Shown in pieces: positions 1-64,000 of a stretch of 64,000 nt of DNA (position 1 is its first letter; the number at the start of each line of letters is the position of its first letter). The translations under genes and the position numbers were made by a program. The notes below the pieces were generated by a model. The model had not been told where the DNA came from. It worked only from the letters and a program-made list of their open reading frames with translations, and did no database searches. The stretch comes from Balanoglossus misakiensis (Eukaryota > Animalia > Hemichordata): assembly GCA_040954595.2 (NCBI GenBank), contig CM082588.2:7341947-7405946 (forward strand). Direction: 5' to 3'.

Positions 1-295
1 GACTGCTTCATTCGATATTAAGTGGCTAAAATCAAAATTCACATGTTGACAGGTCCTTTGATATAGTGTAACCACTTTACTGTGCATATTACAAGACCAC
101 CTTCAGGTCAACAAGATAACTAGCCCACTTATACTGGGTAAAAAGTCCACAACTCACTGTACAGTAAGAGATAGACGAAATAAAAATCGGCCATCTTGAA
201 ATTGTGTCGATTTTTATCACTCACTTAGGTAGCAAAACCCTATATAAGGTAGGGAGACTTGAGGGACTATACAGTACTCAGAAGACCCTACTTAC

Positions 296-3200
296 CCACT
301 AAACTAGCCATTGTAGTTTCAATGGGCCCAGCATCTGCAGCAGCAGACGTGGAAGTAACTGTCGTGGCTGCGTTGCTGTCCGTCTGCTGCACCACATACA
401 TTCCAGTCAGCAGCTGTTCTGCGTTGTTCACGGAGGTGGCCTGTTCATACAAGCCCTGACAGTTCTGTGGAAGAAACAAACCCAGTCAAAAAAATGACGT
501 TCTCAATATCACGTCTGTCATTTACTCATGTTTGAAAGTTAGACTGTATTTGGACTTTGAAATTATTTTTAATGTAAGGAGATCGTGAACAGCACACCAT
601 GGTGACCCCAGGAAAGAAAATCAACCAAACTTTTGAAATTTAACAAGATCTGGGTGCAAGCCTCCCCATTGTGTGGTTGTGAAGAAGCAAAGAATTGGCC
701 ATTTCAATAACATAAAACTGGTATTCTAACAGAGTAAACCCAGTTACACTGAAACTCGATAGAACATTGGAAATTTCACTATCTTTTGTTTAGATCTGGC
801 TATATACATGTGCTAGATGTACAAGACTGTCTCTTTCAGAATAAATATATTTCAATAAAATCAAAAGGGACTGATGTTATTATGTGTATTATTCAGTCAT
901 TCCAATTGTACAAAGATATGTCCTCCGTGTTGGACCAAAATAAGTTTAAATAATTTTTCTATTTATTTATTTATTGAATTTAATCAAATTGTTTAAATGG
1001 GGCTGGGTACACTTGTACAGTGCATGTTGGAAGTACATGTTTACCATCAACCATGTGACTGTACGATTCTATTTTTAGGCAATGACTACTACATTTTCAC
1101 TTTCAGTTCATGTCTATTTTTTAGTACAAGGAGGGTATTTATAGAATTCCCAAATACCATAGTGTCTTTTGTGATATCAAAAATACATGTATGGTTTGAG
1201 AAATGTGTAAAACATGGCAGACTTTGCTTGTCCATACAGAACATGGTTGTATTTTGTGAGCAATGTTTACAACACTGACACAAACATGGTCCAGATCACT
1301 GACTGTTTTATTGGCGCATGTATGTTTAACCCTTCCACCCCCGTTTCTTAATACAGAGGTCCAACTGTACCATAGGAAACAATGGATTTGGGCAGAACCA
1401 TTGCGGTGGAAGGGTTAAGAAGAATGAATGGGACGGTATGAAAACAGGGATGACCAGTCAGAGATTTCATGAGACTCACCAGTGCCGGCTGTAATATTTG
1501 GTTTGTGGTCGTAAGCAGGACCCTGTTAGCCATGCTGCTTTCGTAGCTGGGTAAGGCCTCCAGAGAAGACGATTCATTGCTTTGGAGACTGGCCACCTGT
1601 TGCTGTTCTGAATTCTCACAACTGTCTCCATTTTTCTGCAATGATAGAAAGTTTCTATGTTACAGATGTACGATCAGTAAAATTGAAAGTATTTTCATTT
1701 CTTTTAATTGTTGATTTTTGGATTTTCCTCTGTATGTATAATGAAAATCCGTAAAAAAATCTAGGTGTCACCGTGCTTGTTTTCGAAAAACAAGGCCGCG
1801 AATTTAGTCAATAATTGAAGAAAACTGCTGAGTCAGCATTTTTCACCAATGGTTTGCCTATGGGTGAAATATTTAGTGAAGTTTATCTCAAAATACAGAT
1901 GTACAGATATAAAGAAATGATCAGAATGAGTTGTCTTTGAAACCCAGATATAACATCAGAAATTAACACTAACCTTATTCAGGTGGCCTTTCAAATGACT
2001 TTTCAAACTATATTGCGTAGTAAAGGCACGGCTGCAACCATCTTCTTTACAAGAGTAAGGTTTCTCGCCTGGTTTGAGGAAGAAATCAGACATTTTTTTG
2101 GATGAAGAAAAATATGATGACAGAGAGATTTGTCAGATATCTGATGTATACATGTACTGGATACCATGCTTAGAGTAGACATATTGTAAAACAGGAAATT
2201 TTCGAGGAATAAAACGGTAAAATTAAAAAATGTGTAAATTTTTTCAGAGATAACGATGCAGTTAGTGAAATACGAGAATGCGAAAATTAATGGTCGTGTA
2301 ACAGTTGCCTCTTTTGATATCACAAAAATTTCTTGTTTTACAGTATACAAGGGGGCTGTACTAGACTATATTCATGAACTATATAAACCTATTACTGAGT
2401 TCAATGCAAAAAGACATACATGTACGTGCAAATAAAGCCACATTATTTGACATTTTTTAAAATTATTTTGTTCTGGATGTTAAATGCAATTTGGTCTGTT
2501 CCCTACAGCATGGTAAATGACCACATATCAACATATATATCGATGTAGCATATGTATACATGACATGATCAGTGTGCCCTCTAACAAACACAATTTTGAA
2601 AAGCTTTGAGTCAATTTGAGGATTACTAAAATTTCTGAGTCAGCCCTATACCTTTACATGTATCGTGGATAATTTTCTTGAGTCACCAGTGAGTTTGTTG
2701 AGTCAGTGGGGGCGTCATATGGGCTTAGAAGGTACACTGGTCATGGCCAGATTGTAAACAACAGAGAGGCAGTAATGAGTACTATTTCTGACCTGTATGT
2801 GTTCGTATATGCGTCTTCAAATGATGACTTGCTGCAAAGGCTTTGCCACATGTATTGTAGTTACACCTAGACAACAAGTAACAATCATCACGTTAATTAA
2901 TTAAAGTACATTCGTTAGTCGTTAATTATTAGTTTAACACTGATTATTGAAAAAGTGATTTATGATAATATTCAAATATACAGTGAAAGTGTAAGGATAT
3001 TGTTGTCAAGAAATGTAAGTGTTCTTGTTCAGACTGTGCACCATCAATGCATTGCATCATTTCAAATTCACCAATGTTAGCCAGCATTCCATGGTATGAT
3101 TTTATTTTCACTTGCCTAAAACAATCGCACCTATCACGATAACATGTATGTATCAATGAGATTCTAAAATTTGACAATGAACAATGTGAGAGTCTAACAA

Positions 3201-5390
3201 GGAAATGCATGCAATGGTTGACGATTTGCCTTTTTTTCTGAATTTTGGAATGTACAGATGTACTTGAAGTACTGTAAAACACTTTTTTTTCGCGAGTCAA
3301 AATTTTCGCGATATCGAGAGAGGCCACTGTTACGCGAGTAATAATTTTCGCGTTTTCACACATTGTTCTTTCACAACTATATGTACGCGAGTCTTTATTT
3401 TTCGCGTTGTTTTGGCTCTCGCGTATTTAGCGTAAATTTAATGCTCGCGAAAATAAAGTGTTTTACAGTAACTAGAGTTGAATGATATGTAATCAGTACT
3501 AAATTGTCAATGGGTAGACAAACATAACAATCAATCAATCAATCAACAAAGTTTATTAGCGCCAAAATCCAAAAAGAAATTTTGCCCAATGACGCTCATG
3601 GTTAAACCACACTGTATGCTCTTTCGAACATATGAGTTTTAAGTTTTCTTTTGAAAGTCTCCAGGTTTGTAGATTCCCTGATGTCAAGAGGTAGTGCGTT
3701 CCACAGTTTAGGGGCTGCATAGGAGAAGGCACGGCCGCCATAAGTCTTGTTTTTGTAGGTTGTACATGTTAAAAGTTTCTTGGTGGATGAACGCAGTGTA
3801 CGAGTGGGAGTGTATGGCTGCAGTAGATCACTGATGTAAGCTGGAGTCTGGTTTTGGATAACTTTGAAAGTTATCAACAAAATTTTGTAGTCGATCCTGA
3901 GACGAACTGGTAACCAATGCATATGTTATGTCTAAACCTTGCTTACCTGTAAGGTTTTTCGCCCGTATGAGTTCTGACATGCTTTCGAAGGTCGCTTAGC
4001 GTTGTAAAATATTTAGTACACCCGTCTGAATCACAGTTGAAGGTTTCTCCTGAATGCAGTCGCTTGTGTGCTTTTAATCTGTGCAGACGAAGAGAGTTGT
4101 ACTTTGGTAATGGATTATGGACATATCATATCACGTGTGTGTGTGTGAGTGTGCACATTTGAGAACACTATGTATCTGTGTATAACTGTGTATGTATAGT
4201 ACGTGTACATGTGTGTGTCTGTATTTTGGACCACCAAACTCTGGACTGAATAGATAACCTTAAAGGGAAGCGGTCGCCGCCCCGCGTTTGTTTATTGATA
4301 AACATTAGAATTCATCCACAAATCCCTGAAATTAGATAATTCTTAGAATGAACGAAGCAGCCAACCGTAGCGTAGACTGGGCATGACAGCAACTGGAGAT
4401 CCTACTAGGTCGTGGCGACTGCAGTGGGGTTTGTGCTGGTATGGGAGGACATATTCTCATCAGGGGGAGGGGGGGGGGTTACACCAACGCGGCGCAACAA
4501 CTGCTAATTACAATGCTGGATGCCAGCAAATGATTATGTGTAGTGTAGAACTCCCAACATTCATGGGACAACTGGCCTCTCATGATGCCCTGTATTATTT
4601 CGGCACTTTGTACAAAAGTCAGTAGTATCATAACCACAGGCGTTGGAATCACACTGCTGTGATCTCCTAATTCAACCTGTAAATATCTGCAGCTTGAATC
4701 AAGTGATCGCAGAAGAGTGACTGAGTCTGGCGCTTATGATCATAACGGATGTGTTTATGTCACCTACCTGTATAGGGTGTTAAATGATTTGTTGCACTCT
4801 TGGAGTTCACATGAAAATGGCTTCTCATTGGTATGTACTCGAACGTGGATTTTTAAACTGTACGAGGTTAGAAACGCCTTCCCACATCCCGACTGCGAGC
4901 ACACAAAACTGTATTCTCCTTTGTGAGTCTTTTGGTGTGTTTTCAAATTACCCGCTGTACTATAGGTTCTCGTACAACCTTGGTAGCTGCATTTATATCG
5001 TTTGATTTCTTTTGTTTGGGTATTGGGATCGCTGGTTTCAAGCGTTAAGGTAGCTCCCCCGATATCTTCGGGCATGACATTTCCTGATGTGCTGATCTGC
5101 ATGTGAATCTGATCTGGTGAAATTGTGTGGTGTATAAAACATCCACTTTCGCCATCTTCGAGAACGTCGGTTTCCGCCATCATAGAATTGTCGCCGTCAC
5201 CGCAGCGGTGTCTCCCTTGTCCCATTCCTTCAATAAAAATCTGAGTCTGATCAAACTCGGTCGACACATAGTCGTCGTCGTTTTCAGCCGTCTCGTCCGG
5301 GTTTGTCTCTTCCTCCTCCTGGCTTTCGCTGCCATTGCCAAAATTACTGTCGGGTTGTTCTTCAAGTACAGTTCGCTCGTCGTCCGCCAT
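296..5390 (-). CDS. MTF1: Metal-responsive transcription factor 1 (six C2H2 zinc fingers), 5' part; continues beyond the window's left edge
   Basis: Phase-consistent GT-AG exons 5390-4768, 4078-3947, 2866-2793, 2068-1974, 1635-1480, 464-296. They encode [25 protein letters not shown]...[23 protein letters not shown] (six MTF1-type fingers), preceded by the conserved [15 protein letters not shown] segment. Start Met (MADDER, 5390) is inferred. Confidence 0.93.
1326..1418. mobile_element. Small piggyBac-like MITE (TTAA target site, CCCTT termini)
   Basis: ttaa-cccttccacc ... ggtggaaggg-ttaa inverted termini in an MTF1 intron. Confidence 0.55.
2570..2739. mobile_element. hAT-like MITE (second copy at 51161-51332)
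   Basis: cagtgtgccctctaa ... ttagaaggtacactg terminal inverted repeats; the same ~170 bp recurs at 51161-51332 with a near-perfect 8-bp flanking duplication (gatcctag/gatgctag). Confidence 0.6.
3270..3470. mobile_element. TA-flanked MITE (Tc1/mariner-like)
   Basis: tactgtaaaacacttt ... aaagtgttttacagta inverted termini; related copy at ~2183-2345 and a fragment at ~51690-51724. Confidence 0.65.
3527..3922 (-). mobile_element. 5'-truncated LINE (L2/CR1-group) 3' end
   Basis: [22 protein letters not shown]...[17 protein letters not shown]...[10 protein letters not shown] is the typical ORF2 C-terminus; followed on the minus strand by AATAAA and a (TTGA)n tail. Confidence 0.85.
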
Positions 5391-7791
5391 GATGGAAAAT
5401 TTGGTCGTGAAGACTGACAATATTATCAATATTCCAGTTCGACGATTCATCTTTGTGATAAATGAAATCAGCACGCAATGTTGTGAGTTTAAATCCTATA
5501 TACGATTTTACAAAAAATAATAAATGTTTATATTAGAGAAAATATGGGCTATTCTGTGTGGAATAAAATATTTCATTGGATGAATCAACACTGAGCTAGA
5601 AATAATCCGATAACTATTTAAATGGTCTATGAGAGCTTGCATAATACAATGTACATTGCATGACGATACCATGGTAATGACAGATTTTTATCTAGGTGAA
5701 CGTGATATGAGAGCCGGCAAAGTGCAATATATGTTTTACTATGGGTGGGAATTCTCTTAGAGTTCGAACAATTTTAAAAGTCTATTTCGGAGAACTCACA
5801 AAGGTCATAGCGGGTTACCTTGATTAACTTTCGGAATTGAACGTTGGTGGCGCTGCCGGACAGACGAGGTCACCTCCAGGTTACTTTCTTTGTTTTACCT
5901 GTAAAGTTTACAATTCTGTTACTTTTTTACGGCCCAAAGAACAATAATAGGAGAAAGGCTTGATGTATAGGTGGAAGAAATGGTATAGTCAACGACATTT
6001 TCTATCAACACGAGAATAGACAATAGATAAAACTTGGCTTAGGCCAATATTATTGTGATGCTGACAGGGACTGTGATTCCTGATTCCTCAACTATCTCCT
6101 ACAATTTCCGATTGTTACTTTGTCAATATGAACTGACATACAACAAATAACACTTTGACACCTCGGTTTGTCCAATTGGAATATATTTGCTGTGTTGTTG
6201 ATTTGCACCAACGTACAAAGTCCACGTGAGCCTCGGTATGGCAATAACCAAGCGCACAAATTTTCCACCTGTTGTCCGACGACCAAAATGGCGGTGTGAC
6301 TTTTTATGTTCAACAAGACTTGAAAATGCTGCAGACATCTGGTTAATGGTAATCCCAGCCTTGCACACATTCTTGTATGCTCTGACTTAAATCTTCGGAG
6401 ACAACAATTGAACACCATAGGAGGGTGAAACTCTTCAACAGGTGAGAAATCATAGAAATAACAGACGAGTCAGCGTTTTTAAGTGGGTGTGGGCGGGGTT
6501 AGGCAAACAGCCGATATTTCCTCCTATATTGTCTGGGTGCCACTAGAAGGAAGTGTAAAATGGCGCTGACTTCAGAAAGGTGTGAATCCGCGCAAATATA
6601 CAAACAACCTTAAACTTCTGTCCTGTGTGTCGGTGTGTCGGTCCTAATAGATTGTGTGGCCTGACATTTATATACTCGACAACCACTTTTACACCACGGC
6701 GGAGTGAAAACACTTCAACAGGTGAGCATTTCATGAACGCGCATAGCAATGTAGATAGTGTCATATTCGATAATTACACGCAGTTGCTCCTAATCAATTA
6801 AATTGACCATTGGCAGTCACCTTTACATTTCAAGAAAGACGAAGTTTGTTCAATGTTGATTTTTATACCAAACGGGTCTTAAATTTCTATTCGGACAAAG
6901 GGCGTATATCGGTCACCTCATATCGACTACATGTATATGATTTATTGTCCTGCCGTTTTTTCAACTAACATATGTCCTAGAAAATGGACACTCTAACAGA
7001 ATGTTCTCTACGCAAAGATGACGTTGTTTAGACAACCATTTACAATATTTTAAAATGTATAACAATGACCCATTACTTAACAGTGATAGTGACCAATCAC
7101 AGATTTTCAGTGGTTGCACACGCGAAAAAAGAGCGCCACCATACGTTCTTTCGAACACTCAAATACGCCATTTCAGCTATATATGGCGATATGTTAGTTG
7201 GAGGTGACCGTATACCTTTCAGGATTGTATTTAATATTTAATTGATGCACCGTTGCTGTCTAATGCACGAATCAATTATTGTTGGCTGTACTTTGAACTG
7301 TATCCATGACAACCGAGGCTGAAAGGCCTAGAAGAGTGCGTCAACCTCACAAACAAAGTTTTGGAAGTGTGCCAATTCTGGCGTCGCGATTCCTGACGTG
7401 TCACGTCTCAGTACAGATATGTGGTACATTGACAAACGTTGTACAAATGCTTTACTTAAAACTGATCCAGATTAATGGAAAGTAAAACCTTGTTGTGAAA
7501 TAATATTTGAGTTTTTGTTGCCATTGTATCAAAACCATTTTCTGAACAGGAACAGTACTGTTTAAAATATCATAGACCAGTATGTACCACCGTTTACCGA
7601 TAAATGGTGGTAATGACGCTGTGCTCACATTGTAGGTTGATGTAGACATTTCGAATGGTAGTTCTCGTTTCATAAAATACATAATGTCTACTGACCGATT
7701 CACTCGCATTTTACAGCAAATACCTTTTAGAAATACCGGTAGTATAAAAATATCTCTATAAACACGAACCTAATTTTATTCTCAATTAGAA

Positions 7792-10700
7792 ATGGCAAAG
7801 GTGAAGAATCGTTTGTTGGTTGTCGGAGAGGAATGGTGGCCGAGAAGTCGCAATATTGCAACATGTCTTACTGAGAGACAATTGGCCATCGATCATGCTG
7901 ATGGAAACAACCAGGTTTACTTCATGGCGTTACAGGCTTCTGACAAAGAAGTTGAAGAAGCAAGGCGTCATGGAGTGGAGTTGATTCTCCCAATCAAAGA
8001 AGGGAAGCCGACAAGTGATTGGTTAATTTTACACGAACACTATTTTCAACAGTTAAAGAAATATCGCCCAATTACGACCATATACGGTACTGCTTGTAAG
8101 GATGGAACTGCCAGTACAGCAAAGAGTATTCAAGCGAAGGTTTTCCCATCTGCGGACTTCGTTCCTGTCTATTCTGACATACCGGAAAACATGAACCTCA
8201 ATCCTTCAGACTTGGCTGCTAAAGATGATGAAATGATGCAATATGCAGAGACGTCCTCTGTCATTATATCTGTTGGACCAACAGTACACGAGGAGTTGAA
8301 GATGAAGATTCGAGCTCTGCTAGACTCACAAGTGGAGAATGTTCTGTACATTCCTTGGATGAAGAAAGATGTAGACGAGATTTCGCTCAAGAAAAGAGAC
8401 TTAAAGACTGTTGAAGTCTTATCTGTGCACACAATATCAGACCTACAGGATCTGGAGGAATTCGAAACAGCAGCTCGAGGCATGGGGAAACTTGCTTACG
8501 CGTACAGTTATATTCCCAGAGACACAAAGTGGAAGTTCAAAGGATTTATAGCGTCAGATCCTGCGCAATGCAAAACGTGTAAGCAGAAGCTAGAGACGAT
8601 GGCTGAGTCAGATCAGTTAATTGTCAATCTATACCGAAACGACACACCAATAAACCAGTTAAAGAAAGACTTGAGGCAGTGTGACATCCTGGTAAACTTC
8701 ACAACTAAAGGCGACCCATTTGGTGTGATTGGTCTTCTATCCTGCGCTGCTGGTGTGCCCACTGTACAGCCAAGGCAATCAGGTCTTGCAAACTTCACAA
8801 AAGAACACTTCCCCTTACTCGGTGTACCATACTGTGACGTGGGACCAAACGAAAATGTCAAGAGCGGAAGTGAAAAGTGGGCACGTGCTGTCAATGGTAT
8901 CATAAGTGATTATGACCGTGCAAAGAATGCGGCACAAGAACTGAAGACGGCACTGCAAATATCTGCTGAGAATGGTGTTATTGCTGACCACCACAAGAAG
9001 CTTTTGAAAAGTGTACGTTGTCCTACAGAATGTGATGACCCTGCTGAAGAGCCTTCCAAAGGTAAGTGGTGATACATGAAAGAGACGATTAAGTACATGT
9101 TTTTATAGAAACATTATTCGATCCTTTTAACGAAACATAGTAAATCGCCATATTAGACATATTTTCCAATTTAAAAATTAACCGATGCAGCGTAGTGATA
9201 AAAGCATTTCAATACACAAAAGCTATTAAAAGTTTTACCAAAATCAATTTGCGCTTGAAGTGTTTATGTAGATTAAATGGAAAGGTGATGGTAAATTCTA
9301 ATACGTAATTTCACACCTGTCACTAGGGGAAAAGAAAACATTTCCTTACAAAGGACAACAAGCTTTGAATTCCGGTAGCAGCCAAACCGAAAAGCAAGTC
9401 CAAGATGTCCCTAGCAACAACGGGTCCAAAAATGGTGATCTGAATAATGGTGAAGGTGGCCAGCAAAATCCTGACAGTGGACAGACGCATGAAGTTCAAC
9501 ACTCAGTCAACTCGAATCTGGGTAAGGGTGCTGATTGGGTACATTTGTACGCCTAGTGAAAATTACTCGTCTGTCCTTATAAAACAATATTCATACAATA
9601 TTCAAACTGAAAACCAAATGAAATGGTTCTCGTGGCCCCAGCACAGAAGATAATGCACGGAACTATAGTTGCTCACATTCACTCGTCCCTGTATACTACT
9701 TATTGTATCGTTCGTCATATAATTTGATGATGCATTTGCCAATATATGATGTAGAATACAGTTGTGTAATGAAACAAAATGAGGTTTGAATTAAGAACAT
9801 ATTTGTACTCGAGGATGTCTCTCTTCATGTTGAGCAATGGAAACGTTCGTTTATGCGTTTGTTTGTTTGTTTGTTTGTATTGTCTGTCTGGTGTATGTGT
9901 TTGTGTTTAGATCAAGTGAATAGGGACTCGCTTAATTCTTATCTGGGCAATTAAAACATCCATTGCGGATGTGGATTTTGTCTTTGAAATTTTGTGATAG
10001 GTCTTGCTTCGAATCCTGTACAACACATGTCAATTCTAATACATTGTACTCATTGTATGTTATTTCAGGGGAAATAGTAGTCAAGCTTAAGGTGTCTGGT
10101 CCAACCTTGACTCCAGACCAGGTTGAACTCATCGAAAATGAGATAATCAACAACAGCAGCTCTGAAAACGATTTACCAAAAGTCAAAGAGCATCTCAACA
10201 GTGTGGGAAACATACAAATTGAAGAAATTAAGCGGGGTAGTGTAAATGTTGTATTGACTTGCCAGACATCAAAGTCAGTGGAGAGACTATGGCGTGACTA
10301 CAGGCAAGGGATACTGGGAGATCTGTTTAAGGCAGACATGATCACACCCGAATTGCTCCACAAACTCAATGTATCTGACGTTAACCTGAAGACAACCATA
10401 GAGACATGGAGATATCAACTATGTCTGGCAGAATTGAAGTACTTCAAGGAAGGCAAGTCTAATAGTTTAACAATGTAGTTATTGTTGCCGAACATTGTGT
10501 ATTCGTTTGAATTGAAGGATTTTACCTGAAACATTTGGTTATTTCCATTTCCAGACTCATGTCTGCGTTGTGTCTTTGTCGTACTTTCTATTTGTACACT
10601 CACGTTCTTATGGATCATTGTCAAAATTGCAAATGCGTTCAACGATATATGTCATGACGATTTCGTCACTTTAATTATTATAGGCTATGTACCGGAAGTG

Positions 10701-13700
10701 AAATCTTCTGAGGTCTGTGGTTTATGTGGAGAAAAGTGTACAGAACTTGGAGAGATGTTGACTAAACAAGGTAATTACTATTTATGGATGGCAGCATTTG
10801 GCAAGAATTATTTTTCAAGTTGAGTGTTTCTGTGACTGCTTTTGTTTCTAGCTGACAGGCCATGAGTTTAAAGATTTTTTTCATTGGCACTTAAGAATTC
10901 AATCAGAAGAAAAAAATACTGTTGAAAAATTCTCTTTTATGAGAATGCATATCATTTATTGAGCCTTTCTCTGCGTCGTTTGTGAATGTAGATGACAAGA
11001 GCGCAGTTGTTGCCGTGGAGACTGACAGGTCTGTCTATGCCACACGCCAAAACAGAATCGGTTTATCAAAACTACTTGGTGGTTCCGGCACTTTGGAAGC
11101 TGAGATAGATGTTGATGTGGGAGACACACAGACACCAATCGTATTGTTGATAAAAATACAGCGCCCTCTACAGTTGTCTTCGTTGATGGATGAACGGCCA
11201 GAAGTTCTTGGTGTCCTTGGAATCAGACGGTGTTTGATTTTGGATAGCCAACAGTTGTCTTCGATCACCTTACAAGAGGGAGAGACATTCAGATATGATA
11301 GAGAAGGTTAGTGTTCACAAACATTTAGGCAGGGAAGTTGGTCAAACAATACTATATTCAACGAATCAAAACAAATAAGCTTGCTGCTGAAATTTGTTCT
11401 ACAGGGAATGTTTTGGTTTAGTTGGCTGCTTGTTGTAGTATGATTCTAAAGATAGGTCTGTACTATTTTCGCATTGATTTGCACATCGAGCGAAAATTAA
11501 AATAGATAGTGCCCATTTATTTGCATTTCACGACCTCCGACCCAATTGCAAAGGGGGTTACATCATATCAATCATATATATAACATTTTGCTACAATGTT
11601 AAATCACATTTTCATCAGAACTGAAGAGACTTGTCAATCAAAGTGGCGTCAACATCTTGAAAACTGGCACCAAAGAATCGGACAAGATTCTGGCGGAATC
11701 TTTTTCAAAAGAAGGAGCTGCTCGTGTTTTGGAACCAATCTCGACAGACAACTATCTCTCTGTCATCACTTCGCTCTTTAACGAAATCAAGGAGATTAGA
11801 GAACTACTACAATCCAAGAAGATGGAATATACGATCCTTAAGGGGAAAAGTGAAGAAAGTGAGCAGTCACATGAGCTTCTGAAGAAAATGATGGAAAGCA
11901 GTGAAACTCAAAGTTCCAAACTACTCACGACAAATACCAAGCTGAAAGACAACATCCGACAGTTACATCAGACTATCGATGAACTTCAGGAAACAAAAAC
12001 TGCAATTGCGCCACCTGTAGACAAAAACATCGAAGGTAATGCAGTTATCTGCAACATATCCATCCATCCATTATATCATCTCCTCCAAATAAACAAAATA
12101 TGCTCCCAACAAGTTCAATTATAGGCCGTATTTATTTTCTATTACAATCTTGTGTCCAGGAGCAAAAGTGAATTTCCGAGTTCGGTCTGAAAAACTTCCC
12201 CTTCTTTTCCGCAATTGACATTCCTTGCAAAATGATTATACATGGTCCGGCATATTTATTTTACAACTAAATTTTTAGTTTGCGTCACTTTCAACTGATT
12301 TTCCCAAGGGAATATCGTTTCAATAAACTCGATCAATATTGACGCCGGATATTTTGGTTGTTTTAGTTTCTTTTGGGAGACACTTTACGCTCTGGCGCTA
12401 ACTAATATTTCATTCACTCAACTCAACACTCTCACAGAATGTTGGAATACCATAATTAAAAAGCTTTTTTTTTCAATAGACCAATCTCAATTTAAAATTA
12501 AAATCATGAAATCAGTTTATAACCCAAATTGTTTTTACTATTCAATAGAATTTTCGTTTACACACAAACCGGAATTGAAGCATACAGCAAAGTCCTATGA
12601 AGAAATACTGCAGAGATTTCCCTGCCATTTTACCTGGAAACTCGAAGAATTTTGTGACAAGAGTTTTGAGGTGAGGATATTTATTTGCATTATTTGCATT
12701 TGAAGTACAGGTTTGTGAAATTTTAAAGCATTTCATAACAGCTGTATCTGAATTGTTGAAATGTCACGAAAACCAAGGAAATTTTTATTTCTCTCAGATG
12801 TTAATAATGACGCAAATTGAATTATAAAAAGCAACATGCTGAATATCCACTTTTTGCATCATTTAAAGTGTAATATTTAAAAATTTGTCAATCATTAGAG
12901 TTTTCTTCATCAATCACATCTTCTTATTTCATTCCAATCATGCGTCTGATGTTTTCACACACAGGTATTTTATTAATTGGAAGGTGGCTATAAACGATAA
13001 ATCAGTAGCTTAGACGATCTCACGATATTGCGTCATACGACAAGTTCGAGCCTATACCCCACTGACACATAAGGAGATTTCTTTATCTGTTTATGTTTCA
13101 GTAGGGTATAGGCCCGAACATAGCGCGAGCGCTCCTATGACGTGAAATCGGGAGATATTATCGTTTTTAGCTACCTTTATTACAATCAATAAAATACCAA
13201 CATATCATCTGTACAAGCACCTGGGTTTTCACATGACACTGTAACATGCCTTTCCATGTACTGTAGGTCTTACAGAGCAGATTGGACGACAGACTTAAAT
13301 ATCACAACCAGGCGTTCTCTCCAGTTCCCCATAAAGCTATGGAAGGTTACCTGTACGTGTCCAAACTGAGATCAGAAGACAAGAGAGATCCAAGCGCCGC
13401 TTTGAAGTGGTTTGATGACGCCCTCACCGACAACCAGAAAGAACTCGACAGCTGTGATGGTGACGACGATGGTCCACTTGGTGATAAGTTGGTTCTTCTT
13501 GCAGATAAAGCATGGGTTCATTTCATGTCGGGTGAGATGAAAAGAGTTGATGAAACACTGAAGTTGATAGCAACTTTGTCACTTGATAAATTGTCAGGGA
13601 AAGAGAAAGCGTATGTATATGCTCACAAGGGTGTCTCTCTTGCTTATTTTGTCAAGAAAACGTGTGATGAGGGAGTTGATAGCTTTGATCGTGCTTTAGT

Positions 13701-14478
13701 AGAACTTCCAGAACAAACAGATTGGCTGTTTTGGCAAGCACTTGTCCTTTTACAAAAACGTGATCGTGTCTGTATAGATTCAAAATGTAAGGAAGCTTTA
13801 CAAATAATGGCACAAGAAAGAAATTTGCTTGAGAGAGTTCTTAAGAAAAATGCCCATCACAGCTATGCTTTGGCGCTTTTAAGTGACCTGTCACTCAATG
13901 AAGGTCGCTATGAAGAAGCAGGTCAACTCACCCAGAAAGCACTCGAATTAACCCCTTTATCCCATTTCGTGGTGGATTCTGCATATCTTTATTACTGCCA
14001 CAGCAATGTTGGAGACTTCGAAAAAGCACTGCAAGTTATTCACAATGCTGCAGCACAAGATCCAGACAATCCATTTATCGCGTGGAACCTAGGAGTCACA
14101 TACGTGACCAAATACCGACGCAATCCGATAGAAAGCAATCGTCAGTGCCTGTTAAAAGCCATAGAGTGTTTCGACAAAGCAGTTGCATATGCAGGTGGTT
14201 TGTATCCCGACGCTTCTCTCCAGAAGGCCCGTGCCCTCAGATACTTGAAACAGTACAGTGATGCATATGAAATATATACCCATCTGATCAGCACCCTCCG
14301 TGACCCATGTTACATACTATGGGCATGTTATGGTCTTGCCTTGGTTTACCAAGCACAAGATGACTCTGCCAAAGCACTGAAATACCTAAACATAACAGAA
14401 GCCTGTGGTCAGGAGTATTGCTGGGGCAAGCATGCACTGGAGTACAAAGCAAGCTTATCTGAACAGAAAAAGAACTAA
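7792..14478 (+). CDS. Copy 1: GT4-like / TRADD-N-like / coiled-coil / IFIT-like TPR multidomain protein (~1333 aa)
   Basis: Exons 7792-9061, 9327-9521, 10069-10452 (GC donor), 10684-10770, 10992-11306, 11619-12035, 12549-12670, 13267-14478 join in frame (4002 nt). Motifs: DPFGVIGLLSCAAGVP (GT-B); RGSVNVVLTCQTSKSVERLWRDYRQGIL (TRADD-N-like); PCHFTWKL plus TPRs (IFIT-like). An acceptor AG at 7788-7789 implies an upstream exon. Confidence 0.85.
12964..13198. mobile_element. Fold-back MITE in intron 7, shared by all three copies (also ~25197-25433 and ~44512-44747)
   Basis: ggtattttatt...aataaaatacc termini with a nested internal palindrome gttcg(a/g)gcctataccccactgacacataa...ttatgtgtcagtggggtataggcccgaac. 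Confidence 0.7.
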
Positions 14479-16318
14479 TTTAACTTGTAATCAGCAGTAA
14501 AAAAAATAACTAATTAGAAAGTGACGAAATAAATCATTTAGGGATACCAAAAAAGAACGATTTCCTGGGAGCCTCAAGCAAGTTAACCAACTACAGGCCT
14601 CCTGCAAAATAAATGTCATTTCAGGAATTTTGTCTAATATTGTTTGTCCATAGTAATAATATGTTCATCATGAATTTTGTACGTTCCAATCAACCGAAAC
14701 CCACCCTTCAAAGGTTGAAAGTTCACAATAATGTACACGTTCATGTGTGGCTTTGAGTATAGCTGGGGAAAGTGGCTTGGTCAGTCAAATTTGTGAGCAT
14801 ACATCATTTTGAATCAACAATGGAGGGATGTATCGTTACCGTGTGTTTTAAGAATTATTTGTTACAATCTTGTGGTTGCTTATGTCACTTTTCAACCAAT
14901 TACATACACTGCAGTGAAAAGTCTTATTTGAGAAATGTTTCCTGAAATGTTTATTCTGACTGTTAGCAACGTTTTGGAGTTGTCTTGGAAACCGTCAATT
15001 CTAGCTGTCAATGTTTCCAAGCGTTATATATATTATTTACAGTTTGTTATTTGGCTTTCCCTATAACACAGTAAATATTGTGTGTGTGGATATATAAATT
15101 GTGTGTCATATAACCATGTGTGTGCTCTACAGGAGATGAATTTGAATTAGTTTTTGTGTTTGCACTGTTCGTTACTTTTGGATTTATTTCACCAATGTAC
15201 GGAGATAGTTTTCTCTTGTATCAGTTCAGTTGTAGAATGTGTTCAACTGTTGTTGTTGTTTTGTATTTGTTAGAAAGAAGCGTTTGTTTAAACATTGTAC
15301 ATACTTTACTTTGAAAAATTCATTTTAGCAAAATGTAAGAACCAAGAGATGACAAAATGTATCACGAATCATTTGTAAGGAAAGCTGTGTCCAATCTTGT
15401 TGAGTTTGGGTACAGGAGAAAATAGCTCCCTCTGGAGATTCACATACTCTTCTTGTAAGCCCTTACTGTTCTTTGCCAGGTTGTACATTTTTCTATCCAC
15501 ATGCTGTAGACCAACGAACGATCGGTGGTTTACAATTCAGTGAGTTTATTTCGATGGCTGGCGGTAATTGGGATTTTCAAGTTTGAAAAGATAATGACAC
15601 GCAAGTGTAAAGTATTTGATCAGTCATACCCATTGTACCATACTACAAGTATTTGAACATTTCAGATAACTAAAGAATGTGATGTGTGACATATTGAGTT
15701 TTCCGTGTGACACATCATAGCTACCGATCAGCAGTTTTCTTGTGGTGTAAACTATAGTGTCGCAGTACTTATTTGTTGATTGCCTGTTTTGACGACAGTT
15801 TGATATGATTGGTTTTCAGAGTAAATATCTCGATTGTCATTGGTTCATTTTGAGGTTTGGTGCAGTGTGTGTTGTCTTATTTCTTTAGTCGCGTTTATTG
15901 TATTGCAATTTTTTGCATATCAACTTTTATGTTATTCAAGATGTCCAGTTAGGACAACAAACAATAAATGTGATCTTCTGCTATATAGTGATAAAACATT
16001 CAGTGTGATGTATGGCGATTTTGATTACTTTTCTCTTCATATAGCCATGTAATTTTAAAAACAAATAATTAATTTCTGTATCTTTTGTTGTGTAATTTTC
16101 CTAATGTAGAATCTGTATGAATGCATTTTTGCTATTTCACCAATTTAAGCTGACCAGGGGTTGGTATATGTAGGTATATGAGACTCGACAATACAGTAAA
16201 TTTAAACATCTATTTTCATTCCCAACATCTTGTGGCAGCGCGTATAAATGCAAATGATTGTTAATTGATGCAGCCTAAGTGTTTCTGTTTAATTTGTCTA
16301 TGTCAATTAAAGACATAA

Positions 16319-16550
16319 TTAAAGGGACAAAGTCTCTCTCTCGCTGCCCTTTTTTACATTAATTATGTTTGATACAAAACACCGTTTATGTTAATCTAAA
16401 TGTGGTGAATCAACGTTCAACCACACACAACTTCCATCCCGTTTATAGGATATGAGAGTAAAAACCTCACCAAAATGAATAAATGGTAGAGACCGATTAT
16501 TCAATTTGGGAAGATTTTTCACTCTCGTGTCTTCAAGAGGACCACTTAAA
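16319..16550 (+). mobile_element. Partial copy of a TTAA-flanked non-autonomous DNA element (Kolobok-like)
   Basis: Begins ttaaagggacaaagtctctctctcgctgccc; same family at ~47871-48100, ~49270-49550, ~53380-53710 and 63493-63847. Confidence 0.6.
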
Positions 16551-16719
16551 CTAGTCACACGTAATAACTTACGCCAGTATTTGATCTGAGACGTTTCAGA
16601 ACTGTCTTAATGGTGTGTGTGTGACCCACATATATTCTTGTGTGCGTATGAGATAAAAAAACAAAGCAAAACAATACAATCTTCAATTATGATAAAATTT
16701 TATTAGGCAAACATGTCTG

Positions 16720-16939
16720 CTACCTAAGCATAGTCCACATGGCAACTAAAATATTACTTACAAGAATTAAAGTACCACATAATAAAATACAGTTTGCCAG
16801 GAACTGTCTGTCTCTCGACTTTGGAATTGATTTTTGAAAGACGTGTTCGATAAATGCTGTTAATATCCACTGTCCATCCAACGCAAAGCACGGCACAGAG
16901 TTCAACAGCGCGAGAGCTCCTGATAATGAAATGAAATAT
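16720..16939 (-). pseudogene. MBTPS2: Orphan duplicate of the last coding exon of MBTPS2
   Basis: YFISLSGALALLNSVPCFALDGQWIL...WTMLR*; 3 aa differences from 48257-48476; acceptor intact but no upstream MBTPS2 exons in this block. Confidence 0.88.
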
Positions 16940-17005
16940 CTGATGAAAGAATTAAGGATTTTCAACAGGGATTCTTACACGAAGTTAAATTCTCTGTACC
17001 TTAAA

Positions 17006-17270
17006 TAGGGTTTTGCTACCTAGGTGAGTGATAAAAATCTCCTATGGATGACACAATTTCAAGATGGCCGATTTTCGCCATGTTGAAGAAATAGGAGTTC
17101 ATAAGCTGAAGTGATATTCAGTCATTCTGACACTACGTAACAGAAAAAAATAAAAAAATGAACAAAGTTGATTGACTTTAATATGTCAACTACACAGGCA
17201 GAAATGTTTGACCAAAGGAAGTCATGAAATACAGTTAACATGTCATTTTTCAAACTCTTACTACAATGAG
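17006..17270. repeat. Dispersed ~250-bp repeat
   Basis: atagggttttgctacctaggtgagtgataaaaat...caatttcaagatggccgatt also at ~48542-48790 and, inverted, at ~180-243 and ~51925-52162. Confidence 0.65.
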
Positions 17271-19714
17271 CTGTAGGCGACAGCATAAAAAACCACGTCG
17301 CCGTTCCCTACATCTGATTTTAATCAGATTGGACGAAACCATGGTAATAACAGATTTTTATCTAGGTGAGCTTGGTATGAGAGCCGGCGAAGTGCAATAT
17401 ATGTCTTGACTATGGGTGAGAATTCTCTTGGAGTTCGAACAATTTTAAAAGTCTATTTCGGAGATTAACTTTCGGAATTGAACGTTGGTGGCGCTGTCGG
17501 ACAGACGAGGTCACCTCCAGGTTACTTTCTTTGTTTTACCTGTAAAGTTTACAATTCTGTTACTTTTTACGGCCCAAAGAACAATAATAGGAGAAAGGCT
17601 TGATGTGAAGGTGGAGGAAATGGTATAGTCAACGACATTTTTTATCAAAACGAGAAAAGACAATAGATAAAACTTGGCTTAGGCCAATATTATTTTGATG
17701 CTGGTATGGACTGTGATTCCTGATTCCCCATCTCCTACAATTTCCGATTGTTACTTTGTCAATATGAACTGACATACAACAAATTACACTTTGACACCTC
17801 GGTTTGTCCAATTGGAATATATTTGCTGTGTTGTTGATTTACACCAACGTTCAAAGTCCACGTGAGCCTCGGTATGGCAATAACCAAGCACACAAATTTT
17901 CCACCTGTTGTCCGACGACCAAAATGGCGGTGTGACGTTTTATATTCCACAAGACTTGAAAAGGCTGCAGAGACCTGATTATTCGTAACCCAAGCTTAAA
18001 CATTCTTGTAGCCTCTCTGGTTTAAATCTTCGAAGACCATCGTTGAACACCACGGGAGGGTGAAACTCTTCAACAGGTGAGGAATCACGAAAACGCTCGA
18101 CAGAACTTAGTCAAGAGTTAATGAGCTGCTCTTATTTGCATAAACCGAAATTACCATGCCTAGTGACAGGTGCATATACTGAATCAACAGTAAATTTTCA
18201 TTTGCATATACGTACACGATACAGAGCGTAAGATAAAACCTGGTTGAGGGGCGTATATCTGTCACATGACTGAGAGATCGATTTCTGCACGAATTGATTT
18301 TAGCATACAGGCTGTATGCCTTTCAACACATAAGTTAGCGTTTTAAGAATACCGAAGTGATTAATGCAATTCGGTAATCGAAAAAATATTGAAGTGACCG
18401 ATAATATGATCATCAGAACCTTATTAATTGCGTCATTTTCGGTAATTTAGGACGCTGTTTCTGTAAAGTTTTAACATATCACTTCATCATATTAATGTAA
18501 TACGGCGTCTTTTTAAAATCCCCCATAAATCTTGGTGTTGTTGATTAGCCATAATTTAAACTGAAGTGGGTGTGGGCGAGGTTAGGCAAACACCTTATAT
18601 TTCTCCCATTTTGTCTGCGTGCCACTAAGGAGGTGTAAAAGTGGCGCTGACTTCAGACAGAAAACTGCTGGTGTGAATCCGTATAGATCCGCAACAACCT
18701 TAAACTTCTGTCCCGTGTGACTGTGTGTCGGTGTCAAGATTGTGTTTGTGGCCTCACATTTAATCATCGACAACCACTTTTACACCACGTCGGAGCGTAT
18801 AGCAATGTAGATAGTGTCATATTCGATAATTACACGCAGTTGCTCCTAAAATCAATGATGTACCAAAATTAAATTGACCATTGGCAGTCACCTTTACATT
18901 TCAAGAAAGACGAAGTTCGTTCAATGTTGATTTTTATACCAACCAGGTCTTAAATTTCTATATTCGGACAAAGGGCGTATATCGGTCACCTCATATCGAC
19001 TAATGATTTATTGTCCTGCCGTTTTTTCAACTAACAAATGTCCTAGAAAATGGACACTCTAACAGAATGTTCTCTACGCAAAGATGACGTTATTTAGACA
19101 ACCATTGACAATATTTTAGAATGTGTAACAATGACCCATTACTTAACAATGAACGTGACCAATCACAGATTTTCAGTGGTTGCACACGCGGAAAAAGAGC
19201 GCCACCATACGTTCTTTAGAACACTCAAATGCGCCATTTCAGCTATATATGGCGATATGTTAGTTGGAGGTGACCGTATACCTTTCAGGATTGTGACTAA
19301 CATTTTATTGATGCACCGTTGCTGTCTAATGCACGAATCAATTATTGCTGGCTGTACTTTGAACTGTATCCATGACAACCGAGGCTGAAAGGCCCAGAAG
19401 AGTGCGACAACCTCACAAAGTTTCTGGGAGTGTGCCAATTCTGGCGCCGCTATTCCTGCCGTTTCACGTCTCAGTACAGATATGTGGTACATTGGAAAAC
19501 GTTGTACAAACGCTTTACTTAAAACTTATCCAGATTAATGGAAAGTAAAACCTGGTTGTGAAATAACGCCTGGAATGTCAATATTTGAGTTTTTGACCCC
19601 GTTGTATCAAATCAGTTTTCTGAACAGAAACAATATTAGTTCAAAATATCATAGACCCGTATGTACCACCGTTTACCGATAAATTGTGGTAATGACGCTG
19701 TGCTCACATTGTAG

Positions 19715-19793
19715 TAGCCCGGAGACGCGGTCGTTGATCTAGAATCCTTTTCCCCTAGACCAAAGCCCGTGTAAAGCCCGCGTCTCCGGGCTA
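19715..19793. mobile_element. 79-bp micro-MITE with 16-bp TIRs and 9-bp TSD
   Basis: tagcccggagacgcgg...ccgcgtctccgggcta flanked by acattgtag on both sides; the paralogous site upstream of copy 1 (~7627-7635) is empty. Confidence 0.88.
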
Positions 19794-19958
19794 ACATTGT
19801 AGGTAGATGTAGACATTTCGAATGGTAGGTCGCGTTTCATAAAATACATAATGTCTACTGACCGATTTACTCGCATTTTACAGCAAATACCTTTTAGAAA
19901 TACCGGTAGTATAAAAATATCTCTATAAACACGTACCTAATTTTATTCTCAATTAGAA

Positions 19959-22900
19959 ATGGCAAAGGTGAAGAATCGTTTGTTGGTTGTCGGAGAGGAG
20001 TGGTGGCCGAGAAGTCGCAATATTGCAACATGTCTTACTGAGAGACAATTGGCCATCGATCATGTTGATGGAAACAACCAGGTTTACTTCATGGCGTTAC
20101 AGGCTTCTGACAAAGAAGTTGAAGAAGCAAGGCGTCATGGAGTGGAGCTGATTCTCCCAATCAAAGAGGGGAAGCCGACAAGTGATTGGTTAATTTTACA
20201 CGAACACTATTTTCAACAGTTAAAGAAATATCGCCCAATTACGACCATATACGGTACTGCTTGTAAGGATGGAACTGCCAGTACAGCAAGGAGTATTCAA
20301 GCGAATGTTTTCCCATCTGCGGACTTCGTTCCTGTCTATTCTGACATACCGGATAACATGAACCTCGGTCCTTCAGAATTGGCTGCTAAAGATGATGAAA
20401 TGATGCAATATGCAGAGACGTCCTCTGTCATTATATCTGTTGGACCAACAGTACACGAGGAATTGAAGATGAAGATTCGAGCTCTGCTAGACTCACAAGT
20501 GGAGAATGTTCTGTACATCCCTTGGATGAAGAAAGATGTAGACGAGATTTCGCTCAACAAAAGAGACTTAAGTAAGACTATTGAAGTCTTATCTGTGCAT
20601 ACGATTTCAAACCTACAAGATCTGGAGGAATTCGAAGCAGCAGCTCGTGGCATGGAGAAAGTAGCTAAGATTTACAGTTATTTTCACAGAGAAATAAAGT
20701 GGAAGTTCAAAGGACTGTTAGTGTCTACACCATGTAAGAAGATTCAGCAGCAGCTGGAGACGATGGCGAAGTCAGATTGGTTAGTCATCAATTTATACCC
20801 AAACGACACATCGATAGACCAGTTAAAGAAAGATTTGAGGCAGTGTGACATCCTGGTAAACTTCACAACTAAAGGCGACCCATTTGGTGTGATTGGTCTT
20901 CTATCCTGCGCTGCTGGTGTGCCCACTGTACAGCCAAGGCAATCGGGTCTTGCAAACTTCACAAAAGAACACTTCCCCTTATTTGGTGTACCATACTGTG
21001 ACGTGGGACCAAAGGAAAATGTTGACAGCGGAAGTGAAAAGTGGGCACGTGCTATCATGGAGATTCTGAGTGAATATGGTCGCGCCAAGAAAACATCACA
21101 GGAATTGCAGTCAGCACTCCACAAATCGGCAGAGGATGGTGTTATATCTGACAACCAAACGAAACTCATGGGTTGTGTTGCTTGTCCTGGGGATTGTGTC
21201 GATCCTGTAGAAGAGCCCCCCAAAGGTAAATACAATGCAATAAATAGATAGAAGGGTAACAGATAACAGAATCACGTGTTGCCAGTTAACGGCTACGCAA
21301 AATATCTTCGTTAAAGAGAATCAAAACAGTGTAATAAATGATGGTCAGCTTAAGAATTAAAACAGCTGTTGAGTGAATTGATATTCTGTTTTATTAATTA
21401 AATTACAGCTAAAATCAAATTTTGTAAGTTGTAGTATTTTTATTATGCGCTAGGTAAGGAGGAAACACTTAAAGACCAACAACCCAAGAATTCTGGTGGC
21501 AGCCAAGCAGAAAAGCAAGTCCAAGATGTCCCTAGCAACAACGGGTCCAAAAATGGTGATCTGAATAATGGTGAAGGTGGCCAGCAAAATCCTGACAGTG
21601 GACAGACGCATGAAGTTCAACACACTCTCAACTCGAATCTGGGTAAGGGTGCTGATTGGGTACATTTGTGCGCCTAGTGAAAATTACTTGTCTGTCATTA
21701 TAAAACAATATTCATACAATATTCGAACTGAAAACCAAATAAAATGGTTCACGTGGCCCCAGCACAGAAGCTAACGCACGGAACTATAGTTGCTCACATT
21801 CACTCGTCCCTGTATACTGGTTATTGTATCGTTCGTCAAATAATTGGATGATGCATTTGCCAATATATGATGTAGAATACAATTGTGTAATGAAACAAAA
21901 TGAGGTTTGAATTAAGAACATATTTGTACTCGAGGATGTCTCTCCACATGTTTAGCAATGGAAACGTTCGTTTATGCGTTTGTTTTGTGTTTTTGTTTGT
22001 TTGTTTGTTTGTTTGTTTGTTTGTTTGTTTGTGTTTGTTTGTTTGTTTGCTTGCTTGTTTGTTTGTTTGTTTGTTTGTTTGTTTGTATTGTCTGTCTGGT
22101 GTCTGTGTGTTGTGTTTAGATCAAGTGAATAGGGACTCGCTTAATTCTTATCTGGGCAATTAAAATATCCATTGCGGATGTGGATTTAATCAGTGAAATT
22201 GTGTGATAGGTCTTGCTTCGAATCCTGTACAACACATGTCAATTCTAATACAATGTACTCATTGTATGTTATTTCAGGGAAAATCGTAGTCAAGCTTAAG
22301 GTGTCCGGTCCACCCTTGACTCCAGACCAGGTTGAACTCATCGAAAACGAGATAATCAACAACAGCAGCTCTGAAAACGATTTACCAAAAGTCAAAGAGC
22401 ATCTCAACAGTGTTGGAAACATACAAATTGAAGAAATCAAGCGGGGCAGTCTGAATGTTGTATTGGCATGCCAGACATCAAAGTCAGTGGAGAGACTATG
22501 GCGTGACTACAGGCAAGGGATACTGGGAGATCTGTTTAAGGCGGACATGATCACACCCGAATTGCTCCACAAACTCAATGTATCTGACGTTCACCTGAAG
22601 ACAACCATAGAGACATGGAGATATCAACTATGTCTGGCAGAATTGAAGTACTTCAAGGAAGGTAAGTCTAATATTTTAACAATGTGGTTATTGTTGCCGA
22701 ACATTGTGTATTCGTTTGAATTGAAGGATTTTACCTGAAACCTTTGGTATATTTCCATTTCCAGACTCGTGTCTGTGATGTGTCTTTGTCAAACTTTCTA
22801 TTTGTACACCAACGTTCTTATGGATCATTGTCAAAATTGCAAATGCGTTCAACGATATATGTCATGACGATTTCGTCACTTTAATTATTATAGGCTATGT

Positions 22901-25900
22901 ACCGGAAGTGAAATCTTCTGAGGTCTGTGGTTTGTGTGGAGAAAAGTGTACAGAACTTGGAGAGATGTTGACTAAACAAGGTACAGTAATTACTATTTAT
23001 GGATGACAGCATTTGGCAAGAATTATTTTTCAAGTTGAGTATTTCTATGACTGCTTTTGTTTCTAGCTGGCAGGCCATGAGTTTGAAGATTTTTTTTCAT
23101 TAGCACTTAAGAATTCAACCAGAAGAAAAAATACTGTTGAAAAATACTCTTTTATGAGAATGCATATCATTTATTGAGACTTTCTCTGCGTCGTTTGTGA
23201 ATGTAGATGACAAGAGCGCGGTTGTTGCCGTGGAGACTGACAGGTCTGTCTATGCCACACGCCAAAACAGAATCGGTTTATCAAAACTACTTGGTGGTTC
23301 CGGCACTTTGGAAGCTGAGATAGATGTTGATGTGGGAGACACACAGACACCAATCGTCCTGATGATAAGAATACAGCGCCCTCTACAGTTGTCTTCGTTG
23401 TTGGATGAACGGCCAGAAGTTCTTGGTGTCCTGGGAATCAGACGGTGTTTGATTTTGGATAGTCAACAGTTGTCTTCAATCACCTTACCAGAGGGAGAGA
23501 CATTCAGATATGATAGAGAAGGTTAGTGTTCACAAACATTCCTTTTAACAGAAAAATCGTAGTGCAGGGAGTTTGGTCAAACAATACTCTATTCAACTAC
23601 ATTGTAATCAAAACAAATAAGCTTGCTGCTGTAATTGTTCTAAAGGGGTTTGATTTTAAAGGTAGGTCTGTACTATTCTCCCATTGATTTGCACATCGAG
23701 CATAAACTAAAAAAGATAGAGCCCATTTATTTGCATTCCACGGCCCCCGACACAATTGCAAAGGGGGTTAAATCGTATCGATCATATATAACATTTTGCT
23801 AACAATGTTGAATCACATTTTCATCAGAACTGAAGAGACTTGTCAATCAAGATGGCGTCAACATCTTGAACACTGGCACCAAAGAATCGGACAAGATTCT
23901 GGCGGAATCTATTTCAAAAGAAGGAGCTGCTCGTGTTTTGGAACCAATCTCGACAGACAACTATCTCTCTGTCATCACTTCGCTCTTTAACGAAATCAAG
24001 GAGATAAGACAACTACTACAATCCAAGAAGATGGAATATACAATCCTTAAGGGGAAAAGTGAAGAAAGTGAGCAGTCACGTGAGCTTCTGAAGAAAATGA
24101 TGGAAAGTAGTGAAACTCAAAGTTCCAAACTACTCACGACAAATACCAAGCTGAAAGACAACGTCCGACAGTTACGTCAGACGATCGATGAACTTCAGGA
24201 AACGAAAACTGCAACTGCGCCACCTGTAGACAAGAACATCGAAGGTAATGCAGTTATCTGCAACATATCTATCCATCCGTTGTATCATCTCCTCCAAATA
24301 AACAAAATATGCTCCCAACAAGTTCAATTATAGGCCGTATTTATTCTCTATTACAATCTTGTGTCCAGGAGCAAAAGTGAATTTCAGAGTTCGGTCTGAA
24401 AATCTCCCCCTTCTTTCCCGCAATTGACATTCCTTGCAAAATCATTATACATGTTCCGGCATTTTTATTTTACAACAAAATTTTTAGTTTGCGTCACTTT
24501 CAACTGATTTTCCCAAGGGAATATCGTTTCAATAAACTCGATCAATATTGACGCCGGATATTTTGGTTGTTTTAGTTTCTTTTGGGAGACACTTTACGCT
24601 CTGGCGCTTACTAATATTTCATTCACTCAACTCAACTCTCTCCCAAAATGTTGGAATACCATAATAAAAAAGCCCCTTTTTTAATGGAGCAATCTCAATT
24701 TAAAATTAAAATCATGAAATCAGTTTATAACCCAAATTGTTTTTACTATTCAATAGAATTTTCGTTTACACACAAAATGGAATTGAAGCATACAGCAAAG
24801 TCCTATGAAGAAATACTGAAGAGGTTTCCCTGCCACTTTACCTGGAAACTCGAAGAATTTTGTGATCATAGTTTAGAGGTGAGGACATTTATTTGCGTAT
24901 TTGAAGTACAGGTTTGTGAAATTTTAAAGCGTTTCATAACAGCTGTATCTGACTTGATGGAATTTCACAAAATTAAACACGGAAATGTTTGTCGAACTCC
25001 TATTCCACTCAGATGTTAATAATGACAGAAACTGTAACATAAGAAGCAACATGCTGAATATCCAGTTTTCGCATCATTTTAAAAAAATTGTCAATCATTT
25101 GTTGGCAAGTGAGTTAATGAGACCACCCTAGAGTTTTCTTCATCAATTAAATCTTCTTATCTCATTTAAATCATGCGTCTGATGTTTTCACAGACAGGTA
25201 TTTTATTAATTGGAAGGTGGCTAAAAACGATAAATCAGTAGCTTAGACGATCTCTCGATTTCGCCTTATAAGAGCTATGTTCGGGCCTATACCCCACTGA
25301 CACATAAAGAGATTTCTTTATCTGTTTATGTGTCAGTGGGGTATAGGCCCGAACATAGTGTGAGCGCTCGTATGATGTGAAATCGGGAGATCTTATCATT
25401 TTTAGCTACCTTAATTACAATCAATAAAATACCAACATAGCATCTGTACAAGCACCTGTATTTTCACATGACACTGTAACATGCCTTTCCATGTACTGTA
25501 GCTCTTACAGAGTGATTTGGACAACACCCTTAAATATCACAACCAGGAGTTCTCTCCAGTTCCCCATAAAGCAATGAAAGGTTACCTGTACATGTCCAAA
25601 CTGAGATCAGAAGACAAGAGAGATCCAAGTGTCGCTTTGAAGTGGTTTGATGACGCCCTCACCGACAACCAGAAAGAACTCGACAGCTGTGATGGTGACG
25701 ACGATGGTCCACTTGGTGATAAGTTGGTTCTTCTTGCAGATAAAGCATGGGTTCATTTCATGTCGGGTGAGATGGAGAGAGTTGATGAAACGCTTAAGTT
25801 GATAGCAACTTTGTCACTTGATAAATTGTCAGGGAAACAGAAAGCGTATGTATATGCTCACAAGGGTATCTCTCTGACTTATTTTGTCAAGAAAATGTGT

Positions 25901-26713
25901 GATGAGGGAGTTGATAGCTTTGATCGTGCTTTAGTAGAACTTCCAGAACAAACAGATTGGCTGTTTTGGCAAGCATTCTCTCTTTCACGAAAACGTGTTC
26001 GTGTCTGTATAGATTCAAAATGTCAGGAAGCTTTACAAATAATGGCACAAGAAAGAAATTTGCTTGAGAGAGTTCTTAAGAAAAATGCCCATCACGGCAA
26101 TGCTTTAGCACTTTTAAGTGACCTGTCACTCAATGAAGGTCGCTATGAAGAAGCAGGTCAACTCATCCAGAAAGCACCCGAATTAACCCCTTTATCCCAT
26201 TTCACGGTGGAGTATGCACGTCGTTATTACTGCCACAGCAATGTTGGAGACTTCGAGAAAGCACTGCAAGTTATTCACAATGCTGCGGCACAAGATCCAG
26301 ACAATCCATTTCTCGCGTTTAACCTAGGAGTCACATACGCGACCAAATACGAACACAATCCGATAGAAAGCAATCGTCAGTGCCTGCTAAAAGCCATAGA
26401 GTGTCTCGACAAAGCAGTTGCATATGCAGGTGGTTTGTATCCCTTTGCTTCTATCTTGAAGGCCGCTGCCCTCGCATACTTGAAACAGTACAGTGATGCA
26501 TGTGAAATATATACCCATCTGATCAGCACCCTCTCTGACCCATATCACATAATATGGGCATGTTATAATCTTGCCCTCGATTACCAAGAACAAGATGACT
26601 CTGCCAATGCACTGAAATACCTAAACATAACAGAAGCCTGTGGTCAGGAGTATTGCTGGGGCAAGCATGCACTGGAGTACAAAGCAAGCTTATCTGAACA
26701 GAAAAAGAACTAA
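19959..26713 (+). CDS. Copy 2: GT4-like / TRADD-N-like / coiled-coil / IFIT-like TPR multidomain protein (~1330 aa)
   Basis: Exons 19959-21225, 21454-21642, 22278-22661, 22894-22980, 23207-23521, 23828-24244, 24757-24878, 25502-26713; all GT-AG, in frame (3993 nt). Confidence 0.85.
21980..22086. repeat. (TTTG)n microsatellite
   Basis: Expanded relative to the paralogous tracts at ~9858-9877 and ~41349-41394. Confidence 0.9.
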
Positions 26714-29376
26714 TTTAACTTGTAATCAGCAGTAAAAAAAATCAATAATTAGAAAGTGACGAAATAAATAATCTAGGGATACCAAAAAAGAACGATTTCC
26801 TGGGAGCCTCAAGCAAGTTAACCAACTACAGGCCTCCTGCAAAATAAATGTCATTTCAGGAATTTTGTCTAATATTGTTTGTCCATAGTAATAATATGTT
26901 CATCATGAATTTTGTACGTTCCAATCAACCGAAACCCACCCTTCAAAGGTTGAAAGTTCACAATAATGTACACGTTCATGTGTGGCTTTGAGTATAGCTG
27001 GGGAAAGTGGCTTGGTCAGTCAAATTTGTGAGCATACATCATTTTGAATCAACAATGGAGGGATGTGTCGTTACCGTGTGTTTTAAGAATTATTTGTAAC
27101 GATCTTGTGATTGATTCCATCACATTTCAACCAACTACATACACTGCAGTGAAAATTCTTATTTTAGAAATGTTTCCTGAAATGTTCATTCTGACCGTTA
27201 GCAACGTTTTGGAGTTGTCTTGGAAACCGGCAATTCTAGCTGTCAATATTTCCAAGCGTTATATATATATTATTTACACTTTATTTGGCTTTCCCTATAA
27301 CACAAGTAAATATTGTGTGTGTGGATATATACACTGTGTGTCATATAACCACGTGTGTGCTCTACAGTAGATGAATTTGAATAGGTTTTTGTGTTTACAC
27401 AGTTCGTTACTTTTGGATTTATTTCGACAATATGCAGATAGTTTCCTCTTGTATCAGTACGGTTGTAGAATGTGTTCAACTGTTGTTGTTGTTTTTAATT
27501 TTTAGAATGAAGCAATTGTTTAAACATTGCAAAACATGTACATACTTTACTTTGAAAAACTCATTTTGTCACAGAAAGCTTTCATTTTTAGCAAAATGTA
27601 AGAACCAAGAGATGACAAAATGTATCACAGCTCATTTGTAAGGAAAGCTGTGTCCACTCTTGTTGAGTTTGGGTACAGGAGAAAATAGCGCCCTCTGCAG
27701 ATTCACATACTCTTCTTGTAAGCCCTTACTGTTCTTTGCCATGTTGTACATTTTTCTATCCACATGCTATAGACCAACGAACGATCGGTGGTTTACAATT
27801 CAGTGAGTGTATTTCGATGGCTGGCGGTATTTGGGATTTTCAAGTTTGAAAAGATAATCAATGACACGCAAGTGTAAAGTTTGTGATCAGTCATACCCAT
27901 TGTACCATACTACTAGTATTTGAACATTTCAGATAACTAAAGAATGTGATGTGTGACATATTGAGTTTTCCGTGTGACATATCATAGCTACCATCAGCAG
28001 TTTTCTTGTGGTGTAAACTATAGTGTCACAGTACCAATTTGTTGATTGCCTGTTTTGACGACAGTTTTATATGATTGGTTTTCAGAGTAAATATCTTGAT
28101 TGTCATTGGTTCATTTTGAGGTTTGGTGCAGTGTGTGTTGTCTTATTTCTTTTGTCACGTTTATTGTATTGCAATTATTTGCATAGAAACTTTCATGTTA
28201 CTCAAGATGTCCAGTTAGGACAATAAAAAAATAAATGTGAACTTCTTCTATATAGTGGTAAAACATTCAGGGTGATCTATGGCGAAATTGTTGACTTTTC
28301 TTTCATACAGTGATGTACTTTGAAAACAAATACATGTACAATGTAATGTAATTTTCATATCACGCCATTTCTTGTACAGTCATAAGATTATGCGCTTATG
28401 TGATGATATTTGTAAAATTCAATGGCACAGAATAGAAAACGTTCTGCTCTGATGTCAAATTGATTGAGATTTTGTAAACAAAACTGTGCAACAGAATCAA
28501 TGTTGAGGTAAACATATAATAGCAAGTTGGTTTTATGATCAAAGCTTTTATTTCATCTAGCTGTGGTCTATAACGTTTGCCCATCTTGTTATTTTTCTTG
28601 TATATATCAAAAGCAGCTTCTTGTTGAAGTTCCTTGCCATATGATGAAATCCTTAGTATCAGGTTTATCAATACAGCCTGTTTTAGTAAAACAAACATCG
28701 TTTATGATTTTTAGTAAAATAAATATCGTTGGTCGCGATTAAAATGTCACGACCACTATTTTGCACAAAGCGTTATGTTTTAAATTTATTCAATTAGTTC
28801 ATGTATTGAATCGATCTAGGCCCCTATAGGCCTACTGCACGTGAAATGTCCCACCAAAAGACGTATTAAACAGTGATCATAATTCATGCAGAGTTGCATA
28901 TAGATTTTGTATCATCTCTCCTTATTTGGAGATTCACAATGAATAGGAGACAATCAGGGAAACGCAGGGTCGACGTCCACCAGCTCTACCTTGCCCCCCC
29001 CACCCCTCCATGTCCGAGTCGCTTGTTGTAAAAAAGGCTTCAAACATAGACACCCCCCCCCCCCCACGTGCCCTGTCACGAATGACCTGGCAACCAGCCT
29101 CGTTTTGGCCAAACTGGGCTAGGCACCAATATGGCGTCGCTAAAGCTATTATCATGATTATGGCTGTTAAACTGTTCTTTTCCGCAATCTGTACGAGTCA
29201 ACAACACGGTAAATGTTCACCTGTGAATCACATTTCTCGCGTCCACTTGATGTGACTGACACTCTTGGGCACATTTAATCACAAAGGGAGGACGTCACAT
29301 TAAACCGAATCGCGATTCTGTGCAAATCGACAGGTAAGTAACCGACAGGTAGTGTACACTTTCTTTGACCTGGACC

Positions 29377-29467
29377 TAGCTGTGGAAACGCAGCTGTTCC
29401 GCCGGGGGGGGGGGGGGAGGAGATTGGGGAAAATAACACCCCCCCCCCCTCCCGGGCGGAACAGCTA
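29377..29467. mobile_element. 91-bp micro-MITE with TAGC...GCTA termini and 9-bp TSD
   Basis: acctggacc|tagctgt...agctgttccgccggg...cccgggcggaacagcta|acctggacc. Confidence 0.75.
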
Positions 29468-30298
29468 ACCTGGACCATGAGACGCCAAAAGAGAAACTAA
29501 ACTTTTAAGGCCAGGCCGTTCACAATCTCAAAGTGGGGAGAGTGCAATATGATTTCAGTACAGAAAATGTAGCTGCCATGTGTATCAACTGACTTCAAGA
29601 AAATACATTTCAAATGGTTGGGTAAACGTTAACAGGTAATGGTATACTGGGTCACTTAGTGCTCTGTCATTTTGTTTACTCTAGTTTGAAATGTGGAATT
29701 AGAAGTTTAAGGTCGTTTAAGACTTGTAGAAAGTGATATAATTTTGTGATTCCTCGTGAGTAACGTGATATGCACAGTTTTGTTCTGTTTGTGGGAGATT
29801 GGTCTGAACTCAGTTGACCTTTTGAATCAATATATTTGACGTCAATTTTGTTGTACACACTGTGAATTTATTGACAGAATTTCGAGCAATGCTACTAATG
29901 TAATACTAATGACCTTGGAACTGAGTCTTCCATAAATGTTCGCATTCTTTACTATTTGACAGTCGAGTGTTGGACTTCTTTTTCACTTCACATTCTTTCA
30001 CTTTTGGAATGCCACAATTGAGGGAGAAACCCTTTGTGTATATCGCTGACCTCTTTCTGGTTGTTTGCACAGGAGGTCGATGACGCATTGTCGCTTAGGG
30101 GGTGGTGGCCTAGAATGAACCAGAGTATGGATTTGATATATACTGTGTTCGGCCTAATAGTTTGCTGCACTTATGAAATAAAAGGACCTTACCCTAAAAA
30201 TGCAATAAAAGGTTTATCAACGGTTTTCTGTAATATTGAATCTCCTTAATAACATATTAAAAGTCTACCAAAATCTGAGGAACAGAAATGTTTCATTT

Positions 30299-33200
30299 TT
30301 AGGGTTTCGAGACCAGAGGGGTCTCGAAACCCTCTTGAAATCGTGTTGTTAGGGTTTCGAGACCAGAGGGGTCTCGAAACCCTCTTGAAATCGTGTTGTT
30401 TTTTATTATTATTATTAGGGTTTCGAGACCAGAGGGGTCTCGAAACCCTCTTGAAATCGTGTTGTTTTTTATTATTATTATTATTATTCTTCTTCCCACT
30501 TTTAAAAACAGCCGCTATTCGAAGACCGTTGCACCCAATGACTTGAAATTTGGCTCATAGGTAAAACTCAAAGCAAGTAATTTTTTGATCATGTCACTAT
30601 GGCAACAGGTCACATGACCTGGCAGCCATCTTGGATTTAAACTTTTAAATTGGTCTAATTTGCATAAAAAATGAAGAATCCAAATTCTGTTCAGAAACTT
30701 TGTGGACCATATGGCCAGGGTCCTATATGCCAAATTTCAATGTCTAAGTCCTTGCCGATTTTGAGGAGATGATTTTTAAAGCATTATTTTTCATATTTTC
30801 CATGACCATTGGACCCAGCCATTGGCCTATACTTTCCATGGTTAAGCAATGGCCCCCTAGGATTTTAGATTTATGCCCAATATCTCAACATCCGCTGGGC
30901 TGATCAGCTTCAAATTTTGTTTGCAGCTAGCCTACCTTCCGACAATCAGTTCCAACTGGAAAAAATAATATCGACCGATTTTTTTATATTAATTTTTTTT
31001 ATGAAATCTATACCTATACTTATTCCACTATACTTAAGCTATGGCCACATAGTTTTGTAGAATTCTGGTCGGTGCAATAGTCTGCAGCATAGGACCAAAA
31101 TAAGAAGACAAATTTAAGGCTCACCTGTGACACCTGCTCAACTCATTAATTATGTGCATACCTAATTCCAGGCAAACCAATAGGGCTACAGGTCTGGTTT
31201 TTGTCGGACATGGACCAGTATGGGGTCAAATTTTTTCCCCAAATTTTGGGTGACCTTGGGTGACCTTTGACCTACTTTCGCATATCTCAGCATCCAGAGC
31301 AGGTACAGCTCAGGTGTTTGGGTGGATGGGACCAAAATAAGAAGCCAAATTTAAGGCTCCCCTGTGACACCTGCTCAACTCATTAATTATGTGCATACCT
31401 AATTCCAGGCAAACCAACAGGGCTACAGGTCTGTTTTTTGTCGGACATGGACCAGTATGGGGTCAATTTTTTTCCCCAAATTTTGGGTGACCTTGGGTGA
31501 CCTTTGACCTACTTTCGCATTTCTCAGCATCCAGAGCAGGTACAGCTCAGGTGTTTGGGTGGATGGGACCAAAATAAGAAGCCAAATTTAAGGCTCCCCT
31601 GTGACACCTGCTCAACTCATTAATTTTGTGCATACCTAATTCCAGGCAAACCAATAGGGCTACAGGTCTGGTATTTGTCGGACATGGACCAGTATGGGGT
31701 CAAATTTTTTCCCCAAATTTTGGGTGACCTTGGGTGACCTTTGACCTACTTTCGCATATCTCAGCATCCAGAGCAGGTACAGCTCAGGTGTTTGGGTGGA
31801 TGGGACCAAAATAAGAAGCCAAATTTAAGGCTCACCTGTGACACCTGCTCAACTCATTAACTATGTGCATACCTAATTCCAGGCAAACCAATAGGGCTAC
31901 AGGTCTGGTTTTTGTCGGACATGGACCAGTATGGGGTCAATTTTTTTCCCCAAACTTTGGATGTCCTTGGGTGACCTTTGACCTACTTTCACATATCTCG
32001 GCATCCAGAGCAGGTACAGCTTAGGTGTTTGGGTGGACGGGACCAAAATAAGAAGCCAAATTTTAGAGTCACCTGTGACAACTGCCTAACTCATTAATTA
32101 TGTGCATACCTAATTCCAGGCAAACCAGTAGGCTACAGGTCTGTTTTTTGTTTGACATGGACCAGTATAGCGTCAACATTTTCTGCTCATATTAAGCGTG
32201 ACCTCACGTGACCTTTGACCTACTTTTCCACATCTCAGCATCCACAGCACATACACCCTTGGCATTTGGAGTGATAGAACAACTTATGCAGTAATTAAAT
32301 ATGCACAAATCTATCTCCAGGCGAACCAATAGGGCTAGTAGTGTCTCGAAACCCGCTTATTGCTGTTCACAGCTATATTTATTATTATTATTATTATTAT
32401 TCTTCTTCCCACTTTTAAAAACAGCCGCTATTCGAAGACCGTTGCACCCAATGACTTGAAATTTGGCTCATAGGTAAAACTCAAAGCAAGTAATTTTTTG
32501 ATCATGTCACTATGGCAACAGGTCACATGACCTGGCAGCCATCTTGGATTTAAACTTTTAAATTGGTCTAATTTGCATAAAAAATGAAGAATCCAAATTC
32601 TGTTCAGAAACTTTGTGGACCATATGGCCAGGGTCCTATATGCCAAATTTCAATGTCTAAGTCCTTGCCGATTTTGAGGAGATGATTTTTAAAGCATTAT
32701 TTTTCATATTTTCCATGACCATTGGACCCAGCCATTGGCCTATACTTTCCATGGTTAAGCAATGGCCCCCTAGGATTTTAGATTTATGCCCAATATCTCA
32801 ACATCCGCTGGGCTGATCAGCTTCAAATTTTGTGTGCAGCTAGCCTACCTTCCGACAATCAGTTCCAACTGGAAAAAATAATATGGAAAATCGACCGATT
32901 TTTTTATATTAATTTTTTTATGAAATCTATACCTATACTTATTCCACTATACTTAAGCTATGGCCACATAGTTTTGTAGAATTCTGGTCGGTGCAATAGT
33001 CTGCAGCATGGGACCAAAATAAGAAGCCACATTTAAGGCTCACCTGTGACACCTGCTCAACTCATTAATTATGTGCATACCTAATTCCAGGCAAACCAAC
33101 AGGGCTACAGGTCTGATTTTTGTCGGACATGGACCAGTATGGGGTCAAATTTTTTTCCCAAATTTTGGGTGACCTTGGGTGACCTTTGACCTACTTTCGC

Positions 33201-36200
33201 ATATCTCAGCATCCAGAGCAGGTACAGCTCAGGTGTTTGGGTGGATGGGACCAAAATAAGAAGCCAAATTTAAGGCTCACCTGTGACACCTGCTCAACTC
33301 ATTAATTATGTGCATACCTAATTCCAGGCAAACCAATAGGGCTACAGGTCTGGTTTTTGTCGGACATGGACCAGTATGGGGTCAAATTTTTTCCCCAAAT
33401 TTTGGGTGACCTTGGGTGACCTTTGACCTACTTTCGCATATCTCAGCATCCAGAGCAGGTACAGCTCAGGTGTTTGGGTGGATGGGACCAAAATAAGAAG
33501 CCAAATTTAAGGCTCATCTGTGACACCTGCTCAACTCATTAATTATGTGCATACCTAATTCCAGGCAAACCAATAGGCTACAGGTCTGGTTTTTGTCGGA
33601 CATGGACCAGTATGGGGTCAAATTTTTTCCCCAAATTTTGGGTGACCTTGGGTGACCTTTGACCTACTTTCGCATATCTCAGCATCCAGAGCAGGTACAG
33701 CTCAGGTGTTTGGGTGGATGGGACCAAAATAAGAAGCCAAATTTAAGGCTCACCTGTGACACATGCTTAACTCATTAACTATGTGCATACCTAATTCCAG
33801 GCAAACCAATAGGGCTACAGGTCTGGTTTTTGTCAGACATGGACCAGTATGGGGACAATTTTTTTTCCCAAACTTTGGATGTCCTTGGGTGACCTTTGAC
33901 CTACTTTCACATATCTCGGCATCCAGAGCAGGTACAGCTTAGGTGTTTGGGTGGACGGGACCAAAATAAGAAGCCAAATTTTAGAGTCACCTGTGACACC
34001 TGCCTAACTCATTAATTATGTGCATACCTAATTCCAGGCAAACCAGTAGGGCTACAGATCTGGTTTTTGTTTGACATGGACCAGTATAGCGTAAACATTT
34101 TCTGCTCATATTAAGCGTGACCTCACGTGACCTTTGACCTACTTTTCCACATCTCAGCATCCACAGCACATACACCCTTGGCATTTGGAGTGATAGAACA
34201 ACTAATGCAGTAATTAAATATGCACAAATCTATCTCCAGGCGAACCAATAGGGCTAGTAGTGTCTCGAAACCCGCTTATTGCTGTTCACAGCTATATTTT
34301 TTTATTATTAGGGCCCAAGCGCATGCAGCGCTTGGGCCCTATTGGTATTATCCTGGTTTTTCTTCTTTTTTTTCTTGTGTAGTTTTTTCGGCCAATAGGA
34401 TCTTGAAAACGGCTGAACCTTCAAATTTCAAACTTGGCAAAATGGTGCAGGCCTATGAGAGCTGGTGCAGTACCCTTGTGAATGTTTAATTAGTCATGTG
34501 ACCTGTTGACCATATATGGGGAAAGTTTTCAAATGGGCCTAATTTGCATATGAATGGAGATATCAAAATTCTGTTAGGATACTTTGTGGACCATGTGGTC
34601 AGTGTCCAACATACCAAATATCAAGGCCGTGGGCCAAGTCTATTTTGAGAAGAAGACTTTTAAATATTATTAGTTTTTCATATTTTCGGACTAAGCCAAG
34701 GGCCTATACTGTATAGTTAAGCTATGACGCTATGTCCACGTCTGTGCAATGGTCCTGTACAGTGACTGTCTATTGGCCTGTAAGCAGAATGGGACCAAAA
34801 TAAAAGGCAAAATTTTTGGCTCACCTGTAACACCTGCTTAACTCATTAATTATGTGCATACCTAATTTTGGGCTAACTATTAGGGCTAGAGGTTTTGTTC
34901 TTGTGGAACATGGATCAGTATGGGGTCAAAAAAATTCGCCAAAATTTTGGGTGACCTCAGGTGACCTTTGACCTACTTTCCTATATCTCTGCATTCAGAG
35001 TAGGTACAGACTTGGCGTTTGGATGGTTGGGACTAAAATTGAAAAGCAAAAATTGGGGGTCACCTGTGGCACCTGCTTATCTCATTAATTATGTGCATAC
35101 CTAATTTTCGGCTAACTATTAGGGCTAGAGGTTTTGTTCTTGTGGAACATGGACAAGTATGGGGTCAAAAAAAGTTTGCCCAAATTTTGGGTGACCTCAA
35201 GTGACCTTTGACCTACTTTCCTATATCTCTGCATTCAGAGCAGGTACAGACTTGGCGTTTGGAGGGTTGGGACTAAAATTGAAAAGCCAAAATTGGGGGT
35301 CACCTATGACACCTGCTTATCTCATTAATTATGTGCATACCTAATTCAGGGATAACTAATAGGGCTACAGGTTTTGTTCTTATTGGACATGGACCAGTAT
35401 AGGGTCAAAATTTCTTGCCCAAATTTTGGGTGACCTCAGGTGACCTTTGACCTACTTAACCATATCTCAGCATCCAGAGCAAGTACAGCCTTGGCGTTTG
35501 GAGGGATGGGTTGAAAATGAAAAGTGAAATTATTAAGTCACCTGTAACACCTGGTGAACTCATTAATTATGTGCATACCTTATTCCAGACTAACCAATAG
35601 GGTTAGAGGTTTGATTTTTGTTGAACATGGACCAGTATGGGGTCAAAATTTCTTGCCCAACTTTTGGGTGATGACATATGACCTTTGACCTTCGGCTTAA
35701 GCTTGGGCCCGTCATCGCTGCTTGCAGCTATATTTATTATTATTATTCTTCTTCCCACTTTTAAAAACAGCCGCTATTCGAAGACCGTTGCACCCAATGA
35801 CTTGAAATTTGGCTCATAGGTAAAACTCAAAGCAAGTAATTTTTTGATCATGTCACTATGGCAACAGGTCACATGACCTGGCAGCCATCTTGGATTTAAA
35901 CTTTTAAATTGGTCTAATTTGCATAAAAAATGAAGAATCCAAATTCTGTTCAGAAACTTTGTGGACCATATGGCCAGGGTCCTATATGCCAAATTTCAAT
36001 GTCTAAGTCCTTGCCGATTTTGAGGAGATGATTTTTAAAGCATTATTTTTCATATTTTCCATGACCATTGGACCCAGCCATTGGCCTATACTTTCCATGG
36101 TTAAGCAATGGCCCCCTAGGATTTTAGATTTATGCCCAATATCTCAACATCCGCTGGGCTGATCAGCTTCAAATTTTGTGTGCAGCTAGCCTACCTTCCG

Positions 36201-37647
36201 ACAATCAGTTCCAACTGGAAAAAATAATATGGAAAATCGACCGATTTTTTTATATTAATTTTTTTATGAAATCTATACCTATACTTATTCCACTATACTT
36301 AAGCTATGGCCACATAGTTTTGTAGAATTCTGGTCGGTGCAATAGTCTGCAGCATAGAACCAAAATAAGAAGCCAAATTTAAGGCTCACCTGTGACACCT
36401 GCTCAACTCATTAATTATGTGCATACCTAATTCCAGGCAAACCAATAGGGCTACAGGTCTGGTATTTGTCGGACATGGACCAGTATGGGGTCAAATTTTT
36501 TCCCCAAATTTTGGGTGACCTTGGGTGACCTTTGACCTACTTTCGCATATCTCAGCATCCAGAGCAGGTACAGCTCAGGTGTTTGGGTGGATGGGACCAA
36601 AATAAGAAGCCAAATTTAAGGCTCACCTGTGACACCTGCTCAACTCATTAATTATGTGCATACCTAATTCCAGGCAAACCAATAGGGCTACAGGTCTGGT
36701 TTTTGTCAGACATGGACCAGTATGGGGTCAAATTTTTTCCCCAAATTTTGGGTGACCTTGGGTGACCTTTGACCTACTTTCGCATATCTCAGCATCCAGA
36801 GCAGGTACAGCTCAGGTGTTTGGGTGGATGGGACCAAAATAAGAAGCCAAATTTAAGGCTCACCTGTGACACCTGCTTAACTCATTAACTATGTGCATAC
36901 CTAATTCCAGGCAAACCAATAGGGCTACAGGTCTGGTTTTTGTCGGACATGGACCAGTATGGGGTCAAATTTTCCCCCCAAATTTTGGGTGACCTTGGGT
37001 GACCTTTGACCTACTTTCGCATACCTCAGCATCCAGAGCAGGTACAGCTTAGGTGTTTGGGTGGATGGGACCAAAATAAGAAGCCAAATTTAAGGCTCAC
37101 CTGTGACACCTGCTTAACTCATTTACTATGTGCATACCTAATTCCAGGCAAACCAATAGGGCTACAGGTCTGGTTTTTGTCGGACATGGACCAGTATGGG
37201 GACAATTTTTTTTCCCAAACTTTGGATGTCCTTGGGTGACCTTTGACCTACTTTCACATATCTCGGCATCCAGAGCAGGTACAGCTTAGGTGTTTGGGTG
37301 GATGGGACCAAAATAAGAAGCCAAATTTTAGAGTCACCTGTGACACCTGCCTAACTCATTAATTATGTGCATACCTAATTCCAGGCAAACCAGTAGGGCT
37401 ACAGGTCTGGTTTTTGTTTGACATGGACCAGTATAGCGTAAACATTTTCTGCTCATATTAAGCGTGACCTCACGTGACCTTTGACCTACTTTTCCACATC
37501 TCAGCATCCACAGCACATACACCCTTGGCATTTGGAGTGATAGAACAACTAATGCAGTAATTAAATATGCACAAATCTATCTCCAGGCGAACCAATAGGG
37601 CTAGTAGTGTCTCGAAACCCGCTTATTGCTGTTCACAGCTATATTTA
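30299..37647 (+). mobile_element. Head-to-tail array of non-autonomous Helentron/HINE-like elements with an internal ~237-bp satellite
   Basis: Type-A units ~30418-32380, ~32381-34300, ~35734-37647 and a type-B unit ~34308-35733. 5' palindrome gggtttcgagac..gtctcgaaaccc (three times at 30300-30450), (TTA)n tracts, five 237-bp repeats per A unit, 3' subterminal IR gtctcgaaaccc plus stem-loop gctgttcacagc then tatattt. Unit B has gggcccaagc/gcttgggccc and ~240-bp related repeats. Confidence 0.75.
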
Positions 37648-38744
37648 AGGTTTTAGTTATTTTGTAATATCGTAATGTTCTTGTTTTTAAAATATATTTT
37701 ATATCAATGAATTTTTAAAACAAAAATAGAGAGAAATTGGGAGTTCCTATGCAACATTTTTTAAATAAGATGGTCTAAAACCTTGTGGACAATGCTGAGT
37801 CAGCACTTTTCTTGCACTCCTCCATGCTACTGTTTTTTATGGTGAAAATATGTGGACTGGCACAGCGAGTCACTTCTGTACCGTCCACACAAAAAGTGTG
37901 AAGATGGCATGGAAGTCGGTTATTATTATTGTCTCGAAAATTGACGAAAATTAAAAGTTTCGATCGTTTCATCTTGATTTTATTTAGATTGACGCAACAG
38001 TCATAAGCAACCCGCCGACAGTCTGTTTCATTAGTATGCAAATGAGGTCATCTTGGGTCAGTTATTCAGTGTCGCCAGCGAGAGATTGCATCTGCAATTC
38101 TAGAAAACTGGCGATAACGAGTAATTTTCGTTGTTTTAAGGTCGACAACTAAATATGTTATTCTACTGAAGAAAGTTGGTAGGATGAAGCATATAACAAA
38201 CCAAATGATGATATAATCACCGCGTTTCACTGGTCATAATGCACCGCTCTAGCATTCATGGTGTTCAATGTTTACAAGTAGAAAGTAGTTCCATGTTATT
38301 GTTATTTGCATATGTACTCATGAAAATACCGGTGACGTGTTTACAACGCACAGTACTGCGATGTATCAATGCAGTTTTTTAGTATCAATTGGTCGTGATA
38401 GAAACGCGAATTCAAAAAAAAAGAAAAGTCTTCACTTTAACACTCTTTCAGCAGGGACTATTTTATCTCTTATTCATATCACGTGGAGAAAATGCCAGTT
38501 TTATTTTGCTGGCAACAGCGACTTAAACGGCATTACACATGCAACACATATTCTTACCAAATGGGTTGACAAAATTATTAATAGTAGAATTTAAGACAAA
38601 TGAACACGCGACTTATAAAGTGCCATGTTATAATATATCAAGACCTCAAAATAGTGACCTGCGACCTTTCCTATTCATTTACCATATTTAAGAAAAGCTG
38701 GGTTTTAAATGTCTCGTGTATCAACACGTATGTCCATTACAATA

Positions 38745-38932
38745 TACACATGATGACAGACAATGAGAGCAACAGTGTATTTTGATGACCGAGGGCACTG
38801 CTAGTCACAACTAAAACAGTCTTTTTTTCCCGAGAGCATAGCCCGAGGGAAAACAGACTGTTTTGGTGTGACTGGCAGTCCTGAGGTCATCAAAAATACA
38901 CTGTTGCCCGAATATGTCAGTCATCATGTGTT
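38745..38932. mobile_element. Fold-back (palindromic) element
   Basis: acacatgatgac..gcaacagtgtattttgatgacc..aaacagtc / gactgtttt..ggtcatcaaaaatacactgttgc..gtcatcatgtgt, symmetric about ~38838. Confidence 0.65.
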
Positions 38933-39283
38933 TTGTAACACACCAAACACGGAATTATATCAAGACGGGGCAACAATACCGGGCAGAAACCGATCGAACT
39001 GATGCCCTAGAGAACAGTTCGAAATGACTAAGGTCACGTGATGGCATTTTGACGAATCACGATCGAGGGTTCACTGCATGGTGTGTTATATTCCACTGTT
39101 TCGGCGAATCCGAAATATTACCACTCACTCGGAGCTTTGTGAGACAGACAGTCCACCGAGTAGCAGGCCAACGAGTCTGCAGCAATAATGATTGTACCTT
39201 CCATAGCATTCCTCTTTCTATGAGCCGTGGAAATATTCCCCGATAACTCTATAAACACGAACATATTTTATTCTCAATTAGAA

Positions 39284-42200
39284 ATGGCAAAGGTGAAGAA
39301 TCGTTTGTTGGTTGTCGGAGAGGAGTGGTGGCCGAGAAGTCGCAATATTGCAACATGTCTTACTGAGAGACAATTGGCCATCGATCATGCTGATGGAAAC
39401 AACCAGGTTTACTTCATGGCGTTACAGGCTTCTGACAAAGAAGTTGAAGAAGCAAGGCGTCATGGAGTGGAGCTGATTCTCCCAATCAAAGAGGGGAACC
39501 CGACAAGTGATTGGTTAATTTTACACGAACACTATTTTCAACAGTTAAAGAAATATTACCCAATAACGACCATATACGGTACTGCTTGTAAGGATGGAAC
39601 TGCCAGTACAGCAAGGAGTATTCAAGCGAATGTTTTCCCATCTGCGGACTTCGTTCCTGTCTATTCTGACACACCAGGAAACATGAACCTAGATCCTTCA
39701 GACTTGGCTGCTAAAGATGATGAAATGCTGGAATATGCAGAGACGTCCTCTGTCATTTTATCCGTTGGACCAACAGTACATGAGGAGTTGAAGATGAAGA
39801 TTCGAGCTCTGCTAGACTCACAAGTGGAAAATGTTCTGTACATCCCTTGGATGAAGAAAGATGTAGACGAGATTTCGCTCAAGAAAAGAGACTTAAAGAC
39901 TGTTGAAGTCTTATCTGTGCACACGATATCAGACCTACAGGATCTGGAGGAATTCGAAGCAGCAGCTCGAGGCATGGGGAAACTTGCTTACGCGTACAGT
40001 TATATTCCCAGAGACACAAAGTGGAAGTTCAAAGGATTTATAGCGTCAGATCCTGCGCAATGCAAAACGTGTAAGCAGAAGCTAGAGACAATGGCTGAGT
40101 CAGATCAGTTAATTGTCAATCTATACCCAAACGACACACCAATAAACCAGTTAAAGAAAGACTTGAGGCAGTGTGACATCCTTGTAAACTTCACAACTAA
40201 AGGCGACCCATTTGGTGTGATTGGTCTTCTATCCTGCGCTGCTGGTGTGCCCACTGTACAGCCAAGGCAATCAGGTCTTGCAAACTTCACAAAAGAACAC
40301 TTCCCCTTACTCGGTGTACCATACTGTGACGTGGGACCAAACGAAAATGTCAAGAGCGGAAGTGAAAAGTGGGCACGTGCTGTCAATGGTATCATAAGTG
40401 ATTATGACCGTGCAAAGAATGCGGCACAAGAACTGAAGACGGCACTTCAAATATCTGCTGAGAGTGGTGTTATTGCTGACCACCACAAGAAGCTTTTGAA
40501 AAGTGTACGTTGTCCTACAGAATGTGATGACCCTGCTGAAGAGCCTTCCAAAGGTAAGTGGTGATACATGAAAGAGACGATTAAGTACATGTTTTTATAG
40601 AAACATTATTCGATCCTTTTAACGAAACATAGTAAATCGCCATATTAGACATATTTTCCAATTTAAAAATTAACCGATGCAGCGTAGTGATAAAAGCATT
40701 TCAATACACAAGAGCTATTAAAAGTTTTACCAAAATCAATTTGCGCTTGAAGTGTTTATGTAGATTAAATGGAAAGGTAATGGTAAATTCTAATACGTAA
40801 TTTCACACCTGTCACTAGGGGAAAAGAAAACATTTCCTTATAAAGGACAACAAGCTTTGAATTCCGGTAGCAGCCAAACCGAAAAGCAAGTCCAAGATGT
40901 CCCTAGCAACAACGGGTCCAAAAATGGTGATCTGAATAATGGTGAAGGTGGCCAGCAAAATCCTGACAGTGGACAGACGCATGAAGTTCAACACTCAGTC
41001 AACTCGAATCTGGGTAAGGGTGCTGATTGGGTACATTTGTACGCCTAGTGAAAATTACTCGTCTGTCCTTATAAAACAATATTCATACAATATTCAAACT
41101 GAAAACCAAATGAAATGGTTCTCGTGGCCCCAGCACAGAAGATAATGCACGGAACTATAGTTGCTCACATTCACTCGTCCCTGTATACTACTTATTGTAT
41201 CGTTCGTCATATAATTTGATGATGCATTTGCCAATATATGATGTAGAATACAGTTGTGTAATGAAACAAAATGAGGTTTGAATTAAGAACATATTTGTAC
41301 TCGAGGATGTCTCTCTTCATGTTGAGCAATGGAAACGTTCGTTTATGCGTTTGTTTGTTTGTTTGTTTGTTTGTTTGTTTGTTTGTTTGTTTGTATTGTC
41401 TGTCTGGTGTATGTGTTTGTGTTTAGATCAAGTGAATAGGGACTCGCTTAATTCTTATCTGGGCAATTAAAACATCCATTGCGGATGTGGATTTTGTCTT
41501 TGAAATTTTGTGATAGGTCTTGCTTCGAATCCTGTAAAACACATGTTAAAATACAATGTACTCATTGTATGTTATTTAATTTCAGGGGAAATCGTAGTCA
41601 AGCTTAAGGTGTCCGGTCCAACCTTGACTCCAGACCAGGTTGAACTCATCGAAAATGAGATAGTCAACAACAGCAACTCTGAAAACGATTTACCAAAAGT
41701 CAAAGAGCATCTCAACAGTGTTGGAAACATACAAATTGAAGAAATCAAGCGGGGCAGTCTGAATGTTGTATTGGTATGCCAGACATCAAAGTCAGTGGAG
41801 AGACTATGGCGTGACTACAGGCAAGGGATCCTGGGAGATCTGTTTAAGGCAGACATGATCACACCCGAATTGCTCCACAAACTCAATGTATCTGACGTTA
41901 ACCTGAAGACAACCATAGAGACATGGAGATATCAACTATGTCTGGCAGAATTGAAGTACTTCAAGGAAGGCAAGTCTAATAGTTTAACAATTTAGTTATT
42001 GTTGCCGAATATTGTGTATTCGTTTGAATTGAAGGATTTTACCTGAAACCTTTGGTATATTTCCATTTCCAGACTCGTGTCTGTGATGTGTCTTTGTCAA
42101 ACTTTTCAATTGTACACTCACGTTCTTATGGATCAATGTTAACATTGCAAATGCGTTCAACGATATATGTCATGACGATTTCGTCACTTTAATTATTATA

Positions 42201-45200
42201 GGCTATGTACCGGAAGTGAAATCTTCTGAGGTCTGTGGTTTGTGTGGAGAAAAGTGTACAGAACTTGGAGAGATGTTGACTAAACAAGGTAATTACTATT
42301 TATGGATGACAACATAGGGCAAGAATTATTTTTCAAGTTGAGTTTTTCTGTGACTGCTTTTGTTTCTAGCTGGCAGGCCATGAGTTTGAAGATTTTTTTC
42401 ATAGGCACTTAAGAATTCAACCAGAAGAAAAATACGGTTGAAAAATACTCTTTTATGAGAATACATATCATTTATTGAGCCTTTCTCTGCATCATTTGTG
42501 AATGTAGATGAGAAGAGCGCGGTGGTTGCCGTGGAGACTGACAGGTCTGTCTATGCCACACGCCAAAACAGAATCGGTTTATCAAAACTACTTGGTGGTT
42601 CCGGCACTTTGGAAGCTGAGATAGATGTTGATGTGGGAGACACACAGACACCAATCGTATTGTTGATAAAAATACAGCGCCCTCTACAGTTGTCTTCGTT
42701 GTTGGATGAACGGCCAGAAGTTCTTGGTGTCCTTGGAATCAGACGGTGTTTGATTTTGGATAGCCAACAGTTGTCTTCGATTACCTTACCAGAGGGAGAG
42801 ACATTCAGATATGATAGAGAAGGTTAGTGTTCACAAACATTCCTTTTAACAGAAAAATCGTAGTGCAGGGAGTTTGGTCAAACAATACTCTATTCAACTA
42901 CATTGTAATCAAAACAAATAAGCTTGCTGCTGTAATTGTTCTAAAGGGGTTTGATTTTAAAGGTAGGTCTGTACTATTCTCCCATTGATTTGCACATCGA
43001 ACATAAAGTAAAATAGATAGAGCCTATTTATTTGCATTCCACGACCTCCGACCCAATTGTAAAGGGGGTTACATCGTATCGATCATATATAACATTTTGC
43101 TAACAATGTTGAATCACATTTTCATCAGAACTGAAGAGACTTGTCAATCAAGATGGCGTCAACATCTTGAACACTGGCACCAAAGAATCGGACAAGTTTC
43201 TGGCGGAATCTATTTCAAAAGAAGGAGCTGCTCGTGTTTTGGAACCAATCTCGACAGACAACTATCTCTCTGTCATCACTTCGCTCTTTAACGAAATCAA
43301 GGAGATTAGACAACTACTTCAATCCAAGAAGATGGAATATACGATCCTTAAGGGGAAAAGTGAAGAAAGTGAGCAGTCACGTGAGCTTATGATCGAAATG
43401 CTGGAAAGCAGTGAAACTCAAAGTTCCAAACTACTCACGACAAACACCAAGCTGAAAGACAACATCCGACAGTTACGTCAGACTATCGATGAACTTCAGG
43501 AAACGAAAACTCCAACTGCGCCACCTGTAGACAAAAACATCGAAGGTAATGCAGTCATCTGCAACATATCCATCCATCCGTTGTATCATCTCCTCCAAAT
43601 AAAAAAAATGTGCTCCCAACAAGTTCAATTATAGGCCGTATTTATTTTCTATTACAATCTTGTGTCCAGGAACAAAAGCGAATTTCAGGGTTCGGTCTGA
43701 AAACCTTCCGTTTCACTTTGTTTTTTCCCCTTTTTCCTGTAAGTGACATTCCTTGCAAAATGATTATACTTAACATGGTCCGGCATATCTATTTTACAAC
43801 TAAATTTTTAGTTTGCGTCACTTTCAACTGTTTTTCCCAAGGGAATATCGTTTCAATAAACTCGATCAATATTGACGCCAGATATTTTGGTTGTTTTAGT
43901 TTCTTTTGGGAGACACTTTACGCTCTGGCGCTTACTAATATTTCATTCACCGGTAACCGTTGAAATAACTTAACTCTCTCCCAGAATGTTGGAATACCAT
44001 AATAAACAAAAACTTTTTTCAATGGAGCAATCTCAATTTAAAATTAAAATCATGAAATCAGTTTATAACCCAAATTGTTTTTACTATTCAATAGAATTTT
44101 CGTTTACACACAAAACGGAATTGAAGCATACAGCAAAGTCCTATGAAGAAATACTGCAGAGGTTTCCCTGCCACTTTACCTGGAAACTCGAAGAATTTTG
44201 TGACTGGAGTTTTGAGGTGAGGACATTTATTTGCGTATTTGAAGTACAGGTTAATGAAATTTAAAAGCGTTTCATAACAGCGGCATCTGACTTGATGGAA
44301 TTTCACAAAAAAGACACGGAAATGTTTGTATATGTCGAACTCCTATTCCACTCAGATGTTAATAATGACAGAAACTGTAACATAAAATGCAACATGCTGA
44401 ATATCCAGTTTTCGCATCATTTTGAGATGAGATGAGACCACCCTAGAGTTCTCTTCATCAATCAAATCTTCATATTTCATTCCAATCATGCGTCTGATGT
44501 TTTCACACACAGGTATTTTATTAATTGGAAGGTGGCTATAAACGATAAATCAGTGGCTTACACGATCTCCCGATTTCGCGTCATACGACAAGTTCAAGCC
44601 TATGCCCCACTGACACATAAAGAGATTTCTTTATCTGTTTATGTGTCAGTGGGGTATAGGCCCGAACATAGTGCGAGCGCTCATATGACGTGAAATCGGG
44701 AGATCTTATCGTTTTTAGCTACCTTAATTACAATCAATAAAATACCAACATAGCATCTGTACAAGCACGTGTGTTTTCACATGACACTGTAACACGATTT
44801 TCCATGTACTGTAGTTCTTACAGTGTTATGCGGACAACCACCTTAAACATCACAACCAGGCGTTCTCTCCAGTTCCCCATAAAGCTATCAAAGGTTACCT
44901 GTACGTGTCCAAACTGAGATCAGAAGACAAGAGAGATCCAAGCGCCGCTTTGAAGTGGTTTGATGACGCCCTCACCGACAACCAGAAAGAACTTGACAGC
45001 TGTGATGGTGACGACGATGGTCCACTTGGTGATAAGTTGGTTCTTCTTGCAGATAAAGCATGGGTTCATTTCATGTCGGGTGAGATGGACAGAGTTGATG
45101 AAACGCTTAAGTTGATAGCAACTTTGTCACTTGATAAATTGTCAGGGAAACAGAAAGCGTATGTATATGCTCACAAGGGTGTCTCTCTTGCTTATTTTGT

Positions 45201-46026
45201 CAAGAAAACGTGTGATGAGGGAGTTGATAGCTTTGATCGTGCTTTAGTAGAACTTCCAGAACAAACAGATTGGCTGTTTTGGCAAGCATTATCTCTTTCA
45301 CAAAAACGTGATCGTGTCTATGGAAGTTCAAAATGTAAGGAAGCTTTACAAATAATGGCAAAAGAAAGAAATTTGCTTGAGAGAGTTCTTAAGAAAAATA
45401 CCCATCACAGCTATGCTTTGGCACTTTTAAGTTACCTGTCAGTCAATGAAGGTCGCTATGAAGAAGCAGGTCAACTCATTCAGAAAGCACTCGAATTAAC
45501 CCCTTTATCCAATTTCGTGGTGCCTTATGCACGTCATTATTACTGCCACAGCAATGTTGGAGACTTCGAAAAAGCACTGCGAGTTGTTCACATTGCTGCA
45601 GCACAAGATCCAGACAATCCATTTTTCGCATGTTACCTAGGAGTCACATACGCGACCAAATACGAACACAATCCGATAGAAAGCAATCGTCAGTGCCTGC
45701 AAAAAGCCATAGAGTGTTTCGACAAAGCAGTTGCATATGCAGGTGGTTTGTATCCCATTGCTTCTCTCTGGAAGGCCGTTGCCCTCACAAACTTGAAACA
45801 GTACAGTGATGCATGTGAAATATATACCCATCTAATCAGCACCCTCTCTGACCCATATCGCATACTAAATGCATGTTATAATCTTGCCGACACTTACCGA
45901 GCACAAAATGACTCTGCCAATGTACTAAAATACCTAAACATAACAGAAGCCTGTGGTCTGGAGTATTCCTTGGGCAAGTGTGCACATAAGGACAAAGCAA
46001 GGTTATCTGTACAGAAAAAAAAATAA
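39284..46026 (+). CDS. Copy 3: GT4-like / TRADD-N-like / coiled-coil / IFIT-like TPR multidomain protein (~1333 aa)
   Basis: Exons 39284-40553, 40819-41013, 41586-41969 (GC donor), 42202-42288, 42508-42822, 43129-43545, 44095-44216, 44815-46026; in frame. Confidence 0.85.
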
Positions 46027-48256
46027 TTTAACTTGTAATCAGCAGTAAAGAAAATTACTAATTAGAAAATATATCGAAATAACTTATTTAGAGATCCCCC
46101 AAAACAACGATTTCCTGGGAGCCTCAAGCATGTTAACCAACAACAGGCCTCCTGCAAAATGAATGTTATTTCAGTAATTTTGCCTAATATTCTTTGTCCA
46201 TAGTAATAATATGTTTGTCATGAATTTTGTACGTTCCAATCAACCGAAAACCCACCCTTCAAAAGTTGAAAGTTCACAATAATGTACACGTTCATTTGTG
46301 GCTTTGAGTATAGCTGGGGAAAGTGGCTTGGTCAGTCAAATTTGTGAGCATACGTCATTTTGAATCAACAATGGAGGGATGTGTCGTTATCGTGCGTTTT
46401 AAGAATTACTTGTAACGATCTTGTGGTTGCTTCCATCACATTTCAACCAACTACATACACTGCAGTGAAAAGTCTTATTTTAGAAATGTTTCCTGAAATG
46501 TTCATTCTGACTGTTAGCAACGTTTTGTAGTTGTCCTGGAAACCGACAATTCTAGCTTTCAATGTTTCCGAGCGTTATATATATTATTTGCAATTTGTTA
46601 TTTGGCTTTCCCTATAACACAGTAAATTTTGTGTGTGTGGATATATACATTGCGTGTCATATAACCACATGTGTGCTCTACAGGAGATGAATTTGAATTA
46701 GTTTTTTGTGTTTGCACTATTCATTACTTTTGGATTTATTTCACCAATGTATGGAGATAGTTTTCTCTTATATAAGTTCAGTTGTAGAATGTGTTCAACT
46801 GTTGTTGTTTTTTGAAGCATTTGTTTAAACATTGTACATACTTTACTTTGAAAAATTCGTTTTGTCACAGGAATTTTTCATTTTTAGAAAAACGTAAGAA
46901 CCAAGAGATGACAAAATGTATCACGACTCATTTGTAAGGAAAGCTGTGTCCACTCTTGTTGAGTTTGGGTACAGGAGAAAATAGCGCCCTCTGCAGATTC
47001 GCATACTCTTCTTGTAAGCCCTTACTGTTTATTGCCATGTTGTACATTTTTCTATCCACATGCTGTAGACCAACGAACGATCGGTGGTTTACAATTCAGT
47101 GAGTGTATTTCGATGTCTGGCGGTAAATTGGGATTTTCAAGTTTGAAAAGATAATGACACGCAAGTGTAAAATATTTGATCAGTCATACCCATTGTACCA
47201 TACTACTAGTATTTGAACATTTCAGGTAACTAAAGAACGTGATGTGTGACATATTGAGTTTTCCGTGTGACACATCATAGCTGCCTTCAGCAGTTCTCTT
47301 GTGGTGTAAACTATAGTGTCACAGTACTTATTTGTTGATTGCCTGTTTTGACGACAGTTTTATATGATTGGTTTTCAGAGTAAATATCTCGATTGTCATT
47401 GGTTCATTTTGAGGTTTGGTGCAGGGTGTGTTGTCTTATTTCTTTTGTCACGTTTATTGTATTGCAATTATTTGCACAGAAACTTTCATGTTATTCAAGA
47501 TGTCCAATTAGGACAACAAACAATATATTTGAACTTCTTCGATATAGTGATAAAACATTCAGTGTGATGTATGGTGAATTCGACTCTTCTTATAGCCATG
47601 TTATTTTAAAACAAAAAATTAATTCTCTATATCTTTTGTTATGTAATTTTCCTAATGTAGAATCTGTAGAAATGAATTTTTGGTATTTCACCAAGTTAAG
47701 CTGACCAGGGGTTGGTATATGTAGGTATATGAGACTCGACAATACAGTAAATGTAAACATCTATTTTCATTCCCAACATCTTGTGGCAGCGCGTATAAAC
47801 ACGAATGATTGTTAATTGATGCAGCCTAAGTGTTTCTGCTTAGTTTGTTTATGTAAATAAAATGACATCATTAAAGGGACAAAGTCTCTCTCTCGCTGCC
47901 CTTTTTTTCATTAATTTTATTTTTTTAAAAACACCTTTTATGTTAATCTAAATGTGGTGAATAAACGTTCAACCTAACACAACTTCCACCCTGTTTGTAG
48001 GATATGAGAGTAAAAATCTCACCAAAATGAATAAATGGTAGAGACCGATTATTCATTTTGGGGAGATTTTTCACTCTCGTGTCTTCAAGAGGACCACTTT
48101 AACTAGTCACACGTAATTTGATCTAAGACGTTTCAGAACTGTCTTAATGGTGTGTGTGTGATCACCATATATTCTTTTGTGTGTAAGAGATTAAAAAACA
48201 AAGCAAAACAATACAATGTTCAATTATGATAAAATTTTATCAGGCAAACATGTCTG

Positions 48257-51200
48257 CTACCTAAGCATTGTCCACATGGCAACTAAAATATTACTTACAA
48301 GAATTAAAGTACCACAAAATAAAATACAGTTTGCCAGGAACTGTCTGTCTCTCGACTTTGGAATTGTTTTTTGAAAAACGTGTTCGATAAATGCTGTTAA
48401 TATCCACTGTCCATCCAACGCAAAGCATGGCACAGAGTTCAACAGCGCCAGAGCTCCTGATAATGAAATTAAATATCTGATGAAAGAATTAAGGATTTTC
48501 AACAGGGATTTTTACATGAAGTTAAATTATCCCTACCTTAAATAGGGTTTTGCTACCTAGGTGAGTGATAAAAATCTCCTATGGTTGACACAATTTCAAG
48601 ATGGCCGATTTTTGCCATGTTTAATAAATAGGAGTTCATAAGTTAAAGTGATGATGGGTCATTCTGAAACTTTTTAGCAGAAAAAGAAAGAAAAAAGTTG
48701 ATTGACTTAAATATGTCAACTACACAGGCAGAAATGTTTGACCAAAGGAAGTCATGAAATACAGTTAACATGTCAATTTTTTCAAACTCTTACTACAGTG
48801 AGTTGCAATCAATCAAAATTATGTATTCAATGTGACAAAAACATAAACTTTGTACTAGACAACTCTTATGACCCCTATGTGACCTTTATATCCTGGCATT
48901 TGGTTGGTATGAGTTGATAGTTGACCATACCTTTGAATTTGTGGACTCTAAACTCAAATACAGACACTTCACCTCTGGTTAGTCATTAGCAATGGACAAG
49001 TAAAATCCTGTAACTGAGATGAATAGTCAGATCAGAACAGACACAGCAAATCAACTATCACTTTATTTAAAATTGCATTTTTGGGACTACCAGATGTCAG
49101 TATTCAGCAACAACCATGCTGAACACACAGAAAGGATACTTGCACAATGTCTCCAGAATGTCTGGTAGATCCAACGGCAAAGACGGGTACCTAGCGCTAT
49201 AGCTACTAACACTCACTGAAATGAGAAAGGAAATAATGTCAATGTCACTACCAGTACACTCTTTATGTTATTTTACATGTGGATATATAGTGAATCAACG
49301 TTCGACCACGCACAACTTCCATCCCGCCAGTAGGATATGAGAGTAAAAATCACGCCAAAATTAATAAATGGTAGAGACCGATTATTCATTTTGGCGAGTT
49401 TTTCACTCTCGTGTCTACAAGTGGGCTGGAAGTTGTGTGTGGTCGAACCTTGATTCTCTATATATTCACATGTAGAATAACATAAACAGTGTCTTGTATC
49501 AAACATAATTAATGGAAAAAAGGGCAGCGAGAGAGAGACTGTCCCTTTAACAGTTGCATGTACTTGAAACTGACTAATAATAGACAGTCCTTGAAATAAC
49601 TGACTCTATACTAACCTGTGAAAAGCAAAATACGGGGATCTCCCACATAAAGTACTGCTGGGCCACTATCATGAATAATTCTCAATAAATGAGTGTTATT
49701 GGGCAGCGATGGATGGAGGCAAGCCATGTCCCTATACACAGTGCAGTCTCTGTATGTATTACATGTGAGTCGATCTGTCACTGGCCTGGCTGGTAGACAT
49801 GCATGTTTCTGTGGAAATTGAAAAAATAGGAAATCGATAATATTAGCTCAAAACAGGACTGTATGAAGTTGACATAAGGTACATGCATACCAACTTTCAA
49901 ATCAATATGACCAGTGGTTGTCGAGTTTTTGAATTTTGACCAATTTCACATTTTCCCACCTAATGTGCATATTTTTGGCAATGACAACTTCATTTGAACA
50001 AACTCCCATCTACAGCCCGGCCTGCATCTACACAGCAAATATCGAGGTTATACGCACAGCGTACGTACGTACGTACATACATACATACATACATACATAC
50101 ATACATACATACATACATACATACGCAACCGATCCCATAAGGTCCCATGGTACATACCAATGGGACCTAAAAACGACATAGTAAAACATCATATATTATT
50201 GCATGAATACATGGGTTTATGGACCCGAACACAGGGGGCCATTGCCATTTGCCAAACACAGAAGGGCAAATGGTGGCCTGCCACAAAGGTCCATAAACCA
50301 TACATACAGTGTAGGGGGAAATAAAATTTGTATTACAAGGTTGGTTTCATCGGACCACGTAGCCTTTGCAACCAGTAAATATTACGTTCACCGGCCTGCT
50401 ACATTCCTGGATGTTGCCTATTCGAATCAATGCACTGATTTGGCTCTCACATCTAGGTATATAGTCATGATTTCAAATTTGTTATCCAACTTTAAAGCTG
50501 GTAGCTCGTCTCACGCGCATGCACGTAACTTCCCAGAAAATTTTCCGTTCGATGCATTCAAATAGTGGACTGCCTTTGCTTCCTTCCATATTTCATGCAT
50601 TGTATAAGTAGATTCTGGTTTTGTCTCTCCTTTTCACCCAAGCTGGTGTCTTTTCACGATCTCCGACAGAGATTATGGTCGCCGCCATCTTGTGTGAGCA
50701 CTGCCTTATGGGATTGACTGTTCACTGAACGTCTGTAACCAGCGGCTACAGTTGGAACATGCGTGTGAGACGAGCTACGCGCTTTAATAGTTTCCTTGGC
50801 TGTTCTCAATGACCCCAGCTTCCACAGCCAAAGATGCCAGTTCTATCAGCAACACATCTGAACCATCTTAATTTCAGACTGCCATCTATACATGTAATCA
50901 TTGGTTTCTCTGTGGTGCATTACAGTCACGGTTACACAAGAACAACTTCCACTGACCTGGTTGCTGAGATCCTTACTGGAGTAAGTAAAACACAACTCTG
51001 TCAGTGACGTGTTGGAACAACACTGTATTGATCCATCAGCTGCTTTGAAAACTGTACAAGACAAAAAATATGATAGCATTGAAATACATTATGTACTGAG
51101 ACTTGCTCTGTTATCACCTACAACCATTGCCGTTTACATGATGAAAATGTTTGATCCTAGCAATGTGTCCTCTAACAAACATAATTTTTAGAAGCTTCGA

Positions 51201-54200
51201 GTCAATTTGAGGATTTCTAAAAAAATCTCTGAGTCAGCCCAATACCTTTGCATCTAGTGTGGACAATTTTTTTGAGTCACCAGTGAGTTTGTTGAGTCAG
51301 TGGCGCGTCATATAGGCTTAGAGGGCACACTTGATGCTAGTTAGTTTTCCTCTTATCATGTGATTGCTTGGTTAAAACCTTACCTTTTTTGGCGGAGTTA
51401 AGTTGTTGAATCTCATCAAGTGACATACAGTACCCCTTAGCTGGCTGGTGTATAGCATCTTGGATGCACATGCTCCAGTCTTCCAGTTTGTCGACCCCAC
51501 ATCCGTTCACACTCAGTAGTTTGTATCCACGTCCAAGCCCTCTCTCACCATGAACCGGTGAATTCTTCAGACAAGTAAAATAAAGATCGCAAGAATATCG
51601 AATTAGTGAAGCACTTGTCAACAAAGAGCACTATAAATGTCTGAACTTATTATAACCAGTGTTCCAGGAAATAGTTCAAAGCTGCCTTAATTTATTGCTC
51701 GCGAAAATAAAGTGTTTTACAGTGGTTCAAAGCTGTGCGTAATTCTGTAAGTAGAAACATTGCAGTCCAATCCAAATGTTCTGCAAATTTTGCATTTGAC
51801 ACATTCAAATAGTGGACTGCCTAGCTTGTAGTAAAAACTATTTGGCTACCTTCAGGTTTTTACTTTGTGCTAGGGGGTCAAATTACATTATAATAATTGC
51901 ATTCTGGGTAAAAGGTCTACAGAAGAAATGATATGTCAACTGTATTTCATGACTTCCTGCCCTTGTAGTTAGCATATTAAACTATTTAAACTTTTTTTTT
52001 TCAAATGTTATTTCAAATGTTATTTTTTTTGTTACAACATTTCAGAATGACCTGGTATCACTTTAGCTTTTGAACTCTTTTAATCATGGCAAAAATCGGC
52101 CATCTTGAAATTGTGTCGACCATGAGATATTTATTGCTCACTTAGGTAGCAAAACCCTATTTAAGTTAGGGAGAATTGTCTGGACTTTACCTGTAAAACA
52201 TCTGTAACTATTGCACCATTGCCGGTAGTATACAACGGGAAGAGCATGATGGGTAAGCAAGACAACAACCCAATAGAAATAATAACAATGATAAAATTAT
52301 GCCAGACACCAGCGCAGTAGATCCTCAGTTGTCTCAAAGGAGAAACTGCATGTAAATGTTCTGTGTGCAAGTCAACGTATGCTCCAGGATAAATCAAAAA
52401 CATAAATACGCCAAAACCGTTGACACGAACTTGTTCTCTGAAACAAAAAGAGACAGAAATATTTTGACTGATAAAGGTCGAGTGTTTCATTTTCCCCGAT
52501 AAATGTTAGAGTTTACAACATCTGACTTGCATCACTTACACTCTATAGTTATGCTATTTAACAACCACTGGATTGGTTTTATCAAGTGATGGCATCACAA
52601 AATCACAGTTTCTTCATTTTAAATTAGTCACAATACATTCTTGAAAGTAAAAAAAGTCCTGATATCAGTAACTCAAAATGCCAAAAATATAAGATTAAAA
52701 AACAATAACAGATGCTATTAAATCATGCTGGCACAATGACTAAAATTATGATCAATTCGGTTGCAATACAGACAGCAATCTTTGCAGTGAAAAGGGAATA
52801 CTAGCAACAATGCATGGGTACTATAATTTGTGTGTAAAATAAGCTTTTCTTGGATTTTTTTATTGTGTATATTATATCTACTACAATGATGGCCAATGTT
52901 GAGTTGTTGGGGCATCCTTACCTGACTGCAGCCACAGCATGACCAAATTCATGAAGAATTCCGCAAATTGCCAAGGTTGTGAAATAGTAAAAAATCTGAC
53001 TCAGAGGTAAATTAATCCCTGGCATCTGGAGGATAAAAAAAGTGACATGTCTACATTATGTACTGAGACTTGCTCTGTTATTATTTCAACCATTGCAGGG
53101 TTGGCAATCATATTCTTTGTATACATGTACAGATATGTATGTGTTCAGCAGAAATAAATGAATAAACAAACAAACAAACAAATTGAATTCTTGAAGAATA
53201 TTCCAGTGAATTCACTGTGGTATAGCTCCATTAGCTGTAACTTTCAGCTATGTTTTCAGTATTTTTGTTTTTTGGTATCTACTACAGTTTCTTGTTCATA
53301 TTCTTGAAACAAAATGCCAATCATTTAGCTTACTGCCACAACATATGTGTATAGTCAGTATTGTTATTGTGCAAAATTTGAAAAAAAAACTCGCCAAATT
53401 GAATAATCGGTCTCTACCGTTTATTCATTTTGGCAAGATTATTACTCTCATATCCAGCAATTTGCCACACAGGATGGAAGTTGTGTTTAGTGATTCACAA
53501 TATATACACATGTAGAATAACATAACAGTGTCTTGTATCAAACATAATTAATGGAAAAGGGGCAGCGAGAGAGAGACTTTGTCCTGGGAGGTGTGTGTGG
53601 TCGAACGTTGATTCACTATATATCCACATGTAGAATAACATAAACAGTGTCTTGTATCAAACATAACTAATGGAAAAGGGGCAGTGAGAGAGAGACTTTG
53701 TCCCTTTAATATAACAATTATCCACATTGTTATGTAAATAAGCCACTACTCTGCCAGAAATTCCTGGGAAGAACACTCAGCCCATACTCACCACCGGAGT
53801 TAAAACCTGCTCAGCAGGCGACTCCTGAATGAACGTCCTGCACAGCATTACCACCAGCAAGGTCAACGACATCACCATGGCGACAAGGCCAAACCATATC
53901 CCGAGAGAAAACCATCCCCCAAGCAGGGATTGGTGGCTTTGACCAATCTTCAGGAAGAGACGATTCAGGGACGTTGAGTACCATCTTATTTGTCCCACTG
54001 AAACCGAGATGCCGTATCTCTCTTCAAATTCCTGGTATTGACGTGCACATTTTCTGTAAGACTAACACACAGAGTAATGTACATGTATAGAGTTGAGCAT
54101 GCCATAAGTACAGGTACAAAATCACAGTATCACACACCCACAAAAGATGAAGTTTACGATGACATCATCAATGGAGCGAAAATATTGGAGCTCCCTACGG

Positions 54201-54233
54201 TACTGCAGGTACTCATCATCATCATCATCATCG

Positions 54234-54264
<31 letters not shown>

Positions 54265-54645
54265 TTTCATCATCACCACCCCCACCCCCACCGATGTTAA
54301 TATTAGGTAGCAAGAGTACTCCAGTCGTAGTCATCAACTTGAAGTTGGGATGTGGCACAGCCATAGACGTAGACGAACACTTGAGAAACTGAGTTCAGGA
54401 TTGACAATCATGACAGCGTGGTTGCACGTCTCCCTCGATCCCGTACGAACCTGGTGGTGCTCGGAACATCCATGAAGCCGAACCATCTTTGGCACATCCA
54501 TGGATCATGATCTGACACCAGTATAGTAATACCACTAGGAAATACACTCATTGTAGTACTGTACACTCACCCTAAGAAAGACGTTCAAAAGGTACAGCGA
54601 AGACCAGAATCCGAGCACCAAGGCGATCCATGTCGTTCTCAACAT
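48257..54645 (-). CDS. MBTPS2: Membrane-bound transcription factor site-2 protease (M50 metalloprotease), complete, ~486 aa
   Basis: Exons 54645-54571, 54061-53792, 53025-52922 (HEFGH zinc motif), 52437-52191 (YPGAYVDL..LRIYCAGVWHN), 51564-51384, 51051-50957, 49808-49616, 49215-49140, 48476-48257 (NSVPCFALDG); phases consistent, 1461 nt. Confidence 0.95.
49870..50175 (-). mobile_element. HINE/DINE-1-like Helentron 5' fragment with (TACA)n microsatellite
   Basis: Palindrome aggtcccat..atgggacct adjacent to (TACA)n at ~50060-50123, followed on the minus strand by a gaaagttggtatgcatgt core. Confidence 0.5.
51161..51332. mobile_element. hAT-like MITE (same family as 2570-2739)
   Basis: caatgtgtcctctaa...ttagagggcacactt with gatcctag/gatgctag flanks. 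Confidence 0.6.
54213..54276. repeat. (ATC)n trinucleotide repeat in MBTPS2 intron 1
   Basis: About 20 imperfect CAT units; source of the poly-D, poly-S and poly-I ORFs. Confidence 0.9.
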
Positions 54646-55340
54646 TGCCTGAATAGCCTAAACCCAAGACTGCATATCAAATTCAACAGAAATTGCACTA
54701 TATTTACAATTCCTGGACTTCCTCACACGACAAACGCTAGGTACTCATCTTCATCATGTTTGATTCTAACAATAACACACATTTCATTCATTCACCGTAG
54801 AGCACCACTAATAAACATTGTATAAATGCGTGTAAACAAAAACTAGTACTATACTTAATACGATAACACTACTTTTATATTCCTATATATATAAAGAGCA
54901 AAATATTTTCCTTTATTTTTTACAGTATAAACGATGGTCAACGGGTTTTATGATCTCTGGTTTATTTGCGAAATTGTAACAGAAATACGAAGATGTGTAG
55001 TCATCCGCGAGGTCACCATCAGTTTGTTTATTGCACGACCGAGTCATTCCTCCACTTATGTAAATAGAGGCCCTTCGCTGCTTTTTCGAAGTGAAACTTT
55101 CACTTCCGCTATTAGCCTCTCAGTCGATTCGATTAACGTTGATTGTTTTAATGCACATTTAAGTATACTTTGTGCACTCTCAAATTATATACAGAAAGCC
55201 CAACATTGTATTTTGCTTTACGGAAGTCTAGTCACAGCGCCAACTATCGGTAGAGCTGCAATATGCGTTTTTTTCCCTTTGTTTTTCTTTCAGCCCATAC
55301 AGTCCCTTGGGGGTTGTTACACTCGGTAGCTCATTAATTC

Positions 55341-55812
55341 TGAACAATTATCATCGCATAGACTACAAATAAGACTTTGTAAGCTAGAACCTCGAGAATG
55401 TTTGACTTTGTTGGCTGTAAAACGCAAGAACCACGATTTTCGGTAAGAACCTCGGCCATGTGTATAATTTCCTATTTAAGAACCTTGATGATATTGGATC
55501 GATAATTTACGATGATTGTTGATTAATTATGAACAATTATCATCGCATAGACTACAAATAAGACTTTGTAAGCTAGAACCTCGAGAATTTTTGACTTTGT
55601 AGGCTGTAAAACGTAAGAACCACAATTTTCGGTAAGAACCTCGGCCATTTGTATAATTTCCTATTTAAGATCCTTGATGATATTGGATCGATAAATTACG
55701 ATGATTGTTGATTAATTATGAACAACTATCATCGCATAGACTATAAATAAGACTTTGTAAGCTAGAACCTCGAGAATTTTTGACTTTGTTGGCTGTAAAA
55801 CGTAAGAACCTT
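55341..55812. repeat. Tandem repeat, 189-bp unit, ~2.5 copies
   Basis: tgaacaa(t/c)tatcatcgcatagacta recurs at 55341, 55530 and 55719. Confidence 0.9.
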
Positions 55813-56178
55813 GATTTAGAAAATGTAAAATTTGATATCAATATTTGGCCACACTGTAGAATTTCGACCTCCTCTTTACGTAAAAATCTGGAGTTTGTAA
55901 TTTGTGGTTTGAACTATCCAGGGTACACCACGGTTCACCTGTACCCAAATCTGGGCCAATTGCCCCTACCCCGGGGGCCGTGTGCCTCTGTGCCTGCCTT
56001 TGAAGAACCTTCCGTAGAAGGGTCCTCCATTGTAATCTGAAACCATTTCCTTTCATTTGGTTTTGTAGGCTTGTAACGGACACAGGAAGTGATGTTCATA
56101 AAAGATAAAGTTTATCGCATTACATATGAAATACTCGGTGATCACAGCAACTTAGTTGTTCACTTTAAACGGTGGAGA

Positions 56179-59100
56179 ATGGCGGTTAGATTCAGGATCC
56201 CCGCGGTTATTCTTGTCGGTAAGTTCTGCTTCTAATAATTGCAAATATATTTATGAGATTGTTACATCTAACGCACATAAGTCATACATATGAATGATGA
56301 GATTCAGTTGGCCATTTTGCACCCCCCCCCCCAAATATCGATGTTCTCTCTTAGACGGACTGAAACTGACCTCGCTGGAAACAAGTGTCTTTAAATTCTC
56401 GTGACCGACTTTCAGCTATACTGCACTAAGTTTTTTCTGCTACATCAACTGCGGCGACTTGTTCGACTCCCAAACATGATGAAATACACTGTTTTTGGTT
56501 AATTAACACAACCAATTTGTAAAATTCGCCCCTTTGTCAATGGCCACAGATATACGTTTAATGGGATTAACCAAGCGACCGTGACCTTGGGGTGGGGAAA
56601 AGGGTTATGTTGTAACAGAAACAGGAGGTTTCATGCCCCTTGAGCCAATGCCAAATTTATTTGTGTGCAAAGATATCAACTATATTGTTTCAAAATATCA
56701 TTTCAGCAGTTTCATTGTAAGAGTATACCCATACTTGAGGCTTCCTGTTTAGCTGCTCGTCAACTTGGTAATTAATTTCAAACCCCCTGCAGCGTATAGA
56801 GATCGTTTTCAAAACCGACACATCCGAAAACGGCCCTGTGTTCCCATTCAAAAGTAGCAAAGAACAAAACAAATGTCAGGGAAAACAATCATTGAAAAGA
56901 GAAAATAAAAAATGACGTACACTTATATGTGTGACCGCTGGGGCGGACACGATATTTGCAAACAGTTGTGATACTCCAGCCTGAACTTCTGTGCTAGAAT
57001 CAACTGATCATATGACGAAATTTTGGCACCATGTTTTTTATCCTCAGTGCTTTGTTTGATGAGTGACGTCATTGGCGAGCCGGGAGATTGTCCAGATGGG
57101 TGGATTGCGTCAGGAGAGAATTGTTTCAAGGTACGTATCACTGATAAAACTCCAGTTTATCAGTTTACAGCGACGGTCAGGGATTACCAAAGTTGCCCTG
57201 GTCTGCTATCGTCCTTAAAGCCCCAGTCGGCCAACTTTGGGTTATTTTCTTGGTTTTATTGTTTTGTGTATCAACATTAATAATTGCTAAGTATTTGTGT
57301 TTACTGGGTCATTTCGTGGTAATTAGCGTTGTTATTGTCGAAAAATGAATTCAAGTCCGGACATGAATAAACTAATGTCAACAATAACTGGCTGTTTAAT
57401 ACTCATGTACAGGCTTTGTTGGGAAGCTTAAGACTGGACACTTCATAGGGCTATCCAGAGTAGAACAAGAAATTGAAGTTGATGCACCGGGAAAAAAATT
57501 CTGAAAGAAAAGCCAAAAACAGCATTCTTGGGGCTTTAAGTTCTAATCAACAACTGCTGTTGCACGTTATCTTCAGGCAGACTCCTAAAAATCATGTACG
57601 CATGCGTTAAGAAGGTAACCGAAATGAAATCTTAAGAAGGCTGCAAGTAGCTGACGATGGGTGAACACGTTTTGTAAAACAATTACTGAGTCAGGCTCCC
57701 TAGGCCTTTCGTTTTTGTCTATGCATAAATTAAAGGTATTTAAACACCGAGCATTATCGAATGTAGGGCATATACCCAACATGCACATGCTAAGATTATT
57801 ATGATTTATGCATGCTACAGGCATTCCGAGCGGGAGAGGACCGTCAGGAACCTCTAAGCTGGCATGCCTCTCAAACATTCTGTCGTGAAATGGGTGCCGA
57901 TCTTGCCAGTTTTAGCAGTGCAGAAGAAGAAAACACGATGTTCAGGGACACGTCGTTGCGCCCGTAAGTCACACTCTTTCCAAAAGAAAACACACGAAAC
58001 ATGTTAGTGTGCACACTCGACTGGGTTAGCAGGCGGCCATCTTGGAACCGTTTATCATATATGTCTGCACCAATAAGATGCCAATAATGAGATCATGCTT
58101 ATCCAGTTGAGGCAAACATTTTTTTTTTTTTTTTTTGGGGGGGGGGGTACCGTTTTGTGTCCTGTTCTACTTTCGCAGTGCGTTTCTTACGAGTTGCACG
58201 TTGATTACAAATTAAGTCTAGGGAGAGCGGTTTTGGGTCAAACAACGACTATGACATTGACTGGTTTCTATTTATATACCGGTAGGATGCACCATCTATA
58301 CTGTCTATGGATGCACCGAGTCCCTGGCACAAACAAAACCCTTCTGATACCAATAGAATGTATATGTTATTTTTACCTTCTCTCTAAAGGTACGAGTCGG
58401 CGTGGATTGGACTAAACTACATCACAGAGAATGGCAGTAAGATATCTTGTTAGATGTTACAATTAGAATATGGCATTATGACAGTTAGCCTACACATTTC
58501 CCCGGATGTTCTTGTACAAATCAGTGTCACAGTCCAAACATGTGACAGCTGATTCCGGTAAAAGTCGCCATCTTATCATTTGTCACGTGGCCCAAAAATG
58601 TCCCCTGCCATAACAATTGCCTAGTCTCGCCAAATCTCGCAGGGTCACGTGGACTTCAAAATAGGGTCTATTGTAGCAATACGTCAATTCTACAGCCCAG
58701 ATGGAATATTGGTTCCGTTCTCACCGTGGTTGCACAATGAATGAGACTTTGCGGGTCTTTAGACGTTTCATTTTACCCACCAGGGTTCGTTTGGAGCGAT
58801 GGTGGCGCCCTGAACTACTCGAGGTGGGGTGGTGTTCAACCCACATACCAAGGCTTCAATTCCGACTGCGTTGTCTCCACGCTCATGGTGTCCTATACGT
58901 TCGCCGGTGACCCCGGAACCACTTGGAGATTGCGGCCATGTCAAAGAAATATGCGATCGTGGATGTGCAAAATAACAAAGGGTAACTGAATGAAAATTAA
59001 TCCTTGTGGTGTCTATTGTGTGTCTTTTAATTGGTCGCATTGTGACTGCAGCTTTTGTTATGAGGCTATTCTGTGTGCAGAAATATACTAGTATCCTCGT

Positions 59101-62100
59101 AGACTTCGTCACGTATCATATAGGCCTTTAACACAAACAGATGCCTACACTCATAACCAGCACCACTAACACGCCATGAATGCAATTTGGCAAAATGATA
59201 TTAATTTTTTTTTTCATTTCTTGATTTTGTGTCGGCAATATATCTGATGTAATCACCATATTGCCTTGGTTTCTTTCTTTCTTTCTTTCGTTAATTAAAG
59301 GTGTTACCCTGGTTACGCCATCGCCACCCCAGCCGCCAATATACTGCTACCCGAACGACACTTCTTGGTTGAGTTATGGAGATGACGTGTGCTACTTTTG
59401 GAGTGCGCCCTCGGGTGTTGCTGCTAAGAATTGGAGGGATTCCAGGGCGTACTGTCTTTCCCAGGGTGCAGAGCTGCTGTCGGTGCACGACCAGAACGAG
59501 ACTTCATGGATTGCGTTTCAGGCAGGTGTTCAAATAGGTCTTGTCACGACTGACACTTTAACATGAAGCCACTGATTGCGAGATCTCGCGAGACTTATCA
59601 CGATTGGTGCTATGAGGCTGCATGTAAAAGATCACCAAGTAAAATGTTAATCGACAGTGAGATCTCATCTAGGTGATTTTCTACTCAATACGAGATCTCA
59701 CGAGACTTGGCTAAGCAAATCAAGCTTTGTGTTAAACTAGAATATAGGTGAAGAATTTAACAGAAACTGTAACTTTTTTGTCGTTCAACACGATTGGCTG
59801 TGTGTTGTGTAAACTGCCTAGCCACGCGAGATCTTGTATAGGGTCTCGGGGAATTCGGAAAATAGTATATTGGCCAATTAACGTAAAGCAGTTTGGCCTT
59901 TAGGCGAGTTTGCGCGGGTGTGTGGTTCCAAGTGTAGAACAGGTTTCTTACATCGGCTTGGGAATAATCTCAAAAAGTAGATTTATTTTCCTCCTCTTCT
60001 TTTCGATACAAAAAAACTGTCAATTTCGATAATGAATCAGATTAAAATATTAAGGAGGGTTCATAATAGCCCTATGTCATTGCATGTGCACAGTAATCCA
60101 TCCTATCTAATTATTTCATTCTCTTAATGAACACTCAGCTATACCAATTGCAAAACAGAAACACGTGGTGGATTGGTCTCCGGCAGTATGGATTTAACGC
60201 TGTTTATGAGTGAGTGTATTGTTTTCTCACTTTTGTTCTAGAATGGCATGATTTGTAGTTTATTGTATTACTAGTATGTGTGGTCTGAATGCAGCTCGCT
60301 GATTGGCTGGAACAGGGGTTTAGTTGCCTGGAACCTAAATAGTGAAAAGTTTAAAAAAAAATAACCAAATAGCACACGTAGAAGAGAACACGGTATTGTA
60401 TTGTATTGTATTGTATTGTATTGTATTGTATTGTATTGTATTGTATTGTATTGTATTGTATTGTATTGTATTGTATTGTATTGTATTGTATTGATTTGTG
60501 TTGTATTGATTTGTATTGTTTTGTATTGAATTCTATTGATTTGTATTGTATTGATTTGTATTGTATCGATTTGTATTGTTTTGTATTGTATTGTTCTTTA
60601 TATTATGCAGATGGTCAGATGGCACAGCTCTGGATTACGTGAACTGGGGAGAGGGTGAACCCAATGACTATAACGGGGAGGAGGAATGCGTTCAGATTCA
60701 TGGCGTCTCAGGTGAATTCATGTCAGTGTTTCAAACAACCATACATTTCTTGCTTCTTAAATTTGACAGAAATGGCACAAGATACTTAGAGGATGCAATC
60801 TTTCTTTGAAAATAGATGATACAAATAATGCAGTATGGAACGATAACAACTGTGGCGACAAAAATCCTTTCATCTGCAAGAAATTCAACCACAGCAAAAA
60901 CCCCATCACGTACCCACCTACCGCCCCTTCACCGGGACCCTGTCCGACGGGATGGAAAGAGTTCGACAACAAGTGCTACAGCTTGTTCGGAAAAGACGAT
61001 GGCAACGTGAAGCTGAACTGGACAGCGGCAAGGGACGCCTGTAGGAGGCTTGGTGGTGACATAGCAAGCGTTCACGGACAAGAAGCACAGAGTGAGTATA
61101 GTATATATTGGAATAAATGGCTGAGTTCAAAGCAGAAATGCCGCCCTCTATTGTGACAGACGGCTGATCACAACGTTCTGGTGTCGTGTCGTTCTGGCGC
61201 GCAAAGAAAGTAACGATATTAACATTTGCACCCGGCATTTGCACACACGTGCGGGCAGTCGAGATACGTGATTACAGTCGTGGAATCATTACATCGTTCA
61301 CCTGTGTCTGTTGCAGAATTCCTTTTTAGCCAGATGCAGTCTGTACAGGGGGGCGTCTGGATTGGGCTAAGTAACGCCAGCAACCGCAGAAAGTACAAGT
61401 GGACCGATGGTACCACGTTGGGTTTCACCAACTGGGGCAGGAATCAACCGCAACTCTACCGCACGGTAATGACAAATGTATCTGGGCATTTTCACGTTTC
61501 CGTTGATCTTCATTCTCATTTACCAATTGAACAAGGATAACATAGATTCACAATTCAAAGTTTGTAAAGCATGTGTGTCTACTGATCTATCATTTTCTTT
61601 CAGTCTGTCTAATGTACTGGTCTTTAACATCGTAATATTTGCCTACCTTTGCAGTCTTTTAACCAAACTATGAGAAATTTAAACATCTAATGTCGGTGAC
61701 AAATACTGATATTCTGACTAACCTACGCATATACAATGGGAGTGAGATCTCCACTTATCACAAAAAGTGTAAACAATTCATATTGATCTTTGTAAAACCT
61801 GTGTAACAGCTTTTTAGATTGTGTTTACTTAAGTTATTTCTGTTGCCTATGGGCCGGTGACCTTGAAACGCATTAAACGCGGACGTATCTATCTATCTTC
61901 TTCTAGTCGTGTGTTGAAATGCAGGCTGGGAATGCAGAATGGGCGGGGCAAGTCTGTGGTAACTTGAAAGGCTGGGTGTGTGGTGGAAATAAAGGTATTA
62001 ACCACTTGAGATATCAGTACAGAGTTGCGCTGCCTCCGTCCGTAAAAGAGCGAGGGCCCGGCGCAAGCCCCCCCCCCCCCGCTAAAAATGTTAATGAGTC

Positions 62101-64000
62101 GTAATTACTGTATACATGTAATGCAACAAAACGCAGTACAATGTAATGCAATGTTACGCTGTGTTGGTTACTTGTATGTAACATAGTGTAATGTGTTTCA
62201 ACGCAATGTTACTGTAATGAAATTCGATGTGCATGTATAATATAGATGAATAAATGTAATGTAATGTAGTGTAATGCCATGCAATGTAATGTAATACAAT
62301 GTGCATTGAATGCTATGTAATGTCACGTATAAACGAAGCATTATGTTGGAATACAATACAACACAATACAGTGCAGTGATATTTAAGGTAATGTAATGTA
62401 ACATAATGTAATGCAATGCCTGTCACACAATGGAATAGAATGCATTTAGTGTTGCTCACTGAGAACGGACAAAAGCCAATCAGAATCTGTTAATATCAAC
62501 ACCCCTTTTAAGAATGTCAAAGTCATAAGATTATGAACGTATAATACACGTGTAATTAGCCTATGTCAATCGGGTGTGATCTATCCCTTTCACCAACAGA
62601 TGTCGACCCATTACCCGAAACCCCGACGTCACCTGCCGAGAAAACGTGCCGACCCGGGTACACAAAATTCAACGGCGAGGTTTGCTATAAAGCATATACA
62701 GATCCGCAAACGTTTGACGAAGCTCGTCAGCAATGCAAAGAAGACGGCGCCAATCTGGCCAGCGTGATTAATGCATTCGAGGAAGCTTACATCGAAACTC
62801 TTGTATATCAAACAGGAGTTCAATTGTGGATTGGACTTGAATTCGATGAACAGGTGATGTTTATTTTATTTCTTTGTTAGAAGTTTCGTTCTTCAAAACA
62901 AAATTGTGGGCATATGTACAAGATCGGTTTAGGCGCTCGTCGTGGGCAATTGACTACAACTTTGCGTCAGTTCATTCATGTATTTTTTTATTTTTGCGAA
63001 TGTAACACAGTTCCAATTGAATTTTCTGTCTTTTCAAGAATTTATCGAGGAATGCATATGATAAAAGCAAGATTTCCGCCTCCGAAAGAGTGTACACGTC
63101 AGAAAGTTTACAAAAAGTTGACAAACCATTGCGAGATCTCGTCGAGCAAATATGGCGTCGAATTTGAATTGACTTTGTGTCCGATAGATTAAACCATGAT
63201 TTTCCAGCTGCAAGGAGTACAGTTGTCCGTCGATACGGGGTTACAACGCTGCTAACACTATCCTAGAGCAGGATTACGGTTAAATTTGCAAACGGTAAGG
63301 TGAAATTTGCTGCTGATGGGCCCCAGAGTCTGCCTCGACCCTGCGCTACAACTACGTAGTGCAGTTTTACGAACGGCAGGTATTGGGTCGTGTTGTAGCC
63401 CTTGGTGGGCCGTCAGCAACGATCCAGCCACTTAACCAGTCCACCAAGGCTACAACTATTGCAGCAACGATAGGGCTGTTTTTCATGGTAAATTAAAGGG
63501 ACAAAGTCTCTCTCTCGCTGCCCTCTTTCCATTAATTATGTTTGATACAAGATACCGTTTATGTTATTCTACATGTGGATATATAGTGAATCAACGTTCG
63601 ACCACACACAATTTCTATACTACTTGTAGACACGAGAGTGAAAAACTCGCCATAATGAATAATCGGTGTATACCATTTATTCATTTTAGGTGAGTTTTTA
63701 TTCTCATATCCTACAAACGGGATGAAGTTGTGTGTGGTTGAATGTTCATTCACTACATAAACATGTTGTACATTAATATAAACAGTGTCTTGTATCAAAC
63801 ATAATTAATGGAAAAAGGGCAGCGAGGAAGAGACGTTGTTCCTTTAAGCCGAGACAATCCAAAAGAAGTGACAATGGAAATATTATCGATTTCACAGTCA
63901 GGTGAATATAAGTGGATTGATGGCGCTCCCGTGTTTTTCACCGAGTGGAATTCTGAAACGTCCAGCGACGATCTGGGCAGTGGATACAACGACAGTTGTG
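56179..64000 (+). CDS. Multi-C-type-lectin-domain protein (macrophage mannose receptor-like), 5' part; runs off the right edge
   Basis: Signal peptide exon 56179-56218, then 57048-57130, 57821-57963, 58390-58436, 58784-58981, 59301-59521 (GC donor), 60139-60209, 60611-60711, 60816-61091, 61317-61465, 61907-61994, 62600-62853, 63898->64000. At least 4 CTLDs with WIGL motifs; CTLD2 has EPN and WND. Confidence 0.88.
60393..60592. repeat. (TATTG)n pentanucleotide microsatellite
   Basis: Direct inspection; perfect then degenerate units. Confidence 0.92.
62115..62420. repeat. Degenerate (TGTAA)n-like simple repeat
   Basis: Recurrent aatgt/aatgc pentamers in a lectin-gene intron. Confidence 0.6.
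63493..63847. mobile_element. Two-ended palindromic non-autonomous DNA element, TTAA-flanked (Kolobok-like)
   Basis: ttaa-agggacaaagtctctctctcgctgccc...gggcagcgaggaagagacgttgttcct-ttaa with long inverted arms; purine-purine 5' terminus after TTAA. Confidence 0.7.

Follow-up and report, generated by a model that had tools for sequence, protein, structure and literature searches.

What has been joined together at this locus, and what could it recognize? Three repeated sets of open reading frames lie in the 64,000 nucleotides of the Balanoglossus misakiensis genome that we analysed (the window), and a sequence-only reading had proposed that each set splices, with consistent phases, into one protein of ~1330 residues that fuses an IFIT-like RNA sensor to immune adaptor and effector modules. 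Spliced in silico, the frames did give three intact 8-exon genes, in tandem on the + strand and open in all three copies, with predicted proteins of 1333, 1330 and 1333 residues; the junctions 12035/12549 and 12670/13267 and the motifs that the reading had quoted were exact.

The coding sequence of copy 1 is 4002 nt long, with a single, terminal stop (1333 residues). Exon 1 (7792..9061) encodes a GT4-conflict glycosyltransferase-fold domain (residues 1-423) with degenerate catalytic motifs, exon 2 (9327..9521) a polar, low-complexity linker, and exon 3 (10069..10452), which ends in a GC donor, a likely TRADD-N-like domain. Exon 4 (10684..10770) contributes 29 residues with a CxxC pair, the same sequence in all three copies, exon 5 (10992..11306) an unnamed α/β domain, and exon 6 (11619..12035) helices and a predicted coiled coil. 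The IFIT-family domain starts in exon 7 (12549..12670) with a CHFTW motif, and exon 8 (13267..14478) holds the remainder of the TPR clamp, including its hypervariable groove positions. Copy 2 (19959..26713) has its exons at 19959-21225, 21454-21642, 22278-22661, 22894-22980, 23207-23521, 23828-24244, 24757-24878 and 25502-26713, and copy 3 (39284..46026) at 39284-40553, 40819-41013, 41586-41969, 42202-42288, 42508-42822, 43129-43545, 44095-44216 and 44815-46026.

The C-terminal clamp belongs to the IFIT family

The C-terminal region is a member of the IFIT family and not a generic TPR, as it combines a co-linear profile match to IFIT5, a structure ranking headed by IFITs and a tree in which the sequences group as hemichordates, echinoderms and vertebrates. 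The profile of exons 7 and 8 aligned with residues 8-402 of IFIT5 (E 2.6e-11), its best natural match, and 9 of the 14 matches of the N-half profile were IFIT chains; a CHFTW-type N-terminal motif followed by the co-linear IFIT order of TPRs is present. With a structure model of exon 8 only (pLDDT 74.9), VIA-align gave ranks 1-12 to IFITs alone, with Z 22.2-23.9 over 324-357 residues (rmsd 5.5-7.3), compared with Z 20.6 over 241 residues for LGN. Foldseek TM scores by query were 0.58-0.67 for IFIT1/5 versus at most 0.48 for non-IFIT rows; by E-value, three generic TPRs ranked first. A phmmer search of the PDB with exon 8 alone returned 15 matches, designed TPRs and BBS4, with no IFIT among them; recovering the IFITs took the motif-bearing exon 7 together with a profile. 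In a 28-row tree with no TTC22 outgroup, the window clamps fell within a hemichordate clade (99/98) beside echinoderms and apart from vertebrates (100/100). Atlas scores were 0.97 for IFIT clusters and 0.96 for TTC22, and the motif that we take to mark TTC22 was carried by none of the ~30 vertebrate-side IFIT-like rows from the profile search.

The nearest relatives of the fused protein are hemichordate. A single RefSeq model from Glandiceps (XP_077977119.1) contains GT4, the TRADD-N-like domain and the TPR part, and in two models from Ptychodera GT4 is joined to the opening part of the IFIT domain; models P0009 and P0041 have no GT4, i.e. the parts are split, and P0002 appears mis-joined. The closest relatives of the clamp itself, in one clade with those of the window, are unfused hemichordate and echinoderm IFIT-like proteins (XP_077997910.1, XP_006812281.1, KAJ8032837.1), the hemichordate ones auto-named 'IFIT-like' by RefSeq. 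These start at the IFIT domain, whereas the window clamps are C-terminal to other modules. Many of the unfused relatives share a ~300-residue C-terminal extension, in which no Pfam or PADLOC match was found, and one has a caspase; no GT4 or TRADD-N was found in the retrieved IFIT-like relatives except P0001-P0003.

Like jawed-vertebrate IFIT5, IFIT1 and IFIT2 (PDB 3zgq, 4hor, 5udi, 4g1t), the window domain has the CHFTW start, a co-linear TPR order over ~400 residues and the same overall clamp. Vertebrate IFITs are described as stand-alone, almost wholly single-exon coded and ISRE-driven (PMC3688568). In contrast, the window domain is split by an intron and C-terminal to 900 extra residues in a fused gene of eight coding exons, and lacks the last repeats and most of the phosphate-binding residues. 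The same paper, the one study of the whole family that we found, dated the origin of IFITs to jawed vertebrates and dismissed candidates from acorn worms; the IFIT-family proteins found here, which come from three genera of hemichordates as well as from echinoderms and hagfish and in many cases carry extensions that resemble effectors, contradict that published origin, on a tree that has no TTC22 outgroup.

Predicted groove residues differ between the three copies

Aligned to IFIT contact residues taken from Table 3 of PMC9677429 and from PMC3950709, the clamps have lost most of the phosphate-binding residues of IFIT5. At the five phosphate-binding columns (K150, R186, R253, K257 and R260 of IFIT5), copies 1-3 have 0, 2 and 0 K/R, and the mean is 3.7 in echinoderm-side rows and 3.6 in vertebrate-side rows; the unfused echinoderm-side relatives thus retain a basic groove where the window clamps mostly do not. 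K150 is replaced by Tyr, R253 by Asp, Glu or Pro, and R260 by Ser. Net charge at 17 contact columns is 0, -1 and -1 in the copies, whereas relatives have about +5; the clamp domain as a whole is acidic (-4 to -16).

The predicted groove is also where amino-acid change is in excess. Among the three copies, which are closely related and mosaic in their similarity, 13 of the 17 RNA-contact positions vary versus 70 of 402 elsewhere (p 4e-7), and with an alternative helix register 11 of 17 still do (p 5e-5). Groove positions have pN 0.33-0.40 versus pS 0.05-0.07. Exon 8 dN/dS is 0.92-1.63 between copies, the excess of dN over dS across the whole exon being marginal (p 0.71, 0.048 and 0.064).

Ordinary RNA-end binding is therefore doubtful, because phosphate-binding residues are mostly lost and the groove differs sharply between copies, and the expectation that the IFIT part would read RNA 5' ends as IFIT1/5 do was not borne out. 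The clamps might still bind such ends with a cap or end specificity shifted in each paralogue, binding then triggering the N-terminal modules. This would fit the true IFIT fold and ancestry, the basic residues kept on the echinoderm side, and the basic groove residues of single copies, namely Arg in copy 1 where IFIT5 has T37 and IFIT1 has R38, and Arg in copy 2 at the R186 and K257 equivalents; mammalian IFIT1 paralogues are also reported to differ in specificity (PMC4887208). However, binding of 5'ppp reportedly depends on K150, T37, K257 and R260 (PMC3950709), and given the substitutions and contact-column charges above we regard RNA-end recognition as unlikely.

The N-terminal GT4 domain is conserved with degenerate motifs

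The GT4 domain expected at the N-terminus was found in all three copies, with PF20706 (GT4-conflict) scoring 103-108 bits against a Pfam cut-off of 26 (107.8 bits, E 7.9e-31 in copy 1) and matching near full length (profile positions 1-373 of 385). PDB sequence searches with this domain gave no matches; a low-confidence structure model of the N-terminal 984 residues of a Ptychodera homolog (pLDDT 47) gave only GT-B matches, with Z up to 10.1, plus weak Foldseek rows. GT4 dN/dS is 0.27-0.41 between copies, so that this domain, like TRADD-N and exon 5, is under purifying selection.

The domain could be an active enzyme, the variable clamp seizing an invader molecule for GT4 to glycosylate and TRADD-N serving only as linker or regulator. 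GT4 has indeed been proposed to act on invader molecules as a modifying effector (PMC8195603), and its full length and purifying selection would suit that role. However, the EX7E position reads D-x7-L or D-x7-M in 6 of 6 GT4 sequences examined, and the N-terminal glycine-rich loop is missing in the window's copies. Both motifs are reported as crucial in the GT4-type enzyme ALG2 (10.1101/2025.10.15.682550). A catalytic effector, as first envisaged for this domain, thus seems quite improbable.

The middle exons hold a likely TRADD-N domain and a predicted coiled coil

For the TRADD-N-like domain, homologs and fold order agree with the proposal, but the Pfam score is sub-threshold: PF20694 matched with E 6e-4 to 3e-3 in all three copies (6.6e-4 in copy 1) and 2e-3 in homolog P0001, all below the cut-off (19.9 bits scored versus 23.7). 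By blastp, exon 3 shares 35-44% identity with its counterpart in three hemichordate models. The exon-3 region of the pLDDT-47 homolog model has a ferredoxin-like order of strands and helices, and the TRADD N-terminal structure 1f3v is among the weak Foldseek matches of that model (E 0.09). The coiled coil is predicted in exon 6, which has many weak coiled-coil Pfam matches.

Exon 5, with no Pfam match, is kept in hemichordate relatives (34-45% identity, blastp) and duplicated in the Glandiceps model, and dN/dS in exons 3 and 5 is 0.13-0.55 between copies. A second TRADD-N was considered for exon 5 and rejected, the profile-profile comparison being negative (prob 0.1%); an Atlas fold hint (TM 0.41) was under the Atlas bar, and the exon is left unnamed. 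No Pfam match to NACHT or another STAND NTPase was found in the exons scanned or the full Glandiceps model, consistent with the suggested design without an NTPase.

The fusions resemble a known family of modular immune proteins

Kaur et al. 2021 (PMC8195603) place GT4+TRADD-N (DEDD2 clade) platforms among predicted immune systems, which agrees with the immune context first proposed here, and report such proteins from hemichordates, amphioxus and cnidarians. Like them, the window proteins have GT4 first, then what is likely a TRADD-N domain, a variable C-terminal module and lineage-specific expansion, here as three tandem copies. The supplement of that paper tabulates 'GT4-GTase+TRADDN-DEDD2+TPRs' for 8 Branchiostoma proteins of 1131-1607 residues; the fused TPRs are termed TTC28-like, 1 of the 8 proteins is named TTC28-like, and the word IFIT does not occur in the main text. 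In the 30 of 35 places covered, Saccoglossus GT4+TRADD-N rows end in Bcl-2, LRR or ankyrin, not TPRs. Unlike these entries as described, the C-terminal module here is an IFIT clamp. Among the top-ranked literature matches, often crowded by general papers and with subscription journals outside the scope, we found no description of an IFIT-GT4 fusion, an IFIT-TRADD-N fusion or invertebrate IFIT orthologues, and a term search of a 2026 IFIT review (PMC13197388) gave no mention of invertebrates. Of the claim that the combination was undescribed, the part on the IFIT fusion may stand, whereas GT4+TRADD-N+TPR had already been tabulated for amphioxus, with no mention of IFIT.

The proteins are likely a new variant of the GT4/TRADD-N modular immune family, and likely act as diversifying cytosolic sensor-adaptors. 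In full, we give about even weight to the reading that the three paralogues are predicted fusions of an IFIT clamp, a GT4 fold and a likely TRADD-N domain, likely serving as immune sensor-adaptors in the cytosol, in which the clamp no longer binds RNA ends in a fixed way but binds variable ligands specific to each paralogue. The groove would bind a fast-changing pathogen-derived ligand, which is less probably a 5'-triphosphate than a peptide or a protein. Once bound, this ligand would cause clustering via the coiled coil and expose TRADD-N for the recruitment of partners in downstream immune or death signalling, while GT4 would be a binding module that is either non-catalytic or altered.

Animal NLRs have an adaptor or effector in front, a variable repeat sensor at the back, and tandem expansion. 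The window proteins share this layout and differ in having no NACHT/STAND NTPase detected by Pfam and an IFIT clamp as the repeat. We hypothesize, with somewhat less than even confidence, that IFITs are of at least deuterostome age and began as modular sensors wired to effectors, and that in acorn worms the GT4/TRADD-N platform took up one such clamp, which became a variable antigen-binding surface shaped by diversifying selection, giving NTPase-free NLR-like receptors that use an antiviral RNA-clamp fold for changing pathogen ligands. If so, the IFIT clamp would have been put to new use as the diversifying binding surface of an immune adaptor. The three proteins are nearly identical and differ mostly at groove residues, which makes them a ready set for studying IFIT-fold recognition beyond RNA ends, and the same set is useful for asking what the GT4/TRADD-N platform does.

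Integrity and context of the genes

The models could be a prediction artefact or a decaying duplicate, with GT4 produced on its own, a TPR part that is a separate gene or a relaxed one, and variation in it that is neutral. The reading frame of exon 1 meets a stop 9 nt inside the intron, dN of exon 8 roughly equals the divergence of intron 7 (0.07-0.10), and the GT4-less P0041 and P0009 would fit separate genes. In addition, the upstream region shared by copies 1 and 2 is absent from copy 3, where only ~49 bp upstream of the ATG are in common. Against this, there is no stop or frameshift across 3 x 4 kb, and splice sites and phases are kept in all copies: phases are 1,1,1,1,1,1,0 in copies 2 and 3 as in copy 1, acceptors are AG in 21 of 21 cases and donors GT in 19 of 21. 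The two exceptions are the exon-3 donors of copies 1 and 3, which are GC; their position is supported because copy 2 has GT at the same place. No internal exon has its own start, purifying selection acts on these exons, substitutions are concentrated at groove positions, and a complete fused model exists in Glandiceps; we therefore consider an artefact or decay very improbable.

Upstream of copy 1 lies a likely non-coding first exon (6380..6441, + strand, left end not fixed), whose donor after 6441 has a counterpart at 18076 in copy 2; an AG acceptor precedes the ATG of copy 1 by 2 nt. An upstream coding exon was considered and rejected, since the frame of the candidate is interrupted by a stop and homologs begin at the same point. 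A search of the three upstream regions for the canonical ISRE (GAAANNGAAA) found none. Intron 3 of all copies has a single ISRE match, which is uninformative.

The neighbouring genes are a zinc-finger gene, an M50 peptidase and a C-type lectin gene, and no synteny with what we take to be the genes of the vertebrate IFIT locus was apparent from these three. Such neighbours, the absence of an upstream ISRE and the general use of TPRs as scaffolds could fit a non-immune scaffold, e.g. a developmental or housekeeping TPR adaptor, but recent tandem expansion with groove-focused diversification, and flanking modules that both come from conflict or immune families (PMC8195603), make this barely credible.

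Three tandem copies of a predicted eight-exon gene

The window contains a ~7-kb gene in three tandem copies on the plus strand (7792–14478, 19959–26713 and 39284–46026), which are 89–92% identical over long stretches. In copy 1, the predicted splicing joins eight coding exons into 4002 nt encoding 1333 aa with a single terminal stop, and copies 2 and 3 would encode 1330 and 1333 aa. All three copies share the phases 1,1,1,1,1,1,0. Every acceptor has AG; at the donor of exon 3, copy 2 has GT and the other two copies have GC. This splice model is a prediction for all three copies; the junctions and motifs put forward in a sequence-only reading of this DNA match it exactly. Because an AG acceptor sits two bases upstream of the ATG, a non-coding first exon is likely, and a conserved donor further upstream, at 6441 in copy 1 and 18076 in copy 2, where the frame contains a stop, is compatible with this.

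The C-terminal clamp resembles IFIT proteins

The same reading had identified the C-terminal region, encoded by exons 7 and 8, as IFIT-like. Two results go against this identification: phmmer with exon 8 alone returned 15 matches, only designed TPRs and BBS4, and Foldseek sorted by E-value placed three generic TPRs first for the exon 8 AlphaFold model (pLDDT 74.9, built on a 5-row alignment). Unlike exon 8 alone, a query that includes the CHFTW exon (exon 7) brings out IFIT matches. The Glandiceps protein has IFIT5 as its top natural match (E 4e-10, residues 7–365), a profile aligns co-linearly with IFIT5 8–402 (E 2.6e-11, with four designed TPRs ranked ahead), and an N-terminal-half profile found 9 IFIT chains in 14 matches. 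In favor of IFIT, structural comparison of the exon 8 model by Foldseek gave TM values of 0.58–0.67 to IFIT1/5 and at most 0.48 for non-IFIT rows, and VIA-align ranks 1–12 were IFITs only (Z 22.2–23.9, 324–357 residues aligned, rmsd 5.5–7.3), followed by LGN (Z 20.6 over 241 residues). In Atlas, IFIT clusters lead (0.97) with TTC22 near (0.96), at a recognition value below the Atlas bar.

The groove has lost basic residues and differs between copies

We mapped by hand, via alignments, 17 IFIT5 RNA-contact residues taken from PMC9677429 (Table 3 and text) and PMC3950709; the variable sites were already known before this mapping, and the residue list itself comes from those papers. At the five phosphate-binding columns (K150, R186, R253, K257 and R260 in IFIT5), copies 1, 2 and 3 have 0, 2 and 0 basic residues. 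Other hemichordate sequences average 1.6 (7 rows), echinoderm-side sequences 3.7 (25 rows, 5 of them named) and vertebrate-side sequences 3.6 (29 rows, 2 of them named). K150 is replaced by Tyr and R253 by Asp, Glu or Pro. The copies differ from one another at 13/17 RNA-contact positions vs 70/402 others (p 4e-7), or at 11/17 in an alternative first-helix register (p 5e-5). For the RNA-contact codons pN is 0.33–0.40 (0.20–0.30 in the other register) vs a pS of 0.05–0.07, and in the remainder of exon 8 pN is 0.05–0.08. Over the whole of exon 8 dN/dS is 0.92–1.63, exceeding 1 only marginally, and in GT4, TRADD-N and exon 5 it is 0.13–0.55. Copies 1 and 3 (7750–10000 vs 39243–41500) differ by <1% through intron 2 and then by 5–10% downstream, which suggests that copy 3 is chimeric or that gene conversion took place recently; either would blur the pairwise rates.

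The most likely reading, in which we have about even confidence, is that the encoded proteins act as cytosolic sensor-adaptors, in which the IFIT-derived clamp would bind a pathogen ligand that changes fast, the coiled coil would cluster the proteins, TRADD-N would bring in signalling partners and GT4 would serve as a binding or scaffold module. The sequence shows the anatomy and the pattern of selection; ligand, clustering and signalling are inferred. A clamp that still binds RNA ends with shifted specificity would fit the IFIT ancestry and the two basic residues of copy 2, and sits poorly with the replacement of K150 and R253; we regard it as rather unlikely.

N-terminal and middle domains

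Exon 1 encodes a GT4-conflict domain (Pfam PF20706, 103–108 bits; cut-off 26). Its EX7E motif is D-x7-L or D-x7-M in 6/6 sequences examined, and the glycine-rich loop is absent from the window copies; both elements are crucial in ALG2, according to 10.1101/2025.10.15.682550. The domain is conserved yet, judged from these motifs, likely not a standard transferase. A targeted effector that glycosylates would account for a full-length GT4 domain under constraint, and with these motif changes it appears improbable.

Exon 3 matches the Pfam TRADD-like_N family weakly (E 6e-4 to 3e-3, under cut-off in 3/3 copies), and a low-confidence homolog model has the expected strand-helix order in this region and matches the N-terminal structure of TRADD weakly. 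Of the next three exons, exon 4 is a mini-exon with CxxC that does not vary, exon 5 a conserved alpha/beta domain without an assigned name, and exon 6 is coiled-coil-like.

Fused relatives and the known family

Exon 8 was also searched against longer proteins (7996 candidates scored), and the best three of 8 matches were hemichordate RefSeq models that also bear GT4-conflict. One is XP_077977119.1 of Glandiceps talaboti, with 1613 aa and a match of 42% across 94% of the query; the others, XP_070569242.1 and XP_070568966.1, are from Ptychodera flava. The spliced window proteins align with these three gene models domain by domain. As the nearest relatives, they suggest an acorn worm as the source of the DNA. 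Both Ptychodera models stop early within the TPR part, one continuing into the start of another GT4. Two more models (P0009 and P0041) comprise the back half only. These back-half models are what a split or decaying gene might look like; given the fused Glandiceps model and the splice phases conserved in all copies, we consider that explanation quite improbable.

Kaur et al. 2021 (PMC8195603) report hemichordate, amphioxus and cnidarian proteins that combine GT4+TRADD-N with C-termini of variable kind, and the source data list GT4+TRADD-N+TPRs for at least 8 Branchiostoma proteins, one named TTC28-like; the main text makes no mention of IFIT. Among top-ranked results of a literature search, with subscription journals outside its scope, we found no described fusion of IFIT with GT4/TRADD-N, and likewise neither the loss of RNA grip nor the diversifying groove. 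The combination, a candidate undescribed system in the sequence-only reading, is partly listed in its coarse architecture (PMC8195603), and its IFIT identity was not found in print among those results. The feature is real and belongs to a known modular immune family as a new variation on it; a role outside immunity, conceivable since TPRs often serve as scaffolds, is very improbable beside the tandem expansion, the diversifying groove and the immune-family modules.

Range of the IFIT-like family

The N-half profile, searched against 1.84 billion representatives, gave 100 matches, of which 20 new ones were given names; the named IFIT-like matches include Ptychodera, Glandiceps, Saccoglossus, five echinoderms, hagfish, ostracod, fish and bird. 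A quick tree held 76 rows, after exclusion of 16 generic TPR matches, 9 fragments, P0002 and P0009. In a careful tree of 28 selected rows, without the TTC22 outgroup and with the root placed by hand, the window proteins fall within a hemichordate clade (99/98) adjoining an echinoderm group (93/90), and a 100/100 branch divides vertebrates from the hemichordate/echinoderm side. By sequence similarity, these candidate members contradict the range given by Liu et al. 2013 (PMC3688568), where IFITs occur in jawed vertebrates only and acorn-worm candidates grouped with FKBP4. RefSeq auto-names already label many of these matches from outside the jawed vertebrates IFIT-like.

A hagfish IFIT-like protein (Eptatretus, P0064/P0139) groups with jawed-vertebrate IFITs in the careful tree, an ostracod tandem IFIT-like protein (Darwinula, P0080) forms a long branch, and an Antedon protein (P0098, XP_071956018.1) combines an IFIT-like domain with a C-terminal caspase (PF00656, E 1.7e-60). 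Hemichordate and echinoderm-side IFIT-like proteins that are unfused (P0042, P0043, P0046, P0050, P0075, P0085, P0088, P0090 and P0091) have in common a ~300-aa C-terminal extension, with cross-group blastp E as low as 2e-21. Pfam and PADLOC scans of this extension gave no match. An N-x-x-K-H motif lies close to its end in the three sequences read, a pattern reminiscent of HEPN RNases, and a combined IFIT and nuclease sensor-effector is possible.

Neighborhood and repeats

Between copies 2 and 3 (30465–37647) lie three ~1.9-kb units, 98–99% identical, on a 237–240-bp tandem repeat. Copy 3, downstream of these units, is without the upstream region common to copies 1 and 2, and may therefore use a different promoter or none. 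A C2H2 zinc-finger gene (4764–5391, minus), which we take to resemble MTF1, stands head-to-head with copy 1 and may share a promoter region with it. Intron 7 of each copy contains an inverted-repeat element (12964–13198, 25197–25433 and 44512–44746), likely a miniature transposon predating the duplications. Elsewhere we found M50 peptidase exons (52161–54825, minus), presumably site-2-protease-like, exons of a multi-domain C-type lectin gene (57000–63000, plus) and a short ORF (3602–3925, minus) whose pattern looks like that of a LINE reverse transcriptase at its C terminus.

Follow-up and report, generated by a model that had tools for sequence, protein, structure and literature searches.

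Three tandem acorn-worm genes with an IFIT-like TPR domain and signs of positive selection in its predicted ligand groove

Tandem genes at the locus

The window, the whole 64,000-nucleotide stretch of Balanoglossus misakiensis DNA analysed here (GCA_040954595.2 CM082588.2:7341947-7405946), carries a 7-10 kb block three times in direct orientation, at about 92% identity in self-comparison. Three tandem genes are modelled, each with eight coding exons, an intact frame and no internal stop; copies 1 and 3 encode 1333 residues and copy 2 encodes 1330. The splicing model uses AG acceptors and GT donors with matching phases, apart from a single GC donor in copies 1 and 3, which follows exon 3; copy 2 has GT at this position. 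The predicted protein order is a GT4-conflict domain, a TRADD-N-like domain, a beta module, a coiled coil and a C-terminal IFIT-like TPR domain. The fusion of exons 1-8 is a gene model rather than a transcript, and it is backed by the presence of the same parts in the same order in Glandiceps talaboti XP_077977119 and two Ptychodera flava proteins. An Rfam search of the locus gave no match. The coding features are as follows.

7792..9061, + strand: copy 1 exon 1, GT4-conflict glycosyltransferase domain (Pfam PF20706, 107.8 bits, cut-off 26; exon ends)
9327..9521, + strand: copy 1 exon 2, low-complexity linker (splice sites, frame)
10069..10452, + strand: copy 1 exon 3, TRADD-N-like domain (PF20694, E=6e-4, 20.1 bits, cut-off 23.7)
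10684..10770, + strand: copy 1 exon 4, short CxxC exon, identical in all three copies (splice model, alignment)
10992..11306, + strand: copy 1 exon 5, beta-rich module without family (tblastn, no Pfam match)
11619..12035, + strand: copy 1 exon 6, predicted coiled coil (weak matches to several coiled-coil families)
12549..12670, + strand: copy 1 exon 7, CHFTW motif and opening helix of the IFIT-like domain (PDB match to IFIT2 6-26)
13267..14478, + strand: copy 1 exon 8, IFIT-like TPR domain (alignment, Pfam, Atlas and structure matches)
19959..26713, + strand: copy 2, eight exons, 1330 residues (TPR exon 25502-26713)
39284..46026, + strand: copy 3, eight exons, 1333 residues (TPR exon 44815-46026)

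The relations between the copies change along their length. From the late part of exon 1 to intron 2, copy 1 hardly differs from copy 3; over the end of exon 8 (after about residue 371) and in the 3' flank it hardly differs from copy 2, and the exon 8 differences beyond that residue are those of copy 3 alone. This mosaic structure shows, as read from the alignment, exchange of sequence between copies. The three copies may be uncollapsed haplotypes, in which case paralogue diversity would merely become allele diversity.

Upstream exons

The GT4-conflict domain scores above the Pfam cut-off of 26 in all three copies (103-108 bits). Neither this gene start nor the IFIT-like identity of the C-terminal domain was seen in the preliminary description of the locus. 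That description took the TRADD-N-like and alpha/beta exons to be almost invariant, which holds for the TRADD-N-like (7/128), beta-module (5/105) and CxxC (0/29) exons and fails for the GT4 exon, where 72 of 424 columns differ, mostly in copy 2. With a dN/dS of 0.3-0.4, the GT4 exon is under purifying selection. EX7E is the donor-binding motif of GT4 enzymes (PMC8760489). The corresponding position reads D-x7-L in all copies (codon at 8713 in copy 1), both Glu residues being absent, and D-x7-M/L in homologues; because of this shared alteration, the GT4 domain may be atypical or inactive.

The TRADD-N-like match lies below the Pfam cut-off of 23.7 in the copies (E=6e-4 to 3e-3, 17.7-20.1 bits) and is equally weak in the Glandiceps homologue. 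The beta module of exon 5 is found twice in Glandiceps and also in Ptychodera homologues (38-45% identity by tblastn). Exons 4 and 5 match no Pfam family, and no Pfam match to a NACHT or NB-ARC NTPase was obtained in any exon or in full-length homologues. Exon 7 has one three-state codon (K/H/W).

An IFIT-like C-terminal domain

Exon 7 carries a CHFTW motif, and its sole PDB match is IFIT2 6-26 (E=0.67). The top Atlas clusters are IFIT (0.97) and TTC22 (0.96). The best natural match of the Glandiceps homologue is human IFIT5 7-365, at E=4e-10. A second predicted model of the domain (pLDDT 68; residues 1-40 and 109-148 mostly under 50) gives TM 0.53-0.65 to IFIT1/5, with 0.65 for IFIT5 and at most 0.49 for the other chains listed. 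The top 12 of 961 structurally matched chains are IFITs (Z 24.4-20.7, rmsd 5.5-7.2), and the best match after them has Z 19.9. The first model, predicted from a single sequence, is not discriminating: it lists general TPRs, with IFIT2 at rank 18. When window sequence is searched directly against the PDB, designed TPRs rank above the IFITs, which reach no better than E=0.0015-0.2, and two sub-region PDB searches gave no IFIT match.

Homologues point in the same direction. Among 150 matches listed, 15-18 of 20 full-length relatives bear IFIT names, which are automatic in RefSeq/GenBank; the named relatives comprise 14 hemichordate, three echinoderm and one eel protein, and the other two of the 20 are one 'uncharacterized' and one nameless. 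A profile search brought up these relatives; word-indexed searches, restricted to near lengths for the TPR exon and to longer sequences for the GT4 exon, gave no match. The window copies nest among 'IFIT-like' proteins of Ptychodera, Glandiceps, Saccoglossus, Antedon and Holothuria, the hemichordate and echinoderm set. A quick unrooted tree of 31 rows, built without an outgroup or a TTC22 sequence, places them in a hemichordate group apart from fish-type rows, with Ptychodera XP_070569242/XP_070568966 as sister. One Ptychodera gene model runs into a second GT4 start, which suggests a tandem array there too. From homology and predicted fold, the domain encoded by exons 7 and 8 is classed as IFIT-like.

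Variation in the TPR exon

The 403-codon exons 13267-14478, 25502-26713 and 44815-46026 align without gaps. Amino acids differ in 81 of the 403 columns, 14 of them three-state, and 14 columns differ only silently. The codons quoted in the preliminary description at 14209, 26444 and 45757 match exactly, and every peptide motif that it quoted is present in the alignment. Its periodicity of i, i+3/4, i+7 and i+10/11 reappears as peaks at 3, 4, 7 and 11 in the spacing of variable sites across residues 199-403. When the A and B helices are assigned from the first predicted model, 30/73 A-helix positions vary as against 11/78 B-helix positions (p=2e-4); the intervening helices, described as nearly invariant, are far less variable than the A helices but not invariant. 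Over five A helices, variation has a helical moment at 100 degrees that exceeds the one obtained from within-helix shuffles (p=3.5e-4, 20,000 permutations). Variation is one-sided on the A helices.

TPR positions 2, 5, 6, 9, 12 and 13 are the concave ligand contacts (PMC1261162). With repeat registers set from Pfam and consensus anchors, 20 of the 30 canonical groove positions so defined are variable, whereas among the remaining A-helix positions 7 of 35 are (p=2e-4). The placing of the variable residues on a concave ligand groove, predicted from TPR register and alignment to IFIT5, agrees with what had been proposed; by this assignment the sites are neither scattered nor convex-facing. The groove count does not change when repeat b is moved by one. 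For the last repeat, a register starting at 348 was dropped, as Leu7, Ala8, Tyr11 and Ala20 fit a start at 351. Groove positions are more variable also among 18 hemichordate homologues (entropy 2.4 vs 1.6). The variable elements of copy 1 are listed below in exon residues.

13267..13302, + strand: variable helix 1-12; residue 1 is aligned with IFIT5 Glu33, where the model has low confidence
13741..13779, + strand: variable patch 159-171, holding the equivalents of IFIT5 Tyr185/Arg186/Asp189
13963..14001, + strand: helix A2 (233-245); 237 D/E/P, 238 S/Y/Y and 241 L/R/H correspond to IFIT5 Arg253, Tyr254 and Lys257
14071..14121, + strand: helix A3 (269-285); 273 W/F/C, 274 N/N/Y and 280 V/A/A correspond to IFIT5 His287, Gln288 and Arg294
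14206..14244, + strand: helix A4 (314-326); groove positions varying 6/6, others 0/7
14305..14355, + strand: helix A5 (347-363); groove positions varying 5/6

The patches at residues 1-12 and 159-171 were missed in the preliminary description.

Tests for positive selection

Pairwise dN/dS over the whole of exon 8 is 1.0 (copy 1 vs 2), 1.8 and 1.8; for the other seven exons pooled it is 0.35-0.42. The A helices reach 2.9, 6.7 and 4.6 across pairs and the B helices 0.5-0.7, while dS is no higher in A helices (0.04-0.07) than in B helices (0.06-0.10). Site models were fitted with the authors' own likelihood code to three sequences only, sites being scored by naive empirical Bayes. On the TPR exon, the comparison of M2a with M1a gives 2dL=83.4 with omega 24.8 on 12% of codons, that of M8 with M8a also gives 2dL=83.4, and 23 sites lie above 0.9 under M2a. 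The value of 2dL is 37.7 when double and triple nucleotide changes are allowed, 21.3 with site-to-site rate variation, 17.4 under the most permissive null, which combines the two, and 70.4 when the two exon ends are left out. By part, 2dL amounts to 40.1 for the A helices, 0.0 for the B helices and 2.2 for the GT4 exon; for exons 2-7 it is 12.3, resting on about 0.5% of codons. Among 62 runs simulated under neutrality and strong mosaicism, the largest 2dL was 20.6, and 9/62 exceeded the nominal 5% level, so that nominal p-values are too small. Silent differences in groove codons are raised in two of the three pairs (pS 0.20, 0.11, 0.02).

Public contigs (two runs, one sample) compared with 14190-14370 contribute 27 variant rows. 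Codon positions 1-2 account for 23 of these; 19 lie in groove codons, which make up 11 of about 48, and one lies in helix B4. Eighteen contig letters occur in none of the three copies, and 10 of these 18 belong to groove codons; at codon 322 each of the four bases is present in the first as well as the second position. As the sample may be the assembly source or a pool, the contigs reveal more variants and not a copy number. The positive selection first proposed for the variable sites is borne out by the high A-helix dN/dS with unraised dS and by site models that reject neutrality. These tests support the view that TPR-domain residues at the predicted groove evolved under positive selection.

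Equivalents of the IFIT5 RNA site

Tables in PMC9677429 provide 25 IFIT5 RNA-site residues, of which 17 were mapped by way of a Glandiceps bridge and eight, being gapped, of low confidence or outside the alignment, were dropped. The mapped equivalents vary in 10/17 cases, compared with 35/209 other positions in 120-345 (p=3e-4). IFIT5 R186, R253, K257, Q288 and R294 read Q/R/Q, D/E/P, L/R/H, N/N/Y and V/A/A in copies 1/2/3: the equivalents of Arg253, Gln288 and Arg294 are kept in no copy, and at those of Arg186 and Lys257 only a single copy has a basic residue. In the family alignment the 186, 250-257 and 287-291 columns are reproduced in fish-type rows, and the Lys150 mapping is not. Stand-alone hemichordate IFIT-like proteins keep Gln-Arg at 253/254 and Lys/Arg at 186, unlike the window subclade; Arg occupies the 254 column in 10 of the 11 with a residue there (window subclade 0/6), and Lys/Arg the 186 column in 11/11 (window subclade 1/7). 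Aromatic and aliphatic residues make up most of the groove, and the TPR domain is net neutral to acidic (K+R 45-51, D+E 51-58). By this mapping, the basic RNA-binding residues appear to be mostly lost in the window copies. The ligand of the predicted groove is likely to be a protein or peptide rather than 5'-triphosphate RNA.

Relation to known systems

Vertebrate IFITs (IFIT5, IFIT1, IFIT2) share with the window genes the CHFTW start, homology, fold, tandem expansion and positive selection. IFIT genes encode a stand-alone TPR protein with nearly all coding sequence in one exon, and the same account places IFITs only in jawed vertebrates and excludes acorn-worm proteins from the family (PMC3688568). 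In contrast, the window domain is split by an intron within an eight-exon, multi-domain gene and is fused behind about 890 residues of GT4/TRADD-N/coil. Because it departs from IFITs in two defining features, the RNA-binding residues and the stand-alone, nearly single-exon gene, the domain is filed as IFIT-derived, not IFIT. Vertebrate IFITs are reported to be under positive selection (PMC12543323, PMC12570964). The three best-supported sites in primate IFIT1 are not known RNA-binding residues, two lying outside the tunnel and one at its lid (PMC12543323), whereas selection in the window copies falls on RNA-site equivalents.

In cnidarians, cephalochordates and hemichordates, GT4-TRADD-N fusions have been put forward as proteins predicted to counter invaders (PMC8195603). 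The window proteins resemble the metazoan GT4 + TRADD-N (DEDD2 clade) + repeat proteins of that source in having a GT4-conflict domain followed by a putative TRADD-N-like domain and a C-terminal repeat domain, and they have a variable C-terminal TPR module, three tandem copies and hemichordate relatives. The supplement lists Branchiostoma GT4-GTase+TRADDN-DEDD2+TPRs proteins in at least eight rows, one named TTC28-like. The repeats named there are TTC28-like TPRs and LRRs, in contrast to the IFIT-like domain of the window; IFIT is absent from the main text and, in the search of 12 of the 13 supplements, occurs only as chance letters, and the sections on GT4/TRADD-N contain no selection analysis of repeats.

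Positive selection on TPRs of presumed immune receptors is reported for fungal NLR proteins (PMC4986451) and for Ectocarpus NB-ARC proteins (PMC3341825), and in Podospora it maps to the concave face (PMC4986451). As described in these sources, the fungal and Ectocarpus receptors combine a STAND NTPase with near-identical repeats and repeat-number variation or exon shuffling. The window genes, by contrast, are without an NTPase and have fixed, divergent repeats in one exon, with diversity between copies. Earlier records exist for GT4-TRADD-N-TPR architectures, for hemichordate proteins annotated as IFIT-like, and for selection on the concave face of fungal TPRs. A literature search that covered few subscription journals brought up nothing on IFIT-GT4 fusions of hemichordates or on their selection, nor on selection acting on the tunnel lining of an IFIT fold that is fused to an effector. 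The parts joined here being known, the locus is of note because the selected surface is the predicted IFIT tunnel lining.

Proposed function and alternatives

The three tandem genes, with their positively selected predicted groove, probably encode an immune sensor that acts in the cytosol, detects a variable pathogen ligand and has a predicted GT4/TRADD-N output; this is the reading preferred here, with reserve. The rapid change in the groove residues would then be the mark of an arms race with pathogens. A possible mechanism can be outlined. (i) Duplication and gene conversion would generate copies with different groove linings. (ii) Each lining would bind a different invader ligand. (iii) Ligand binding would lead to clustering through the coiled coil and the TRADD-N-like adaptor. 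(iv) The clustered GT4, a domain predicted to modify invader molecules (PMC8195603), would then glycosylate an invader or host partner. Alternatively, GT4 would act as a signalling scaffold only, if the altered EX7E left it inactive.

There is a modest chance that the proteins still bind RNA 5' ends as vertebrate IFITs do, and that the lining diversifies to read viral caps or 5' sequences. The variable residues map to the IFIT5 RNA site, the fold best matches RNA-bound IFIT1/IFIT5, and positive selection acts on vertebrate IFITs too (PMC12543323, PMC12570964). The residue losses at Arg253, Gln288 and Arg294, the basic Arg186 and Lys257 equivalents confined to a single copy, and the aromatic and aliphatic groove of a net neutral to acidic domain argue against it, as does the RNA backbone, which is a conserved ligand.

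Somewhat less probable is a groove that serves as decoy or target of a pathogen antagonist, its variation representing escape or bait and GT4/TRADD-N a guard output. Such a groove would be expected to leave the same signature, selection on IFIT2/3 has been read as antagonist-driven (PMC12570964), and the parent family has stand-alone members that keep the conserved residues. However, the changes span the whole concave face over seven helices, like a ligand-binding surface. By sequence alone the decoy and the sensor are inseparable.

It is improbable that no selection is involved and that relaxed constraint, mutation hot spots or gene conversion from divergent donors produced the pattern. The copies are indeed mosaic, pS in the groove is raised in two pairs, and much of the signal goes once rate variation enters the null (83 to 21). 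Relaxation, however, cannot yield an A-helix dN/dS of 3-7 with dS equal to that of the B helices, conversion tracts cannot track a 3.6-residue period, and the exposed convex B helices are conserved; 0/62 mosaic nulls come near 83, and the contig variants concentrate at codon positions 1-2 (23/27). Least probable, by a little, is diversification driven by self/non-self or gamete recognition instead of pathogen defence, which also gives strong diversifying selection, but no signal peptide or membrane segment was seen in the gene model and GT4-conflict, TRADD-N and IFIT are all immune-associated domains.

Beyond the sensor function preferred above, a broader and more tentative suggestion is that acorn worms turned the IFIT fold into a large variable receptor repertoire, in which a former RNA tunnel became hypervariable, shuffled by conversion and wired to GT4 without an NTPase switch, in parallel to NLRs. 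Apart from this suggestion, the locus places IFIT-type domains in invertebrate deuterostomes, at odds with the published jawed-vertebrate origin, and points to a ligand tunnel of the IFIT fold that is re-tuned instead of conserved. The GT4-TRADD-N proteins of marine invertebrates gain a concrete predicted sensor surface. The three proteins are nearly identical, differing chiefly at some two dozen residues of the groove, and lend themselves to swap and binding assays and to the question of the ancestral IFIT ligand.

The beta-rich module and stand-alone IFIT-like proteins

Exon 5 of the tandem genes encodes a beta-rich module without an assigned family, which is kept in three hemichordate genera. 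In the Glandiceps protein P0001, the module and the coil are duplicated together. Its locations are as follows.

Window 10992-11306: exon 5 module
P0001 688-789 and 909-1006: the two modules of the Glandiceps protein
P0008 N-terminus: module of a homologous protein

Hemichordates also have stand-alone IFIT-like proteins (P0009, P0014, P0015, P0016, P0022 and others), which share Gln-Arg-x-x-Glu/Gln at the alignment columns equivalent to residues 253-257 of human IFIT5. This conserved motif is their own, whereas vertebrate IFITs have Arg-Tyr-x-x-Lys there.

Differences among the three gene copies

The second half of the GT4-conflict region, intron 1 and the linker of copy 2 (20570-21680) are diverged from those of copy 1 (8400-9550), with 42% mismatches in intron 1 of copy 2; copies 1 and 3 are nearly the same over this stretch. 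The divergent stretch is interpreted as a conversion tract or an exchange with a more distant copy. In exon 8, copy 2 only has Pro for Leu at residue 226 (about 26177) in helix B1, a substitution that may be damaging. The intron 3 donor is GC in copy 1 (10453-10458) and copy 3 (41970-41975), and GT in copy 2 (22662-22667).

Repeats and flanking genes

Intron 7 of each copy contains an imperfect palindrome of approximately 235 bp, likely a miniature inverted-repeat element, where the depth of public sequencing contigs, which is not a copy number, is very high and loose ends occur.

12964-13198: copy 1 palindrome
25197-25433: copy 2 palindrome
44512-44746: copy 3 palindrome

Copies 2 and 3 are separated by a repeat block (30465-37647) of three 1.9-kb units with 98% identity plus one diverged unit. 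The units lack a long ORF, gave no matches in an Rfam search, and each contains a 237-240 bp tandem array. Three further genes flank the tandem copies.

4767-5495, minus strand: C2H2 zinc-finger gene, resembling MTF1
52164-54061, minus strand: peptidase M50 gene, resembling site-2 protease
57000-63000, plus strand: multi-C-type-lectin gene

Follow-up and report, generated by a model that had tools for sequence, protein, structure and literature searches.

A variable IFIT-like domain at the C-terminus of tandem GT4-TRADD-N-like fusion genes in an acorn worm

Three tandem genes and their N-terminal modules

The window, meaning the whole stretch of 64,000 nucleotides of Balanoglossus misakiensis DNA analyzed here (GCA_040954595.2, CM082588.2:7341947-7405946), contains a three-fold tandem duplication that is visible when the window is compared with itself and that has a DNA identity of about 92%. 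Three intact tandem genes are present, each made up of 8 coding exons in the predicted splice model, with an unbroken frame of 1339 to 1340 amino acids. The encoded proteins carry, in order, a GT4-conflict glycosyltransferase-like domain, a TRADD-N-like domain, an unnamed domain, a coiled coil, and a TPR domain that folds like an IFIT in structure models. The genes and N-terminal features are as follows.

7792..14478, + strand: copy 1 gene, 8 coding exons, 1340 aa, frame unbroken, introns GT-AG or GC-AG
7792-9061, 9354-9521, 10069-10452, 10684-10770, 10944-11306, 11619-12035, 12549-12670, 13267-14478, + strand: exons of copy 1
19959..26713, + strand: copy 2 gene, same 8-exon layout, 1339 aa
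39284..46026, + strand: copy 3 gene, same 8-exon layout, 1340 aa
7792..9061, + strand: GT4-conflict glycosyltransferase-like domain, exon 1 of copy 1 (PF20706, E=7.8e-31, 107.8 bits against a cut-off of 26)
10069..10452, + strand: TRADD-N-like domain, exon 3 of copy 1 (PF20694, E=4.5e-4, 20.4 bits, under the cut-off of 23.7)
10944..12035, + strand: unnamed conserved domain followed by a coiled coil, exons 5-6 of copy 1 (no Pfam match in exon 5, weak coiled-coil matches in exon 6)

A sequence search of the PDB with the GT4 exon gave no meaningful match. The E-x7-E motif of the GT4 family is missing its second acidic residue in these copies. At the motif (about 8760-8790 in copy 1, with equivalents in copies 2 and 3), the first acidic position is D and the second is L or M in six of six sequences, so the effector may be an altered or inactive transferase. 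The TRADD-N match is likewise weak in the homologue P0001 (PF20694, E=0.0019). The unnamed middle domain spans about 170 to 200 residues and is conserved among acorn-worm homologues, of which P0001 has it twice and P0011 also carries it; an atlas search with it returned no match, and a profile match to TRADD-N was absent (probability 0.3%). NLR and STAND receptors place an NTPase between effector and sensor, whereas no NACHT or NB-ARC NTPase was matched by Pfam in exons 1, 3, 5, 6, and 8, all but the short exons of 29-56 aa (2, 4, and 7), or in P0001, P0002, and P0003 as whole proteins.

Copies 1 and 3 are almost identical over 8500-10000, where copy 2 differs at about 230 sites, while elsewhere the three are equidistant, which indicates gene conversion or unequal exchange. 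The donor of intron 3 gives GC-AG in copies 1 and 3 (10453 and 41970) and is GT in copy 2. The DNA upstream of copy 1 (5662-7635) is duplicated at 17332-19714, and satellite arrays of 237-240 bp, within 1.9-kb higher-order repeats, lie between copies 2 and 3 (31092-37515). The window also contains an exon of a C2H2 zinc-finger gene (4764-5495, - strand), divergent from copy 1, and a C-type lectin domain exon (60767-61156, + strand).

Relationship of the C-terminal domain to the IFIT family

The IFITs have been described as an interferon-linked family of jawed vertebrates with a chemically fixed ligand (PMC3688568), and the same paper examined TPR matches in acorn worms and lancelets and left them out of the family. 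The earlier note was right that an IFIT-like domain is present here; it covered that domain and one of its helices, and missed its place as the C-terminal module of a GT4-TRADD-N-like fusion. The features of the domain are listed below, with residues given in the order copy 1/copy 2/copy 3.

12549..12670, + strand: exon 7 of copy 1, with IFIT-like helix 1, CHFTW (12623-12637), the start of helix 2, and three-state K/H/W934 at 12659
12671..13266, + strand: intron 7 of copy 1, phase 0, GT..AG in all 3 copies, cutting helix 2 between E937 and V938
13267..13302, + strand: remainder of helix 2 in copy 1, with V/L/F938 (13267), R/D/Y942 (13279), and R/T/H946 (13291) equivalent to IFIT5 E33/T37/Q41; helical in both structure models
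13267..14478, + strand: exon 8 of copy 1, the main IFIT-fold TPR superhelix
13975 D/E/P (= R253), 13987 L/R/H (= K257), 14083 W/F/C (= H287), 14209 D/F/I (= F339), 14221, 14230, and 14320 W/W/N (= Q377), + strand: groove hotspot codons in exon 8 of copy 1
24757..26713, + strand: IFIT-like domain of copy 2 (exons 7-8), helix-2 key codons at 25502, 25514, and 25526
44095..46026, + strand: IFIT-like domain of copy 3 (exons 7-8), helix-2 key codons at 44815, 44827, and 44839

Pfam assigns TPRs to exon 8. Taken alone and compared with the PDB by sequence, this exon retrieved generic TPRs only and no IFIT, and no homologue of near length was found with it, so the link to the IFITs needed homologues and folds. 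The sole PDB match of exon 7 is IFIT2 (E=0.67), and the copies contain the N-terminal CHFTW motif and the helix 1-2 subdomain of the family. The homologue P0001 matches IFIT5 over residues 14-378 (E=1.3e-11). In the atlas, the top clusters are IFIT5/IFIT1-like at 0.97, ahead of a TTC22 cluster at rank 13 (0.96), with a recognition value of 2236 that is slightly under the tool's mark of 2300. The P0001 domain, modeled with AlphaFold2 (pLDDT 85), matches IFIT5 and IFIT1 with TM 0.71-0.79 and Z 31-32.4, the best non-IFIT Z being 21.9, and a model of copy 1 exon 8 (pLDDT 91.7) reaches TM 0.81-0.83 against RNA-bound IFIT5 (4hot/4hor), where non-IFIT rows stay at or below 0.53.

A profile search over 1.84 billion representatives, with 20 of its matches looked up, found further full-length relatives in acorn worms, a crinoid, and vertebrates, which carry the name IFIT-like. 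In a quick tree, rooted at the midpoint and built without a TTC22 outgroup from 31 of 36 rows (5 short ones dropped), 11 vertebrate domains lie on one side of a branch with SH-aLRT 100, and the copies group with acorn-worm proteins in a clade on a long branch. The acorn-worm domains thus appear to fall outside the vertebrate IFIT clade, while motif, fold, and retained contacts argue for their homology to it. The domain resembles a variable-pocket version of the IFIT scaffold and is not a canonical IFIT member.

Variation in helix 2 and along the groove

The starting point for the analysis of variation was a set of three strings that the earlier note read from helix 2, all of which are present in the sequence at the junction of exons 7 and 8. 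Exon 7 ends at 12670, 24878, and 44216 with DKSFE, DHSLE, and DWSFE in copies 1, 2, and 3, and exon 8 starts at 13267, 25502, and 44815 with VLQSRLDDRLKY, LLQSDLDNTLKY, and FLQCYADNHLKH. The bar drawn within each string corresponds to intron 7, which is phase 0 and GT-AG in all three copies (596, 623, and 598 bp) and splits the helix. The strings do not stand directly after CHFTW as was claimed: six residues (KLEEFC) intervene, and the quoted helix begins seven residues past the motif. Splicing of exon 7 to exon 8 is predicted, and it is backed by the unbroken frame and by acorn-worm database models that cross the junction free of gaps. Intron 7 contains an inverted-repeat (MITE-like) element in all 3 copies (12964-13198, 25197-25433, and 44512-44746), a stretch that is absent from one contig of a further sample.

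The by-eye register of the earlier note, given as uncertain by one residue, holds once homologues are used to fix it, and the sites that match IFIT5 E33/T37/Q41 also map to D34/R38/Q42 of IFIT1. An ungapped register suggested by a shallow profile, which would set E937/S941/D945 on E33/T37/Q41, was dropped on three results. The hydrophobic stripe L939/L943/L947 fits V34/I38/L42 only at +1, three stand-alone acorn-worm homologues have D-L-x-x-R at W+12 to W+16 in the D34-R38 pattern of IFIT1, and a deeper profile of nine sequences puts a one-residue gap in IFIT5 and IFIT1. The roles of E33, T37, and Q41 in IFIT5 and of their equivalents in IFIT1 are confirmed in print (PMC3950709, PMC9677429), with the reservation that E33A has only a weak effect in IFIT5 and that results for T37 and Q41 disagree between groups (PMC9677429). 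The charge reversal proposed among the paralogues is a real R-to-D change at the T37/R38 position.

Within residues 934-950, 9 of 17 positions vary, a concentration that is significant by permutation within the N-terminal half of the domain (P=0.0008), with the caveat that the helix-2 partition was chosen post hoc and its P value is optimistic, while the tests of A and B helices and of contacts outside helix 2 are independent of it. Against the whole domain, the same comparison gives P=0.17 (0.028 counting minimum changes), because other groove helices are equally variable. Three-state sites make up 3 of the 11 residues 936-946, where 0.13-0.23 are expected from intron pseudo-codons (P=0.0003-0.001). 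The variable codons of helix 2 differ at up to three bases, and seven codons interleaved with them (935, 937, 939, 940, 944, 947, and 948) are identical in DNA across all 3 copies. The variation lies on one helical face (P=0.02 for helix 2 alone). In the further sample (contigs from three runs of one study, phased within single contigs only), a fourth residue, Cys, occurs at 942 in one contig, and there is a new F938/D942 combination. Helix 2 is also highly variable among P0001, P0002, and P0003.

Helix 2 is not special in this respect but one hotspot of several, since the whole concave groove diversifies. In the model of copy 1 exon 8, the odd helices, taken as groove-lining because they carry the IFIT5 contacts, vary at 41 of 135 positions versus 14 of 145 for the even, outer helices (P=1.8e-5), with three-state sites at 10 versus 1; the result is the same when helices are transferred from the homologue model. 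Variation shows one-face periodicity (P=5e-5). Outside helix 2, half of the IFIT5 positions that contact RNA or have been mutated vary (10 of 20, versus a background of 62 of 382, P=3e-4), a test that left out the unmapped K48, K415, K426, and Q377 (Q377 was added later in the intron-control analysis) and in which D189, R192, and R307 lie in loosely aligned loops. With helix 2 included, 13 of 23 contact positions vary and hold 7 of the 14 three-state sites. Changes that are only synonymous show no enrichment on the groove helices (5/139 versus 8/144 on the outer ones). The last helix of copy 3, at its C-terminus (45969-46026), has 8-9 changes, nearly all private to that copy.

A home-made codon model of the three sequences gives an omega of 1.84 for the domain (P=0.007), and M2a is preferred over M1a (2dL=95) with 10.8% of sites at an omega of about 26. 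Posterior values of at least 0.95 were obtained for residues 934, 938, 942, 943, and 946. By partition, omega is 11.6 for helix 2, 3.5 for A helices, and 0.64 for B helices. The non-IFIT part of the protein has an omega of 0.43 (2dL=6.1, P=0.047), and the GT4 domain gave no comparable selection signal in the same model (2dL=2.6, P=0.27). Pairwise dN/dS was significant in two of three pairs for residues 1089-1340 (P=0.027) and was not significant for the whole domain (0.93, 1.56, and 1.71) or for helix 2.

Introns 3-7 read as pseudo-codons served as a neutral control, and it is here that an explanation by constraint that relaxed once RNA binding was lost, or by an artefact of gene conversion or multi-base mutation, can be weighed. 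Such an explanation would suit the number of variable sites in the whole domain, which is near neutral (85 of 443, versus 89 expected), and the mosaic ancestry at 8500-10000; in addition, variable counts on the A helices did not differ significantly from intron 7 alone (P=0.19). It does not account for three-state sites at 10 of 139 positions on the groove helices, where 1.7-2.9 are expected from introns, or for B helices that are below neutral (14 of 144 variable, versus 29-37 expected), and the alternation of variable with DNA-identical codons in intact frames also speaks against it. We regard this explanation as very improbable. Change at the variable residues appears to be selected and not random, and the predicted ligand tunnel, helix 2 included, appears to have diverged faster than neutral. 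By alignment, the variable residues are predicted to face that tunnel.

Ligand contacts, candidate function, and known systems

Computed energies of IFIT5-RNA binding are dominated by K150, R186, R253, K257, R260, and R294, and changes to K150 and R253 cut binding strongly (PMC9677429, the latter in its Table 5). The conserved basic RNA-binding tunnel formed by these residues and Q288 is not kept in the copies. Basic residues occupy 0, 2, and 0 of the six equivalent positions in copies 1, 2, and 3, compared with 1 each in three clade relatives, 1-5 in 15 other invertebrate or unnamed homologues, and 3-6 in 11 vertebrate domains. The equivalents of K150, R253, and R260 are non-basic in all three copies: the first is Tyr in all 8 clade members, the second is D/E/P, and the third, at a two-residue insertion, is Ser or Cys and never basic. 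The Q288 equivalent is N/N/Y in copies 1/2/3. R253 is also missing from stand-alone invertebrate homologues (0 of 15). Net charge of the domain is -7, -14, and -2 in copies 1, 2, and 3. The groove has further basic residues along it, R942, R946, and R1259 in copy 1 and R1100, R1177, and R1178 in copy 2, and with these arginines RNA binding in a new mode is possible.

The earlier note suggested that the paralogues have different pockets, giving them distinct RNA 5'-end or non-RNA specificities. Different pockets are supported, and of the two options the non-RNA one fits better. It is possible to imagine that the domain still binds RNA 5' ends, with pockets re-tuned in each copy for other caps or first nucleotides. 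The three three-state sites of helix 2 map exactly on E33/T37/Q41, the difference between T37 and R38 has been tied to the different ligands of IFIT5 and IFIT1 (PMC3950709), copy 1 retains an Arg at the R38 position, copy 2 retains the R186 and K257 equivalents, and mammalian IFIT paralogues are known to diverge in specificity (PMC4887208). We consider this unlikely nonetheless, given the non-basic K150, R253, and R260 equivalents, the loss of all six basic contacts from copies 1 and 3, and the negative charge of all three domains. RNA 5' ends have few chemical states, which would fit poorly with an omega of about 26 across the groove, and the selected sites of primate IFIT1 are mostly outside the tunnel (PMC12543323).

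Our preferred reading, which we favor by a modest degree, is that the copies are diversifying intracellular immune sensors for a fast-evolving and probably non-RNA pathogen ligand, with a protein or peptide as the likeliest candidate, and that these sensors are connected to an adaptor and an effector. The variable tunnel of the IFIT-like domain would bind a fast-changing pathogen molecule, and its ligand-bound state would be relayed by either the TRADD-N-like adaptor or the GT4-like module. This reading is built on computed gene structure, architecture, model fold, register, groove-focused amino-acid excess, and loss of most basic contacts; to these we add, by inference, that the variable residues face the tunnel (as the IFIT5 alignment suggests), that the proteins have an immune role, what class of ligand they bind, and that the domain is coupled to adaptor and effector. 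A bolder version, which we offer tentatively and would sooner doubt than accept, is that the IFIT fold is older than the jawed vertebrates and that acorn worms made a hypervariable receptor from it. In this version, the RNA tunnel would have lost its basic residues and gained, through strong positive selection, a new lining suited to reading proteins of pathogens. It would switch a GT4-TRADD-N effector with no NTPase involved, and a variable-receptor repertoire on an IFIT scaffold would be the outcome.

The fusion of a defense domain to an adaptor and an effector resembles integrated decoys. Alternatively, a viral antagonist of IFIT-like proteins may attack the groove, which either escapes or acts as bait and triggers the N-terminal modules. 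The same selection pattern would be expected, and this animal group also has stand-alone IFIT-like genes in which RNA contacts are retained. No such antagonist is known, however, and a decoy should look like its stand-alone target, whereas in this clade, which lies on a long branch, the conserved contacts are gone, so that we see only a slim chance for this explanation. Slimmer still is the chance of self/non-self recognition apart from pathogens, in which the ligand would be endogenous and polymorphic and the setting either allorecognition or a conflict over selfish elements. Hypervariability of the groove and extra variants in another sample suit any diversifying recognition, but no linked partner gene was identified within the window, and proteins of this class of architecture have been proposed to act against pathogens (PMC8195603).

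If the sensor reading is correct, the domain would be a candidate sensor for GT4-TRADD-N systems. It represents an IFIT-fold domain outside vertebrates, within an effector fusion, whose fastest change is at the positions used by IFIT5 to hold RNA. The domains of the three copies are about 85% identical and differ mainly in the pocket, and these near-identical natural variants make ligand switching in an IFIT scaffold directly testable.

GT4-TRADD-N fusions have been proposed as invertebrate anti-pathogen systems of hemichordates, cephalochordates, and cnidarians (PMC8195603), and the copies resemble them in having GT4, then a TRADD-N-like domain, then a C-terminal repeat domain. Rows with GT4, TRADD-N, and TPRs for Branchiostoma stand among the first 30 of 1690 GT4 places in the source data of Figure 4 of that paper, which also names TTC28-like TPR fusions; in the source data of its Figure 6, TPRs occur in 0 of 11 Saccoglossus rows. 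IFIT is unmentioned in its main text (0 matches), and the search of 12 of its 13 supplement files gave only 2 chance letter matches in total. Searches of the literature, excluding most subscription papers and bioRxiv supplements, found no report of an IFIT-like domain fused to GT4 or of selection in invertebrate IFIT-like proteins, and no passage on invertebrates was found in a 2026 review (PMC13197388). GT4+TRADD-N+TPR proteins are thus already known in print, and what was not found there is the IFIT identity and the pocket-focused selection.

The closest database proteins are orthologous acorn-worm fusions, P0001 (Glandiceps) and P0002 and P0003 (Ptychodera), which share the GT4 and IFIT-like domains at 42-66% identity over the matched part (P0001 has 42% identity over 94% of exon 8). 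They are annotated only as uncharacterized, and the models of P0002 and P0003 are incomplete in the TPR region. Acorn worms and a crinoid also have IFIT-like proteins that stand alone and are annotated in databases (e.g., P0012-P0015, P0019, P0023, P0028, and P0110). These are like the copies in their place on the invertebrate side of the tree, a loop that is one residue longer after CHFTW, and a common motif before helix 3. Unlike the copies, they lack GT4, as a scan of P0009 and 12 non-fused or partial models showed, and they keep a basic R186 equivalent in 16 of 16, R260 in 11 of 15, and Q288 in 10 of 15, with D and R at the D34/R38 positions in three. Within this group, P0019, P0023, P0028, and P0110 keep the R186, R260, and Q288 equivalents, three of them with the D34/R38 pair of IFIT1, and are candidate RNA-binding IFIT homologues outside jawed vertebrates.

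Compared with vertebrate IFIT5 and IFIT1 (PDB 4hor, 4hot, 5udi, and 5w5h), the copies share CHFTW, helix order, the superhelical fold (TM 0.74-0.83 and Z 31-32 in the models), and the E33/T37/Q41 positions of helix 2. They differ in being only about 16-19% identical, in forming the C-terminal module of a 1340-aa fusion, in lacking about two of the terminal helices seen in the homologue model, in the intron inside helix 2, in the lack of most basic RNA contacts, and in lying outside the vertebrate clade. Vertebrate IFIT genes encode a stand-alone protein, mostly in two exons (PMC3688568), whereas the copies have 8 coding exons and are fused to GT4 and TRADD-N-like domains. Mammalian IFIT1/1B show paralogue divergence with gene conversion (PMC4887208). 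Of three selected sites highlighted for primate IFIT1, two are outside the tunnel and one is at its exit (PMC12543323), whereas the selected sites of the acorn-worm copies map to the predicted tunnel.
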